Below, one piece after another: positions 1 to 64,000 of a stretch of 64,000 bases of DNA; within the stretch, counting starts at the first letter, position 1; each line of letters begins with the position of its first letter. Made by a program: the position numbers and the translations under genes. The notes under the pieces are model-generated. The model was not told the origin of the DNA and searched no databases. It saw only the letters and a list, made by a program, of their open reading frames with translations. The stretch comes from Pachysolen tannophilus NRRL Y-2460 (Eukaryota), in NCBI GenBank assembly GCA_001661245.1, contig KV454011.1, positions 348,108 through 412,107 on the forward strand. The letters are read 5' to 3'.

Positions 1-164
1 TTTTTACCCGATTTGGTAGCAATGACTAACTAACAAAAGTTTGTTGTGATCATATTGGAAAACTTTTCATTATAATGAGTGTTCTTACTAATATAATACT
101 GATTGATTGATAAACTTAATTCTTTGGAATATTAAAGAGAGTGTATTATTGTTGTTGTTTCGAT

Positions 165-1244
165 ATGGTTAAGAAGGCTGGTGTTTTAGGTGCAACAGGT
201 TCTGTTGGTCAGCGTTTTATCTTATTATTGTCGGAGCACCCAGATTTTGAATTATCGGTATTAGGTGCATCATCTAGATCTTGTGGTAAGAAATATAAAG
301 ATGCAGTTACTTGGAAGCAAACTTCATTATTACCTGATGCAGCTGGTGAGATTGTAGTTCATGAGTGTGAGTATGAGAAATTTAAAGATTGTGATATTGT
401 CTTTTCAGGTCTTGATGCAGATTTTGCTGGTCCTATTGAAAAACAATTTGTTGAAAATGGATTAGTTGTTGTTTCCAATGCTAAAAATTATAGAAGAGAA
501 ACAGATGTACCATTGATTGTTCCTATAGTTAATGTTGAACATTTAGCAGTTATTGATGAAAAAATCAAATTATCTGAAAAAAATGGAATTAAAAAACCAG
601 GTTTTATAGTATGTATTTCAAATTGTTCTACTGCTGGGTTAGTGGCACCTTTGAAACCTTTGATTGATTCATTTGGTCCATTAGATTTGATTACAACAAC
701 AACACTTCAAGCTATTTCAGGTGCAGGATTTAGTCCAGGTGTTCCTGGAATTGATATCTTGGATAATATAGTACCTTATATTTCAGGAGAAGAAGAAAAA
801 ATTGAATGGGAAACAAAAAAAATTCTTGGAAATTTCCAAGGTCAAGAATTTAAACCAGATTTCAATATAAAAGTTAGTGCTCAATGTAATAGAGTAGCTG
901 TTTCAGATGGTCATACAGAATGTATTTCTTTTAAATTTGCAAATAGACCTGCTCCTTCTTTAGAACAAGTTAAACAATGTTTGAAAAATTATGTTTGTGA
1001 TGCATATAAATTAGGTTGTCATTCTGCTCCAAAACAAACCATCCATGTCTTGGAACAAAATGATAGACCACAACCAAGATTAGATAGAGAAAGAGATAAT
1101 GGGTATGGTGTAAGTGTTGGAAGAATTAGAGAAGATCCTATATTGGATTTCAAAATGGTTGTATTATCTCATAATACAGTTATTGGAGCTGCCGGTGCTG
1201 GTATTTTGATTGGAGAAATCTTGATTAAAAAGAACTTGATCTAA
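165..1244 (+). CDS. HOM2: Aspartate-semialdehyde dehydrogenase
   Basis: GVLGATGSVGQRF NAD-binding motif, catalytic SNCSTAG, QAISGAG, SHNTVIGAAG. First ATG is at 165; the ORF track starts at an upstream GTG. Confidence 0.97.
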   Translation: MVKKAGVLGATGSVGQRFILLLSEHPDFELSVLGASSRSCGKKYKDAVTWKQTSLLPDAAGEIVVHECEYEKFKDCDIVFSGLDADFAGPIEKQFVENGLVVVSNAKNYRRETDVPLIVPIVNVEHLAVIDEKIKLSEKNGIKKPGFIVCISNCSTAGLVAPLKPLIDSFGPLDLITTTTLQAISGAGFSPGVPGIDILDNIVPYISGEEEKIEWETKKILGNFQGQEFKPDFNIKVSAQCNRVAVSDGHTECISFKFANRPAPSLEQVKQCLKNYVCDAYKLGCHSAPKQTIHVLEQNDRPQPRLDRERDNGYGVSVGRIREDPILDFKMVVLSHNTVIGAAGAGILIGEILIKKNLI

Positions 1245-1484
1245 AAAAATAGTTATATATCTATATATCTATATATCTATATACATATATATATCTTAGT
1301 TAGTACGTTATCGCAATTATGTATTTCTTATCGTTATTTATTTATGTAGTTGTAAAAAGGTCAAAAAAAAAAAAAAGATTTGAAATGAGATGAGATTTAA
1401 TTTAAAAAGAAAAAACATAGCCATTTGTAAGATATATAATTCAATTTAAAAATAATTTTTTTTTTAATAAGAGGAAGGCGGAAG

Positions 1485-3002
1485 ATGATACCATCGGACA
1501 ATTTGGATAAGATATCGTTCAAGACAAAGACCATTAGTTGGAATGGAAATAATTCGGTGAATAATATATTACTTCAAAATGAAAACGGACCATGTTTCTT
1601 GATATCATTAGTAAATTCATTAATTTTATCTAGAGAATTAAAATCTTATGATTCTAATGGATTCCCAGCTTTAAATTCAAGTAATGAAGATGATGAATTG
1701 GTTCCATTAAAATCATTACTCACAGCTAAAAATGTGAAACTTGTTGATTTATTGAATGAACTTTCATTATTATTACTACAATTAAATAATGATGATGGCG
1801 GTAATGAAATCTTGGATATATCTTCCATATTAAATCGATTGCAATATCTTCATACTGGAATTAATATAAATCCATCAGTGAATGATCCAATTGTTAATCT
1901 TGCCAATGATGAAGTATTGAAAATATGCAACCATCTTGGGTTAAAAGTTATACATGGATGGTTAATCGATCAAGATAATAATGCTAATGAAGATGATATC
2001 TTAAAGAAATTAGATAATTATGAAAATATTCAAAATTATTTATTAACCAGAATTGATGAAATGAGTGAATTACTGAATAAATATTTTTTTTTACAAAAAT
2101 TAGATATGAATAGATTTAGTACTGATTTAAATTATATTTTTGAAATTATTGATGAATTTGAAAAAGAACAACAAAATAATAATCAAGATAATAATATTTC
2201 AACAATAATTGAAAATTTACAAAATTATTACAAAATTAAATCTTTTCTTTTAGATAATCCAACTCAATTGACAAATTATGGATTAAATAAACTTTCTGAA
2301 AAAACTTTAGAAATTGATTCTATTTCAATTTTTTTCAGAAATGATCATTTCAATACTATTTATAGGCACCCTAAGATCAATGACCCTTCAAATAATGATC
2401 TATTTCTCTTGTTGATAGATGAAGGTTATAATAATGATGAAATGGTTTGGGAATGTTTGAAAACTATTAATGGTGATGAAAATTATCTTTGTGATGGGAA
2501 TTTCAAAATTGTAGGTAACGTCAATAAAGATAAAAAAAATAATAATCTGGTAGATGTTGATCCTTCTAACTCATCAAATAATACAGGAGGAGAATTTATT
2601 GAGGGGAAAATTGTCAGTGATGAAACTGACAAAATTGACTATAATGATTACCTGCTAGATTCTGATGATGAAAAATTAGGAGGCTTAACAAATGATGAAA
2701 GAATTGCTAGAAATTTACAAAAAGAAGAAGATGAAAATTATGCAAGAGGCCTACAAAATAGGTTTAATGATGAACTGACTGCTAATTTCTTGAAAAGTCA
2801 AAAGAAGAACAAAGATAATAAGAAAAAAATTACCAATACTACAAAAAATGAAAAGAATAGTAGACCTGGATCAGCTACTGCAAATAAGAGACAAAATATG
2901 GGAAGTTTCACTGGTGAAACCACTTCCAGTATTAACACTAAAGCTACAAATGCAGACACGAAGAATAAGAACAAGTCAAAGGAAGGTTGTGTTATTGTTT
3001 AA
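1485..3002 (+). CDS. MIY1: MINDY-family (K48-specific) deubiquitinase, Miy1-like
   Basis: QNENGPCFL (catalytic Cys), HGWL, FFRNDHFNT (catalytic His), MIU-like DERIARNLQKEED, C-terminal CaaX CVIV. Confidence 0.88.
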   Translation: MIPSDNLDKISFKTKTISWNGNNSVNNILLQNENGPCFLISLVNSLILSRELKSYDSNGFPALNSSNEDDELVPLKSLLTAKNVKLVDLLNELSLLLLQLNNDDGGNEILDISSILNRLQYLHTGININPSVNDPIVNLANDEVLKICNHLGLKVIHGWLIDQDNNANEDDILKKLDNYENIQNYLLTRIDEMSELLNKYFFLQKLDMNRFSTDLNYIFEIIDEFEKEQQNNNQDNNISTIIENLQNYYKIKSFLLDNPTQLTNYGLNKLSEKTLEIDSISIFFRNDHFNTIYRHPKINDPSNNDLFLLLIDEGYNNDEMVWECLKTINGDENYLCDGNFKIVGNVNKDKKNNNLVDVDPSNSSNNTGGEFIEGKIVSDETDKIDYNDYLLDSDDEKLGGLTNDERIARNLQKEEDENYARGLQNRFNDELTANFLKSQKKNKDNKKKITNTTKNEKNSRPGSATANKRQNMGSFTGETTSSINTKATNADTKNKNKSKEGCVIV

Positions 3003-3503
3003 ATGGGTACGGATTGGGGAGTTTTCTTTTTTTTTTTTTTTTAATTTCTATTTTTTTACTTACTACTACTTACTTACTTATCTTTTATGTTTTATGTGAT
3101 GACTTTTTTTTTTTTTTTTTTTTGTCTTTTTCTGAGAGCGAGAAATACATTATATACACCTTTTTTATTTTATTTTTTTTTTTATTTTCTTCTTAAAAAA
3201 CTATACATCTTTTTTAGATACAATAATCTGAGTTCTCTATATCAAAAAATATGATAATTATAATATATAATCAATTAAGTCAATTAAAGAATCAATTGAT
3301 AACGATAAAATCTAATATGAAAAACTAGTGGTAGTGTATTATATATCAATTTGACAAAAGAGGAAATAGTTTAAATGCTGCAAATTTGTACATTTTTAGA
3401 AAATATATTTATATATATATAAGAAAAGAAGAGTTTATTCACACATAGCCAGTAATTGAGTAATTAATTAAATAAATATCTTAAGGTGTGATTTAATTTG
3501 TAA

Positions 3504-4490
3504 ATGGCATCAGGTGAGTTATTGTTTAGAGAATCTTCGTTGAGGCTGCTGGATGATGAAACGCGGGAAGGGTTATTGAATGGTAATAATGGTATTACAG
3601 CATCGACATCATCATGTTCAGTTATTACTGCGACAGCGGTAAATGGCGGTTCAAATTCTGAGTTGAATAATAGAGAAGAAAATATTTCTAAGAAAAAATT
3701 ATTTACTTGGGATGAAATTCCTGAATGGCAAAGAGATAATCATTATATTAGAAAAGGATATGTTAGAGAAACTTTATCATTTGAGCTATGCTTAGATTCA
3801 TTAAGTTATTTCCATAATGAATCAGTTAATATTTATACACATTTAATACCTGGATTTTCAGTTTTATTATCATTAGGATTTTTTTTAATACTGGGGAAAC
3901 ATTTTATACCAGCATATCTGTCTACAACTTTTTTAGATTATTTTTTTATTGATTTATTTTTATTTGGATTAAGTTGTTGTCTTTCACTTAGTGCTGGGTT
4001 TCATTGTTTTAAATGTCATTCTGATCCTATATTAAGACTTGGAAACAAATTTGATTATTTAGGCATAGTAACATTGATTGTTACATCAATGGTTGGGATC
4101 ATATATTATTCTTATATTGATCATCCACTGATTCTGTATTTTTTCGCTAGTATCACTTTTATATTGGGATTTATATGTTCTATAATAAGTATAAAAGAAA
4201 AATTTAGTCATCCAGATTTTAGAGCTATTAGAGCATTTATGTTTATAATATTTGGACTTTCTGGTGTTTTCCCAGTACTTTATGGAATTCATACATTTGG
4301 ATGGGATGAATCAGTTAAGAGATCAAGTTTAAACTATTTAATAATGGAAGGAGCACTTTATATTACTGGTGCTTTGTTATATGCATTTAGAATTCCAGAA
4401 AAATTTAATCCAGGAAAATATGATTTCATTGGTCACTCACATCAAATATTTCATTTGTTTGTTATTTCTGCTCTGTATTGTCATTGGTAA
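3504..4490 (+). CDS. IZH2: PAQR/haemolysin-III family membrane protein (IZH1/IZH2-like); C-terminus truncated in this sequence by an inversion
   Basis: PEWQRDNHYIRKGY, HNESVNIYTH, KFDYLGI, RIPEKFNPGKYDFIGHSHQIFH. Stops one residue after the last conserved His; the missing tail is on the - strand at 4630-4677. Paralogue identity is uncertain. Confidence 0.88.
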   Translation: MASGELLFRESSLRLLDDETREGLLNGNNGITASTSSCSVITATAVNGGSNSELNNREENISKKKLFTWDEIPEWQRDNHYIRKGYVRETLSFELCLDSLSYFHNESVNIYTHLIPGFSVLLSLGFFLILGKHFIPAYLSTTFLDYFFIDLFLFGLSCCLSLSAGFHCFKCHSDPILRLGNKFDYLGIVTLIVTSMVGIIYYSYIDHPLILYFFASITFILGFICSIISIKEKFSHPDFRAIRAFMFIIFGLSGVFPVLYGIHTFGWDESVKRSSLNYLIMEGALYITGALLYAFRIPEKFNPGKYDFIGHSHQIFHLFVISALYCHW

Positions 4491-4536
4491 TAAAAACGAG
4501 GAAAAACTATTCGTTTGTGGTGGAGCCATATTTTAA
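4488..4536 (+). other. Displaced MON1 C-terminal coding segment, (C)NKNEEKLFVCGGAIF*
   Basis: t aat aaa aac gag gaa aaa cta ttc gtt tgt ggt gga gcc ata ttt taa resembles the fungal Mon1 ending (W..E.RLF..GGA.F*) but lies on the strand opposite MON1. Confidence 0.85.
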
Positions 4537-4629
4537 TAAACTAATTAAATTAAATTGTATAATAATTTTTTTTTTTTTATTTTATAAATTCATATAATCA
4601 AATCAATATAATTATATTTAAAATTGTGA

Positions 4630-4677
4630 TCAAACCAACTTTTCATGACAATATTTATAAGAACGAATTAACAGTTC
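4630..4677 (-). other. Displaced IZH C-terminal coding segment, E(A)LIRSYKYCHEKLV*
   Basis: The - strand reads gaa ctg tta att cgt tct tat aaa tat tgt cat gaa aag ttg gtt tga, resembling the tail of yeast Izh proteins after the final His (H..LL.SY...H). Confidence 0.8.
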
Positions 4678-6617
4678 CACCAATTAATAATTTTTTTGCA
4701 ACTCTTCATCAACAAATTCTTGTCCAAGAGACCATCATTCGTCAATAAATATAACTCATAATTTTTCGTTATTATCACAATACCTAATATTTCTTTATTG
4801 TTCGAATTTTTAAGCTTAACATATGAAATAAAATTACTTGTTTGACTATTCGAATTATAATGATTTAAAACAATAGTATGAAGTTTCTTGTAAATATACA
4901 TTATTTTGGAATATTTTTCATCTTCTTTCCCCCTCAAAATCAAGTTTCCAGAACAATTATCAATTTCTGGGAACACATATTGAATATGTTTCTTAGATTT
5001 GTAAATAAAATGACGAATTAATGGAGTAGGAATATCAACATTAATCAAGATTCCTGCTCTTGGAGAAAATAAAGATTTAACCATTTCTTTGTAAATGTTG
5101 TTTGTACCCATTATCATTGAATTAATGACATTATTACTCATTTCTCTCATTTCAAAAAATGAATTTCTATCGGCAGATATCAATATTAAAGCTATTTTAT
5201 TCTTATCTATTATGTAGTCATCAATTTCTTCATGATTGTAATCGTTGAATGTCTCAAATTTTGATAAATCAATAAACTTGATAAAACAATATAAAAATCC
5301 ATTGAGGTTAAAATTTGGTAAACAAATAGGAACCCAAAATTCTTCTTCACTGTATGAGTTATCATTTGAAGTTTTAAAAGTGTTTGTATTAAATACCATC
5401 TCAAATAATAACTGCAAATCAGAAGTATGTAACGAATGGCGCCTCGGTCTAAGGATACTTATCAATCTTCCTTTTGGAGCCACTATCAACCCATATAATA
5501 AATTAGGAGTCCTATTTGATAATAGTAGTTGATCCAATTTCAATCTTATAGATTTTTTTAATTTTAAACATTGTAAACCACCAATGATCAATCCCGGATT
5601 CAACCCATTACAAAGATCATTGCAAATTGAGTCTAATACAGAAAGATCAGATCGACCTAACAATTTCCTTAAATCAAAATTTTCTCTTTTAGTGAAAACT
5701 TTTAAAATATGAGGTCTTGATAATGTAGATAATAAGAAATTATATAAAAATTGTAATTGTTGTAATAATTGTAAATCACTTTCTGATTCAGTGGTAGATG
5801 ATGATGAAGAAACAGCCATTAAAATTATTGGCGACTGGTTTAAGAAAGTAAACCTCGTGTTGCTGGATGTAGTAAATGATTTCAAGTTATCGTCATTATG
5901 TTCATTGAAATAAGATATTATTGTTTGTATAATTCCCATATACCCTGTTATAACCTCATCTGAACCATGCATTGAGTATATTGGTTTCCCAGCAGAAGAC
6001 AAAATGAAGAAATGTTTCTTGTGCTTATAAAAATCATCAATATCGTTATTATTATCGGAATATTCTCTGGTGATGTTGAAATCAAATTCATCCAATATAT
6101 CATTCCCGGCTGGGCGTGTGCTTATATTACTTGAATATATGGATTCTCCCAACATACTCTTATTATCATTTATCAATTCTTCCAACAATTGCTCTACCCC
6201 ATCACCATTTTCATCTGCTTCTTCTTCTGTTCCAAGACCATCTCTCAATATATGATCACTGTGGTTTCTGAAAACTTTAATAGTTGGTGTACTGCTTTTT
6301 CCTGTAGAATTTGAAATAAAGCTTTCTAATTGCCCATCTCCATCCAGCTCAATATTGTCCAAGTTACCATCAAACACACTAACTGAATCAGCATTCAAAG
6401 ACATGGTCGGCTTAGCTCTTAAAATCGAGCTCGGGTTATACAATAATGACTTGTTTGGGAATAATGATATTGAAGACTTTGTATTGCTTAACAGTGGCCT
6501 GGTCAAAAGCGATGTTTGATTACCATCGTCGTCATCATCATAATAAGACGGCTTGAAATAATCATCATTCACCTCAACCAGGTTATTATTATTGATATTG
6601 CGGTTGTTCTGATCCAT
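4668..6617 (-). CDS. MON1: Mon1, subunit of the Mon1-Ccz1 Ypt7/Rab7 GEF; C-terminus truncated in this sequence by an inversion
   Basis: KKHFFILSSAGKPIYSMHG, NFDLRKLL, RPRRHSLHTSDLQLLF, EFWVPICLPNFN, RHFIYKSK. Ends abnormally as INWWNC*. Confidence 0.95.
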   Translation of the reverse strand: MDQNNRNINNNNLVEVNDDYFKPSYYDDDDDGNQTSLLTRPLLSNTKSSISLFPNKSLLYNPSSILRAKPTMSLNADSVSVFDGNLDNIELDGDGQLESFISNSTGKSSTPTIKVFRNHSDHILRDGLGTEEEADENGDGVEQLLEELINDNKSMLGESIYSSNISTRPAGNDILDEFDFNITREYSDNNNDIDDFYKHKKHFFILSSAGKPIYSMHGSDEVITGYMGIIQTIISYFNEHNDDNLKSFTTSSNTRFTFLNQSPIILMAVSSSSSTTESESDLQLLQQLQFLYNFLLSTLSRPHILKVFTKRENFDLRKLLGRSDLSVLDSICNDLCNGLNPGLIIGGLQCLKLKKSIRLKLDQLLLSNRTPNLLYGLIVAPKGRLISILRPRRHSLHTSDLQLLFEMVFNTNTFKTSNDNSYSEEEFWVPICLPNFNLNGFLYCFIKFIDLSKFETFNDYNHEEIDDYIIDKNKIALILISADRNSFFEMREMSNNVINSMIMGTNNIYKEMVKSLFSPRAGILINVDIPTPLIRHFIYKSKKHIQYVFPEIDNCSGNLILRGKEDEKYSKIMYIYKKLHTIVLNHYNSNSQTSNFISYVKLKNSNNKEILGIVIITKNYELYLLTNDGLLDKNLLMKSCKKIINWWNC

Positions 6618-6700
6618 TCTACTGAATCATTGTTCTTTATCGCTAATTAAATATAAAAAATAATAATAGTTACCTATTTTGATGATGTTTAATGTTACTT

Positions 6701-6732
<32 letters not shown>

Positions 6733-6763
6733 CAAATAAAATTGAACAGATAATAGTTCAAGA

Positions 6764-8785
6764 ATGGAAATTCAAGAGAGGAAACCAACGGCAAATTCTA
6801 TCAAGTTTGCCCATACCAGGACTCCTTCAACTTCATCCAATAATAATATAGATATCACTAATATTCAACCTCCGCCAGCTAGAAGATCATCTGTTTCGAA
6901 CTATGGTAGATCTTCAATAGATTCAATAAGGTCGAATTCTTCTGTGAATTCGTCAACTTCTTCCCTTGTGGTGGATGATCAAAAGAATAATGGGATTGGG
7001 AATAGTAATAACAATGATAGCAAATCATTTATGTTCAGGAACAAGAATAATTCATCGAATAACATGTTACCTTTAACTAAGACAGTTTCATTTAGCAGTA
7101 TATTAACAAATGATAATGCTAGTAATAACACTGGGAGCTCTGCTACTGGTAATGCCAATGTCAGAACTGCAAAGTCTGCAAATAGACTCAGTCGACTTTT
7201 TAATTCAAATCAGTTTATAAGAAGGAAAAAAAGTATAGATGATGTGAGTGGGAAACGTAATAAGGTGTATCAGAACGCTGATGACTCGTCGAGTGATTCC
7301 TTATCAAGCTCAATAGTATTATCTCCCAAAATCAAGCCAGTAGGTTCTTCAAATGAATCACTGGTAGGCTATAGAACTGCAAATCATGATAGTAGTGGTA
7401 GTCTTGGAGGTGGAGCCGGTGGTTCGTTATTGGAAAGAGAATTATCTAGGCTGAAATCGGTAAAGGATAAAAAAAGAGTTAAAAAACCTGTTGATCTTTC
7501 AATTCAGACATCAAATTTGATACCTAATAGCTCCAATACTGGTGTCAAGAGAATAATATCACCATTGGGAAGTAAAGCTCCAAGAGGAGAATTGGGTGAG
7601 AATTCAAACGACTCAACAGAATTATCAAGACAACACAAGTATCATCCTTTGAACCATTTGCATATAAACCATCATAATTTATTAGTAAAGTCAAGATTAC
7701 AGAAAGATTATAATCCTCTTTCATCATCTTCTTCGAATTCTAAATTGGTTTCCGATAGTGGACAAACATTGTATTCTTTTTCAACTACAAATAATAACAT
7801 TAACGGTGTTAGTAACACAACTGGAAGTGGTAATAAAGATGGAAGTACTGGAAACAATAATTCAGGAGGAATAGTCACGTCTACAGACTTGCAGAGAACC
7901 TTGATGCAATTGGAGAATTTAAATCTAAATAATTTGAAATATGTTGAAGACAAGGAAAATATTGCAGATGATTCTTGGAATCTTTTAACTTCATTGATTA
8001 TGCCCTTATTTAAATGTGATAATCTCAAGGTACCCATTGAAGATTTAAACAAGTTGTGTTATTTATACATTTTTTTAAGATTTCAAGAATTTTCAGATAG
8101 AAATGAAGCTCTTAGTTCAGTGAATTCCATCTCAAATGGTAATACAACACCATTGTCGAAAACAACAGTTTTTGATGAAGTTCAAGAGCTATTTAAAAAT
8201 GGTTTTAGCATATACCTTAACAATGTTTATCTGGTTGAAACCAGAGGTTCTTCAACTTCGCTCAAGTCATTATATTCTAGTTTATCACTATCGCAACTTT
8301 TAAAAAGAAAACCATTCCAATCCAAGTTGTCCTTATTATGGGATTATTTCTTGACACATATCTTGTATTATTTAGAAGCCATTTTTTTACCATTACAACA
8401 AGAAATTGATGGTGTTGGACCGATCTTAAGCCCATATAGTAAGCACAAAAAATTTTGGTTTGATTATTTGAAAATCGATAATTTGAAAACTGTCAGTAAA
8501 ATATATGAAATTAAATTATTACTGTTGTTAAATTTTAGAGATAAAGTGGTGATACCCTTATATGAGACAGAATATTTCAATAATCTCACCGAACAGTTTA
8601 TAATTGAAGAAGAAGATGAAGGAGATAACACCGAGGTGAAAATTGAAGATGAGAAGCATATAGAGGAATATTTACCTATTAAATTAAAGCTCATTCAATG
8701 CTTGAGCACATTAAAACGAATAGATTCAAGCGATACAAAACAGTACATCATAGAAAAGCTACTAAGAGAGACAATCAACAGTTGA
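6764..8785 (+). CDS. BIT61: TORC2 subunit Bit61/Bit2 (HbrB domain)
   Basis: Ser/Asn-rich N-terminus, then ADDSWNLL..IMPLF..LKVPIEDLNKL and LWDYF...ILYYLEAIFLPLQ (HbrB-like domain). Confidence 0.85.
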   Translation: MEIQERKPTANSIKFAHTRTPSTSSNNNIDITNIQPPPARRSSVSNYGRSSIDSIRSNSSVNSSTSSLVVDDQKNNGIGNSNNNDSKSFMFRNKNNSSNNMLPLTKTVSFSSILTNDNASNNTGSSATGNANVRTAKSANRLSRLFNSNQFIRRKKSIDDVSGKRNKVYQNADDSSSDSLSSSIVLSPKIKPVGSSNESLVGYRTANHDSSGSLGGGAGGSLLERELSRLKSVKDKKRVKKPVDLSIQTSNLIPNSSNTGVKRIISPLGSKAPRGELGENSNDSTELSRQHKYHPLNHLHINHHNLLVKSRLQKDYNPLSSSSSNSKLVSDSGQTLYSFSTTNNNINGVSNTTGSGNKDGSTGNNNSGGIVTSTDLQRTLMQLENLNLNNLKYVEDKENIADDSWNLLTSLIMPLFKCDNLKVPIEDLNKLCYLYIFLRFQEFSDRNEALSSVNSISNGNTTPLSKTTVFDEVQELFKNGFSIYLNNVYLVETRGSSTSLKSLYSSLSLSQLLKRKPFQSKLSLLWDYFLTHILYYLEAIFLPLQQEIDGVGPILSPYSKHKKFWFDYLKIDNLKTVSKIYEIKLLLLLNFRDKVVIPLYETEYFNNLTEQFIIEEEDEGDNTEVKIEDEKHIEEYLPIKLKLIQCLSTLKRIDSSDTKQYIIEKLLRETINS

Positions 8786-8988
8786 ACTGGATTTGGTTTT
8801 GTAATTTCTTTCTTTTCATTATATTGTATATATTGCGTAAATAGTTGGAAATGTAAGTTTTTTGGGGTATTATTAATTTCTGACACGTTTGATAAGGGTC
8901 TAAGATAAAGATGTAAATATAAAATAAAATAAAATAAATAAATAATTAAATATATAGTGAAATAGATAGATGAATAGTATGAGCAAGC

Positions 8989-10476
8989 ATGGCTTCAAGA
9001 TATAACAAGTTAGTTTCTTCTTTTAACTATTGCATGTCGGTGTTTACTGGGACATCTTCTGCTTTAAAATCTAAGCAAGAGATGTTGTTAGAGTTAAAGG
9101 CTTCTGTTTCAAATCTCTCATCGCAAGTTGATAAGATTATCGATTTACAACAAAAGATCGAACTTACAGAAGACGATTTGTTGAAGAACCCTGATATCAA
9201 GCTAATGAACGAATTAAAGGGGTTTCATTTGAGTTCCTCGGCTGTTGAAGGTAATAGGAAAAAAAAAGGTAAGACTAATAGTGATATTAGCAAATTTATT
9301 AATTTGATAACGTTTGCTAATAATTATCATTTATTAGATCAAAAATTAGCAAATACCACTAAGAAGAAAGTTTCATTTTTTAGACAGAACCATCAAGAAC
9401 CATTGAGAAGTTTTCCTGTGTTTCCGCCGATAAAAGATGGGAGATTGAAGAAGATTGCGCTTATTCATCCTGCGATAAAGAATGAAATGGAAGAGAAATT
9501 GAAAGTTCGTATACCTAATTCTATTTCTAAAGACAATCAACGATTTGAATGTTTTGGAGATGCGCTATTAGGCATGATTGTTTCTGAATATATTTTCAAA
9601 AGGTTCCCAAATGCTACTGATGGATTTTTAACATGTATTAGAAGTTTATTGGTTTCTAACGATACTTTGAGGTATTATTCTCGCTACGTTGATTTGGAAA
9701 ATATAATATATGAATTTACATCTGTTGAACTTGATAATGAACGAAATGCAAAGACTTTGGCAGATTGTTTTGAATCCTATATCTGTGGATGTTATTTTGA
9801 CGGTAAAGAAACTTATGGTAAGATGGTTGATTGCATATATCAATTAATAGAACCAATAGTGATTCAATTTGAGAAAAACTTGAAAGCATCTCATGGCTAT
9901 GGAGAATTAAAAGTAGATGAACTATTAAATGAGTGGTTTAATACTGATATATCATCAAAGAATTTATCAAAGGATTCTCAAATCGACTTGAAAAACTCAT
10001 CAAGTACTGATAAAAAATTGAAAAAACTTCCCGAATTACCCTTAGTTTCAACATCTACAAATGTATCTGAATCAAGTTTTCTGAAGAATTCCAAAAATCT
10101 AGATCAAAGATCTATCATTTTAAAACAAAAAGCATACGAAGAAAGTATATTAAGAAGCCAGAAAATTAAACAGCTAACTAAAGACGCTAAAAAAATCATA
10201 CTGATTAATTCAAAATTGAAAAGAATCCCTAAAAAGAAAAATTGTGTCAATATCTTGAACCAAATCTCTATAAAGAGCAAAGGAACTTTACCAATTTATA
10301 AAGTCATTATGGGTAAAAATGATAAAAAAATATGCGAACTCTATATAGACGGCGTGATGTTAACTCAGGCGACAGGCTCGTCTGTTAAGAAATCAATAAA
10401 TAATGCTGTCTTGGCATTATTCACCAACAAATTGGATAAGTTGGAACAGCATTTTGGAACAACCGTCAAGAGATAA
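8989..10476 (+). CDS. Class II RNase III (Rnt1/budding-yeast Dicer family) with N-terminal domain and C-terminal dsRBD
   Basis: ALIH.., NQRFECFGDALL, LVSN, KTLADCFESYICG RNase III motifs; dsRBD-like C-terminus (CELYIDGVMLTQATGSSVKKSINNAV). Confidence 0.85.
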   Translation: MASRYNKLVSSFNYCMSVFTGTSSALKSKQEMLLELKASVSNLSSQVDKIIDLQQKIELTEDDLLKNPDIKLMNELKGFHLSSSAVEGNRKKKGKTNSDISKFINLITFANNYHLLDQKLANTTKKKVSFFRQNHQEPLRSFPVFPPIKDGRLKKIALIHPAIKNEMEEKLKVRIPNSISKDNQRFECFGDALLGMIVSEYIFKRFPNATDGFLTCIRSLLVSNDTLRYYSRYVDLENIIYEFTSVELDNERNAKTLADCFESYICGCYFDGKETYGKMVDCIYQLIEPIVIQFEKNLKASHGYGELKVDELLNEWFNTDISSKNLSKDSQIDLKNSSSTDKKLKKLPELPLVSTSTNVSESSFLKNSKNLDQRSIILKQKAYEESILRSQKIKQLTKDAKKIILINSKLKRIPKKKNCVNILNQISIKSKGTLPIYKVIMGKNDKKICELYIDGVMLTQATGSSVKKSINNAVLALFTNKLDKLEQHFGTTVKR

Positions 10477-10542
10477 TCATCTTTCCTATGTATCTTCTAA
10501 TCATCTAGTCATCTAGTTTTGTACTTGTTGTTAAGCCGCGCA

Positions 10543-10553
10543 TGAAAAATTTT
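10543..10553 (+). promoter_or_regulatory. RRPE-like element upstream of DBP8
   Basis: TGAAAAATTTT about 150 bp upstream of a ribosome-biogenesis gene. Confidence 0.55.
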
Positions 10554-10693
10554 TTTAATTAAATTTTTTATATATATATATTTTTTTTTTCACCTCTATC
10601 ATATATATATAATAGTAATAATATATTTATAAATGTTCATTTAGAAGTGGACTAGTGGTAGAAATCGAATAAAGAGGTCTAGAGAGGTTTGAA

Positions 10694-12004
10694 ATGCCCA
10701 AGAGTTTTAGAGATATAGGTTTGCCTTCGTGGTTGGTTGAGAATTTAAATTCTTTAAACATAACACAACCGTCATTAATTCAAGAGAATACTATACCGCC
10801 TATACTTAAAGGTAATGATGTTATTGGGGGAGCAAAGACAGGTTCAGGTAAAACTATAGCTTTTGCAGCTCCGATATTGAGCAAGTGGTCTGAGGATCCT
10901 TTTGGAATATATGGACTTGTACTTACACCAACTAGAGAATTGGCTTTACAAATTGCAGAACAATTTTTAGCCTTGGGTGCTACGATGAATATTAGAGTTT
11001 CAGTTATTGTTGGTGGAGAAGATATTGTTAAACAGGCCATTGAATTGGAGAAAACTCCACATTTTGTTATTGCTACTCCAGGGAGACTTGCAGATCATAT
11101 TTTGAATAGTGGTGAAGATACTATTGCTGGTTTAAGAAGAGTTAAATTTTTAGTGTTGGATGAAGCTGATAGATTATTAAGTAATTCATTCAGCAGTGAT
11201 TTAGATAAAATCTTTAAAATATTACCTCGCTCTGAAAACAGACAAACTTTGTTATATACTGCTACAGTGACAGATGCTGTAAGGGAGTTGAAAAAAAATG
11301 ATAATACCAAGAAACCAGGATTATTCATATATGAGGTGGAAACCGTAGATAAAGTTGCAATTCCATCTACGCTTTCAATAAGTTATATATTTATCCCTTC
11401 ATATGTTAAAGAAAGTTATATACATAGTATTTTGAAATTACCAGAAAATTTAGATAAAACTGCAATTGTATTTGTTAATAGAACTCATACTGCGGAAGTT
11501 TTAAGACGTACATTGAGAAATTTGGAAATAAGAGTAACTTCACTTCATTCGGAAATGCCTCAATCGGAGAGAACTAATTCTTTACATCGTTTTAAAGCAT
11601 CAGCAGCAAAAGTATTGATCGCTACGGATGTTGCATCAAGAGGGTTAGATATCCCACAAGTTGAATTGGTTATAAATTATGATATTCCACAAGACCCTGA
11701 TGATTTTATACATAGAGTTGGTAGAACTGCAAGAGCAGGAAAAAAGGGTGAATCTATAAGTGTTGTCACAGAGAAAGATGTAGAAAGAGTATTAGCTATT
11801 GAAAATAGAATCAATAAGAAAATGGACAAATACGATTTAGTAAACGATGATAAAATCATTAAGGAAAGTCTTACGGTGGTAAGTGCTGCAAAGAGAGAAG
11901 CATTAATGGACATGGAAAAAGAAGGTTTTGGAGAAAGAAAAAAAAATAACAAGAGGAAACATGAAAGTAATGGAAAGAAAAAAAACAAAAAAAAGAACTT
12001 ATAA
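10694..12004 (+). CDS. DBP8: DEAD-box RNA helicase Dbp8 (40S biogenesis)
   Basis: GGAKTGSGKT, KWSEDPFGIYG, PTRELALQI, DEAD, TAT motif III, HRVGRTAR. Confidence 0.95.
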   Translation: MPKSFRDIGLPSWLVENLNSLNITQPSLIQENTIPPILKGNDVIGGAKTGSGKTIAFAAPILSKWSEDPFGIYGLVLTPTRELALQIAEQFLALGATMNIRVSVIVGGEDIVKQAIELEKTPHFVIATPGRLADHILNSGEDTIAGLRRVKFLVLDEADRLLSNSFSSDLDKIFKILPRSENRQTLLYTATVTDAVRELKKNDNTKKPGLFIYEVETVDKVAIPSTLSISYIFIPSYVKESYIHSILKLPENLDKTAIVFVNRTHTAEVLRRTLRNLEIRVTSLHSEMPQSERTNSLHRFKASAAKVLIATDVASRGLDIPQVELVINYDIPQDPDDFIHRVGRTARAGKKGESISVVTEKDVERVLAIENRINKKMDKYDLVNDDKIIKESLTVVSAAKREALMDMEKEGFGERKKNNKRKHESNGKKKNKKKNL

Positions 12005-12075
12005 ATAGACTTGACAGTAATTGAAAGATTTATTTTATATATATATTATTATATTACTATACACTTGTGTAAAGT

Positions 12076-14373
12076 TTAAAATCCTTTTTTCTTTTGTTTT
12101 GTAATATGTGCCCTTAATACCCTTTGCTTATCACGAAGAGACAATTTCGCTTTTCCTTGAACTTGTTTCTTATGGATCATCATAACGAAATTCTTCTTTC
12201 TTGCCTTTTCTCTATTAGTTGTTGAATGGTTCGAACTATCTCTCTTACCTTTCTTTGAGCCAAATTTTTCTCTATCTTCTTTACCTTCTTTAGCATGAGC
12301 AATTCTTTCTTCACGAAGTTGTTTGTATTTAACTGGCCCAACTAAAGAACTTGAATCAACCAGCTCCTCGTTTGCTTGTTTAATACCATTATATTTATTA
12401 GATGTACCCATAAGTTCAGAAATACCAGTTTCGGCTTGAAGTTCCTTTAATTTGGCAAAATCTGCTGGAGTTAAAACCCTTGATGATAAGAATTGAGCTA
12501 ATTGCAGTTCCCTATCCTTTTCTGTCATTGCAGCAGTGATTGATTTCTCTTTATTTATCTTTTGCTTCTTTTTACTTGGTTCACCTTCTACTTCATCCTC
12601 ATCCTCATCTTCAGATGATAAATCAAGATCAGAATCTTCTTCTTCTTTTTCTTTTCCTTCTTTTTGATCATCATCATCATTATCATCGTCATCATCACTG
12701 CTGACATTGTACTCCTTATCAGAGTCAACAGTGACCCACTCACCTTCAATCTCTTCATCTTCACTTTGTCCTTCTTGGACTTCCCAATTACCTAAATCTT
12801 CTTCATTTTCACTATTATCAAGACCTTGTTCTTTTCTCCATTTATCCAATAATTCTAAACCTGGGATAGTTGTAACAGTGTTTGTATCAACACCAAATTG
12901 TAATCTTGAACTATGCGGTATTTCATCTTTTTGTAATTTAATTGAAGCAGTTTTACCACGATCTTTTTTCAAAAGCATTTCTGGAGCAACTTCTCTATAA
13001 AGGGAAATTAAAGATCTAGCAGCCATCATTACTGATTTTGCCTTTGAATCCTTATATTCAGTTAAATCTTGTAATAAAGTAGAATCAATAGCTAAAGGTG
13101 CTCTAGTTAAAATTTCTCTTATAGTATTAATACCTGCAGATGCAACTTCTGAGGCAACACCATCACTTACAAATTCATCTGCAATTTTTTTAACAACCAT
13201 ATTAATAGATTCAGGTGGAACCAAATCATGAGAAGCTTGAGCTGCTGATGCCATTATTTGAGTAACATCTTTTTGCTTTGGAATTAAATATTTCAAGAAA
13301 AAAGAATAAATTCCCAAGACTGTTAATTTATGAGTACCAATTAATCTAGATATTAAATTCATTAATAAAATTTTTTGTTCTAAATCAAATTTATGAGAAT
13401 TTTTTTTATTAGAAAGATGATTTTCAAAAAGTGATTCAGCAAAACCTTGAGGATCTCTTAATAAATGAATAGCTGAAAAATTTAAATATGATGTAGATTT
13501 ATTTAATTTCAGCAGTTTTTTTTTCTTTAAAGTTTTAGCAGCTTGTTCAAATTTCTTACCTCTTTTACTTGAAAATTTATTTATTTGTAATTTATGTCTT
13601 AAAGCATTTAAATCAACACCTTCATCTTCATCACTTGAATTTTCTTCAAAATTTTCATCTCTTTCTTTATCTGCACCCAAGAAAAATCTTACACCAGCCA
13701 TACAAACTTTTACATCTTGATGTAATGAAGCTTGAGTCATAATTTCAACAGTTCTTGAATCATCCCATATACCTCTTCTCCATAATTCTCTAGTTAACTT
13801 TGTTGCCCATAAACCTTGAGAATTGTTTGAATTTTCTTCTAATAAATTAAATAATAATGCCTGAGTTGATCTATTTAATTTTTGATTCTTTGTACCAGTA
13901 TTAGTAGATTTTAATAAAGAAATTAAAGTACTATAGATTTGCCTTCTTAAAATTTTTGAATTTTGTATAGATTCTTGAGTTAAAAGTGGGAAAATTGTTT
14001 GAATTAATAATTCAGCAGAAATTACTTTCTTATTACGAAGTGTAGTTAAACATTGTATAATTTTTTCTCTTAATTCAACAGTTAAATCTCTATGATTATT
14101 TGTTAAAATATTAATCAAATCATTTGGAAAATTCGCAGTCTCCTCACCATAACACGTTGAAACTGCTGTTAAAAACCCAATCAAGTCTTGAAAATCATTC
14201 AATGATTCAGCATTTGAAGATGCTGGATTCAATAAAAAAATATCTCTTAATGATTCATAATGAGCATACTGTTGTAAAAATTCTTCATGATAAGACTCTG
14301 GATCACGACGCACCACATTCTGCAACAATATAATATTGGTAGGCAATATAGCCGCTCTCCTTAACTTTCCCAT
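12076..14373 (-). CDS. SDA1: Sda1, 60S biogenesis factor
   Basis: [51 protein letters not shown]. Confidence 0.97.
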
Positions 14374-14519
14374 AACCCCAAATCTTTTCTTTTATTATTA
14401 TAAGTCTGCTATGAATTAAAACCTCTATTCCAGAAATTCAAAATTCAATTAATTAAATAACTTAACCTGTTATATATATATATATATATATATATAACAT
14501 AGAATCTATACTATTTTAT

Positions 14520-14539
14520 CTCATCTGCAGGAAAATTTT
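14520..14539 (-). promoter_or_regulatory. PAC-like (GATGAG) plus RRPE-like element upstream of SDA1
   Basis: + strand CTCATC followed by GAAAATTTT, next to the gap. Confidence 0.45.
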
Positions 14540-15159
14540 NNNNNNNNNNNNNNNNNNNNNNNNNNNNNNNNNNNNNNNNNNNNNNNNNNNNNNNNNNNNN
14601 NNNNNNNNNNNNNNNNNNNNNNNNNNNNNNNNNNNNNNNNNNNNNNNNNNNNNNNNNNNNNNNNNNNNNNNNNNNNNNNNNNNNNNNNNNNNNNNNNNNN
14701 NNNNNNNNNNNNNNNNNNNNNNNNNNNNNNNNNNNNNNNNNNNNNNNNNNNNNNNNNNNNNNNNNNNNNNNNNNNNNNNNNNNNNNNNNNNNNNNNNNNN
14801 NNNNNNNNNNNNNNNNNNNNNNNNNNNNNNNNNNNNNNNNNNNNNNNNNNNNNNNNNNNNNNNNNNNNNNNNNNNNNNNNNNNNNNNNNNNNNNNNNNNN
14901 NNNNNNNNNNNNNNNNNNNNNNNNNNNNNNNNNNNNNNNNNNNNNNNNNNNNNNNNNNNNNNNNNNNNNNNNNNNNNNNNNNNNNNNNNNNNNNNNNNNN
15001 NNNNNNNNNNNNNNNNNNNNNNNNNNNNNNNNNNNNNNNNNNNNNNNNNNNNNNNNNNNNNNNNNNNNNNNNNNNNNNNNNNNNNNNNNNNNNNNNNNNN
15101 NNNNNNNNNNNNNNNNNNNNNNNNNNNNNNNNNNNNNNNNNNNNNNNNNNNNNNNNNNN
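14540..15159. other. Assembly gap (620 N)
   Basis: Run of N flanked by a poly-A tract on the right. Confidence 1.
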
Positions 15160-15546
15160 AAAAAAAAAAAAAAAAAAAAAAAAAATTTTTTTAAAGAAAA
15201 ACTTTTGGTCGTGCGCTCAAGCCTAAACAATTTTAATTTTTTTTCAGTTTACAAAGTAGTGTGTGAAAATCCCAATTTATAAATTTTTAAAAACAGTAGT
15301 GTTATATAAATCAATTATTATAAATTGAACAAGGGCTGCTGATGATTAAGATATCAAAAAAAAATATATTGAGGGCTGGCGCTAAAGTGCTGTTTTTTTC
15401 TTTTGTTTACATTTTTGGAGCGGGAATAAGAAATCAAGACGTAAACATAACTATATAACATTAAATCAAGACTACAAGAACAAGTACAAGTACAAGAACA
15501 TAGACAAACGGATTGTTTTTCTTTTTTTTTTTTTTTTGACTCAAGA

Positions 15547-18049
15547 ATGAGTTATAGTAACCAGGAGGTAAGTTTCTTTTTTGATTTATTTCTTTTTTGA
15601 CATTTTATTGTTGCTAACATGAGAACATATATATTTAAAGACGGAGCATGAGGTAATACTCTTGGCCAATTCAATCAACAACGATGAGATAGTTTCCCAG
15701 GCGGTTAATAATTGGGCCTTATCATCTTCAAATAATCCCAATAAAGTTAAATGTTATCCTTTAGCCAATATACATGACTTGAAAATTCAAGAAGCGCTCA
15801 TTATAAAAGATTTGTTATACGTATTTATTGGATTAGAAGGTTATTATATAAGATATAGTGAACATTTTGATCCAACAAAAAATAATCATCAAATTTTAGG
15901 TCCAGATTATAAGATTGCCAAAAGTTTGGATCCAAGTTTAAAAGATATTGCTAAAAGATTAATTAAATGTGGTAAAATTTTTTACAGTTTAAATAAATTT
16001 ATTGAAAAATATGAAATTTTAAAATTTGGTAAAATTTGTCAAGCTTTTTGTTTTGAAATTAAAAAAATTATTAAAAATTATTTGACATTTATTAATTCCA
16101 TAGAATATAATTTTAATTTCTTGAATAATTATTCTTTAAGAATTTTAGAACAAGATATTTTGAATAGTAAAATATTTATGGAAATAACACATATTTATGA
16201 GATTGTATTATTTATTTTTAAAGAAAATGAAAAAAGACAACAAGAATTAAATAATAATTTTACAAATCTTATTGAAAATATTAAAAAAGATTTAAAAGAA
16301 ACTGGATCAATCGATTTATATTCGGATTCTTCAAATAGTAAAATAGTTAAAGGTGGATTAATTTTAAAATTATTACAAATTAGAATAGAAAATTTTAAAG
16401 GAGATCCTAAATCTTTTAAATTTTTAATTGGAATTTTTAACTCAATAAGTGAAAGTTATGTTAAAATGTTAAATGATTGGCTATGGAAAGGTGAAATCAA
16501 TAATGATGCTTATGATGAATTTTTAATAAAACAGAATAATTCTGGGAATAACAATACTTATAACATTGATGATAATGAATCATTGATTTGCCTTTCTGAA
16601 AATTATTGGAATAATAAATTTCAATTCAGAAAAGAAGGATTATTAAAACAATTTGATAATAGAGAAATTCAATATAAAATTTTACTTACTGGTAAATATT
16701 TAAATATTTTAAAAGAATGTGGAATAACTATAAATAATAATATAAATGATACAGAAATTGGTCAAATTAAAAATTTATATAATAATGATTTATATTTACA
16801 AATTGAAACAGCATTTAAAAGATCAAATAAATTAATCATAGATTTATATTTAAAAGGATATAATTTTAAATCAATTTTACAAAATTTGAAAAGAATTTAT
16901 TTAATTGATAACAATTATAATTTTAATAATTTTTTAACTTTATCGATAAATGATTTAAAGAAAAATAGAAATAATGTTTCATTAACAAAATTAATTAGAA
17001 ATTTTGAAAAAACATATTATTTAAATGATGATGAAATTTTGAATTTTAAATCAAACCCAGATATGAAAACTAGAAATTTAATGTTTAATCTATTGAATTT
17101 GACAATAAAATCAGAAAATTTATATGATTATTTATTGGAAATTTTAAATGTCCAACCTATTGATGCTGATGAAGCATTATCCTCATCAAATGTACAAAGT
17201 TTGAAAAACTTGTTAAATAAAACATTAGAACTGGAAAGAGAAAGAAAACAATCGGGATCATCATCACTCAACAAAATTGATGATTATGTTATAAATGGTA
17301 TCGATTTTGAAATAGTGATACCATTTCCTATAAATTTAATGATTACACAAACTTTTATAACTCAATATCAATTAATTTCAAGACACTTAATAATAGTGAT
17401 GTTTATTGATAAATTATTAGAAAATTCTTGGAGAGAGATAAATTTTCAAAAAATATGGGTTTATAAATTTAAAAATAAAAAATTATCCAAATGGATCTTA
17501 AAGGCAAGATCTTTACATAGTAAGATGAAAAATTTTATCAAGATTTTCCAATTTTATTTAATTAATGATACCATTGAAAATAATTGGATATTATTCGAAA
17601 ACTTTTTGGATAAATATATTGATAACGAAGATGGCTATGAAGTAAATAATGAAGAATTTTTGGAATTTGAGAAAATTTATTTGAATCTTCAATCATTCTT
17701 AAGTACCCTGTTGCAAAGCTCTATATTGACCACCGAAAAATTGATAAATATTTTTACAAAATTATTTTCTATAATAATTTTGTATACAAATTTTTTAAGT
17801 TCTCTTCGAAAGACATTGATATTATTTGATGAAGATTTATTCAACAAATATAATATTAACAAAAGTAAAACTTTTAACGATAATTTCAAAAATTTGGAAA
17901 GGTTTAAAAAATTAAATCATACTTTAAAGAATTATGAAGAAAATTTTAACGATGTCTTAGAAAACTTTATACAAGGTTTAAGGTATTACGGTGAATTGGA
18001 ATGCTCTGGGTTTTTAATATTAGCTGAAAGGTTAGAGATGTTTGGTTAG
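15547..18049 (+). CDS. SPC97: Gamma-tubulin complex component Spc97/GCP2; exon 1 15547-15567, intron 15568-15640, exon 2 15641-18049
   Basis: QEALIIKDLLYVFIGLEGYYI, DEFLI, KILLTGKYLNILKECG, IPFPINL GCP motifs. Phase-0 intron GTAAGT...TGCTAAC...AAG joins MSYSNQE in frame to the long ORF, which otherwise has no early ATG. Confidence 0.88.
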
Positions 18050-18154
18050 AAAGGTATGTAAATTAGCATGTATATTATTCTTCGTCATTAGCTTTAAATT
18101 CTTTAATTATACTCATTAACTTTTAATTTTCTATGTACAAGCTTGAAAACAACT

Positions 18155-19903
18155 TCAATTATTTTTTCCTGAAATTTCCGCCATTAACTCTACAATAGCT
18201 TCTACATTTTCCAGCTTCATTGCACAACAAGGTGCTAATTTACATTTTAATTGCAACTCATTAGCAGTAAAATTTTGTAAAGCTTTGAAATTTTTTTCAG
18301 ATCCTTCTAAATCTGCTTTTGTGCCGACAATTAAAATTCTCTTACCTTCTAATCTTTTTGGTCCTAATTCTTTAAGTAAAATTTTCAAATCCAGTATTGG
18401 ATCATTTTCCAACGATATCACGAAAACTAATCCACCAGACCTTTCAATATGTCTTAAAAATTTCAATCCTAAACCTTTATCCAATGAAGCCTCTTCAATT
18501 ATTCCAGGAATATCTGCTACAGTAAAAGAATTTTTATATACCAAGCTTTTGGAAACAATTGTCCCTATAATTGGTTGTAATGTAGTAAATTTCCAGTGTC
18601 CAACTTTAGAACGTTTATTAGATATCGCATTCAATAAAGTAGACTTACCAGAATTTGGTAATCCTACTAATCCTAAGTCTGCTAATAATTTCAACTCAAA
18701 TAAGAAATTAGCTTCAATAGAATTTCTGCCCATCTTTGCAAATCTAGGGTTTCTTATATCTGGAGTTAAAAAATGCATATTACCCATACCACCCCTTCCT
18801 CCTCTCAAAAGCAAAACAGGTTCTTTTGTAGGCTTAGAAAGATCGATGCCTTCCAAGGGGAAAATATCATTGACTAATTCATCATTGTATTGTTCTTGAT
18901 CGTATACTTTTATCTTTTTCAGTAATTTTTGGAAAAAATCTCTTGTAAGATGATATTCTTCATCTTTATCTTTAAATAGCCATCCTTTCCCAACCTCATA
19001 ACTCTTTCTGAAAAATTGGATAAATCTAGGTCTGACATCTCCTCTAAAACTTCCAATACACTTGGCAACCACTGCAGCTTGCTTTGCTGTAAAACTTAGT
19101 TGTTTTAAACGATTAATATCGGGATACCATTTAATAACTGTCCCAACAGGTACAGTTATAATTACATCATCCCCATTTTTCCCATCTAGTTGATTTTTTT
19201 GCCCACTAGAACCATCTCCAGCAACATACTTTGTTTTCAATTTATGTAAAGAATTTATTCCTTCAACGGCCTGAACATAAATGTTACCACCACTACCACC
19301 ATCCCCTCCATTAGGTGGACCTCTTGATCTGTTTGCTTCTCTCAAAAATGACACAGCACCATTACCACCTTTCCCAGATCTCATCTTTATAAATTTCAAA
19401 TCTTGGAAAGTCTTATTTTGAGTATTACCAAACAGTAACGATGGAGTCAAGAAATCTGATGACTGCATTGCAATCTTAAAATAAGGAGAACTAGATGATT
19501 TTGGTGTTGATAAAACTTTATATGCCAGATCCAACTTATCAGTATCATCAACTTCGTCTAATTCATATTCAATGGTTCCATTAACAATTCCTTGATATTG
19601 TTCCTCTTCTTCTTCAATAATATAGTATGTTTCATTTTCGTCCCCTTTACGATCCAAATTAGACCTATCTATTTTCAAAGAATTCCTACCCAACTTCCTG
19701 AGCCAGTCATTATTTTCTTCCAAAGTTGGAGCATTATCGGGCAGTTCTAATATATCTTCATCTTTATATTGAAATAATCGCACCCTACTAGTGGTGAAAA
19801 ATTTGGGATAGTAACTGTTCAAACAATTCAACCCATTAAAATGCGGCATAAACCGTAATGACAACAGAAATCTGCCGTACGCAGATGGCTTATATTTAAT
19901 CAT
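18155..19903 (-). CDS. MTG2: Mitochondrial Obg-family GTPase
   Basis: Gly-rich Obg fold (SGKGGNGAVSF, GPPNGGDGGSGG), GLVGLPNSGKST, FTTL, DIPG, TKAD; mitochondrial-type N-terminus. Confidence 0.93.
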   Translation of the reverse strand: MIKYKPSAYGRFLLSLRFMPHFNGLNCLNSYYPKFFTTSRVRLFQYKDEDILELPDNAPTLEENNDWLRKLGRNSLKIDRSNLDRKGDENETYYIIEEEEEQYQGIVNGTIEYELDEVDDTDKLDLAYKVLSTPKSSSSPYFKIAMQSSDFLTPSLLFGNTQNKTFQDLKFIKMRSGKGGNGAVSFLREANRSRGPPNGGDGGSGGNIYVQAVEGINSLHKLKTKYVAGDGSSGQKNQLDGKNGDDVIITVPVGTVIKWYPDINRLKQLSFTAKQAAVVAKCIGSFRGDVRPRFIQFFRKSYEVGKGWLFKDKDEEYHLTRDFFQKLLKKIKVYDQEQYNDELVNDIFPLEGIDLSKPTKEPVLLLRGGRGGMGNMHFLTPDIRNPRFAKMGRNSIEANFLFELKLLADLGLVGLPNSGKSTLLNAISNKRSKVGHWKFTTLQPIIGTIVSKSLVYKNSFTVADIPGIIEEASLDKGLGLKFLRHIERSGGLVFVISLENDPILDLKILLKELGPKRLEGKRILIVGTKADLEGSEKNFKALQNFTANELQLKCKLAPCCAMKLENVEAIVELMAEISGKNN

Positions 19904-20090
19904 AAGTCATATATATATATATATATGAGAAATATCTGAAAAAAAAATGACCTCCTTAACACCTCAGTAAGTCCATAAATACCTCTCTGTATATATACTA
20001 AGTTTTGGTTAACGGTTAGCTCATCGTGGTTAAGTGAAAAATTTTGAGGTACTAAAGATTTTTGTGTGAAAAAAAAAAAAAAAAATAGGA

Positions 20091-20162
20091 AGCTCGCACT
20101 CAGACTCGAACTAAGGACCAACAGATTTGCAATCTGCTGCGCTACCACTGCGCCATACGAGC
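20091..20162 (-). tRNA. tRNA-Cys (GCA), intronless
   Basis: The - strand reads GCTCGTATGGCGCAGTGGTAGCGCAGCAGATTGCAAATCTGTTGGTCCTTAGTTCGAGTCTGAGTGCGAGCT: cloverleaf, A/B boxes, downstream oligo-T terminator. Confidence 0.98.
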
Positions 20163-20369
20163 TTACACATTAACAGGCTGCGGCAGATTGTTGGACTTGA
20201 TGTTCCTTGAGAGGAAAAATAAAGATGAGTTTACAAAGTAACTAGTAATTTATCATTTTTACTATTAAGTTAGTAACTGAAGTTCAATCGAATGTCTAAT
20301 TTACAATGTTATTACTTTATTATCCTAAATATCATATTTATCCTTTTAAAAAATGGAAACCAGTACCAA

Positions 20370-21710
20370 TCAATCAATATTGTACACTAATTTTTTCTTG
20401 TTCATGCAGGACTCGCTAAATCCTAGTTTAGTCCAATCTCTATGGTTATTAGGTCTATATAAAACTGGTGGTTTGCAAGCTTGCAGCATAACTCTATTTA
20501 ATTCTTCGTTATCATTTGTCTCGGTAAGTTGAGTAGCATCGAGGCTAAATTGTTTCGAGCTCATTTCGTATTCTTTCATGATCCATTTTAATAAATTCAC
20601 AGAAGTGATTCTATCGTAAGGGCAAATTGTTATAGGTTGACTTATCACTATGTTATTATTTTTACCTGCCATTTTGATTTTGATAACTAATTCATAATAA
20701 ATTGAAAACAATTTACCAATTGAAGTGAAACCTTGACTATCATGAGAAATAGGTGTTCCTGAGTGAATATCGTTTATAATTTTTGATGGAAGAATTTCAA
20801 AATTCGAAGAAGGTTCATTTAAATTTAATTTTGAAGTAATTGGTGTTGTTGACATTTCCAACATGTTGTTTTCCATGGGACAAACCAATGATAACTGCGT
20901 TGCAAAACCTTGAGAAGGTATAACTAGATCTTCAAAATCTTGAATTTCGGAAATTAATGTCAGCTCCTGGTTATGTAATCCACCTTCATGACATTCCAAT
21001 ATCTCTTTTAATTCAACTGTGATTTTTTTTAACTTGAGTTTTTTCAGCTTTTTCAAAATAGAATCTGGTCCTGGATTAATCGTACAAATTTTCAAATATA
21101 TTATCAAATCATCTTTTGGGCCTATACTTAAATTAGGAATTGAATACTCACATAGTACTTGAGTACTAGTACTATCAACTGTTCTTGTAATTGGCTCGTT
21201 AAACTGCCGATACAAAGGTAAAGTATCGTATTTTTTAATTTGAATTGGGAACTTAACTGTCACCACTTCTAAATTGTTACTGTTGGTCTTTGAGTGATAA
21301 GTAATTAAAGCAGATAAATTATGCTGATTTGACAGATCCCATCTTGGAAACCTACTAGAAGATATAATATCTTTACCTAATGAAATTATAAAGGGTAAAT
21401 CCATACCCAAAATTTCTTCATTCATATTTGAAGATCCAGCAACAGAAGAATAATGAAGATTTTCATACATTCGATAAGTTCTTGAAGCATCATTCGACCC
21501 TAATTTTGATGATGAAGGAACAGCAACGTGTTGTATAGTATTCAATTGCAAAATAATTGTGTGTATTCTAAATGGTACTGTTCCATTTCTTGACCTGATT
21601 TCTAGAACACCTTCTAATCGAGGAAAAGTCTTTGGAACACCAGGAGAACCTCTCACTATAGGTTTATTCGAAGGCCTTAATCCAGCTGTAAACGGCAGCA
21701 AGACAGGCAT
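20370..21710 (-). CDS. Arrestin-fold-like protein, possibly Rgl1/S. pombe Art1-like (Rho1 GEF cofactor)
   Basis: N-terminal VRGSPGV..TFPRLEGVLEIRS and KKYDTLPLYRQFN motifs recalled from that family; beta-sandwich character. Confidence 0.5.
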   Translation of the reverse strand: MPVLLPFTAGLRPSNKPIVRGSPGVPKTFPRLEGVLEIRSRNGTVPFRIHTIILQLNTIQHVAVPSSSKLGSNDASRTYRMYENLHYSSVAGSSNMNEEILGMDLPFIISLGKDIISSSRFPRWDLSNQHNLSALITYHSKTNSNNLEVVTVKFPIQIKKYDTLPLYRQFNEPITRTVDSTSTQVLCEYSIPNLSIGPKDDLIIYLKICTINPGPDSILKKLKKLKLKKITVELKEILECHEGGLHNQELTLISEIQDFEDLVIPSQGFATQLSLVCPMENNMLEMSTTPITSKLNLNEPSSNFEILPSKIINDIHSGTPISHDSQGFTSIGKLFSIYYELVIKIKMAGKNNNIVISQPITICPYDRITSVNLLKWIMKEYEMSSKQFSLDATQLTETNDNEELNRVMLQACKPPVLYRPNNHRDWTKLGFSESCMNKKKLVYNID

Positions 21711-21990
21711 CTCTTCAAAGTAAAATACGTTTCCAGTCTATTGAATAAAATAAATTAAATAATAATAGCGATATATTGAGTATTATTGTTTTATTAAAAG
21801 CACGTAAACAGAAAAGATTAAAAATTTCGTGAAGATTACAACAAAGAAAACATTCGGAGTTAACTAAATAATACTAAATAGACGAAATGCTATTTAAACA
21901 AAAAGAAGAAGAAGAATTAAAAAATATTAAAGCCAAGAAGATGTTGAGAATAGTTAAATGTAATTAATTCGAGTGAAAAGTTATCTTGCT

Positions 21991-24300
21991 TTACAAATCG
22001 ATCAACGGAGCTTCCTCTTTTTTAGTCTCTTCTATTGAGGCAACAGAATTATTTTCTTGGTGAGATTGTTGGTCATATTGGTTCAAAGTATGAGTTGGTG
22101 CCAGAGGAAAAGTAAATTTTTGTTCACGAGGTCCTGAGGGAGAAACTGGCGGGTAAGATGGTTGCTGTGGATGTAGCGACTGCTGTGGCTCAAGTTGTAA
22201 ATGTTGCTGTTCAGGTAAATTATAGTCCGGTTCACTTGGCATCAATGGATACGAACCTTGGAACTGATGTTGCACCGGAGAGTTATAACTTGTCTTCGGA
22301 GATGAATAGCTTGAAAGTGGCTCGATTGAGTTACCTTTGTTAATTGGTACTGCTGCTGGAATTTCTAGTTGCTGCTGTGACATTGGTGGTTCTTGAACGG
22401 AATGAGAAATTGTAGGCCGTGGTGAATACATCAGAGGCAGCTGTTGCTGCAAAGGCAGCGACAACTCTTCCGAGTTGGGAGGATAAGAAGAAACTTGATT
22501 GAACTGCGGCAGAAATTCTGGTTGTTCCTGATAAGGTGACGAAATTTGGTTTTGCTGCTGTTGCTCTTGCTGTTGCTGCTGTTGCCTTTGTTGAGGTAGT
22601 GGTTCTGAAACTTGGTAGGGGGAAGACTGCTCTAGATACTCTACTGGATGCTGAACTTGTGAAATTTGATCTTGAAATGAAGTTTGAAGTTGCCCATTTT
22701 GTTGTGAGTTTATGGAATTGTACTGTTGTCGTGGTGGTAATCGCGTTTCAGAATCATAACTAGGGTAATAACTTCTTTCATCACCGTATGGCAGTTGCTG
22801 GGGCTGTAATTGCTGCTGCTGCTCCTGATCTTGTTGTTGATATCCAAAGTTATTAGAATAACCTTTATCAGATACTGTATGCTTTTCATAAATATGAGCT
22901 AATCTCAGTTCTAGTAAGCTATCATATAATCTCATAATAGTACCAATTTTGGAATGCATATCTACAAATTTGTCATTTTTTGTAATGGAATCGGCCAATG
23001 CTTTATTCAACTTCGGCCTCAAGGTTGTTAAATTGTTATGCAAAGTCTGCAATTGTTGATCCTGATAAATGGTTCCTGGTGGTTGTGTCTTGATACGATC
23101 TACCAAATTTGAAAAAAGATGGATATTTTCTTCTTCTGCAATATTTAACCCTGGTAAATCCATCATTTGCAGAGGTAACTTGGTGGAAGAAGGATTAGAA
23201 AATGAAGCACTTGGTGCCTGACCAACAAAGACATTACTGGGATGTCTGCTACTATTGACATTATTATTATTATTATCATTACTTGTCTTGGGGAAGAAAT
23301 TAGCATAAGGACTATCTTCTTCATCATGAACCACTTTCGGTGCATCTTGTGGAGCTTGAAAATCTTTTAAACTAGCCTCTATTGCTCTTTTCATTTCTTC
23401 ATCTTCTTCACCTTCAGCGTTGGAACTTCTCATTGGCAACAGAGCACTCGTGGGAGCGGAAGGTGTGTATTTAGCACTTTCTTTCAAAGATAATTCAATG
23501 GCTTTTTTCAAATCATCATCCATTTCTTCATCATTCTTATTAAAACTTGTAGTATTTGTATTATGGGAATGTTTTGAACTATGATGTTTACGCTTATCTT
23601 TCTTTGACTTGTGTTGATCATAACAATTATCACAAACTCTCACTGGTATTGTTATACCTAATTCTGGTAAAGTACAACTTTTTGAAGAATGTTGTCCACA
23701 AAAAACCCCGCCACATGATCTACAATGATGTTTCCTATTTATCAAAGTGAACAAATTGGAACAAATCATACAAGCATCAGAATCCAACCATTCAGGTGCA
23801 ACTTTTGACTCTATAAAATTTTCATTGAACTCTGCATTGTAAACTGATGGAAATTTAAAACCTTCTCTTGATAAACTTTCATAAATTGTAGTAACATATA
23901 TTAATTTTTGATTCTTACTAAATAACAATGACCAATTTTGAATAAACTCTAATATTATATTCTTAACTTCATCATTTAAATTTTTATTATGAAGCATTAA
24001 TACAATTGAATCCAAAAACTCTTTTGATGATATTTCAACAACAAAGTGTTCGCCACCATTTTTAATACAAAAATCAATTAATTTCAAACAAGATTTTTGA
24101 ACATTTGGATTCTTTGTATTTAAAAGTCTTTTCTTCAAAGATCTCATTGCATCTCTTGGTAGCACTTGCTTCGATCTAATCAAGTCACTAATCTCTAAAC
24201 ATTTCAGTAAATCTACTTCACCATTCGGAATCGACTCTGATGTGGCCTCTACTACATTCTCATCTATCTGAATAGATGAAGATGAATTAAACCATGACAT
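21991..24300 (-). CDS. VPS27: ESCRT-0 subunit Vps27
   Basis: VHS domain, FYVE (RKHHCRSCG...RVCDNC), two UIMs (LKKAIELSL, MKRAIEASL), PSAP, C-terminal clathrin box LIDL. Confidence 0.97.
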   Translation of the reverse strand: MSWFNSSSSIQIDENVVEATSESIPNGEVDLLKCLEISDLIRSKQVLPRDAMRSLKKRLLNTKNPNVQKSCLKLIDFCIKNGGEHFVVEISSKEFLDSIVLMLHNKNLNDEVKNIILEFIQNWSLLFSKNQKLIYVTTIYESLSREGFKFPSVYNAEFNENFIESKVAPEWLDSDACMICSNLFTLINRKHHCRSCGGVFCGQHSSKSCTLPELGITIPVRVCDNCYDQHKSKKDKRKHHSSKHSHNTNTTSFNKNDEEMDDDLKKAIELSLKESAKYTPSAPTSALLPMRSSNAEGEEDEEMKRAIEASLKDFQAPQDAPKVVHDEEDSPYANFFPKTSNDNNNNNVNSSRHPSNVFVGQAPSASFSNPSSTKLPLQMMDLPGLNIAEEENIHLFSNLVDRIKTQPPGTIYQDQQLQTLHNNLTTLRPKLNKALADSITKNDKFVDMHSKIGTIMRLYDSLLELRLAHIYEKHTVSDKGYSNNFGYQQQDQEQQQQLQPQQLPYGDERSYYPSYDSETRLPPRQQYNSINSQQNGQLQTSFQDQISQVQHPVEYLEQSSPYQVSEPLPQQRQQQQQQEQQQQNQISSPYQEQPEFLPQFNQVSSYPPNSEELSLPLQQQLPLMYSPRPTISHSVQEPPMSQQQLEIPAAVPINKGNSIEPLSSYSSPKTSYNSPVQHQFQGSYPLMPSEPDYNLPEQQHLQLEPQQSLHPQQPSYPPVSPSGPREQKFTFPLAPTHTLNQYDQQSHQENNSVASIEETKKEEAPLIDL

Positions 24301-24598
24301 ATTCTTTATGGGAAACTATTAAAGAGCTATTAATCGATTAAGCTCTATATCGAATCCTAATACTTAGAACTGTACTTTATAATTTTGATATATTAATTCT
24401 AGTAAAATAAAATAATATCAATAAACTAAAAATTTCTTTAGCACTTTAATTTTTATATTTTTTATTTTTTTAATCATCATATTAATATTTTTTATACTAT
24501 ACATTATAATAGATACATGATAAAAATTCTATTTACAAACAAACAAACAAACAAACAATTTCTCTTTGAGTATAGATCATAATAGACGAGGATATAGG

Positions 24599-25750
24599 CT
24601 AATTTGCTTGTTCAATGTTTTCTTGGGTATTTTTTTGAATCCAATTTTTGGTACTAGGAAATAATGTTTTGACTTTTAAAATTATTTCTTCATCATTATC
24701 TGCGTTATTACATAATTTTTTTAAATCTTCTTTATCATTTAAGATTAATGAAAAAGTTTCTTTTTCAAATTTATTGATTAATTCTTGATTATTGATAAAT
24801 TTTTGGAAATCTGAATCATTTTTCATTAAAATTTCTTTAATTGGAACTTGTATTGATTCTGGTTGATAATACCTAAAATCATATTTTTGTAAATAATAAA
24901 CTAGATAATGTTTTTTAATTATTTGAAGATTTTGTTTTAAAATCTCTAAAAATTTTTTAAAATGTTTAAGACCTCTTATTGATATTTTAAATTCATCACA
25001 ATTATGTAATGAAACCAGAGTAAATTCTTCATTATCAATAGTCTTTATTGGCATATTATTTTTTTTCAAAAATTCTTTTGTAGTAGTTTTATTTGTTAAT
25101 TTTAAAATATTCTTTGTGAATCTTTTAGGTAAAAGAAATTCACATTTAAATCTTGGATTTTCATTTGTCAAGTCTTGATATATAGTTGACATTATATTAT
25201 AAATAGAATCAATTTTACCATAAATTGTTAAAACTCTAAAATTCACTAAAGGTTTCCCTTGAGGGAAATCTAATTGACAATTAACATATTTAGATTGAAA
25301 TTTTGATAAATTTTCCTCTACATATGAAGAAAACTGAATAGGTATAATACACCTCAAAGATATTTCTCCAGGAACTAAATTCACAGTATGTTTTGTCAAA
25401 TTATTAAATGGGAAAATTAAGTATTTATTTGGTAAAAGATCAGGAACTAATAATGTAATTTCATTTTTTTCAGAAATTTGATCATCATTAAGTCTTGGAA
25501 CAAAATTTTCCCTTTTCTTAAACACACTATCAACCTCTCCTCCACTAATCGAATTACCTTTTAACTGTTTATCTTCATTCAATTTTATTTCAACACCTTG
25601 AAAATCATTTGCTTGAAACCTTGATGATGAAAATTCTTTAGTACAATTCAAAACTACCTTAAAACTAGAAACATGAAATCTAGAAACATTTGAAGCAAAA
25701 ATTCTTTTACTAACTGAAACTGAAAAGATTCCACTTGCTTGCCTTAACAT
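24599..25750 (-). CDS. Uncharacterised protein with probable mitochondrial presequence and degenerate KH-like repeats
   Basis: 383-aa ORF with an Arg/Ser-rich, acid-poor N-terminus; LRCIIP...RVLTIYGKIDSI resembles KH strands and helix without GxxG. Confidence 0.55.
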   Translation of the reverse strand: MLRQASGIFSVSVSKRIFASNVSRFHVSSFKVVLNCTKEFSSSRFQANDFQGVEIKLNEDKQLKGNSISGGEVDSVFKKRENFVPRLNDDQISEKNEITLLVPDLLPNKYLIFPFNNLTKHTVNLVPGEISLRCIIPIQFSSYVEENLSKFQSKYVNCQLDFPQGKPLVNFRVLTIYGKIDSIYNIMSTIYQDLTNENPRFKCEFLLPKRFTKNILKLTNKTTTKEFLKKNNMPIKTIDNEEFTLVSLHNCDEFKISIRGLKHFKKFLEILKQNLQIIKKHYLVYYLQKYDFRYYQPESIQVPIKEILMKNDSDFQKFINNQELINKFEKETFSLILNDKEDLKKLCNNADNDEEIILKVKTLFPSTKNWIQKNTQENIEQAN

Positions 25751-26084
25751 CTTTTAAAATCTCAATTGGAAACTATAATGCTATTTATAAAAAACAACTA
25801 AACAACTAATAGTCAACTCTTCTCTTGATCTAGCAAAAAGAAAAGAAAAGGGAAAAAAATTTTACATACATTTAATTACATTAGATTGAAATAGCTTTAA
25901 AAAAATTCTATTAAAACCATAAAAAGACAAATTACTTTATTAGGAAATCTTATTGTTTTTTTTTCAGCTACAATTAGAACAACAACAAGACAACTACAAT
26001 AAGACGACTAGAGTAATTTGGCATATTTGATAGAAAAAAGTATATATTTAGTTAAAAAAATAAAATTAAATAAAATTCAAGTAA

Positions 26085-27062
26085 TCAATTCATCAAGAAA
26101 GATTCAAGTTTTTCATTGTATCTTAAACCTTTAACGGTGAAACTGTCAAGAAACTTATTGATTTTTTCAAATTCTTCATCTGAAAGTTCAACATGTTTTA
26201 AATTCTCAAGGACTCTAGATGGCTTAGAGGTACCTGGAATTGGAATAATACCAGGGAATTTTTCAATCCAAGCTAAGGCCAATTGACTTAAAGAAATTTT
26301 CTTTGCAGCAGCAATTGGTTCTAAGAAATGAACAATTTTTAAATTGTTATTAAAAGCTTCTTCATCAACAAATCTATCCAAATGAACAATTTTTCTAATG
26401 TCTGTTTCTGGGATATCATTAAGATTTTTGAGAGAACCTGTCAAGAAACCTTTACCCAATGGAGAGTAAGCAAGAATTGGAATACCTAAAGAATAACAAG
26501 TTTTATAAACATCTGTTTGAATGATTTCTCTTGCCCAAAGTGAAAATTCCAATTCAACAGCAGATAATGGATGAACTTTATGAGCTCTCTTAATAGTTTC
26601 AGCTTTTGATTCAGAAAGAGCAATACCACCAACTTTACCCAGATCAATAAATTCTTTAATATAAGAAATAGTTTCTTCAATTGGAACGTTAACATCAATT
26701 CTAGCACATTCAAAAATATCAATAAAATCAATATATTTTAAAATATTATTGATTGAAGCTGAAATAGCTTCTTTTGAACTATCTGGTTGCATAGTCTTAA
26801 TATTAAAAGCACCTTTAATACAAAGTTTAACTTTTTGCCTCAATTCCGGATACTTGGCGAAAAAATCTTGTAACAAAATCAAATTCAGCTCAATTGGATC
26901 AATACCATAGAATTCACCACTATCAATCAAATCAACACCATTATTAACAGCAGTCAATAAAGTTTCGAAACTTTGTTCTCTTGGTGGTGGAGCACCAGTC
27001 CAAGTCAAACCCAAAGCACCAAAACCAACCTTGGAATTAAACTTAACAACACCTGAAGTCAT
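26085..27062 (-). CDS. Aldo-keto reductase, pyridoxal reductase-like (Ypr127w/Plr1 type)
   Basis: GFGALGLTW, DSGEFYG, IFECAR, ALSE, AYSPLGKGFLTG, IPIPGT. Confidence 0.9.
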   Translation of the reverse strand: MTSGVVKFNSKVGFGALGLTWTGAPPPREQSFETLLTAVNNGVDLIDSGEFYGIDPIELNLILLQDFFAKYPELRQKVKLCIKGAFNIKTMQPDSSKEAISASINNILKYIDFIDIFECARIDVNVPIEETISYIKEFIDLGKVGGIALSESKAETIKRAHKVHPLSAVELEFSLWAREIIQTDVYKTCYSLGIPILAYSPLGKGFLTGSLKNLNDIPETDIRKIVHLDRFVDEEAFNNNLKIVHFLEPIAAAKKISLSQLALAWIEKFPGIIPIPGTSKPSRVLENLKHVELSDEEFEKINKFLDSFTVKGLRYNEKLESFLMN

Positions 27063-27430
27063 CTTTGTAGGTCAAAAAAGAATATATTAAAAAAAAAAGA
27101 AACTTTTCAAAAATAATCAATTGTTATTATAATTGCTAATTATTTTAACAACTTTAAATGTAGAACCAACCAAGACCGATTAAAACAATAGAGATACGGA
27201 TCCATATTTATAATGTTGTAAACCTGATTCTTGTATTCCCTTATCTCCAAAAAATCAACTCTTAAACTCTTGAACTTTTCAACTTTTCAACTTTTCTTTT
27301 ATTTACCAATGCTTTTTTATTTCCCCAAACGTACTTTACTAGTACTTTTTCAAGTACTAAAAAAAAAATTAAATGCGCTACTTGCGATGGAATCCGTATG
27401 CTCACCATGTAATCACCGCATAACGCTCAT

Positions 27431-27898
27431 TTAAGCTTATTTAAATCTTCTTGTTAGTATGCGCATTTAAGGGAATCAAGGAATAAACGGATTTAAACAA
27501 GAAAAACTATAAACAAAACCCCAAATCGGGTAGTTCTTGCTTAATGCGTCTAGTCCGGAACCAAGTTGCCTAAAGCGGGAATTGTACTTACTATCTAGGA
27601 AATCAGCAGCAACCAATAGTTCTAAGGCCATCTCTGTAGGTATATCAAACTCTGGAATATTGGTCAACTCATCTCTATATTTTAAATTATAATAAAGATA
27701 TTCTATGATCTTGGATAATAGAATAGCATCTAGCTCGTATAGTTTGACTGTGTTGGTTTCACTTTCTTTAAAAGAAGTGTTCAAAATGTTTTTCAAAGTA
27801 CCGCTGATTAAACATGCTTCTCTTTTAACAATAAATTGGTATCCATCTGATGAAATCAACTTGACATATTTTGAATCTTCTTGATCTAGATGTGACAT
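27431..27898 (-). CDS. ELC1: Elongin C; exon 1 27898-27592, intron 27591-27436, micro-exon 27435-27431 (ends ...ADFLDT*)
   Basis: YVKLISSDG, SGTLK, IPEFDIPTEMALELLVAADFLD; then GTAAGT donor, TACTAAC at 27459-27453, AAG acceptor. The 3' splice site choice is inferred. Confidence 0.88.
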
Positions 27899-28153
27899 CT
27901 CCTACTTTTGTATATCAATTTTTAATCCTATTAATAGATTATATTCAATGATTCTTTTGTTTCTGATTCTTTTGTTTGTTTTTATTATATAACAAACACT
28001 AAAATAAATTGCAAACAAAAACAAAAAAAACAAAAATTATTAAAGAAAAAATTAAAAAATTAAAAATTACAATAGAATAAAGTTGATTGATATATTTCTT
28101 CTGAATTTTGTTTTTTTTTCTGTTTAACCGCTGTTACCTCTGATCATTGCAAA

Positions 28154-30769
28154 ATGGCATCCAACCCAAGTCTAGGATGGGAAAGGCTACAGGATGTTTA
28201 TTATAGATTGAGGGAATGTTATGATTTGAAATGGGAGAAACAGATATCTTTGAATTTAGTGAGTTTATCTTCATTGGCTTCATTTATTGCTTGTTTCCCC
28301 AAATCTACTTTCCACAATGACAATTTAATGAGATCAATTGAAATTTTTTCAGGTGCAGGTAACTTGATAACTTCAATTCCATGGCTACGTTCTAATGGGA
28401 AGATTGTTGCTCTTGGTTGGTCTTTTTTAAATGAAGATGAAACTTTAATTTTAATCTTAGAAAATGGTATAATAAGACAATATTATAATTTTGAAAATGA
28501 TTTTAATGAAATTAATTTAGCTTTATCTGAAAATGAAATGATTAGAGAGGTGAAATTTTTCATCAATGGATGTGTTTTGAAATTGAATAATGATAAATTT
28601 ATTTCAGTTTCAAATTATTCCAAACCTGTTATAAGGATGCTTAATTTTGATAACGATGAAAATGATAAAATAATTACTACATGGACAGTTTTACCACCTA
28701 ATGTAAATAATAATTTACAAGTAATATTATCATATAATAATACTATAAATTCAATTTCAGTTCATGAAACAATAAAAAATTTATATCTGGAAGAAGGGAA
28801 ATTTGAATTTATATCATTTTCTCCTAATCGTGATTTTGTTGCCATATATACCACTACAAAAAGCTGTTTAACTATATTGACATCAGATTTTAAACATAAG
28901 CTAACAGAATTTCAATCTGATAATACTAATAGACCAACAGATGTGAAATGGTGTTCAAATGATGTTGTGGTAGTTGCTTATAAAGATGAATTGAAATTAA
29001 TAGGTCCTTCACCAACGGAATCTTTAAATTTTTATTATAACAATTCCGAATTGATCTTATTAACAGAGTTGGATGGCTTAAAGATATTATCTAACAATAA
29101 ATTGGAATTTTTATCCAGGATAAACGATATAACGGTAGATACTTTTAGGTTTGGATCTACTTCTCCAAGTGCAATCTTATTAGATTCTGTGGATCAACTT
29201 GATAGGCATTCTCCAAAAGTTGATGAAAATTTAAAAATTATTGAAAATAGTTTAATTGAAGCTATAGATCACTGTATAGTGGCAGCTTCAGAAGAATTTG
29301 ATCCATATTGGCAAAAAAAATTGTTAAGACTGGCAAGTTTTGGTAAATTAAACCTTCAGTTATATAACCCAGAAGAATTTGTGGAAATGTGTAATAATTT
29401 AAAAATTTTAAATAATGTTAGAAGTAATGAAGTTGGTTTATTTCTTACTTACCAAGAATATTTGTCATTGGGTTTCGAAAATTTGATCAAAAGATTATTG
29501 AAATTAAATTTTTACTATTTAAGTAAACAAATTTCTAAATTTAACAATTTTCCATTAAATTTAATATATATTGATTGGGCATGTAAAAAAATCAAAATTT
29601 TGAAAAATTCAAAAGATGAAGAATTATTTGAAGTAATTATCAATAATTTAAAGAAAAATTTAAACTTGCTGGAAGTTTCATTTCAAGAAATAGCCAAGGT
29701 AGCATACGAGCAAGGTAGATTAAAATTATCTATATTGCTATTAAATTATGAACCAATTCCAGAAAGACAAATTCCTTTATTATTAGAATTTGAACAGGAT
29801 GATATAGCACTATTAAAACTGGACGAAAGCGGAAATAGCGATTTGATATATTACGTTCTTATTACCTTGAAAAATAAATTATCATTAGCGCAGTTTTTCA
29901 AAACATTGAATAATAAGTCAATATCAATTGGTATTTTTAAGGAAAAGTTTTACATGAATAATGATAAATTACTAGAAAATTTTTATTATCAGGATGATAA
30001 TTTATTAGAGATTTCAAATTTGGAGTTAAAAGAGTATTATGAAAATTATAAAAGCAGTTCACCTGGAGACGGTATTGAAGACATCATACAAAAAATACAA
30101 ACTGAGAGAAAGACTTTTGTGAAAACTTTAAATATATATGATAAATTACTTTCATCATCGAAACTGACGTTAAAAAGTTATTATTCTGAAGATATTAGAT
30201 TAATAGAACTGCATTTAAGTCTATTGAACTTGCAAGAAAGTTTAACTAAAGAATACGAAATGGATTTCTATACAGATTGTAAAACATTGGATTCCTTATT
30301 GGTTAAATTGATTTCAATAAATCAAATTAGTAAAATTTTTAAAATTATCAAGACTTTTAAGATCAATGAGAAAAAATTGTATTATTTAATCTTGAAAAGT
30401 TTGATAAAGCAACACAAGTTTGACAAATTATTGGAATTGGTTAAAACTGAGTCCAGTGGAAGTAGCACTAACAATTCGAATCAATTTTTCAGGAAAAGAA
30501 GCTTGATCGATTTCAAGTTCATCATTAATGAGTTAATCAAGCTCAAAAATTTCAAAGAGGCGGACTTATATATAAATATGTCAAATCTTACATATCATGA
30601 GAAGGTCAGGTATTATTTGAGCACAAAAAATTTGAAGAAAGCCGCTGAAGAAGCATTTAACCAGAAAGATGTTAAGATATTAAATGTAATATACGATAAT
30701 GGAAACAGCAGTGTACAAAGAATGGTTAACGATTGTTTACAGAAATTAGGTCAGGCTACTAGAACATAG
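28154..30769 (+). CDS. VPS16: HOPS/CORVET subunit Vps16
   Basis: NPSLGWERL, WCSND.V, LLR(A)ASFGK, IYIDWAC, QIPLLL. Confidence 0.95.
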   Translation: MASNPSLGWERLQDVYYRLRECYDLKWEKQISLNLVSLSSLASFIACFPKSTFHNDNLMRSIEIFSGAGNLITSIPWLRSNGKIVALGWSFLNEDETLILILENGIIRQYYNFENDFNEINLALSENEMIREVKFFINGCVLKLNNDKFISVSNYSKPVIRMLNFDNDENDKIITTWTVLPPNVNNNLQVILSYNNTINSISVHETIKNLYLEEGKFEFISFSPNRDFVAIYTTTKSCLTILTSDFKHKLTEFQSDNTNRPTDVKWCSNDVVVVAYKDELKLIGPSPTESLNFYYNNSELILLTELDGLKILSNNKLEFLSRINDITVDTFRFGSTSPSAILLDSVDQLDRHSPKVDENLKIIENSLIEAIDHCIVAASEEFDPYWQKKLLRLASFGKLNLQLYNPEEFVEMCNNLKILNNVRSNEVGLFLTYQEYLSLGFENLIKRLLKLNFYYLSKQISKFNNFPLNLIYIDWACKKIKILKNSKDEELFEVIINNLKKNLNLLEVSFQEIAKVAYEQGRLKLSILLLNYEPIPERQIPLLLEFEQDDIALLKLDESGNSDLIYYVLITLKNKLSLAQFFKTLNNKSISIGIFKEKFYMNNDKLLENFYYQDDNLLEISNLELKEYYENYKSSSPGDGIEDIIQKIQTERKTFVKTLNIYDKLLSSSKLTLKSYYSEDIRLIELHLSLLNLQESLTKEYEMDFYTDCKTLDSLLVKLISINQISKIFKIIKTFKINEKKLYYLILKSLIKQHKFDKLLELVKTESSGSSTNNSNQFFRKRSLIDFKFIINELIKLKNFKEADLYINMSNLTYHEKVRYYLSTKNLKKAAEEAFNQKDVKILNVIYDNGNSSVQRMVNDCLQKLGQATRT

Positions 30770-30873
30770 ACATACAAAAATATTTATTATTAGAATAGAC
30801 TTTATTAGTATATATATATATATATATATTTAGATTTAAAAAGTAGTACTTAGCATTTTTTTAGTTTTGTAAT

Positions 30874-32271
30874 TTAATCAATTATGTAATTTTCAATTTC
30901 AAACCCTAAATCCCTAGAAAATTTTTTAATCAATAACCAATTACAATTAATTTTAAACTTCAACCTACTATTTAGCAAACTTTCATTTGAACTTGAACCA
31001 CTTGACAGTTTACTATTGGCCTTTACTATCAACCTTAATGAAACTAATGTTGAAAATTCTGTATATAGGTCAATATTTGATAGTAAATTATTAGTGGACA
31101 TACCTGTATTTAAACCTGTATTCCCATTATGGTAAAGTATAATATCATTTTCACCATGGTTCAGTTGTTTCTTATCAAAGTATTCACTATCTTGATAAAT
31201 TGAATTTAAAATAGCCAACATTCGTTCAAATTCAAATGCTTTTGGAGAAAGCATTTTAGAATTTAAAGCTCCAGAGCTTTGTCTTCTTCTTATTGACCTT
31301 TTCCTTATGCTTCTTAACTTACTGAATATCAAAAAATCATTCTTTATGTCATTATATGAAGCCAAATAAGATGCAATTAACAAGAATTTCGAAAGGATTG
31401 ATAATTGTTGCTGATCAGATTTAAGAATTATATTGGTATCACTTACAATTGATTCCTTTAGTGATTGATCTATGGATAAAGACTTGGAAAATTCTTTATA
31501 AGCTTTAACAAAATCCGTTTTAATAGAATAATTATTTTCAATTATTACTTTGGTAAATATAATCCAATTTTCAATAATTTTATCAATGAAAAAATTCAAA
31601 TTACTTGAATAAGGTGAATAAATATCAACTATTAACTTGATGAAATTACTTGTGAATATAATTTTATCATCTGTAGTGACTTTTCCAGAACATACCAGTG
31701 ATGGAAATTGAATCAAGTCTTTCTTCAATAATATTACCACTATCTGTTCAGTTGAATAATTGGGAAAATAAATTTTAGGAATTGAAATGGTTAATAGTTT
31801 TTTCGGTATTGTTATTGTTGAAGATAAAAACCAAAACTTAAGTTGCACAGAAGAAATTTCATGGAAAAATTTAAACAAATTTTCACTCAAATTTAAATTT
31901 TCTAAATTTTTTAATACTATTATAATAGGTTTCTTAAGATTAATTTGATTCAATTGACTTAAAAAATTTTGAAAATTTGTGAAAGATCGTACCCTATCAA
32001 CTTTTTTCAATTTGAAAGTTTCCACACTTAGCAAGTTATAAACCTTGGCTAAAAGCAAATTGACATCAACAATAATTGAACAATCAATCATCAAATATTT
32101 CAATTTGGTATGATTCAAGTACTTGGTTAAAGTATATGTCTTCCCAATAGATCTGTCACCATAGATCAAAGTCGATTTATTGGTACTTAGCGAGTTCAAC
32201 AACAACAACTGCTCTAGCCTATATGGAACTTCTTTATCTGACAACGCCTTTACCTGCTCATATGACAACAT
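30874..32271 (-). CDS. ORC5: Origin recognition complex subunit 5
   Basis: VPYR..Q, Walker A GDRSIGKT, FPNYS, SKFLLIASYLASYN, PKAFEFERMLAI. Likely ATG at 32271. Confidence 0.92.
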   Translation of the reverse strand: MLSYEQVKALSDKEVPYRLEQLLLLNSLSTNKSTLIYGDRSIGKTYTLTKYLNHTKLKYLMIDCSIIVDVNLLLAKVYNLLSVETFKLKKVDRVRSFTNFQNFLSQLNQINLKKPIIIVLKNLENLNLSENLFKFFHEISSVQLKFWFLSSTITIPKKLLTISIPKIYFPNYSTEQIVVILLKKDLIQFPSLVCSGKVTTDDKIIFTSNFIKLIVDIYSPYSSNLNFFIDKIIENWIIFTKVIIENNYSIKTDFVKAYKEFSKSLSIDQSLKESIVSDTNIILKSDQQQLSILSKFLLIASYLASYNDIKNDFLIFSKLRSIRKRSIRRRQSSGALNSKMLSPKAFEFERMLAILNSIYQDSEYFDKKQLNHGENDIILYHNGNTGLNTGMSTNNLLSNIDLYTEFSTLVSLRLIVKANSKLSSGSSSNESLLNSRLKFKINCNWLLIKKFSRDLGFEIENYIID

Positions 32272-32309
32272 TTCAAAAACGAAAAAAAAAACAACTTTTG
32301 AATTGAACA

Positions 32310-32341
<32 letters not shown>

Positions 32342-32342
32342 T

Positions 32343-32379
32343 ACGCGATGATTATGATTAATATATACGAGGTACGCGT
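32343..32379. promoter_or_regulatory. MCB-like elements (ACGCGA, ACGCGT) upstream of ORC5
   Basis: ACGCGT at 32374-32379 and ACGCGA at 32343-32348 in very AT-rich DNA upstream of a replication gene. Confidence 0.55.
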
Positions 32380-32886
32380 ATTCACTGCCCAAAGTGCGCA
32401 TTTAAATGCGTAATGTTTAATACGCTTTTATAACGCTCTATAGTTTTGCACTTGCGCAAATCATGTGACTTCCATTTTGGTAATTTTTGGGATTTGACTA
32501 ACTACTTTTTATAGCGTCTTTTTTTTCATTCCGTCTCACGCGATGTATTCACCAGATTAGTATTAAAGCAAGTGATCGCATCACAATGAATTTTTAGCCA
32601 TAAATATAGATTATCACTGTATCAATATATATGTCTTGAATTTATGAATAAAGTTAAGCTAATCAGTTATACAAACTACGATTTTTATATAAAAAAAAAA
32701 TCAGTTGTGCGTTAAAGCCGAAGGAAGGCTTTATCATGTATCTAACTGTGCAATTTGATGTTATACATATTTTTTTTTTTTTCCAAATATATCCGAAATA
32801 GTTATAAATTTTCAGAAATTACTCGCATAGAATATTTAATACAACCAACTAACTATATCTAAGATATAATTGGAATCAAGAGAGTT

Positions 32887-35103
32887 ATGAGTTCAGTAGA
32901 TGATTTAAAGAGTGGAGTGTACTCAGATAATACTGGCTCTTCATCTTCGACCTCATCTTTTCCTCAAGGAAACACCAGTTTTTCGTCTCATGCAAGTAGT
33001 TATCGGCAAGATGATAACGATTCTTTTCCGGATGATATTGAATTACAACATTTAATAGTTTCTGATAATAGTGATTCTAATAAGATTGGTAATTCTGATA
33101 ATTCTGATCCTGTTTTTGATGATGAATTTTCTTTGAATGAGTTTCTGCCGAGTTGGAATGTGCTTACTCCATGGGAAAAATTTAAATTTATTTGTTATAA
33201 ATTTTGGTATGGTCCAACAGATCCAGCAGATGATCCTCCTCAATTTAATAATTTATTTTTGAAAAAATTTGAATTAATACCATCAAAATTGAATCAATAT
33301 ATACCCAAGAGATTTAGAATATTAATTTTATTAGTCTACTTGGTGTTATGGTTTTTGCTTTGTTATTCAATATTACGACCTTCTTTAACATATGCAAGGA
33401 CATATCAAGAAGTTGATCCTGAAGATGGACTGTTGAAGACACACGATATTATTAGTTTATCATGTAATGATGAAAAATTTTTTTGGAAGGGGAAAAATGC
33501 AAAATGTGGATTAGATGCAAGAGACTGTAAACCATTTACAGATAGAGAAGTTGTATTTAGTTGTCCTGCATTGTGTGATAGAGGTAGTTGGACTTATTCG
33601 TCTATTCCAATTGGTGATCAAAGTATCAAATATAGAGGTTATTTTGTTGGAGGTGGTGAATTATCTCTGCAAGATAGATCAAAAGATAATAATAATGAAG
33701 TATTAACGTATCCTTATAGAGCTGATTCTTTCCCCTGCGGCGCAGCAATTCATTCAGGTATCCTTTCACCTTTCCTTGGTGGATGTGCAAAGATATCATA
33801 TACTGGAGGGCAACTGAGTTTTCCTTCTAAACCTGGTCATTATGGTGTAGATGATTCCATTGAGTTTAATACTTTTTTCCCAGCATCGTATGTTTTCATG
33901 AGTGTTCCAAATGCATTCAATTGTTATGATCCTAGATTATTAATTGTTTTAATTAATTTCATACTTGGTGGTCCTGTAATGTATTTTTGTTCTGGATTTG
34001 TTGCATTTTGGATTATTACCATAGTTGCATTTTGGACAATTTGTCTTGCTTTAGATCCACCTTTAATTGTAAATCCATTGGATCCAGAGAGCTTGCCATC
34101 GTTGATCTCTTTAGGGCTAGAAAGACTTTTACCTTCGCTTTTCATATTATATGTCCTCTGGCATTTTGCAATTGGTAATACTCTATCTGATCCACCCAAA
34201 GAATCACAAAAACATGGCTCACCATTATCGAAATTGATTTTATGGTATCCTTTATTTTGGCTTGGAATATTGAATAATGTAACTTTTGACAGGTTACCTG
34301 TCGACAGGTTAACCATCCAAGATATTAAAGAACAACCGGGATCACTTTCTGCAATTGTTGGAATACTGGGGTTGATTATTACCTGTGCTGTAATACAAGC
34401 ATATAGGCTCTGGCTCACAGGTTATTTGAGAAAATATGTATATTTATATTTATCATTCATAGCACTTTTGATATTCATATCTCAATTGAAAGGACTAACA
34501 CTTAGAGTTCATCATTATATATTGGCAATGCTCTTGATTCCTGGAACTGGGACAAAAGGTCTTTCTGCTATGCTTTTCCAAGGACTTCTTGTGGGACTAT
34601 TCCTCAGTGGAGCATCTCGTTGGGGGCTAGATAGTATTGCAGAGACAACAAGAGCTCTTAGAAGATCTGACCCTGGAGGAACTGTTGAGCCTCCTGTATT
34701 TGTTCAATTTGATAATGATTCTAAAACATTGAGTTGGAAAGATGAAGACGGATTTGACTTGCCAGGTATAGTTGATGGTGTGATGCAACACCCTAATGAC
34801 GAGTTGAATGGATATTCATTATTGATTAATGATGTAGAACGCTATAAAGGAGATGAACTGAGTTTAAATATTTCCAAGTTAATTGATAGTAATGAAGAAT
34901 TTGCTGACTTATTATCAATGGCTTTTGCAAAAATTGGTTCAGAAAATGGAGAAATAAATACTGATGCTAATGGTGATATAGATTTATATTTAAGAATATC
35001 TCGTGCTTCTACGCATAGTGGCAAGCGTAGCGATTATACAAGAGCAGGTATTTTGAAATGGCCTAGTGGGGAGTTTATAAAACCTAAAAAGGGTGTTACA
35101 TGA
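32887..35103 (+). CDS. Multi-pass membrane protein with LCCL domain
   Basis: FWKGKNAKCGLD..C.PF, CPA.C, YRADSFPCGAAIHSG...GGC (LCCL), several TM helices, LRVHHYILA. Confidence 0.88.
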   Translation: MSSVDDLKSGVYSDNTGSSSSTSSFPQGNTSFSSHASSYRQDDNDSFPDDIELQHLIVSDNSDSNKIGNSDNSDPVFDDEFSLNEFLPSWNVLTPWEKFKFICYKFWYGPTDPADDPPQFNNLFLKKFELIPSKLNQYIPKRFRILILLVYLVLWFLLCYSILRPSLTYARTYQEVDPEDGLLKTHDIISLSCNDEKFFWKGKNAKCGLDARDCKPFTDREVVFSCPALCDRGSWTYSSIPIGDQSIKYRGYFVGGGELSLQDRSKDNNNEVLTYPYRADSFPCGAAIHSGILSPFLGGCAKISYTGGQLSFPSKPGHYGVDDSIEFNTFFPASYVFMSVPNAFNCYDPRLLIVLINFILGGPVMYFCSGFVAFWIITIVAFWTICLALDPPLIVNPLDPESLPSLISLGLERLLPSLFILYVLWHFAIGNTLSDPPKESQKHGSPLSKLILWYPLFWLGILNNVTFDRLPVDRLTIQDIKEQPGSLSAIVGILGLIITCAVIQAYRLWLTGYLRKYVYLYLSFIALLIFISQLKGLTLRVHHYILAMLLIPGTGTKGLSAMLFQGLLVGLFLSGASRWGLDSIAETTRALRRSDPGGTVEPPVFVQFDNDSKTLSWKDEDGFDLPGIVDGVMQHPNDELNGYSLLINDVERYKGDELSLNISKLIDSNEEFADLLSMAFAKIGSENGEINTDANGDIDLYLRISRASTHSGKRSDYTRAGILKWPSGEFIKPKKGVT

Positions 35104-35532
35104 ATAATTCTTATAGGTGAATTTAACGATAATCAGTTTTTTCATTGTTTTCGTTAAAAGACAAATTTTTAATTAGTTATTTTATTCTTAAAGAGATTTA
35201 TGTTTTTTGTTTTGTTAATAAATTTATTTAAAACTTTGGTATATTAACAGCATTCATGAAAACTTTAACACAACTTGGAAAAAAAAACATATATAAAAAA
35301 GATTAAAGGGTATTAAGACCTAAGAGAGAATTTTAACAAAAAAAAAGCAACAGGAATTTTTGATGTTGCAAAAGAACAAGATAAAAACTGAAAACCCAAC
35401 TCAACAACATTATTTTAAAACAAAAAAGATTTTTCAAAAAAAAAAAAGGAAAATAAAATAAAATAAAATAAAATAAAAAAATAACACTCAAACAATAAAA
35501 CAAAATGAACAAAAATCTCTAAATTTAAATTT

Positions 35533-36975
35533 TTAATATTCAACATCGCCAGCTTCATTTTCAAATGAATCAGCACCAACTTCTAAATAATCTTGTTGTA
35601 AAGCGGCCAAATCTTCTCTGGCTTCAGTGAATTCACCTTCTTCCATACCTTCACCTACATACCAATGAACAAATGCTCTTTTCTTATACATTAGATCGAA
35701 TTTTTCAGTTAATCTTGACCAAGCATCACCAATGGCAGTAGTATTACTTAACATACAAACAGCTCTGTTTGTAGCTGCCATATCACTATCTGGAACAAAT
35801 TGAGGTGGTTGATGGCAAATACCTATTTTAAAACCAGTTGGACACCAATCAACTAATTGAACAGTTTTTCTAGATTTTATTGAAGCAACAGCTTGTTGAA
35901 CATCTCTATTTACGACATCACCACGATATAAAAGACATGTTGCCATATACTTACCCAGTTTTTGATCACATTTGACCATTTGATTAGTTGGTTCAAAACA
36001 AGCATTTGTAATTTCCATTACTGATGAAGATTCATGATGAGCTTTTGCTTGAGATAATACAGGAGCATAAGAAACCAATGGGAAATGAATTCTTGGGTAT
36101 GGAACTAAATTTGTTTGAAATTCATTTAAATCAACATTTAATGATCCACTAAATCTTAATGAAGCGGTTACTGATGAAACAACTTGAGCAATCATTCTAT
36201 TTAAATTTTCTAAACTTGGTCTTGTAATATCCAAATTTCTACGACACATATCATAAATAGCTTCATTATCAACCATAAAAGTACAATCTGAATGATCCAA
36301 AGTTGTATGAGTTGTTAATACAGAATTATAAGGTTCTACTACTGATGTTGAAACTTTTGGACCAGGATAAACAGCAAATTCCAATTTTGATTTTTTACCA
36401 TATTCAATTGATAATTGTTCTAATAATAAAGCACCAAAACCTGATCCAGTACCACCACCAAAAGAATGGGTGAATAAAAACCCTTGTAATCCACCACAGT
36501 TATCAGCCATTTTCCTAATTCTATCCATAACTGGTTCAATCAACTCTTTACCAACGGTATAATGACCTCTTGCATAATTATTAGCAGCATCTTCCTTACC
36601 GGTGATTAATTGTTCTGGATGAAATAATTCTTTATATTTACCTGTTCTTATTTCATCCACAACGTTTGGTTCCAAATCAACATATAAAGTACGTGGAACA
36701 TATTTTCCAGAACCTAAAAATTAAAAAAAATAAAAATTAGTATCTTCACATATAGATAAATAAATATTTATAAAGGCGTTAAATCATCCACCTATTTCTT
36801 ACATACCTGTTTCGCTGAAAAAAGTACTAAACCCTTCCTCACCAATAGGCGCAGATAGCCCATCTGCCAAATAACCAGATGGATTAATACCATGTTCCAA
36901 GCAATATAATTCCCAACAAGAATTACCTATTTGACAACCAGCCTGGCCGACATTTACTGAAATAACCTCGCGCAT
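35533..36975 (-). CDS. TUB1: Alpha-tubulin; exon 1 36975-36807, intron 36806-36714, exon 2 36713-35533
   Basis: [18 protein letters not shown]; the intron GTATGT...TACTAAT...TAG restores [19 protein letters not shown]-terminal ...DVEY. Confidence 0.97.
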
Positions 36976-38605
36976 TCCTTTGAAAAAAAAAAAAAATTTC
37001 AACTCTAATACAAATAGGTCACTAAAAAAAACACAAGCACCGTAGTATTCAATAATAAAAAAAAAGGTAATATCCTATAAACCGCGATGGAAGTATAGTT
37101 TTCTCTATGTGTATTAATTTTAAATTTAACGGTATTAAAGTCGTTATCAATTGATTTACTGAGGACCTTATTGTGCCCTTATTGTTTACAAATAATAAAA
37201 TCGTAAACAAAAGAAAATTTTCTTTTTTTTTATTATTATTATTATTATATTACCCAATGCGGGTATTTGAGTCATGGATCCACGACCTGTGTTTTTGAAA
37301 AAAATATTAAAATGTAAAATGTAATGTGATCTTGATATCAGTGTGTGTTTCTGAGTGAGAGTTAATAATAGCCACTACAAGGCCATTCAGTGCCTGACTA
37401 TTTATTGATAAGGTCATAGATAGCAATCAATCATAAAATGGAAAGAAAAATAGAAAATTTCTCTGTAATTCTGTATCTCATTGCCTTTTGTTTTACAATT
37501 ATTGCTCATCAGATTAAGTCATATTTTTTTTTTTCTCTATTATTTCTATTATTTTTCTGATGGAATAAACTAGATTATAATTATTTATTTACATATCTTT
37601 TGGATAAATTACTTGCTTATAAGAAGAGAAGAAGAAAAAAAAGAAAGCATAGATTTTTCTCAAGCAATGAATGAATGAATGAAAAAAAAAATTAACATTT
37701 TCATTTTATCTTGGAAAACTAAACTCCGAGGATCACTGCGGGCTACGGAAAAGGGAAAAAGAAAAAAAAAAAAAAAGAATCTCGGAGTTTGGCTATCTAA
37801 GATCCGATTACATACGGGTACACATGCTTATGCTTTATCTATTAGTAAAAAAAAAACAAAAACAAAAAAACAAAAACAAAGACAAAAACATCAGCAATAG
37901 TAATAGCAATAGCAACAATAACAATAACAATAACAATGACGTTAATACTATTAATTATTAAATTATACTACTGATTTAATACATATCAAGATAAGATAAG
38001 ATGATGATCATCATCTCGTTTAATATTGATAGATTAAAATGAGTAATAAATACTTTTTTTTTTTTTTTTTTTTTTGCTTTTAGTTATCTTGTATAGTAGT
38101 AGTAATAAATTTTGTTTAGTATTAAATCTCAGACAAAACAAATTTATAGTGTAAACCCCATTTATTGGTATAATATAGCTGAAAAGTTTAAGGTCCACCC
38201 ATAAACAAAATTTTGTAAATAGAAAATAAAAGAAAAGAAAAGAAAAGAAGAAAAAAAAATCATAAGATTAATCGAATGAATGAATTATGAATACTTTGAT
38301 GAGTTAATTTTTTTAAAAGTTTTATTTCATCATTGATAAATCTGGAGTATTTTTTTTTTTGTGTTTTCTTGATATCATCTCTCCCCTTTTCTTTTTCTGG
38401 GTTAATTTATTTTAATTTACTTTTTTTTTTTTTTTCTTTTTATTTTTTTTATTTTTTTTTTTATCGCTGGTTAACTGTTAACCGTTTAATTCCATTTATT
38501 GGATATATCTTTATGGACTTGATTATTCTTTATATATGTGGCAAAGATAATCCCAATACTGATTATAAATTAAATGATTCTTTTTGTTTATAAATTAAAA
38601 AAATA

Positions 38606-40762
38606 ATGCAATCTTTGAGCAAGGTTAATAATAATAATAATAATAATAATGACAATGAGGTACAGCAATATCATTACCATCAGCATCAACAACAACAACA
38701 ACAACAACAACAACAAAAAGATTATCATGAGCCGAGAAATAAGATTTCAACCAAGAATCTAGTTATACCACAGTCATCATCACAGAAACCGCCATTATCA
38801 TTAGCTTTTTTACAAAAACCTTCTAGATCAAATTCAGATACAGAAACAAGGGAATTTGAAAAATTAATACATGAAAATACATTGAAAAATAGAAATCGAT
38901 TGGAATTAAATACCAATCAAGATCCATTATCATCTCTGGAGATATCTCCAACTTCTTCTCCAATAGATGAGACGGCTCAGACAGTTTTTGTCAATGATCA
39001 ATTTAATGATGATAAAGAAGAATTTGATGAAGATATGGAAGATATGCCTCCATTGGTTAGGAAAAAAAGTGGAGAATTGGTTAAATCATCACTTAAAAGA
39101 TATAGTTTTTCTTCAAAGAAAAAAAATCATTCAAGATCAAAATCTTTGCCAACAACTCCAACTTTTAATAAACAAGTCCATTTTGATATTGATCAAAGTA
39201 ATTTATTAGTAGATGTAAGATATTTTGATGAAACAGATATACCAACGGCAATTTCGGAAACAAATTCACCCACTTCAAATCATAATGGAATTTTTGTTAA
39301 TGATTATTTTCAACGGCGTCATAATGCATTCAACGATTTATATGCTACAACTAGTAATTATTATGATGATGATGATTATGATGAAAATGCTATAGAAGAT
39401 GATCTTGATGCAACAACAGCTGCAGTGGCTGCATTACCATTATTTAACAACAACAATAATAATAAGAAAAAAATAACTTTTCCTCAACTGCATAATCAGA
39501 ACAAAAATCAAAACGGAAATTGGAAATTAACATTATTAAATTTTCCAAAATTATCATCCATAGAAAGATTTAAATTTAATCCAATTGTTTTCTTGGAAAA
39601 TTTAAATATTGATAATAAAAAAGAAAATTTAGTAGGTCATGTTGCAGTTAAAAATTTGGCTTTCCAAAAAAATGTTATTGTAAAATATACTTTGGATAGT
39701 TGGAAAACTATAACAGAGATTGAATCTTATTATATAAATGGAAAATCAAGTATATTGGGAAAACATGGTTATGATAGGTTTGAATTTAAAATCCCATTAG
39801 TAACTTTATTTCATAATACAATCAGAAGAGTTTATGCTTCTTCTATTGATACTTGTAGTTGTTTCCAATTATGCATTAAATATACTACACTTGGTCAAGA
39901 TTTTTGGGATAATAATAATTATGCAAATTTTAAAGTAGAATTACACAAGATGCAACAAAATACCGATCGTGATAACTTACAACCAGAAAATCAAAAACAT
40001 TTACATTATTCGTCAAAATATTTGAAAAATAAAAAGAAAAAAGAGCTGAATAATGATAATGATGATGATTTCTTAAAAACACCAAGATCCCTCAATCACA
40101 GTCCTTCGTTTCCATTTCTGACTTCTTCCTTTAGTTCAAATACATCATCACCACCTATTTTCAAAGAGCATTATTCCCCAATAGAGTTGAATCCTAAAAA
40201 TAAGCAAACTATTCCTTTAGAACTGATTCCAACTAGTTTATATGTAACGACAGCTTCAAGTGGTAATGAAAAACCTTTATCACTTAATTCCCCACCAGAT
40301 GAAAATGCTGAACCTTTAAAGAAAACACTGAAGAGTTTTAACAATGACAATTTTTTAAAAGATCATTCATTATTACTCAATAAAAACAAAAAAAGTAACG
40401 ACATAAATCCAGAAAAATATTCAGGTTCTAATAAACCTTCTATTGATTCTAAATCATATAAAGAATTGGTTGAAAATTATTGTTTTTTCCAAGGCCCTAG
40501 TCCAATTTTTGCAACATTGAATAACGTTAACAAGGAAACACTGAAAATTCCACTCAATAATAATAATATTAATAATGATGATAATAATAACAATGCTTCT
40601 GCAAACAAGACATTTCCACTCGATTTTTCAAATAAATCAAATATGTATGGTTATAATAGTAATGCGGACCCTAGAGGACTTGAAAAATCTTCTTCTTCTG
40701 CCACTGTTGTATCAGACACATTTGGCACTGCAGGTAGCAATCGCTTTAGCGAAAACAAGTAA
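38606..40762 (+). CDS. Glc7/PP1 glycogen-targeting subunit with CBM21 (Gac1/Gip2/Pig-like)
   Basis: RKKSGELVKSSLK, RSKSLPTTP, RVxF-type KQVHF, CBM21 motifs VAVKNLAFQK, TLDSWKT, YDRFEF, WDNNNYANF. Confidence 0.9.
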   Translation: MQSLSKVNNNNNNNNDNEVQQYHYHQHQQQQQQQQQQKDYHEPRNKISTKNLVIPQSSSQKPPLSLAFLQKPSRSNSDTETREFEKLIHENTLKNRNRLELNTNQDPLSSLEISPTSSPIDETAQTVFVNDQFNDDKEEFDEDMEDMPPLVRKKSGELVKSSLKRYSFSSKKKNHSRSKSLPTTPTFNKQVHFDIDQSNLLVDVRYFDETDIPTAISETNSPTSNHNGIFVNDYFQRRHNAFNDLYATTSNYYDDDDYDENAIEDDLDATTAAVAALPLFNNNNNNKKKITFPQLHNQNKNQNGNWKLTLLNFPKLSSIERFKFNPIVFLENLNIDNKKENLVGHVAVKNLAFQKNVIVKYTLDSWKTITEIESYYINGKSSILGKHGYDRFEFKIPLVTLFHNTIRRVYASSIDTCSCFQLCIKYTTLGQDFWDNNNYANFKVELHKMQQNTDRDNLQPENQKHLHYSSKYLKNKKKKELNNDNDDDFLKTPRSLNHSPSFPFLTSSFSSNTSSPPIFKEHYSPIELNPKNKQTIPLELIPTSLYVTTASSGNEKPLSLNSPPDENAEPLKKTLKSFNNDNFLKDHSLLLNKNKKSNDINPEKYSGSNKPSIDSKSYKELVENYCFFQGPSPIFATLNNVNKETLKIPLNNNNINNDDNNNNASANKTFPLDFSNKSNMYGYNSNADPRGLEKSSSSATVVSDTFGTAGSNRFSENK

Positions 40763-41444
40763 GGAGAATAATATTTGCAAATTCAAAACTTTGATATTCA
40801 TCGAACATAATATTATAGCGAATAATGCATTTTAAAAATTGTGATTAAAAGTTTTATTCCATTTTATAACTCAGGAAAATGTACCAAAAAGTCAAAATCC
40901 TTGTTCTATATATTCATGCATTCGTTTTTTTTTTCTTTTTCTTTTCTTTTTTTTCTAAAAAAAAAATAACTTTTGTTTTAAGTTTATTTTTCATTATCAA
41001 TTTCATGAATTGAATTGTGTGTTATTGTTTGTCTTACATAGTGATGAAGTAACGACTGCTTATACTCTACTGGTTTGTATTACACCTGAAAATGTACTTC
41101 TAATTAACTCCATCCTAATACAACAACTTTGGTCCAAGTTACAGCTTTGATTTGGAAACAATCTCTGGTTAAAGTTAAACTCAACTCAAATCAACCGGAT
41201 ACCTCTCTATCTTTACCCCCAATGATACCCCTTAATTTAAAACAAGTAGTGTACACAGTGTACAAAATCCATTTTAGGAAATTGCAAAATTTTTATCAAA
41301 AAAAAAAAAAAAAAAAAATTTTAACAAGACGAGCTCTGTAGGATCCTGTTTGTTTCTTATTGAATGTTGTATTAGTTATTAAGATTTTTGAAGAAGTAGG
41401 ATTTCCTATTATAATTAGGTGTTGCTATTGCTGAAGGGTGAATA

Positions 41445-44400
41445 ATGGGAAAACAAAAGAAAACTACCAATTCCGGTAGAAGGTTTGTCTATTCTTCTTT
41501 TAGAGAGAGAATAGATGCCATCAAAATCAATAAACCATTATCTAGGAAATCAAATAACGGCGGTAGCGCCCGTGAAGTAGAGATATCAAATTTTTACAAT
41601 AGTTATGAACATTGGAAGGAGATCAATGTTACTAGCAGTTTTGTGGAGTTCATTGATAAAAATGAGGGTTTGTTTCAAACTCTTGCGCAATTAATTTATC
41701 ACAAGGACAAAATTTTTAACGATTTAATTTTTTACTTGACAAAGGAAAAAAATGTTGAATTGACATATCAACCACTATTGGATTTATTATCACAATTTGT
41801 TCATGATTTAGGGGAAGATTTTTATGTGGATTATTACCAGAAGACTATAAATGTGCTCATCGAATTATCAATTATACATTTTGAGAATTCTAATATATTG
41901 GAGTGGATATTCAATTGTATGAGTTTTATATTTAAATTTACTGCATCTATATTATGTGAAAATTTAGTTGAAACTTTTGAATTATTATTGCCACTTTTGA
42001 AAATGAAAAATGCCAAAAGTCATTTACAGAGATTTTCCTCGGAATCTTTATCATTTTTAATTAGGAAAATTCCAACAAAGTCATTGAAGAATTTTATGGA
42101 AAAATCTTTTGAAATTTATGATACAAAGGAAAATGGTGAATTAGGTAACGCTTTGGTAATAATATACTCAGAATCGATCAAAAGTGTGAGTAATACTTTG
42201 CATAGTAAATCTCCAGTGATATTGGCTAATTTAGTGGAATTTGCAACTGAAAGTTCAATACGGAAAAACACAGTTGTTTGTGAAATACTATTAAATATTA
42301 TCAATTATGCTTCACCAGAATCTTTAACTGAGATATATGAGTTAGTTTTGAACATATTGAGTAATAGAATAGATAATGGAGGAAATAAATTTTTAATCTC
42401 AAAAAATTTAATCTCTCTTGTATTCTCACAAAGTGGGAAAAAAATAACGAATTGGAATTTAATATTACAAGTCACGGAAAAATTAATGGAATCTTCTGAA
42501 GATTGTGATAATGAGTTACATAAATCAATAACTTATCTTTTGGTATTGATAATGCGGAATTGTGATTTACAAGAATTGACAAAGTTTCATGTTAAAATAT
42601 TCAAATACGTTTTAAGCTCAAGAAATGGTGATTTATTTTTACCTTTTATCGACTCAGGATTGATGATGGTAAGAGATCGTACTATTTTATTTGGAAATAA
42701 ATACTTACAGGACTTCATTAAAAATAATTTCACAACACAAAGGGTAAAATTAGCATATTTCTTAACAAAGTGGGACAATGACTCCAAAAGTTCGGGATCT
42801 GATAAAAATTTTGACATTGTCATACCGTATGAATTAAATCAAACTATCAAACTAGAATTAGCTGAAATCAAAGATATCAGTGATACCAATGCCTTAAAGG
42901 AAATTTATTGGAGATTACTCATTTTGAAAAATAGTGAACAACTTGAAAATTCCGATGACTTAATCAACATCTTGAGAAATATTCTTGTTGGCAAAACTAT
43001 TTCTGAATTTGGTCAAGATGTAGTCGGTTTATTATTGCAAGTTTTATCAGATCAGACTTTTGACTCTAAGACAATAGTTTTTAAAGATTTAATTGCTAAA
43101 AATTTTTCAAAATTTCATAAATCATCTTATTTCTTGAAGGGATTACAATTATTTTTGGAAAAAATGGATGATCATCTCTTCTTTGAGAAAAACAGAAATT
43201 TTTTTCAAAATGAATTCTTACTCGAAGTTGCTGAAAACCTTTCTTTGCCATCTCATGAAATCCGTTATTTATCGTTATCAATAATATTGACCACATTGAA
43301 TAGACTTTCAATCGAGATTTCTCCATTAATTTCTCAATGCCATCTTATTGAAGATATACCTCTTACTTTGGAAAATGGCCGTGACATACAGTTACGGGTA
43401 AGGAATTTAAGTTTAGAGTATCAAAAGAGCTCAATAGACAATTTAGTTTCAAATGTGGTACCGAGATATTTGATTGGTTTATTAAGTGCTAAATTCAGCC
43501 CTGCTTGGCAAGCTTCCAATGAAGCTATCAAAAATATCAGTGGTAAGAGTAGTGATATAATTTGGAAGTTATGCCATGATTTACTTATCAACGATTACAG
43601 TTCTAATCAAGAAACTGAATCCTATACTAGCGAAGAAGATATGAATTTTGATATAGATTACGATGAATGGCTTATATTTGATTACAGATTAAAAGACAAT
43701 TTTTCTGCGGTTTATAAAATTTTCAGTGATTATTCGAATGTGGATCTTTCTGTTGTTGATTATATGAAAAATGAGAGGGCTAAATTTGATTATAGTGAAA
43801 CGATGAGGTCGCAAATTATCAAGTTATTGATTAATATTCCTGATGTAGCAGAAAGAAATGCAGAAGCATTAGTACCGCTAATGTTACACGAAGCTTCAAC
43901 TGATGATGAAGGGGACGAAGAAGTTGACGTAGAACCATCATCCACCAATTGGTCTTTGAAAGATAGAAATTTATTGCTCGAATTATTTCAAGAATTCAAA
44001 AATTTGAACAATATTTACAGATCCAGCGATGTCTATAACCATTTATTAGTATTGCTAAGCAATAGATCTTCTCATGTACAAAGGTTATCGTTGAACTGTA
44101 TATTAAAGTACAAGAATAAGCATGTTTTTAAATATAGGGACAATCTTTTAAATCTTTTGGATGATAATCTGTTTAGAGATGAAGTCACAAAATTTGTTAC
44201 TCAGGATAGTGAAATCAATCAAATAGAAGCTGAAGACGTTGAATTTATTATGCCATTGGTTCTAAGAATATTATATGGTAGGGCTCAAACAGTGAGGGCA
44301 GGTGGAGTGAAGCAAGGTAGAAGATTTGCTGTCTTCAATATATTACCGAACTTGAAAAATGAACATATAATAGAGTTCTTGAAATTAGGCTCGAGTATGA

Positions 44401-47400
44401 TAAACTATCAACAATTCTTTGATAATCCTGTGGATTCTATATTGGAGATGAATATGCATAATGAAAAGTTGTTCAAAAGACAGATTCGTTTTGTTAATTT
44501 ATTGTCTGATGTGATACATACTTTAAGGAATGGATTTTCCGATGTTTTAATTACATCTATAAAGCCGTTGCTATATTCTTTGATACTTTCTCAGTATTCA
44601 CTTAATAAGAAAGAGGAATTGACCAGTGCTAATCTCGAAAAGACAATTAGAAATGTAAGAACAATAGGAATGAGATGTTTGTCAGAATTGTTTGCAATAT
44701 TAGGCAAGACCAATTTTAGTTGGAAAGATTATATTTCAATAATATATGATAGGTTGATATTACCAAGATTCAATAACTTTACAGAAGAAAATTTACAACA
44801 ACCTTCTTCGTTGTTGAAGCTCATTATAAGCTGGTCCAATTTCACAAAGAATTTCGAGTTTTTATATCTTGATGATTTTAGACCTGCTAGAGAAATTTTA
44901 TCATTATTGTTAAATTCTAGCGCCAAGGAATCAGTATTATCGGAAGTTTTTGAATTTTGCTCAAACATTGTTCAATATACTTCGTTAGACGATAAATTTG
45001 TTGAGTTGGTTACTATCGTAGTGGAAACATGTTTATTAGCATTACCAGGTATTTTCAATCGTGATGTGAATAGTAAGGATGTGAACTCGAAAGCTATCAA
45101 TCTTTTGTTATCATTGGTGAACAATGGTTATATTCAAGATTTCCAAACTAAAAAAGCGTTGATTGACTCATTGACTTTTGCTTTTGACAAGCCGCAACAG
45201 CAAGTGGAAATGAAAGATAAAGCTAATATTTTGAAGTCCTTATCGTCATTGTTGAATGATTATGATTGCTCGTTGGATGAAATCTCACCATTATACAAAT
45301 CATTGTCAAAATATTTTAAAATTTATACTGAAAGCAAAATCAGACTAGAACTATCAAATGTCTTGGTTACTATCGGAGAGAAGTTCAGCTCTAGACTTAA
45401 TCATGTATCTACATTAGTATCAGATTTGAACTCCTTCTCCGAGAAAAGGCTAAATGAGCCTGATTTTAAAAGAAGATTAGATGCATTCAAAGAGATCAAC
45501 GAAATTAGCTATTTAGATTTTGATGAGTTACAATGGATACCGATTGTTTATAATTCCTTATTTTTTATCAACGATGAAATTGAACTTTCACTCAGAACTA
45601 ACGCGACTTATACTTTGTGCAGATTTATTGATTGTTTTTCTCTGAAAGATTCGGCTGAGGAAGCATCAAAATTCTTACATATATTGAAGGATGTCATTCT
45701 TCCACATCTACGTATTGGGTTGAGAACAGACAAGGAAATCATTCAGACCGAGTACATATCATTATTAGCCCACATAGTCAAAAATGCCAAATATTTTGAT
45801 GATTTTGCAGACATGAAATTTTTGTTATTCAATGGCGACGAGGAGGCTGATTTCTTTCTTAATATCAACCATATCCAGTTACATCGTCGTCAGAGAGCAG
45901 TAAGGAGATTGAAGGAAATCAGAATACATCTATCAGGAAATAGTATTTCGCACTATATATTGCCTATAATTGAGCATTATGCTTTTTCAGACATTGAGAA
46001 TCAAGTCAATATTAAAAATGAGACTGTGGAATGTATTGGTTCTTTACTAGTTTCTTTAAATTGGAAACAATTTAGAGCTGTTTTCAAAAGATACATTTCG
46101 TACTTGAACAAGCCAGAATTACTTAGGAACAGTGTTAATTTAGTTGTTACTGTGTCAGCGTCGTTTCTCAGTTGCTATCGCTCAAAAGAACAGGGGGGTA
46201 CAGAAGGTTTTATTGAACAGTTACCAAGCTCAAAAGAAGAAATCGATTCATATATTATGGGTGAATTAATGCCTCCAATAATGAAATCTTTAACCTTGAG
46301 AGATGATGAAACTACTGTTTACAGAATTCCGTTATCTGAGGCCTTGACATCGCTTGTGATTTGTCTCTCTGAAGAAAAGCGTTCTTCTGAATTGCCTGCT
46401 ATTTTGACTAGTGTGTGCCAGGTAATGCGGAGCAGATCTGAAGAATTACGTGATGCTGTTAGAAAAAATTTAGCAAGGATGTCTAAGACTTTGGGTTCTA
46501 AGTATTTCAAATTTATCCTTAAAGAATTGAAAACAGCCTTGAAGCGTGGCTCTCAAATTCACGTTTTAAGTTTCACTATCCATTACTTATTAGTCGTTAT
46601 GTCGGATTCTTTAAGTCATGGTGATTTAGACGAAAGTTCTGAATTACTAGCTGATATTATTATGGAGGATATCTTTGGGGCTGCAGGTCAGGAAAAAGAT
46701 GCTGAAGGTTACACAAGTAAGATGAAAGAAGTGAAACATAAAAAGAGTTTTGATACAGCTGAACTTTTATCAGCCAATATCTCTTTAGCTTCTTTTAATT
46801 GTTTGATCACGCCGGTTAAACTTTTATTACGTGAAAGAATTGCACTAAAGACCAGAAACAAGTTGGATGAGTTACTCAGAAGGTACTCGTTAGGCTTGAA
46901 TCGTAATGAAGAATCCTCTACTCGTGATATTTTATTATTATGTTATCAATTACACAATCAATCAAAGGAACTACTTGTAAAACCAGAATCCAAGAGCCAA
47001 ATCAGTGGCAATAAAAACGGATTTGACGTTTCTTCTGATCATTTCTTGGTTAAACTTTCATCGAAAACGACCGATGCTCATATGGAATACTCACTTTACA
47101 TGTATACTCTTCAAAAATTTACATTAGACTTGTTAAGAGTTGTTATTTCGAGAAATGAAACTTTATTCAATGTGGAGAGCTTACAGGGATTTGTCCCGTT
47201 ACTAGAAGAGAGTTTACGCGTTGAGGATGAGGGTGTAATGATATCATCTATTAAAGTATTGAATTTAATTATAAAATTACCATTTTCTGAAGACATCGAA
47301 AATACCTTCAAATCATGTGCCAGAAAAGCACTTAACGTCATTAAAGATAGCCCTTCTACTAATTCTGAGCTATGTCAAGCTTGTTTAAGATTTTTAGCTA

Positions 47401-49013
47401 CATTAATACGTCAGAAACAGAACATTACATTAAAGAGCACTGCGCTAAGTTACATACTACTTAAGATTCAACCCGATTTAGAGGAACCAAATAAACAAGG
47501 TTTAGCTTTCAACTTTTTGAAGTCTTTAATTTCGCAGCGCATCATGATTCCTGAGATATATGATACCATGGATAAGGTTTCGCATATAATGATCACTAAT
47601 CATAACAAGGAGATTCGTGATATGGCCAGAAGTGTTTACTTCCAATTTTTAATGGACTACGATCAAAGCAGAGGAAGACTAGAGAAACAGTTTAAATTTT
47701 TAGTCAATAATTTAGAGTATCCCGGCCAACAGGGTAGGCAATCTGTAATGGAATTGTTGCATTTAATTTTGGTCAAATCAAGTCAAGATTTATTAGTCAA
47801 ATTGTCAACGTCTTTTTTTGTTGCATTGACAATGGTTATGATCAGCGATGATTTAACTAGATGTAGGGAGATGGCTATAGCATTGATTTCTACAATGCTT
47901 AAAAAGCTAAAAGGAAATACAAATATCTCGGTTTTAGAGAATTATATTTTAGCATGGTTGAACCAATACAATAAAAACTCGTTATTGTTAAGATGTGGGC
48001 TACAATCGTACAAATTATATGTCGATGAAGTGGGCCTCGATGTTAATAAAGAACTCGATAATTTAGCAATGAAACGTGTTAGACAAATATTGGAACTTTC
48101 TAAAAACGATGAAATAAGAACGGAAGATGATATAGAATGGGAATTAATTTACTCGTCATTGACGTTATTTTCAACGATCGCTTCCAAGAAAGCTGATGAT
48201 TCAATTTTCCATGATAAATCTATTTGGGAAGTCATTTCTAATTGCTTGTTATATCCACATACTTGGATTAGATTGATTTCTTGTCGTCTTATCGGAAACT
48301 ATTTAACTAAGATTGATAATTTATCAAATGTTGAGGTCCAACAAATCGCGTATAGGTTGTTGAGACAATTGGGGGCCCCTTCAACTCCGGAAAGTTTAGG
48401 TGCTCAAGTTGTCAATAATTTAGCTGTTATAACTATGTATTGGGAGAAAAACAAGTCTCCTTATGAATTGTATAAAAAAGAAAATGATAAAGAGCTGCTC
48501 GACGAAGAAGATGAGGAAGTACCGAAATACAAATATGCTACAGAATGGGCTGCAGTGAGGGTCAGTGTTATTTTAAGAAAAGAGTCTAACCCAAAAGAAT
48601 CCTTGGTAACTAAAAAATGCTGTATACAGTACATTGCAATATTGATTCGGGTGCTTTCTGTTGATGAGTTGGTGAAGGTAGCTGAGAATTTGATACTTCC
48701 TTTATACAATTTCCAGGATTCAAATCACGAAGATATCGAGGAATTAAAGAATTTATCCTTGGAGGCATTGTCTATGATGGAAAAAAAGATTGGCATTTCT
48801 GAATACACAAAGAGGTTTTCAAATGTTAGACAATTTGTTTTGAAAAGAAGACAAGAAAGAAAAACCAAAAGATCACAGATGGCTGTTACCGCTCCTGATA
48901 TCAGTTCTAGGAGAAAGATTAAAAAGCATGAAAGGTTTAGAGAAAAAAGAAAGCATACAAAGGATGAAAATGGATATTACAAACATAAAAAAAAGAAAAC
49001 TGAAAGACGATAA
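41445..49013 (+). CDS. UTP20: SSU processome HEAT-repeat protein Utp20
   Basis: 2522 aa; SFRERIDAIKI, HIQLHRRQRA, LKRGSQIHVLSFT, MKEVK; basic C-terminus. Confidence 0.96.
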   Translation: MGKQKKTTNSGRRFVYSSFRERIDAIKINKPLSRKSNNGGSAREVEISNFYNSYEHWKEINVTSSFVEFIDKNEGLFQTLAQLIYHKDKIFNDLIFYLTKEKNVELTYQPLLDLLSQFVHDLGEDFYVDYYQKTINVLIELSIIHFENSNILEWIFNCMSFIFKFTASILCENLVETFELLLPLLKMKNAKSHLQRFSSESLSFLIRKIPTKSLKNFMEKSFEIYDTKENGELGNALVIIYSESIKSVSNTLHSKSPVILANLVEFATESSIRKNTVVCEILLNIINYASPESLTEIYELVLNILSNRIDNGGNKFLISKNLISLVFSQSGKKITNWNLILQVTEKLMESSEDCDNELHKSITYLLVLIMRNCDLQELTKFHVKIFKYVLSSRNGDLFLPFIDSGLMMVRDRTILFGNKYLQDFIKNNFTTQRVKLAYFLTKWDNDSKSSGSDKNFDIVIPYELNQTIKLELAEIKDISDTNALKEIYWRLLILKNSEQLENSDDLINILRNILVGKTISEFGQDVVGLLLQVLSDQTFDSKTIVFKDLIAKNFSKFHKSSYFLKGLQLFLEKMDDHLFFEKNRNFFQNEFLLEVAENLSLPSHEIRYLSLSIILTTLNRLSIEISPLISQCHLIEDIPLTLENGRDIQLRVRNLSLEYQKSSIDNLVSNVVPRYLIGLLSAKFSPAWQASNEAIKNISGKSSDIIWKLCHDLLINDYSSNQETESYTSEEDMNFDIDYDEWLIFDYRLKDNFSAVYKIFSDYSNVDLSVVDYMKNERAKFDYSETMRSQIIKLLINIPDVAERNAEALVPLMLHEASTDDEGDEEVDVEPSSTNWSLKDRNLLLELFQEFKNLNNIYRSSDVYNHLLVLLSNRSSHVQRLSLNCILKYKNKHVFKYRDNLLNLLDDNLFRDEVTKFVTQDSEINQIEAEDVEFIMPLVLRILYGRAQTVRAGGVKQGRRFAVFNILPNLKNEHIIEFLKLGSSMINYQQFFDNPVDSILEMNMHNEKLFKRQIRFVNLLSDVIHTLRNGFSDVLITSIKPLLYSLILSQYSLNKKEELTSANLEKTIRNVRTIGMRCLSELFAILGKTNFSWKDYISIIYDRLILPRFNNFTEENLQQPSSLLKLIISWSNFTKNFEFLYLDDFRPAREILSLLLNSSAKESVLSEVFEFCSNIVQYTSLDDKFVELVTIVVETCLLALPGIFNRDVNSKDVNSKAINLLLSLVNNGYIQDFQTKKALIDSLTFAFDKPQQQVEMKDKANILKSLSSLLNDYDCSLDEISPLYKSLSKYFKIYTESKIRLELSNVLVTIGEKFSSRLNHVSTLVSDLNSFSEKRLNEPDFKRRLDAFKEINEISYLDFDELQWIPIVYNSLFFINDEIELSLRTNATYTLCRFIDCFSLKDSAEEASKFLHILKDVILPHLRIGLRTDKEIIQTEYISLLAHIVKNAKYFDDFADMKFLLFNGDEEADFFLNINHIQLHRRQRAVRRLKEIRIHLSGNSISHYILPIIEHYAFSDIENQVNIKNETVECIGSLLVSLNWKQFRAVFKRYISYLNKPELLRNSVNLVVTVSASFLSCYRSKEQGGTEGFIEQLPSSKEEIDSYIMGELMPPIMKSLTLRDDETTVYRIPLSEALTSLVICLSEEKRSSELPAILTSVCQVMRSRSEELRDAVRKNLARMSKTLGSKYFKFILKELKTALKRGSQIHVLSFTIHYLLVVMSDSLSHGDLDESSELLADIIMEDIFGAAGQEKDAEGYTSKMKEVKHKKSFDTAELLSANISLASFNCLITPVKLLLRERIALKTRNKLDELLRRYSLGLNRNEESSTRDILLLCYQLHNQSKELLVKPESKSQISGNKNGFDVSSDHFLVKLSSKTTDAHMEYSLYMYTLQKFTLDLLRVVISRNETLFNVESLQGFVPLLEESLRVEDEGVMISSIKVLNLIIKLPFSEDIENTFKSCARKALNVIKDSPSTNSELCQACLRFLATLIRQKQNITLKSTALSYILLKIQPDLEEPNKQGLAFNFLKSLISQRIMIPEIYDTMDKVSHIMITNHNKEIRDMARSVYFQFLMDYDQSRGRLEKQFKFLVNNLEYPGQQGRQSVMELLHLILVKSSQDLLVKLSTSFFVALTMVMISDDLTRCREMAIALISTMLKKLKGNTNISVLENYILAWLNQYNKNSLLLRCGLQSYKLYVDEVGLDVNKELDNLAMKRVRQILELSKNDEIRTEDDIEWELIYSSLTLFSTIASKKADDSIFHDKSIWEVISNCLLYPHTWIRLISCRLIGNYLTKIDNLSNVEVQQIAYRLLRQLGAPSTPESLGAQVVNNLAVITMYWEKNKSPYELYKKENDKELLDEEDEEVPKYKYATEWAAVRVSVILRKESNPKESLVTKKCCIQYIAILIRVLSVDELVKVAENLILPLYNFQDSNHEDIEELKNLSLEALSMMEKKIGISEYTKRFSNVRQFVLKRRQERKTKRSQMAVTAPDISSRRKIKKHERFREKRKHTKDENGYYKHKKKKTERR

Positions 49014-49199
49014 ATAGATTTGCATATTTTTAATAAAAATTATATATTTTGTATTGATTGACTAGTTTCTGTAGAGTTAACTAAATGAAGTTTTCATTAA
49101 ATCTAATTATTGTATCAATTTATTCATATTTTTTTTTCTTTGCTTTCCGTAATTTATATAAAGTACAAAATAGACATTAGTACAGCTAAAAATAAAAAA

Positions 49200-49239
<40 letters not shown>

Positions 49240-49315
49240 AAAAATGAAAGACAATTCATTTTCAGCAATCAAAGATTCATTTCACCAGATATATTTGTTG
49301 TATACTTATTATTCC

Positions 49316-50641
49316 CTATTGAGGATTTTCTGATTCAGAATCTACATCGCCGTCTTCTTCCTCTTCTTCTTCACCGTTCTCTTCAGCATCTTCATCTTCT
49401 TCGGCCTCATCTTCACCTTCATCCTGACCCAGTTCTATATTTTTGGATTGGTCAATTATTTGTGGTTTTCCCGACTCTTCATCTTCATTTTGTACAACTT
49501 CTGTTTCTTTGTCCATTGGTGCCGAGGTAGTATTCTCTTCTTTCACTTCTTGTTCTTTTGGCAACGTTAAAGCAGTCTTATGCTCTAGTTTTTCGCCATT
49601 GGTTGTTTTATTTGTATCTGTTGCAGTAGTTGCAGAAGTTTTTTGTTTCTTTACGGTTACTTTTTCATCATCATTATTCGCTTCCAGATTTTCATGATCT
49701 ACCTGATCTTCTTTAACACCAGCTTCATCTTCATGTACAGTAGGTGTATTTGCAACTGTAGCAGCATTCTCTTCTTCTTTCTTCTTTTCATACTCTCCCA
49801 TTTCTCTTTGATACCTTAATTTATCATCTTCATATTGTTTATAGTAAGGTTTTCTTCCTTCATCGTCTAAATTTTTCCAGGATTCAGTGAGATATTTGGC
49901 TAAATCTGCAACCTTGACATAATTTGGATCTTCCAGTGCTTGTTTCTTAATTCTTTCCTTCTCTGTCTCGCAGAATAAAAGGTATGCATTCGTAGGACGC
50001 TTTGGTAAATTTGGATCTCTAATTTTTTGAGGTTTCTTTGCAGTATGACCACCGGCCCCGCCGCCTCCACGTTTTCCCTTTTTACCGCCGCCGCCTCCGC
50101 CCGCGTGATGAGAAGACAGCGAAAGTTGATTCAGTGTAGTTGATACCTGAGGTAATGGTCTTGATTGTAACGATGAAGATAAACGAGATATTGAAGCTTG
50201 TAGCAATTGATTAACATCATCTGATAAATCTTGCTCTGATGGGCTTTGAGGTAATCGATGATTATTACTATGATTATTTTCACTATTATTACCCAACTGA
50301 TATTCTTCTAAAGCAATTGATTTCTTCTCTAAAAGTTCTAATAACAAAACATATTCTAACCTAAGACGTGATGTAGCACTTCTATTTCTCAGCACAGCCA
50401 AAGAAAGAATTTCAGAATTATCTTCAATCTCTTTAACTCTTCTTTGTAAATCTATACATTTTTGTCTTAATTTTTGTTCTTCAGAAGAATCAGCCAACAT
50501 TTGAGAAGCACTAACTCCTGTATTACTATTAGGATTCACATTGGCAACAATACTTGATGAAACATTATTATTACTATTACCAGTAGAGTTACTATTAGAA
50601 CTCGTGGTACCAACATCTATATTTGTATGTAGATCCTCCAT
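49316..50641 (-). CDS. NHP10: INO80 subunit Nhp10 (coiled coil + HMG box + acidic tail)
   Basis: KCIDLQRRVKEIE...RLRLEYVLLLE; RDPNLPKRPTNAYLLFC HMG box. Likely ATG at 50641. Confidence 0.88.
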   Translation of the reverse strand: MEDLHTNIDVGTTSSNSNSTGNSNNNVSSSIVANVNPNSNTGVSASQMLADSSEEQKLRQKCIDLQRRVKEIEDNSEILSLAVLRNRSATSRLRLEYVLLLELLEKKSIALEEYQLGNNSENNHSNNHRLPQSPSEQDLSDDVNQLLQASISRLSSSLQSRPLPQVSTTLNQLSLSSHHAGGGGGGKKGKRGGGGAGGHTAKKPQKIRDPNLPKRPTNAYLLFCETEKERIKKQALEDPNYVKVADLAKYLTESWKNLDDEGRKPYYKQYEDDKLRYQREMGEYEKKKEEENAATVANTPTVHEDEAGVKEDQVDHENLEANNDDEKVTVKKQKTSATTATDTNKTTNGEKLEHKTALTLPKEQEVKEENTTSAPMDKETEVVQNEDEESGKPQIIDQSKNIELGQDEGEDEAEEDEDAEENGEEEEEEDGDVDSESENPQ

Positions 50642-51266
50642 ACTATTTGCAATTAGCACTCAATATATATAAGTTGCAATTATTGATTTAAATATTATTA
50701 TTAATAATAATATATTTATAATTATATATATATATATTAATATAAATTTTTTGAATTATAATATGAGAACTTTACCTCCAAGGTTTTATTGGAAAATTTT
50801 GTTGGTTGTTTTACTCTCTTTCAACTCCACTGATTAATTTTCGTTCAATTTCCGTATTTTAAATGTTTTTTTTTTTTAAAAAAAAAAGAATTTTTTTTTT
50901 CAACACATTTTTTAAGTGTTGATTTATGTTATTATTGAGAGACTACAGTTTGCCGTTTTTGAAAAAAATAATTAAACGAAAAACACTTATATTTAAATTT
51001 CAAATTGATACCACCAGCCGCTTCTCCAGTTGTGAAATAACCTATTCCAACTGATATTCGAAAAAAACCCTGTTACTACCTGTAATAAAGATAAAAAAAA
51101 AAATAAAAAAAAAAAAAATGAAAGAAAAATGAAGGAAAAAACAGCTCTCATGAAACATATAACCAAAATACAAATTTCAAATAACAATAATCTTAAAATA
51201 AAAAAAATAAAAATTGCAAATTAAAAAAAAAAAAAAAAAGAAAAATTCAATTAAACATGAATTTCA

Positions 51267-54044
51267 TTATGAATCACTACCGGTATATTCACTTGAAGAT
51301 AAAACTTCATAATCTTCTTCTTCCAAGATATCTTCATTAGGAAGATCATCTTCGCTTTCAGAAACATCAACTTCTGTCATGCTACTACATTCTTCTTCTT
51401 TCTTGAATTCGCTATCATCAAAGTCCTCCATTTTATTTTCAGTTAGACTCAGGCCAACATCTACAAATTCAGGTTCAGTCGATAATTTGTTAGCAATATC
51501 ATCATTACTAGCAGTTTCTGATGCTGAGATAAAATCTGTAGAGACACTACTAGAGACATCCTCTTTATGATCAACTAAATGGGGTTCCTTTACTAACGAA
51601 GCCGTTGATCCACTGGTAGAAGATTCACGTGGCAATTTAGGCAAGACCATGGTTGAACTTAGTGATGATGAGAGACTTGATGGAGGAGTTGTCGTGGTGC
51701 CAGCACTTACGGCAACTGAATTTGATATTAAATCATCTCGATCTGCCTCTTGTATCTCATCAGTTGTTTCTTTTCTTTGATTAAAAGCAAATCCAAATTT
51801 TCTTAAAATATCTTCAGATTTGTTATAAGTTTCTTCAAAATTATCGCATAATTTTAATTTGAAATTAACTGATCCAGTGTCTTCCTTAAATGAGAAACTG
51901 TCATAAAATATTTTTTCTGATGTATTCAAAAAATTAACTTCAAGAATTTTTAATAATCTATCGTCAAGATTTGATGATTTGAAATAATCATTTAAATTAA
52001 CAGAAATATCTTTATTCTTCAAAGATTCCAAAGGATGTGAACCAATATTGACATTAATAACCCTACCATTAGAAAATGTTAATAAAAGTGTTGAATTTGA
52101 AGGGATAACATCTTTGGTGTTGTTGAAAAAAGTTAATCTAATCAAATTATCTCTTCTATCCAATTTTTTCAAATAAACATAGCCATCAGTGGTATCTTCT
52201 GCTTCAGATTCTAATTGATCATCAACATCGCTTGTATGACCTTCATCTTGTTGTATTTCTTCAACAACTTTATTTTCTGGTTTTTCCAAGTTGGATTCTA
52301 AATCTAAAACATTATTTTCCTTTGCAATAGGATCAGAAACAGGAGTGTTTGTACTTTCAACTGGGCCATCAAAATTGATTCCATAATTCATAACATAAAA
52401 TTTGTAAATATCCATAATCTCCTCATCTACAAAAGATTCTTTAATTTTTTTCTTGAAAAATTCAATCAATTCATCGTATTTTTCAGCTTTAAATTTCAAA
52501 TCCATGATTGAGTTACCACCTAATTGCGAACCAAATAGTTTATCCAACATTTCAGTTGATAAATTCTCCAAGGTTATAAACATATCAGATTGTGGAATAC
52601 CATGTTTAGAAATAAACTTATCAATATCTTCCAACGAAGTAGTGTTGGTCTTGAAACTATTCTTGCATAATAAATTCTTTGTCTCTTTTGATAAAGGTTC
52701 TTGAATTTTCAATAATGGATGGCTTGAGTCATGGTTTAAACTTCCACGTTTATTTTGCTCACAATTTTCACACAAGTCATAGTCATCACAGATTGCACAC
52801 TTATACCTAATACCACGAATTGGACTTGGGTTGGATCCCAATTGACAAACATCACAAAAGACACCATGATGAATTGGTTTTGGTGGATGAATTGCCTTTA
52901 ATAAATACTTGCAATCTCCCGGATATTCGCAAGCAATGAAATTATGGGTTTTCTTATGAAGACCTTGATCACAATTATTTTTAGATTTGCAATTTTCACA
53001 TAAATCGAAATTTGGACAATCTAAGCACTTGTAACGAGTACCTTTAATAGGACCTGTTTCACAAATATCACAAATGACGTTAAGATGAACAGGTTTATGT
53101 TGTGATTCTGTAGAAACAATCTTATCGATATGGGTATAATGTGGTAACGAAGAAGAAGAGTCTTTTGAAACTGTATGATTATGAGTTTTTTTATCTTTTG
53201 TATTTAATTTTTCAAAAACTTTCCCAGCAATTTCATCACTTAAACGATCAACATTAAGAAATAACTTTACCAATGCATCAGCGTCAAGCTTATTAGTATC
53301 ATCATTATCAGAAGAAGAAACGTTTTCTTCTTTTTTATTGATCTTTGAATTTTGATTAATTGATTCTTGAATATTTAAATTATTAAACTTGATTAATTCT
53401 TCAAATTTACCAATCAAATTGGTAATTTGTTGTCTCTTAGAATCAACAGTTGAAGCAAAAGTAGAAGTAACAGAAACTGGCAATTGATATTGAATTTCAG
53501 CCTCAGTCTCAGCTTTATTTTTAACCTTTTCCTTATCCTTAGCTTTAGCCTTATCCTTAGCTACATCATCATCATCATCATTTCCAGTTAGAACTGTAGT
53601 ATCAATAGAAGAACCAGTAGCGCTTGGAGTTACCGATAAAGTATTAATTTTTGTAATGACAATCTTGATTGAATTTCTAACGCCCAATGATCTTTTCAAA
53701 CATTGATAATCTTTTTGAGTACATAAAGGAACCAACGATTTTTGCTTGTTTGATTTCCTCTCAAGCGAAATCTCATCATCTTGATTTAATTTAAAAGCAT
53801 TCTTTAAAATCCTTTCAAAATCTTCCTTGTTCACAATTTTATCCATTGAATTAATTGCAATTACTTTTCTAATGTTATCGCCATTATTATTATTATAACT
53901 AATATTGTTATTATTATTATTATTGTTGTTGTTGTTGTTACCATTATTATTACCGTTAATTAGAGTTGCTTTAACAATATAGTTATTAGCGTTATTGACT
54001 CTAACGGAGTCACCTTCCAGAGACAACTCAACTAATGAAGACAT
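51267..54044 (-). CDS. Nbr1/Atg19-like selective autophagy receptor (PB1-like, 2 ZZ zinc fingers, Ig-like domain, C-terminal AIM)
   Basis: [26 protein letters not shown] and CDVC...[22 protein letters not shown] fingers; [10 protein letters not shown]; acidic tail EEEDYEVL. Likely ATG at 54044. Confidence 0.8.
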
Positions 54045-54477
54045 CAATGAATAAAACAATCTTTAAAGATACAAATCTGATTGATTGATTGATTGATTGA
54101 TCGATTATCACCCAGAAGATGGATCTTTGAATTTGAAATATATGAAAATTGATTACAAGTGGCAAACCCGTCAAAAAGGTTTTATATGAAATGAATTAAT
54201 GCAAATTGCCGCCGATAAAGATTTACAAAAGGTAAAAAAAAAAAAAAAAAAAAAAAAAATGAATGGCGCATTTCCTCTTTGGAGAAGCGGAAGGAGAAAT
54301 TGTCAACCAAAAAAAAACAAACACACACACACACACACACACATTCACACAAAACGGAGAAGTTTTCTTTTGAAAACGGAAACGTACAAGTTAAAAATAA
54401 GTACTAGAAGTAGTAGTAGCAAAACAAAGAAAATTGTATTTATAAATCTATATTCAGTTCACAATTTACAATTCATA

Positions 54478-55085
54478 ATGACTATAGATATAAAGTATCC
54501 TAAGATTGTTGTATTTGATTTAGATTACACATTATGGCGTGAGTAATAACCTAAGGAAAAAGAAAGAAAGAAAGAAAATGTATACTAATTTTTTAAAATT
54601 TTATATTATTAGCCTGTTGGTGTGATACACATATTTCCAAACCAATAAAATCATTAAACCCATCTACAATTATTGATAGTAATCATTTTAAAATATCTTT
54701 TTATAAAGATGTGCCCAAAATTTTGCACGAATTAAATTCAGCAGGAGTTATAATCGCAACAGCAAGTCGAACTTGTGACCCACAAATTGCTAAAAAAATG
54801 TTAAAACTATTAAAATTAAAAAATGGAGATGGAGATGGAGATGATTTGATTTCAGCATATGATATAATTGATCATATGGAATGGGGAACTTTTTCCAAGA
54901 TAAATCACTTGAAAAAAATTGCATCAAGATTTAAAGTTGATTACCGAGAAATGGTATTATTTGATGATGAGTTACGTAATAAAGACGTGGAATCCAAACT
55001 AGGAGTAAAATTTATCCATATACTGGATGAATCTATAGGCTTGACCTATGACGTTTTCCTCAGAGGCTTGAAAAACAGAGACTAA
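54478..55085 (+). CDS. MDP1: Magnesium-dependent phosphatase 1 (HAD family, Yer134c-like); exon 1 54478-54538, intron 54539-54612, exon 2 54613-55085
   Basis: The intron GTGAGT...TACTAAT...TAG restores VFDLDYTLWPCWCDTH; ASRT, K..H, LFDDE.RN motifs. Confidence 0.92.
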
Positions 55086-55445
55086 AAAAAAAAAAAGTGT
55101 CAGTCAGCCAAAAAGAGTCAGTTAAAAAGGTCAGCCAAAAAGGGCGGACAAACCAGGTAAAAGTCGGCGATATATCCGCAGCAAGCACCTGAAACGACAC
55201 ATTCAATTTTATTTTGTTCCGTTTAGCACGACCTGCGTTTTTTCTTTTTTTTTCTTTAGAGTTTTCTGGTAAATTGCGTGATTAACTAAGCCTTGTTTAA
55301 AAATTAGTTTAAAAATTATATATATGTCTCTGGTTATATGTTTTTAATCTAATAAAAAAAATTTTTATCTTTTTTTTTTTTTTTTTTTTTTCTCTTTTTC
55401 TTTTTTATTGTAATGATATTAGTGATATATTAAACAATAGTCAAG

Positions 55446-57227
55446 ATGATTGTTGATTATAATAGATTACTGTTTTTATTAACAGCTTTAACGACTGTTT
55501 TTGCCTTCCCGGTTGAACAGTCAATTTTTAAGTATTTACCATTGGATAGAGAAGGTAGTGTAAACTCTCATGGTAAAAATGATGAACCAAGTGGTGAAAT
55601 TGTTACTGCACCAACTGCTGAAGAAGCTGCTTCTATTGCAAGAACATTAGTTGCAAGAGAATCGATAACCCAATTTTCTACTGTTAACCAGGAGGGAGAC
55701 TTCAAGGGTTATCCTGTTTCATTCCCAGAGTATTATGCCGATACCAACAAAGATGGTAATCCATTTTTGTTATTGGTTGATATTTCATCTGGTTTCCAAA
55801 ATTATAAACAAGGTAGTGATTTAACTCTTACTGTTAAAGTTGGTGATCATCGTTTGGGTGAACATGTTAATCCAAGGTATCCACACTCATTTGTTACTTC
55901 TACTTTAGGTTCACCAAGAGTTTTACTTAGAGGTAAATTAGTAAATGCTACTGAAAAGTACTCTGAACTGGAACTTGTTGGTGTTGCAAAGAGTTTTATT
56001 CGTAGACATCATGATGCTGCTTTATGGTTACCTGGAAACAAGGTTCATGAAACCTCATGGTGGCAATTTGAAGTTGAAAGCTTGTATTTTATTGGTGGTT
56101 TTGGTGATCGTTCATTTATTGGAGAAATTCCAGTTGAATTATATCAAAATGCTACTTTATTAAGCCATGAAGAATATAGCAAGTTTATCAGAGCTTTTGA
56201 AGGTAGGAGAGACCATGAAGAAGGTTCAAAAGGTAGCCGTCATCCATTAGGTCCTCCTCCTCCACACCACGATGATGAACATGATGATGATATTCATGAT
56301 GATGATGATGAACATTTTGAAAAAAAAGGTTTAAAATCAAAATCTAAGTCATGTGGTGGCAGTTCTTCCAAGAATGGTGCAAACTCTAAAGGTATTAATA
56401 AGAAAATGCACCATAAGAACAAGAAGGGTGGATTAAAATTTGAAATTCATAAACTTTTGGCTAAGGTAGGTTTAGTTAGTGAAAAGAAGCACCATAAAGG
56501 TGGTAGACATATGAAACAAAACCTGCACTTGAACAAGTCCCATGATGGTGAATTTGAAGAAAAAGAATTCAACGGTAAGGATTTTAAAGGTAAAGATTTC
56601 AAGGGTAAAGAAGATTTCAAAGGTAAAGAAGAATTCAAAGGTAAAGATTTCAAAGGTAAAGAAGAGTTCAAAGGTAAAGATTTCAAAGGTAAAGAAGAGT
56701 TCAAAGGTAAAGATTTCAAAGGTAAAGAAGAGTTCAAAGGTAAAGATTTCAAAGCTCACAAGGGAGGAATGAAAAAGAATCAGGATTCAAAAAAAACCGA
56801 CTCTAAAGAACATGACTTCAATGACAAGGACTTTGAACATCACAAAATGGGTTTAAAGAAACAACATCCAGTTGAGGGAAATGAAGAGTCATTTGCAAAA
56901 GATTTCAAAAAATTTGATAATAAGGGTAAGAAACTTGAAAGTGGTAAAGGTTCAGCAGCTCCAGAAGATAAACATTTTGAAAAAATTGATAAAATTTCTA
57001 AATTAGATAAGGATGTACCACCACCACCACCACCACAAAAGTTTGAAAAAGATGATAAACATTTTGAAAAATTTGAAAAAAATTTCAAGTTTGATAAAGA
57101 TGATACTAATACTCCTCCTCCATCAGCTCCAAAGTTTAAACAAGAAAAACATTTTGAAAAAGAATTTTCAAAAGAAGGTGCTGAAGAGATTGAAGAAGTA
57201 GAAACTTTAAACGAAGAGTCAAATTAG
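55446..57227 (+). CDS. Secreted/vacuolar CREG-like split-barrel (pyridoxamine-phosphate-oxidase-like) protein with long His/Asp- and Lys-rich repetitive tail
   Basis: Signal peptide; AASIARTLV, YPVSFPEYYAD, SPRV.L.G, F..RHHDAALWLPG, YFIGGFGDRSFIGEIPVELY. Confidence 0.8.
   Translation: MIVDYNRLLFLLTALTTVFAFPVEQSIFKYLPLDREGSVNSHGKNDEPSGEIVTAPTAEEAASIARTLVARESITQFSTVNQEGDFKGYPVSFPEYYADTNKDGNPFLLLVDISSGFQNYKQGSDLTLTVKVGDHRLGEHVNPRYPHSFVTSTLGSPRVLLRGKLVNATEKYSELELVGVAKSFIRRHHDAALWLPGNKVHETSWWQFEVESLYFIGGFGDRSFIGEIPVELYQNATLLSHEEYSKFIRAFEGRRDHEEGSKGSRHPLGPPPPHHDDEHDDDIHDDDDEHFEKKGLKSKSKSCGGSSSKNGANSKGINKKMHHKNKKGGLKFEIHKLLAKVGLVSEKKHHKGGRHMKQNLHLNKSHDGEFEEKEFNGKDFKGKDFKGKEDFKGKEEFKGKDFKGKEEFKGKDFKGKEEFKGKDFKGKEEFKGKDFKAHKGGMKKNQDSKKTDSKEHDFNDKDFEHHKMGLKKQHPVEGNEESFAKDFKKFDNKGKKLESGKGSAAPEDKHFEKIDKISKLDKDVPPPPPPQKFEKDDKHFEKFEKNFKFDKDDTNTPPPSAPKFKQEKHFEKEFSKEGAEEIEEVETLNEESN
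56568..56753 (+). repeat. Coding minisatellite (FKGKD/FKGKEE units; 33-nt higher-order repeat)
   Basis: Near-perfect tandem copies of TTCAAAGGTAAAGAAGAGTTCAAAGGTAAAGAT. Confidence 0.95.
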
Positions 57228-57671
57228 GTATGTGATAGGTTTTTTTTAATTAATTTTTTTTTTTAGAGGTTTTTTTAAATTGTAATTCATTTTTAAAATA
57301 TTTTTTTTATTTTGTTGTTAACGGTAAAATATTAGTAAGTAGTATATTGTATTAATCATGTCGTGTTATCAGTAACAAAAAATTATATATAATATAAATA
57401 TTTTGTTTTTTTTTTTTGTTTTTTTTGAAGAAAAAAAAAAAAAAATAAAATCTTTTAAATAAGGTAAAAATACGCGTAACAAAGGGAAAACAAGGAAAAA
57501 AAAAAAGAAAACAGATAACGCTTGTTAGCCGCCTATCGATATCAATTATATAAATACAAGATAAATTTTTCTTTGTTGAGTTTCAATAATTTTCAAATAG
57601 GTTTATTCATTAATTAATTTAATAAATAAATATTGAATTAATAAAACATAATTGTGGGAATTCTTTGAACA

Positions 57672-57932
57672 ATGAGTCCACAACCAAGGATAAACAGGCG
57701 CTATACAGCAGTTGCAGCAGCAGCAACAACTTCTACAATAGTAATATTAGGTATTGGATATTTAGTTTTACAAACATTTCCTCATTTGAAAAATTATTTA
57801 CCAAAATTTAACACTGAATTCGAAGAGGGAAACGAAGATAAGAAAGATGAAGCAAAAGAGGAGCAACAACAATTAGAACTGGAACTGGAACTGGAACTAG
57901 AACCTACACTGGAGTCGACACTGGAAAATTAA
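57672..57932 (+). CDS. Small (86 aa) single-TM protein with acidic tail, unknown function
   Basis: ATG in A-rich context; basic N-terminus, hydrophobic TIVILGIGYLVL, Glu-rich tail; more GC-rich than its flanks. Confidence 0.6.
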   Translation: MSPQPRINRRYTAVAAAATTSTIVILGIGYLVLQTFPHLKNYLPKFNTEFEEGNEDKKDEAKEEQQQLELELELELEPTLESTLEN

Positions 57933-58897
57933 ATTTGTTAGTTATATAATTTGTTAGTACAAATTTGTTAGTAATTAGGCAAGCGCGGTAGTGTATAGTA
58001 TATGAATCTCAATGCTTTTGGTAACTCAAACCCATACGACCGAAGATGTAGTTAAAAAAAAATTTAAAAAAATTTAAAAAAATTAAAAAAATTAAAAAAT
58101 TAAAAAAATTAAAAAATTTCCTCCGCACAATAAAATTTTTTTTATAGTTCAAGCAGAATTTTATGAAAGAAGTACAAAAATGAAGTCGTGCACTGCACTC
58201 TAAGTGATGACTGCATATGAAAAAGACCCGCTTTTGGTGTCCCGCACTTTGCTTTTTTTTTTTCACTTTACTGTGGTCTATTGTTACCCCCTTTAACTTT
58301 GTCCCATACTCTCTTATTCTTCTTATAATTATTTATGTCACTCATCTTAAACTGGGGGAAATCATGTACGAATATGCACGACTGTTCATTTTACTTAATA
58401 TTACAATAAGAAAAAAGAAACAAACTTTTTTTTTTTTTTTTTGCTGCAAAAGTTTAATTGAAAATCTCCTCTCAAAATACGAAATTTTCTTAGTTAAAAT
58501 CTTTTTAAATACATCCTTTATGTATGTAATCACTGGGGTTTTTGTGTATTGATCATTTAAAATGAAAAAAACAAAAAAAANAAAAAAAGGTGGAGATAAA
58601 CTATATAATTTTTTTTTAATTAAAAAGGAAATAAAGAAAATAAGTAAGTAAGTGAAGGAAAAAAAAACGTTTTACGTTTTATTTTAGATTATTCTATATT
58701 TTATTTGTTTAAAATTTTTTTGAAACAACTAATAAAAGAATTAACTATATAAATAGCTAGTTATTCTCATAATTAAATTATTTTAAGAGAAGAAGAAGAA
58801 GAAGAAGAAGAAAAAGAGAATTCTTTTTTTTTTTTAATTAAATATAAATATAAAATAAATTTTTTATAACAATAAATCAATTTTTACATATTCACAT

Positions 58898-59734
58898 ATG
58901 AGAATGAGCAATACCCATAATCACTACCACAACAATTCCGATGTTGATATCGAGAAACAGTTGAATAATTCAGAAGGGGAAGATGTTTCCACTAAAAATG
59001 CTTCTGTTTCAAGAATTATGACTTCTGGTGAGAATGATGAATATGTTCATATTGGTAATCAGAAATATTATAGAAGTGAGCTTTTACAAGCTTTTGGTGG
59101 TACTTTAATGCCAGGGCTTGCTCTGCCTTCAGTTCATAAATTTGCAAATCCTGCTCCATTAGGTTTATCTGCTTTTGCTCTTACAACCTTTGTTTTATCA
59201 TTAATAAATGCTCAAGCTATGGGTCTTGAAACTGCTAATGTTGTTGTTGGTTTAGCTATTTTTTATGGTGGTTTAATTCAATTATTAGCTGGTATGTGGG
59301 AAATGGCTGTTGAAAATACTTTTGGTGCTTTGGCACTTTCTAGTTATGGAGGTTTTTGGATGTCATTTGGAGCAATTAATATTCCATGGTTTGGAATTAG
59401 TGCTGCATATACAAATACAAGAGATTTAGAAGTTGCTCTTGGTTTTTATTTGTTAGGTTGGGCAATCTTCACTTTTATGTTGATGTTGGCTACAATGAAA
59501 TCAACAGTTGCATTTTTTTCACTTTTTGCAACTTTAGATCTTACTTTCTTATTATTAAGTGTTGGTAATTTGGCTCCCTCAGCAAACTGTACAAAAGCAG
59601 GAGGTATTGTTGGTGTAATCACTGCCTTTGTTGCTTGGTACAATGCTTATGCAGGTTTGGCAACTCATGAAAATGCTTATGTCACTGTAAAAGCTTTCCC
59701 AATTCCAGTTATTGGTGGTAAAAAGAAAAATTAA
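58898..59734 (+). CDS. ADY2: GPR1/FUN34/YaaH acetate/ammonia transporter (Ady2/Ato family)
   Basis: AFGGTL.PG, HKFANPAPLGLSAFALTT, FYGG..Q, SYGGFW. Paralogue identity is uncertain. Confidence 0.9.
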   Translation: MRMSNTHNHYHNNSDVDIEKQLNNSEGEDVSTKNASVSRIMTSGENDEYVHIGNQKYYRSELLQAFGGTLMPGLALPSVHKFANPAPLGLSAFALTTFVLSLINAQAMGLETANVVVGLAIFYGGLIQLLAGMWEMAVENTFGALALSSYGGFWMSFGAINIPWFGISAAYTNTRDLEVALGFYLLGWAIFTFMLMLATMKSTVAFFSLFATLDLTFLLLSVGNLAPSANCTKAGGIVGVITAFVAWYNAYAGLATHENAYVTVKAFPIPVIGGKKKN

Positions 59735-60334
59735 TTGAAAATCAAATTTAATATCATTTATCATTTATCATTATTTAACAACATTGTTCTCCACAGCTTT
59801 TCACTCTTATGTCTTAATTACTTATTTAAAATATTTATTTTATTTATATTATTTTTTTTCATTATTATTTATTCTAGGTCGTTCTCTTTCTTTTTAGCTT
59901 AGCTTTTACTTAATGAATACAATTTAATTTATGATTTCTTTTTTCTTAATTTTTAATTTTTATCGAATCAATTATTCGTGTGTATTCATTTATTTTAATA
60001 AAGGAATGAAAAGAAAGAAAATTAATTAATTTAATCATTTTTTACAACTATTTGTCAAATCTAATAACCATGGTAAAGGGGAAAAGAGAAAAATGGTTTT
60101 AATTCAATCATCATCTATCTCTTCCTTTCTCTTGTATAAAAGTTGAAATTGAAGATTTTAAGAGAAAATTGTGGTCGTGTTCCAAAAACAGAGAATTTTC
60201 TTTCTGCAAAAAAAAAATAAAAAAAAAAAAAAATTTTTCAGATAAAATAAAATTTTTCAAAAAAATAAATTTATACGGTATTAAAGATAGATAAATAGTT
60301 AACTAGTAGTATTTTGTTTTAATTGGTATTAAAG

Positions 60335-61144
60335 ATGGTTAAATTAGAATCTGCACCAAAGAGACAGAAGTTGGATTTATCAGGGGAAGTGGAGTTGTCT
60401 AAGAATGATAGTAAGACTAGAAATAGCAAGGATTTAAAAAGCGATGAGGAAGATGAGGAAGATGAGGAAAAATCAAATTTGGATCAAGATGATGATTTAA
60501 GCGAGAGTAAAGATGAGAGTGATGTTGCTTCTAGTCTTGGTGAGGATGAACCAGACTTGGAAGATGTGAGTTCTGATGAGAGCTTGGGTAGTGGCTCCTC
60601 CAACTCCGATTCCGATTCCGATTCTGACGATTATTCCACCAAGAAGAAATCTAAACCTAAAGGAGATGATAATTCAGAATCTTTTTCTAATGCATTTAAT
60701 GCTATAATAAATTCTAAATTAAAATCTTATAATAGAAAAGATCCAATATTGGTAAGATCAAAATCGAAATTACAAAAATTCCAAGATGAAAAATTAGAGC
60801 AAAAGGCTAAAAGACTGTTATTAGCAGAAAAAAATCTGCAATTAAATAAGGATAGAATTAAAGATATTTATCAAATAAATGCTGGTGGAAATGATGATGG
60901 TAATGATGGTGAACAAGTGAAAAAAATAATGCAAAGAGAAAAATTTTTTAAAAAAACTGCTCAACGTGGTGTTATAAGGTTATTCAATGCTATATTATTA
61001 ACTCAAACATCTACTATAAAAGAATTAGAAACTGAAGAAAAAGAAAAGGGGAAAGTAGGGAAAATTGCTGAAAAAGAATTGTTAAATGAAATATCAAAGG
61101 AAAAATTTATGGATTTAATACAGGCCGCAGGTAGGAAATCTTAA
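60335..61144 (+). CDS. RRP15: rRNA-processing protein Rrp15
   Basis: Acidic N-terminus; FSNAFNAII.SKLK.YNRKDPIL, AQRGVIRLFNAI, SKEKFMDLI. Likely ATG at 60335; RRPE-like AAAATTTTTCA upstream. Confidence 0.93.
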   Translation: MVKLESAPKRQKLDLSGEVELSKNDSKTRNSKDLKSDEEDEEDEEKSNLDQDDDLSESKDESDVASSLGEDEPDLEDVSSDESLGSGSSNSDSDSDSDDYSTKKKSKPKGDDNSESFSNAFNAIINSKLKSYNRKDPILVRSKSKLQKFQDEKLEQKAKRLLLAEKNLQLNKDRIKDIYQINAGGNDDGNDGEQVKKIMQREKFFKKTAQRGVIRLFNAILLTQTSTIKELETEEKEKGKVGKIAEKELLNEISKEKFMDLIQAAGRKS

Positions 61145-61253
61145 TCTTAATTTAAATCTAGCATTTTTTTTTTTCTATAATGAGTTTCATGAATAAATAA
61201 ATAAATAAAAATAAATAAATAAATAAAATAAATAAGTAAAAAAAAAAAAAGGT

Positions 61254-63770
61254 TTATTTTGTAGAAACAATTTTGATATTGTTATCCATCATTGAAGGTA
61301 ACTCAAAATTATTAACATTTAATTCTTTTCTTTCTAATAATCTTTTATACTGTTTAGGAAAGTATTTCCCACACCATTCAATAACTTTTTCTCTTTTTTC
61401 AGGTAATAATGTCCAATTATATAAGCTTTTCAAAATTTTATCACCTATTTCAATATCCTTATTGACTCTCCATTCTTCTGCAAGTGCCAATGCCCCATCA
61501 TATTCATCATGATAACAAAAACCAATAAGATATTGTTCATAGTTCTCCTCGTTAAGTATCAAGTAAGATCCGCCTGTTACTTCTGATAAATTATTCCAAA
61601 AAAGTTGTAAATTTCTTAAAGAAGTATATGTGTTCAGTTTCAACATCAACGTAATGGTTTCATTATTTACTCCTCTTGATTCAGGAAGAGAACATGCTTG
61701 GTCAAACACATCTCTTGTCTTGAGGAAATCTTGTAAATGACAATAACCTTCCAAGACTGAATTTAATATATTAATATTTAAATTTATAGAAATATCTGTT
61801 TTCAAATATAAATGTAATTTGAAAACACCATCCTCGTACAATTGTTTCCCAAAATTCCGAAATAAGAAACAATAAATTGTTTCATCAGGTAGTTTTAATC
61901 CATACTCTTTATTAAATTTTAACATTTGTTGGAAAATAATTAAACAAGCATTTGGTCTGTTAAGGCTCATAAATTTCTGCATCACTGGTAAAAAATGATC
62001 AAAAGAAATCCGAAATTTTTTGCATAAATAGTTATATACAACCCAATTGGTCTCTTCATTTTTATTGTATGTCAAAATCAAACTGTATAGTTGATCATAT
62101 ATCTCAGGTAAACTTGTAGAATCATACCTCATTGCATTTCTTCTTTCCTCTTCTCCTTGTAAAGTCTCAGGCAGAGATAATTCTCTTTCCAAAAGTTCTA
62201 TCCCATCACCAACATAATCGCTTTCAATTAATTTCAGTAAAAAAGCAGAAATAGCATTGTAGTCCAATCTTTGTCCAACAGATTTCAATAATTTATAATT
62301 TTTAAAAATAGTTTTAATATCATCAGTCGTATCATGACAGTAATGTGTGAAAGCCTTAAATAATACGGATAAGTACATGCCATCTTCATCTGTTGACCAA
62401 TCAATGTAATACTTTGGCCCAATGCTTTCAAGAAATAATTTCCATGCACGATTCGAATCACCTTTATTCAATTCATTATTTATCAATATTGCAAAAGACA
62501 AACAATCTTCATCTATTTTAATTTTTTCCTTGAAAAAAGATCTCAACTGAGAAATATATAAGTCTGATTTGTCACAATAAGTACAGATTAATATTAGTTT
62601 GTTGAATATTTTTTCCAAATCGGAATTCTCTAAAAGTGAATATGCTTTAATGAGTTTTTCTTTTATCAGTTCTGAAAGTTCATCACCACGCTCTTTTTTA
62701 TAAATTTCATATTGTAATAACATTTCCCATGATGATGGTAACAGTGAATTTGAGTCTATGTTTTTCCTTGCTAACAATTCAATCACACCATAAGGATCAT
62801 TATACTTAATACAGTTGGTAACAACTGTATTCACTGAATGATCTCCATAATCTTTATCTAAAAAGAATAATTTCTCCAAATTTGGGATTTTCGAAATTGT
62901 CAACATCACAAATTTACTGAGTTCTTTATCAATAGAATTCTCTGCAACAAATTTTAATATACTACTCAAGTGATAAAATTTCTCAAAAGAATTAACATTA
63001 CAAAATTCATCTATAAGTTCCACCATTTTGTGCAAATTATCAACTAAATTATCTTTATAACCATTTTCAAGTTCTTCTTCGCATGCCTCTAAGAATAATT
63101 CGATAATCTCAGTACTTTGCGCAAATTCTTTAAATCTGTAATACTGCAGTAATATTAAAATATTTTTGGAGTCTGGTGATACTGATTTAAAAGATTCCAC
63201 TGATTTCATAATGAATTTGTTGAATAACTTTGGGTCAGGGTTTTTTGCGTAAAATTCTTCAATAAGTTTAGGAAAATGAAACCTTTTGTTAGACATTAAT
63301 ACAAAACGAACCATATGTTCGTAAATCTCTAACAATTTACCATTTTCCTTTGTTGATGATACCATTCCTTTCTGATTTAAAGCCAATCTATTAAGAAACA
63401 CAGGCAAGAATTGTAATGTCCTGATGTTTTCACTATTTAAACCTTTGATTGAATCCAATATATTCAATATTTCATTGTCATTTTTGAAAAAAGTACCTAA
63501 ATCATCTCCTTTATTAATTATAGCCTCCACAGAATCATTTATCAAAGAGTAATCTTGTCCACCATTATCTCGATTCTTATTAGAGATATAAGTGTTCAAC
63601 AATTCTTTCAACTTGAATTTTTTGTCATTGGACAAATTATCAGTTCTGCATAGTCTCCTGATTTCAAGAACAGTATCATCATTATTTAAAGAAGAGTAAA
63701 ATTTCAAATCGAAGTTCCTAATCAATACCCATCGCAAAGGTCTAATGAATTGGCATGATCGTAACATCAT
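61254..63770 (-). CDS. Mitochondrial pentatricopeptide-repeat-like protein (possibly a Sov1-like translational activator)
   Basis: Mitochondrial presequence; PPR-like repeats (PDETIYCFLF, NINILNSVLEGYC, NEENYEQYLIGFC). Confidence 0.65.
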   Translation of the reverse strand: MMLRSCQFIRPLRWVLIRNFDLKFYSSLNNDDTVLEIRRLCRTDNLSNDKKFKLKELLNTYISNKNRDNGGQDYSLINDSVEAIINKGDDLGTFFKNDNEILNILDSIKGLNSENIRTLQFLPVFLNRLALNQKGMVSSTKENGKLLEIYEHMVRFVLMSNKRFHFPKLIEEFYAKNPDPKLFNKFIMKSVESFKSVSPDSKNILILLQYYRFKEFAQSTEIIELFLEACEEELENGYKDNLVDNLHKMVELIDEFCNVNSFEKFYHLSSILKFVAENSIDKELSKFVMLTISKIPNLEKLFFLDKDYGDHSVNTVVTNCIKYNDPYGVIELLARKNIDSNSLLPSSWEMLLQYEIYKKERGDELSELIKEKLIKAYSLLENSDLEKIFNKLILICTYCDKSDLYISQLRSFFKEKIKIDEDCLSFAILINNELNKGDSNRAWKLFLESIGPKYYIDWSTDEDGMYLSVLFKAFTHYCHDTTDDIKTIFKNYKLLKSVGQRLDYNAISAFLLKLIESDYVGDGIELLERELSLPETLQGEEERRNAMRYDSTSLPEIYDQLYSLILTYNKNEETNWVVYNYLCKKFRISFDHFLPVMQKFMSLNRPNACLIIFQQMLKFNKEYGLKLPDETIYCFLFRNFGKQLYEDGVFKLHLYLKTDISINLNINILNSVLEGYCHLQDFLKTRDVFDQACSLPESRGVNNETITLMLKLNTYTSLRNLQLFWNNLSEVTGGSYLILNEENYEQYLIGFCYHDEYDGALALAEEWRVNKDIEIGDKILKSLYNWTLLPEKREKVIEWCGKYFPKQYKRLLERKELNVNNFELPSMMDNNIKIVSTK

Positions 63771-63821
63771 CGCCTTCGTTCTTAATTTATATTCATTACT
63801 TCTTTGTAAAATAGAGGGCGA

Positions 63822-63855
<34 letters not shown>

Positions 63856-64000
63856 TATTATTATGCGTAAATAAATACTTACATTAAAAAGTTAACATTT
63901 TGACATAGTAAAATTATACGCAAAAAAATAATAGTATTGAAAATATATACGGATTGCCCTTTATCTTTTGGCAATTTTTGTTGGTTGTTTTATAATTCTA

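What the first reader, a model, noticed from the sequence alone, without database searches (positions are those of the whole stretch)
4488..4677. Precise 190-bp inversion has swapped the C-termini of the convergent IZH and MON1 genes
Seen in sequence: IZH (+) stops abruptly at ...YCHW* and MON1 (-) at ...IINWWNC*. Directly after the IZH junction the + strand reads t-NKNEEKLFVCGGAIF*, and directly after the MON1 junction the - strand reads E(CTG)LIRSYKYCHEKLV*. Reverse-complementing 4488-4677 gives IZH ...cat tgg|gaa ctg tta = HWEALIRSYKYCHEKLV* and MON1 ...aat tgg tg|t aat aaa = NWCNKNEEKLFVCGGAIF*. Both are in frame with no base gained or lost (1-bp G microhomology). Established (from memory): fungal Mon1 ends in W..E.RLF..GGA.F and Izh proteins carry an H..LL.SY...H tail. 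Inference: this is a real micro-inversion that truncates two genes and exchanges their 3'UTRs/terminators (fixed, polymorphic or switchable), or an assembly or sequence-handling artefact. A 6-bp ATTGGT inverted repeat (4483-4488/4679-4684) flanks the segment, but exchange at it is 2 nt out of register and would not restore the frames.
Basis: partly seen in the sequence, partly recalled or inferred. Interest (0 to 1): 0.9.

Follow-up and report, generated by a model that had tools for sequence, protein, structure and literature searches.

The report
Flipped 190-bp stretch: an assembly error
A 190-base piece between two yeast genes is written backwards in this reference sequence, which cuts the ends off both genes, but contigs built from public sequencing reads carry it the right way round, so it is an error of the assembly and not biology.

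Summary
In the window, a PAQR/IZH gene (+, 3504..4490) and MON1 (-, 6617..4668) both stop early. Each gene's missing conserved tail lies on the opposite strand inside 4488..4677. Re-inverting exactly that segment in a script restores both reading frames, giving 343 aa and 662 aa, and both then align to the last residue with orthologues.

The biology is not supported. The organism is Pachysolen tannophilus NRRL Y-2460. Contigs built from public reads were laid on the window for 4 of 4 runs: three runs of one sample and one run of a second study. All carry the segment on the strand opposite to the window, with identical flanks. No run shows the window's junctions.

The public IZH protein equals join(3504..4487, 4678..4761) exactly. 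The annotators therefore skipped precisely this segment as a non-canonical TA..TC "intron". This implies that the deposited assembly itself holds the flip. No P. tannophilus MON1 protein was found in the collection, although both outer neighbours are there.

Verdict: a local orientation error in a reference assembly, with two annotation casualties. It is not a real feature and its interest is low. A rare real variant cannot be excluded from contigs alone (about 5%).

The parts
3504..4487 (+). IZH-like PAQR (HlyIII family) coding sequence up to the left breakpoint. As written, it stops at TAA 4488-4490.
   Evidence: ORF. Pfam HlyIII E = 3.5e-54, profile positions 2-224 of 224, ending at residue 328, which is the breakpoint. 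The public P. tannophilus protein P0121 is 98% identical under table 12. Under table 26 it equals the spliced reading exactly.
4488..4677 (.). The mis-oriented 190-bp segment. It holds both genes' last 15-16 codons, both stop codons and the 93-bp spacer between them. GC content is 0.18.
   Evidence: Contigs of runs X1, X3, X4 and X5 lie on the opposite strand over 4487/8..4677/8 while their flanks are colinear (tables 5 and 8). Re-inversion restores both frames.
4488..4536 (+). Displaced MON1 C-terminus, now on the wrong strand: the third base of a Cys codon, then NKNEEKLFVCGGAIF and the stop at 4534-4536.
   Evidence: It aligns with the tails of 6 MON1 orthologues. It has the top PSSM score in the window, 29.1 against a next best of 3.0.
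4630..4677 (-). Displaced IZH C-terminus, now on the wrong strand: EALIRSYKYCHEKLV under table 26, at 4677..4633, and the stop at 4632..4630.
   Evidence: It aligns with the tails of 6 IZH orthologues. It is the best of 127,912 six-frame peptides.
4566..4578 (+). Run of 13 T inside the segment. This is the probable place of the one-letter length difference between the window and the read-derived contigs.
   Evidence: The run is seen. The contig pieces over the segment hold 191 letters against 190 in the window, shown as 'gaps 1' (table 8). The tool skipped 4532-4592 as repeat, so the exact place of the extra letter is not shown.
4678..6617 (-). MON1 coding sequence down to the right breakpoint. 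As written, it runs 3 codons into the segment and stops at 4668-4670.
   Evidence: ORF. Pfam Fuz_longin_1, 2 and 3 all match, with the third domain matched at profile positions 2-97 of 102, against 2-101 of 102 in orthologue P0001.
4678..4764 (+). False last exon of the public IZH gene model: 27 codons read antisense to MON1, plus a stop.
   Evidence: P0121 (355 aa) equals the table-26 translation of join(3504..4487, 4678..4761) exactly.
4483..4488 (.). Left arm of the 6-bp inverted repeat ATTGGT. The partner ACCAAT lies at 4679-4684.
   Evidence: The repeat's axis is 2 nt off the inversion axis, so exchange at it does not give the window's junctions.

Best explanation
The 190-bp segment 4488..4677 is mis-oriented in the deposited reference assembly of Pachysolen tannophilus NRRL Y-2460. 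It is a local inversion error made during assembly or finishing.

In the organism's DNA the segment lies the other way round. IZH and MON1 are then ordinary convergent neighbours with complete, conserved C-termini and a 93-bp spacer between their stop codons.

The annotation pipeline met the error and bridged it. The public IZH model skips exactly the segment as a non-canonical TA..TC 'intron' and runs on for 27 codons antisense to MON1. MON1 itself appears to have received no model.

Shown by tool results:
- The orientation conflict between the window and the read-derived contigs.
- The restoration of both frames on re-inversion.
- The exact structure of the public IZH model.

Inferred:
- That the flip is already in the deposit rather than introduced later.
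- That the fake intron came from aligning a colinear transcript contig to the flipped assembly.
- That the overlapping false exon displaced the MON1 model.

Which step of the assembly made the error is unknown.
For: 1; on window 4000-5200, contigs of 4 of 4 laid runs place the middle piece on the strand opposite to both flanks. X1, X3 and X4 come from one sample (2010-11), and X5 from another study (2023). Joints of kind 'opposite strands' lie at 4486/7/8 and 4677/8/9, with 0 other letters. In X1, X3 and X4 a single 8581-letter contig, at depth 72-181, bridges both junctions. In X5 two contigs give each junction separately.
2; all 5 holding runs hold the same share, 0.91, of the 126 sampled words. 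By my own arithmetic this roughly fits the loss of only the words that span the two junctions and one homopolymer difference.
3; re-inversion gives an IZH of 343 aa and a MON1 of 662 aa. Both align to the very end with 6 orthologues each.
4; both displaced tails are the best-scoring six-frame peptides in the window.
5; public protein P0121 (PACTADRAFT_63101; accession listed) equals join(3504..4487, 4678..4761) exactly, and the skipped part is the very 190 bases, with ends TA..TC. A gene caller would have no reason to skip an in-frame conserved tail if the deposit had the intact orientation.
6., table 8: the window's segment is also one letter shorter than the contigs. So this stretch of the consensus departs from the reads in a second way.
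7; there are no long flanking inverted repeats that could support biological flipping.
8. (passages read): inversion misjoins are a recognised class of assembly error in GAGE-B.
Against: All laid data are Logan contigs, not raw reads. Contigs drop rare variants, so they show which form is present and not that the other form is absent (tool text).

Three of the four runs are one sample, and that sample may be the one the assembly came from. The fourth run is letter-identical over the stretch, so it may well be the same strain and is not an independent lineage.

I could not read the deposited nucleotide record, so 'the flip is in the deposit' rests on the protein model alone.

A perfectly clean inversion, with no base lost and only 1 base of ambiguity, flanked by only 6 bp of out-of-register repeat, is not what a k-mer graph would be expected to produce. 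The step that produced it is unexplained. The paper describing the assembly (Riley et al. 2016) was not held.
Confidence: 0.9

Rival explanations
1. A real but rare or polymorphic inversion in the sequenced culture, for example a replication template-switch product or a subclone. It happened to be captured in the reference consensus, while the bulk of cells carry the intact form.
For: The inversion is exact and in place, with 1 base of microhomology ('both' = 1). A 6-bp inverted repeat sits at the edges. These features resemble template-switch inversions as I recall them from the literature; I did not read that literature here. Contigs cannot exclude a minor variant (tool text).
Against: 0 of 4 laid runs show the window's junctions. 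Single contigs at depth 72-181 run straight through in the other orientation. The 6-bp repeat is 2 nt out of register with the junctions. A consensus assembler should not prefer a minority form. The variant would truncate two conserved genes at once.
Confidence: 0.05
2. The deposited assembly is correct, and the segment was flipped later by sequence handling, so the window differs from the public record.
For: I could not read the public nucleotide record. The flipped segment coincides exactly with an annotated 'intron', which a feature-based processing step could in principle have touched.
Against: With the intact orientation, the IZH frame runs straight on for 15 conserved codons to a stop. 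No gene caller would then skip them with an intron that is non-canonical in either orientation: TA..TC as written, GA..TA if flipped. The public model is explained only if the annotators saw the flipped form. The one-letter length difference inside the segment is not what a pure flip would give.
Confidence: 0.04
3. A real, fixed or switchable micro-inversion of the strain that truncates IZH and MON1 and exchanges their 3' ends.
For: The window sequence itself. P. tannophilus is known to flip DNA at its mating-type (MAT) locus (passages of PMC6692504).
Against: Read-derived contigs of 4 of 4 runs from 2 studies carry the intact orientation. The MAT switch uses 2-kb inverted repeats around 8 kb, whereas here there are only 6 bp, out of register. 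The segment is too short to encode a recombinase. The flipped state destroys conserved tails of two genes.
Confidence: 0.01

Closest known systems
Inversion misjoin or local error in a draft genome assembly, as classified in assembler evaluations such as GAGE-B (PMC3702249, passages read)
   Same: Pieces of one assembled sequence map to opposite strands of the true sequence at the same place. The error sits in an AT-rich stretch (GC 0.18) with a homopolymer. It also comes with a one-letter length error.
   Different: It is only 190 bp. GAGE-B counts inversions of 1000 bp or more as errors and smaller displacements as 'local errors'. The flip is base-exact, and no long inverted repeat is present that would explain a graph ambiguity.
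Flip/flop mating-type inversion of Pachysolen tannophilus: an 8-kb MAT region between 2-kb inverted repeats (PMC6692504, passages read)
   Same: It occurs in the same organism and is an in-place DNA inversion.
   Different: The MAT switch has 2-kb inverted repeats, and both orientations have been observed experimentally. Here the repeat is 6 bp and out of register, and only one orientation is seen in the read-derived contigs. This is not a member of that kind.
Template-switch micro-inversions with microhomology at the junctions
   Same: The inversion is exact and in place, with 1-base microhomology and a short inverted repeat nearby.
   Different: There is no evidence that the flipped form exists in any DNA molecule. 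As I recall, such events are usually much shorter than 190 bp.
Mon1 (Fuz_longin_1/2/3) and PAQR/Izh (HlyIII) proteins of budding yeasts
   Same: Both genes are ordinary members of their families. Their neighbours in related yeasts look the same: the locus tags OGAPHI_002313 and OGAPHI_002314 are consecutive in Ogataea philodendri, and both genes lie on one Kuraishia capsulata contig.
   Different: As written in the window, both lack their last 15-16 conserved residues. The difference disappears once the segment is turned.

Membership tests
Assembly inversion error (misjoin) | Left, middle and right pieces of the assembled sequence map to alternating strands of sequence derived independently from reads | tested here: met
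   table 8. In X1 and X3 the strands are -, +, - over 4000-4487, 4488-4677 and 4678-5200. In X4 and X5 they are +, -, +. This holds in 4 of 4 runs.
Assembly inversion error (misjoin) | The assembled orientation is absent from the reads | tested here: inconclusive
   No contig of 4 runs shows the window's junctions. However, contigs drop rare variants, and raw reads were not available.
Assembly inversion error (misjoin) | The error is present in the deposited assembly | tested here: inconclusive
   This is inferred from public protein P0121, which equals join(3504..4487, 4678..4761). The nucleotide record itself could not be read.
Programmed or site-specific invertible DNA switch | Flanking inverted repeats at the exchange points | tested here: not met
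   There is only a 6-bp repeat, with its axis 2 nt off the inversion axis.
Programmed or site-specific invertible DNA switch | Both orientations are found in DNA of the organism | tested here: not met
   Only one orientation is seen in the contigs of 4 runs from 2 studies. Minor forms are not excluded.
Mon1 (vacuolar fusion protein, Rab7 GEF subunit) | Three longin domains (PF19036, PF19037, PF19038) | tested here: met
   E-values 8e-34, 4.5e-24 and 9.2e-12.
Mon1 (vacuolar fusion protein, Rab7 GEF subunit) | Conserved C-terminal tail ending ..RLF..GG.VF | tested here: not met
   The tail is absent from the ORF as written. It is present on the opposite strand at 4488-4533, and it is contiguous with the ORF only after re-inversion.
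PAQR / Izh (HlyIII, PF03006) | Full-length match to the HlyIII profile | tested here: met
   profile positions 2-224 of 224, E = 3.5e-54. The profile ends at the breakpoint.
PAQR / Izh (HlyIII, PF03006) | Yeast Izh C-terminal tail (..L..SY..H..) beyond the Pfam profile | tested here: not met
   The tail is absent from the ORF as written. It is present on the - strand at 4677..4633 and aligns with 6 orthologues after re-inversion.

The most novel reading that the evidence does not exclude
The flipped form exists as a real low-frequency variant in the type-strain culture. It would be a clean 190-bp template-switch inversion across the shared 3' ends of two convergent genes, and it was captured by chance in the reference consensus. 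That would give a natural example of one mutational event truncating two genes and exchanging their terminators.
Probability: 0.05. Interest if true: 0.3.

Novelty: not a real feature. Interest (0 to 1): 0.1.

Why it matters
As biology it does not matter, because the organism almost certainly has two intact, ordinary genes.

As a data-quality matter it has modest practical value. The reference record of the type strain of the yeast that reads CUG as alanine carries a local orientation error. That error gives the Izh-like receptor a false 27-residue C-terminus and appears to leave MON1, a conserved vacuole and autophagy factor, unannotated. Comparative studies that rely on the public proteome could therefore score a false loss of MON1.

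The case also suggests a cheap screen for similar errors: gene models with non-canonical introns whose skipped segment encodes, on the opposite strand, the expected continuation of the protein.

Tried and rejected
- **RNA evidence.** No RNA holder was listed for the stretch, so nothing can be said about which tail the mRNAs carry.
- **Whole genome.** None is held for this window, so I could not screen the rest of the assembly for similar flips.
- **Earlier notes of this scan.** There are none for this genome or for these words.
- **Assembly method.** The paper describing the assembly (Riley et al. 2016 PNAS) is not held under either its DOI or its PMC id, so the sequencing platform and assembler are unknown to me. 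The idea that the homopolymer difference points to a particular platform is my speculation only.
- **The 6-bp inverted repeat as cause.** Rejected, because its axis is 2 nt off the inversion axis.
- **Second-best IZH-tail hit at + 53156-53200** (score 18.6). It lies antisense inside a 925-aa ORF on the - strand, so I treated it as chance.
- **Search for a public P. tannophilus MON1 model.** Three searches all failed. None appeared among 170 hits of 356-1136 aa, where the best identity was 61%. None appeared among 182 hits of 30-355 aa, where the best was 44%. The exact look-up of the ORF as written also found nothing. This shows absence from that collection, not from every database.
- **Pfam or other tool scans of the restored proteins.** Not done. 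The restored proteins are joined sequences, so they were kept inside scripts.

Full report
**What is in the window.** On the + strand an ORF of 328 codons (3504..4490) ends ..YCHW and TAA. On the - strand an ORF of 649 codons (6617..4668) ends ..IINWWNC and TAA. The first ORF is a PAQR/Izh-type receptor: Pfam HlyIII, E = 3.5e-54, profile positions 2-224 of 224, with the match ending exactly at the last residue. The second ORF is Mon1: Fuz_longin_1, 2 and 3 all match, and the third domain is matched at profile positions 2-97 of 102.

The nearest public protein to the first ORF is PACTADRAFT_63101 of Pachysolen tannophilus NRRL Y-2460 (P0121). Identity is 98% under table 12, and the only mismatches are at CTG codons, which this yeast reads as alanine (table 26). 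That identifies the organism.

The flanking genes are a MINDY deubiquitinase (1485..2999) and an HbrB-like protein (6764..8782).

Right after the left junction the + strand reads NKNEEKLFVCGGAIF and a stop, ending at 4536. Right after the right junction the - strand reads EALIRSYKYCHEKLV (table 26) and a stop, at 4677..4630. Reverse-complementing 4488..4677 inside a script gives an IZH of 343 aa and a MON1 of 662 aa, with no base gained or lost.

Aligned with six orthologues each, the restored proteins run to the very last conserved column, whereas the ORFs as written stop 15 and 16 columns short (orthologue sequences).

As a test against chance, I built position-specific score matrices (PSSMs) from the aligned C-terminal ends of 120 MON1 and 119 IZH relatives. 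I then scored every six-frame peptide of the 64-kb window.
- The displaced MON1 tail scores 29.1, against a next best of 3.0 among 127,906 peptides.
- The displaced IZH tail is the best of 127,912 peptides, at 22.6 against a next best of 18.6.
- That runner-up is a chance hit antisense to a 925-aa ORF.

**The decisive test.** Five public runs hold the stretch 4000-5200, each with 0.91 of the 126 sampled words. Four come from one sample (2010-11) and one from a second study (2023). I laid four of the five on the stretch (X1, X3 and X4 of the first sample, and X5). All four are kept as Logan contigs.
- In all 4 of 4 runs, the flanks 4000-4486/7 and 4678/9-5200 lie on one strand of the contig and the middle 4487/8-4677/8 lies on the other.
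- Joints of kind 'opposite strands' are reported at exactly the two breakpoints, with one base of ambiguity and zero other letters.
- In X1, X3 and X4 a single 8581-letter contig, at depth 72-181, carries both junctions. In X5 two contigs carry one junction each and break in the low-complexity middle.
- No contig shows the window's junctions.
- The contig pieces over the segment are one letter longer than the window (191 against 190). The extra letter is probably in the 13-T run at 4566-4578, which lies in the part the tool skipped as repeat.

The uniform share of 0.91 roughly fits the loss of only the words spanning the two junctions and that one length difference. This is my own arithmetic: about 77 of 1171 words expected lost, and about 11 of 126 sampled words observed lost.

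**The error appears to be in the deposited assembly, and the annotation was built around it.** The public 355-aa protein P0121 equals, letter for letter, the table-26 translation of join(3504..4487, 4678..4761). The model therefore treats precisely the 190 bases as an intron. The ends of that 'intron' are TA..TC, which is non-canonical in either orientation. The model then reads 27 codons antisense to MON1.

If the deposit had the intact orientation, the frame would run straight on through 15 conserved codons to a stop, and nothing would prompt a caller to skip them.

The simplest account is my inference and is not shown. A transcript contig that is colinear with the true genome was aligned to the flipped assembly. 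It matched both flanks and left the middle as a gap, and that gap was taken for an intron.

The collection holds no P. tannophilus MON1 protein:
- None appears among 170 hits of 356-1136 aa, where the best identity is 61%.
- None appears among 182 hits of 30-355 aa, where the best is 44%.
- The exact look-up of the ORF as written finds nothing.

By contrast, the ORFs of both outer neighbours are exact NCBI entries on the same 2,514,465-base contig as P0121. Of three ORFs looked up in that call, two were found. The third, at 51270..54044, was not found as an exact sequence. MON1 was therefore probably left without a model, perhaps because the false IZH exon overlaps it (inference).

**How it most likely came about.** This is a local orientation error made in assembly or finishing. 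I cannot say at which step. The paper describing the assembly was not held. The only flanking inverted repeat is 6 bp and out of register, so a simple repeat-induced graph ambiguity does not explain it. Inversions are a recognised class of misjoin in assembler evaluations (GAGE-B, PMC3702249, passages read).

**Rivals.**
- A rare real variant captured in the consensus cannot be excluded, because contigs drop minor forms (tool text). I give it about 5%.
- A flip introduced after deposit is made unlikely by the structure of the public gene model. I give it about 4%.
- A fixed or switchable inversion is contradicted. It also lacks the hallmarks of the one known DNA switch of this yeast, the 8-kb MAT flip/flop between 2-kb inverted repeats (PMC6692504, passages read). 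I give it about 1%.

**Limits.**
- Three of the four laid runs are one sample, which may be the source of the assembly.
- The fourth run is letter-identical over the stretch, so it may well be the same strain.
- No raw reads and no RNA run were available.
- The deposited nucleotide record and its feature table could not be read.

**Verdict.** This is an artefact of a reference assembly with two annotation casualties: a false C-terminus on the Izh-like protein and, apparently, a missing MON1. Interest is low, and the only value is as a correction to a public record.

Noticed in passing
window 4668-6617 (-): No P. tannophilus MON1 protein is in the searched collection at 30-1136 aa, and the ORF as written is not there either. 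The neighbours on both sides are exact NCBI entries. The public proteome may therefore lack MON1, which could be misread as a gene loss.
   Followed up: partly
window 4566-4578: A run of 13 T lies inside the flipped segment. The read-derived contigs are one letter longer than the window over the segment, probably here. This would be a second small consensus error in the same stretch.
   Followed up: partly
window 51267-54044 (-): A 925-aa ORF rich in Cys/His motifs. Its exact table-26 translation is not in the collection, unlike two other ORFs tested in the same call. The public model may use another start or an intron. I did not examine this.
   Followed up: no
window 1485-2999 (+) and 6764-8782 (+): A MINDY-family deubiquitinase and an HbrB-like protein flank the IZH-MON1 pair. 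Both are identical to public entries on the same contig.
   Followed up: partly
relatives (no window coordinates): IZH and MON1 seem to be neighbours in related yeasts too. In Ogataea philodendri the locus tags OGAPHI_002313 and OGAPHI_002314 are consecutive. In Kuraishia capsulata both proteins lie on one 2,374,218-base contig. The closest unnamed relatives of both proteins share a longest contig of 54,691 bases. I did not check gene order and orientation on DNA.
   Followed up: no

Follow-up and report, generated by a model that had tools for sequence, protein, structure and literature searches.

Reading of the CUG codon as alanine has a translation table of its own at NCBI (table 26) and serves as a diagnostic trait of the order Alaninales. 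This order now holds the CUG-Ala clade formed by Pachysolen, Nakazawaea and Peterozyma (PMC5951914, PMC11182611). In Pachysolen tannophilus NRRL Y-2460, the reassignment was established in 2016 by a study that combined mass spectrometry with an analysis of tRNAs. By LC-MS/MS of this strain, 907 CUG positions had full support and 97.2% of them were alanine, and a tRNA(CAG) with G3:U70 and A73 was described (PMC4937558). The same codon has been reassigned in related budding yeasts, the Candida relatives (Serinales, table 12) and the Ascoideales, where it is read as serine rather than alanine. As the 2016 report describes it, these systems and the alanine code have in common that the synthetase of the capturing tRNA ignores its anticodon (PMC4937558).

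Here we analyzed a window, that is, the whole 64-kb stretch of DNA under study, and compared it with these codes. The window corresponds to the P. tannophilus nuclear code (table 26, Alaninales), since it comes from the same organism and its CTG codons read as alanine in blind alignments; it is the known case itself and shows no difference from it. The evidence differs in kind, as the published case relies on tRNA and proteomic data (PMC4937558), whereas here the code was read from sequence alone. In contrast to the CUG-Ser systems, the CTG columns of the window fit serine worse than alanine. We regard the window as almost certainly nuclear DNA of P. tannophilus, from NRRL Y-2460 or an indistinguishable strain, that is translated by table 26 with CUG read as alanine.

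CTG codons in the window and in public protein records

The coding capacity of the window was assessed over the following span, and the first gene to be compared with public records lies near its start:

165..63770, no single strand: extent of the 26 ORFs with 150 aa or more
3504..4490, plus strand: Izh/PAQR-type (HlyIII) gene, 7 CTG codons

Of the 16,353 codons that make up the 26 ORFs, 97 are in-frame CTG, and these are spread over 24 of the ORFs. Genome-wide, 16,824 CUG positions have been counted across 5,288 predicted proteins (PMC4937558), which is a similar density. The original prediction had quoted five CTG codons, at 29330, 29819, 60815, 4473 and 59123, and each was found in frame with the quoted flanking residues. 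It had also held that the proteins of the ORF track are mistranslated, and the standard-code translation is indeed wrong at every one of the 97 CTG codons, which leaves just two of the 26 ORFs unaffected. The neighbours of CTG codons are more hydrophilic than those of leucine, alanine and serine codons alike; neighbour hydrophobicity was dropped as evidence of decoding, since a context that differs from all three does not discriminate between them.

The public protein P0001 (PACTADRAFT_63101, P. tannophilus NRRL Y-2460) is identical to the ORF at 3504-4487 over all 328 residues, except that the 7 CTG codons appear as alanine. This match to a named P. tannophilus protein bears out the predicted placement of the genome in the Pachysolen/Nakazawaea/Peterozyma clade. 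When the records P0001, P0121, P0241 and P0391 were compared with the standard translation, the sole differences were 23 CTG codons, each of them alanine in the records. The alanine in these records is the annotators' choice of table 26, and is no independent evidence of decoding.

CTG codons behave as alanine codons against homologues

Deep alignments were available for the Izh gene and three others:

28154..30769, plus strand: Vps16 gene, 6 CTG codons
12076..14373, minus strand: Sda1 gene, 4 CTG codons
32887..35103, plus strand: LCCL-domain membrane protein gene, 6 CTG codons, 4 of them alignable

We carried out a Codetta-like column test on these alignments (149 homologues for Vps16 and 119 for each of the other three), with the query CTG masked as X, self hits removed and Henikoff weights applied. 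The deep alignments took in 23 of the 97 CTG codons, 16 of which were alignable, and pairwise alignments covered 12 more. Summed over the 16 columns, the log-odds were +6.0 for alanine, +1.6 for serine, -4.8 for threonine and -21.2 for leucine, and alanine scored highest under all three pseudocount mixes tried. As a control, the test assigned 58 of the 59 remaining sense codons to their proper residue and missed one, CGA (n=1). Codon-reassignment inference had been proposed as the check on the alanine claim, and the claim came through it: alanine has the best column score, leucine lies about 27 log units below, serine is disfavoured and resampling agrees.

The three codons that the original prediction had placed at alanine positions in Vps16 and Izh illustrate this result. 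The Vps16 CTG at 29330-29332 (aa 393) falls in a column with alanine in 133 of 149 homologues, and that at 29819-29821 (aa 556) in a column with alanine in 115 of 149 and serine in 22. At the Izh CTG (4473-4475, aa 324), alanine occurs in 94 of 119 homologues and serine in 21. Among columns conserved to at least 75%, CTG fell on alanine in three out of three, compared with 57 of 61 for GCN codons, 7 of 73 for serine codons and none of 126 for leucine codons. Overall, the match of CTG to alanine exceeds chance, and against homologues the CTG codons of the window behave as alanine, neither as leucine nor as serine.

Under the standard code, CUG would be leucine and the alanine matches would have arisen by chance. 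The deep columns argue against this reading, as leucine scores -21.2 and the conserved leucine codons never fall on alanine. Furthermore, homologues have leucine at a mean frequency of 0.024 in CTG columns versus 0.552 in leucine-codon columns, and the mean I/L/M/V/F content is 0.12 versus 0.80, so the CTG codons are unlike the other leucine codons. None of the leucine-codon sets was called alanine when sets of 16 columns were resampled (10,000 draws). Leucine at alanine-consensus columns was also sought as a sign of mistranslated CUG-Ala relatives, and no homologue had two or more.

A serine reading, as in Candida (Ser1) or Ascoidea/Saccharomycopsis (Ser2) with table 12, was the second-best call, and serine is frequent at several CTG columns: Sda1 aa 287 (Asn/Ser; N 96, S 21), Vps16 aa 212 (T 32, S 30) and Sda1 aa 288 (13510-13512), where the raw counts among 119 homologues are Ser 62 and Ala 53. 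The margin of alanine over serine in the window data is modest, about 4.4-4.5 log units over 16 columns. However, serine-codon sets of 16 reached the observed margin in just 0.11% of the 10,000 draws and were called alanine in 0.55%, and CTG in the most conserved columns is on alanine every time, against fewer than one in ten serine codons. The organism is P. tannophilus, for which the published proteomics give alanine (PMC4937558). We therefore consider a serine reading extremely improbable.

Rrp15, Ady2, a small ORF and pairwise alignments

Further CTG codons lie in genes compared with solved structures, or in a short ORF:

60335..61144, plus strand: Rrp15 gene, 2 CTG codons
58898..59734, plus strand: Ady2/Gpr1_Fun34_YaaH gene, 1 CTG codon, at 59123 (aa 76)
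57672..57932, plus strand: small ORF of 86 codons with 5 CTG codons, at 57879, 57885, 57891, 57909 and 57921

The Rrp15 codon at 60815 (aa 161) had been put forward as an alanine position. It aligns to alanine in one of the two solved homologues (6c0f_w) and to arginine in the other (8i9r_Ch), so that support from this site is thin. In the same two homologues, Rrp15 aa 168 aligns to lysine and leucine. The two solved bacterial homologues found for Ady2 align to a region downstream of aa 76. The pairwise alignments also left the following CTG sites outside or in gaps: Orc5 aa 370 and 422, Vps27 aa 287, 377 and 465, Vps16 aa 671, and Obg aa 13, 54, 126, 157, 328 and 564.

For the 12 further CTG sites that were aligned, the 23 homologous residues were L3, I1, A2, S1, T1, P1, D4, E5, K3 and R2. 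Leucine or isoleucine thus occurs at 4 of the 23, and the sites concerned, which fit a leucine reading, are Rrp15 aa 168, GCP aa 511 (L and I) and Utp20 aa 909, where one homologue of the two has L. The single CTG of alpha-tubulin is at a variable position, with D and T in homologues. Because most of these sites are variable surface positions, the pairwise alignments reject leucine yet cannot tell alanine from serine.

The small ORF does contain the threefold GAA CTG that the original prediction had noted, but the EAEAEA reading does not serve as evidence for alanine. In full, the run is TTA GAA (CTG GAA)x3 CTA GAA, which the standard code translates as a perfect (LE)5 repeat. We dropped this repeat from the argument for alanine and treat it as neutral, although the unbroken LE repeat is a point that a leucine reading can claim. 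Set against the column scores, these few leucine-like sites leave the standard code a vanishingly improbable account of the window.

Weak conservation of CTG sites and origin of the alanine code

Constraint is much weaker at CTG sites than at alanine sites encoded by GCN, and most CTG codons occupy variable, hydrophilic positions. Of the 16 alignable columns, just 4 reach an alanine content of 50%. For resampled GCN sets the alanine-minus-serine margin was 36 +/- 8; the observed 4.5 was exceeded by 99.98% of these sets. In the LCCL-domain protein, all four alignable CTG codons are at variable columns (aa 494: Ile 45, Ala 33, Val 19). In Sda1, the raw counts at aa 671 (12361-12363) are Ala 72 and Glu 36 among 119 homologues, whose residues at aa 623 are Gln/Lys. 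We infer that the CTG sites are weakly conserved because they arose once CUG had already been reassigned, when other codons mutated to CTG at positions that tolerate change.

Stochastic decoding of CUG as serine or leucine is reported for Ascoidea asiatica, and provides a model for an ambiguous reading, in which CUG would be mostly alanine with a biologically meaningful minority residue. In favour of this idea, CTG columns are much less alanine-like than GCN columns, and a few, namely LCCL aa 494, Utp20 aa 909 and GCP aa 511, align to hydrophobic residues; in addition, the 907 CUG positions of the proteomic study included 8 ambiguous translations and 18 non-alanine ones (PMC4937558). That report, however, gives similar numbers of differences for the unambiguous AUG codon, and judges CUG to be as unambiguous as AUG (PMC4937558). 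The young age of the CTG sites is also a simpler account of their weak conservation, and a minority residue is beyond what sequence by itself can show. Ambiguous decoding is thus very improbable. A related idea, to which we give a slim chance, takes CUG to be no plain synonym of GCN. Compared with ordinary alanine sites, CUG sites show strikingly little constraint and greater hydrophilicity, and homologues have hydrophobic residues at a few of them. Some room is thus left for low-level or context-dependent dual decoding that would be biologically meaningful, with alanine joined by a second residue in the minority, instead of the young age of the sites as the sole cause.

For alanine decoding itself, the literature offers a mechanism. 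The anticodon of an alanine tRNA would have mutated to CAG, and the mutated tRNA would retain G3:U70 and A73, the elements that identify it to AlaRS, and have no long variable arm. Because these elements are kept and the long arm is absent, the tRNA(CAG) would be charged with alanine, and would then pair with CUG. Searches with ARAGORN and Rfam found no tRNA(CAG) within the 64-kb window; its sole tRNA gene has no part in the decoding change:

20088..20163, minus strand: tRNA-Cys(GCA)

The inference that CUG encodes alanine is right, but was already known, and it adds nothing for biology. On 64 kb with 16 alignable CTG codons, the blind column test decisively rejected leucine and preferred alanine over serine. 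Table 26 is the right translation for windows of the P. tannophilus genome, as a standard or bacterial table places leucine where the cell has alanine, at about 0.6% of the codons in the ORFs of this window.

Gene content and CTG usage of the window

The window is AT-rich (G+C 24-34% across 4-kb windows) and carries 26 ORFs of at least 150 aa with an ATG start, most of which are ordinary budding-yeast genes by Pfam. Among them are Asd, MINDY, Izh/HlyIII, Mon1, Rnt1, Sda1, GCP/Spc97-like, Obg/Mtg2, Vps27, Vps16, Orc5, alpha-tubulin, Utp20, Nhp10, Ady2 and Rrp15. ARAGORN and Rfam agree on a tRNA-Cys(GCA), which is the sole tRNA of the window and its one match to a structured RNA family. A run of 620 N (14540-15159) between the Sda1 and GCP/Spc97-like genes and a lone N at 58581 represent masked or unresolved sequence.

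Features discussed, in window coordinates
3504-4490 (+), Izh (PAQR/HlyIII)
12076-14373 (-), Sda1
15623-18049 (+), GCP/Spc97-like
20088-20163 (-), tRNA-Cys(GCA)
28154-30769 (+), Vps16
32887-35103 (+), LCCL-domain protein
35533-37074 (-), alpha-tubulin, split
57672-57932 (+), putative small gene
58898-59734 (+), Ady2
60335-61144 (+), Rrp15

In-frame CTG makes up 97 of the 16,353 codons in the 26 ORFs (0.59%) and occurs at least once in 24 of them; as originally predicted, the standard-code ORF track is mistranslated at these codons.

Before its first ATG (16178), the GCP/Spc97-like gene has a further 185 codons of open frame, and this part resembles by eye the N-terminal region of a solved homologue; therefore, translation probably begins in an exon further upstream, and the listed ORF of 623 aa models the protein in truncated form. 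The listed alpha-tubulin ORF begins at an internal Met, which corresponds to position 120 in the solved chain, and its frame stays open up to 36720, while a separate frame within 36799-37074 encodes the tubulin N-terminus, which indicates an intron between the two parts. The putative 86-codon gene has a predicted hydrophobic segment, an acidic tail and five CTG codons, about ten times the average density of the window. Its (GAA CTG)x3 repeat, proposed as alanine evidence, proved neutral, as the standard code would read it, together with the flanking TTA GAA ... CTA GAA, as an unbroken (LE)5.

CTG codons in homologue alignments

The original prediction, that CUG is decoded as alanine, cited five CTG codons: Vps16 aa 393 (29330) and aa 556 (29819), Rrp15 aa 161 (60815), Izh aa 324 (4473) and Ady2 aa 76 (59123). 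All are in frame, with the quoted flanking residues present. We placed X at every CTG of four query proteins and removed the self hit, which leaves alignments free of CTG bias: Izh (119 homologues, 4/7 CTG codons alignable), Sda1 (119, 4/4), Vps16 (149, 4/6) and the LCCL-domain protein (119, 4/6). For each codon type, amino-acid log-odds were summed over homologue columns with Henikoff weights and a pseudocount mix of 0.15, using only columns with a gap weight below 50%.

As a control, 58 of 59 non-CTG sense codons were called correctly, the sole miss being CGA, represented by one column. For CTG, with 16 of 23 codons alignable, this codon-reassignment check called Ala (+6.0), followed by Ser (+1.6), Thr (-4.8) and Leu (-21.2), and Ala ranked first at pseudocount mixes of 0.05, 0.15 and 0.3. 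The Ala-over-Ser margin is modest, at 4.4-4.5 log units from these 16 columns of window data alone. When 16-column sets were resampled from Ser codons (10,000 draws), the observed margin was reached in 0.11% and Ala was called in 0.55%; sets resampled from Leu codons never called Ala. The mean I/L/M/V/F frequency in homologues was 0.12 at CTG columns versus 0.80 at Leu-codon columns.

Columns in which one residue reaches at least 75%: number on Ala
CTG codons (Izh 324, Vps16 393, Vps16 556): 3/3
GCN (Ala) codons: 57/61
Ser codons: 7/73
Leu codons: 0/126

Rrp15 aa 161 aligns to two homologues only, one with the expected Ala and the other with Arg, and Ady2 aa 76 falls outside the part of the protein that aligns to two bacterial homologues. 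Overall, 35 of the 97 window CTG codons were compared with homologues. Pairwise alignments to solved-structure chains, with a protein counted once where its chains were identical or variants, and leaving out the Vps16 sites, gave 23 residues at 12 further CTG sites (L3, I1, A2, S1, T1, P1, D4, E5, K3, R2). Judged from these alignments, CTG does not behave like Leu. Ala and Ser are not told apart here, since most of the sites are variable surface positions.

Public annotation and published decoding

When ORF 3504-4487 was searched against public proteins with CTG masked as X, its best match was the hypothetical protein PACTADRAFT_63101 of Pachysolen tannophilus NRRL Y-2460, the same at all 328 positions except the seven CTG codons, each Ala. 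The predicted clade is thereby borne out, PMC5951914 placing the genus in the Ala clade with Nakazawaea and Peterozyma and crediting the discovery to two 2016 papers. Four public records match window ORFs (P0001, P0121, P0241, P0391), and their 23 differences from the standard-code translation are all Ala at CTG codons; therefore, the public annotation already uses CUG=Ala. This alanine is the annotators' table choice and no independent evidence for the decoding. The second discovery paper is reportedly Riley et al. 2016.

The public Izh/PAQR model has 355 aa, running 27 residues beyond the in-frame stop at 4488-4490, and the Pfam HlyIII match stops exactly at residue 328, profile position 224/224. 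The extra C-terminal residues, presumably added through a predicted intron, may have arisen as an artefact of annotation. Separately, some public proteins in homologue sets P0242-P0510 carry Leu where nearly all homologues have Ser (near-invariant Ser columns, for example: P0507, 5/12; P0289, 4/4); from their sequences, they look like CUG-Ser yeast genes translated with the standard code.

For strain NRRL Y-2460, Mühlhausen et al. 2016 (PMC4937558) group a tRNA(CAG) with alanine tRNAs, with G3:U70 and A73 present and without an extended variable loop. They count 16,824 CUG positions in 5,288 predicted proteins and report, by LC-MS/MS, alanine at 97.2% of 907 fully supported CUG positions, with deviations no commoner than at AUG. 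PMC11182611 treats CUG-Ala as diagnostic for the order Alaninales and the family Pachysolenaceae, and the genetic-code listing for table 26 reads 'Pachysolen tannophilus nuclei: CTG=A'. CUG=Ala in this species is already established knowledge.

Conservation and proposed age of the CTG codons

Several results count against the alanine reading or narrow it. CTG columns are much less Ala-like than GCN columns, whose resampled Ala-over-Ser margin is 36 +/- 8 (99.98% above the observed value), and only 3/16 CTG columns versus 61/107 GCN columns are conserved at 75% or more. A few CTG sites align to hydrophobic residues in at least some homologues: GCP aa 511 to L and I, Utp20 aa 909 to L and R, Rrp15 aa 168 to K and L, and LCCL aa 494 to Ile (45) and Ala (33). 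Across the 26 ORFs, CTG codons occupy unusually unconstrained, hydrophilic positions; the mean Kyte-Doolittle value of the eight neighbour residues is -0.80, versus -0.25 for Ala and -0.40 for Leu codons.

We infer that this low conservation reflects young codon age. CUG would have been lost and then recaptured in the lineage, and current CTG codons would be recent, at tolerant positions, in agreement with the tRNA-loss-driven model of PMC4937558. The CUG=Ala observation is real and its interpretation correct in all parts (decoding, clade and mistranslated track); in practice, the P. tannophilus genome should be translated with table 26.
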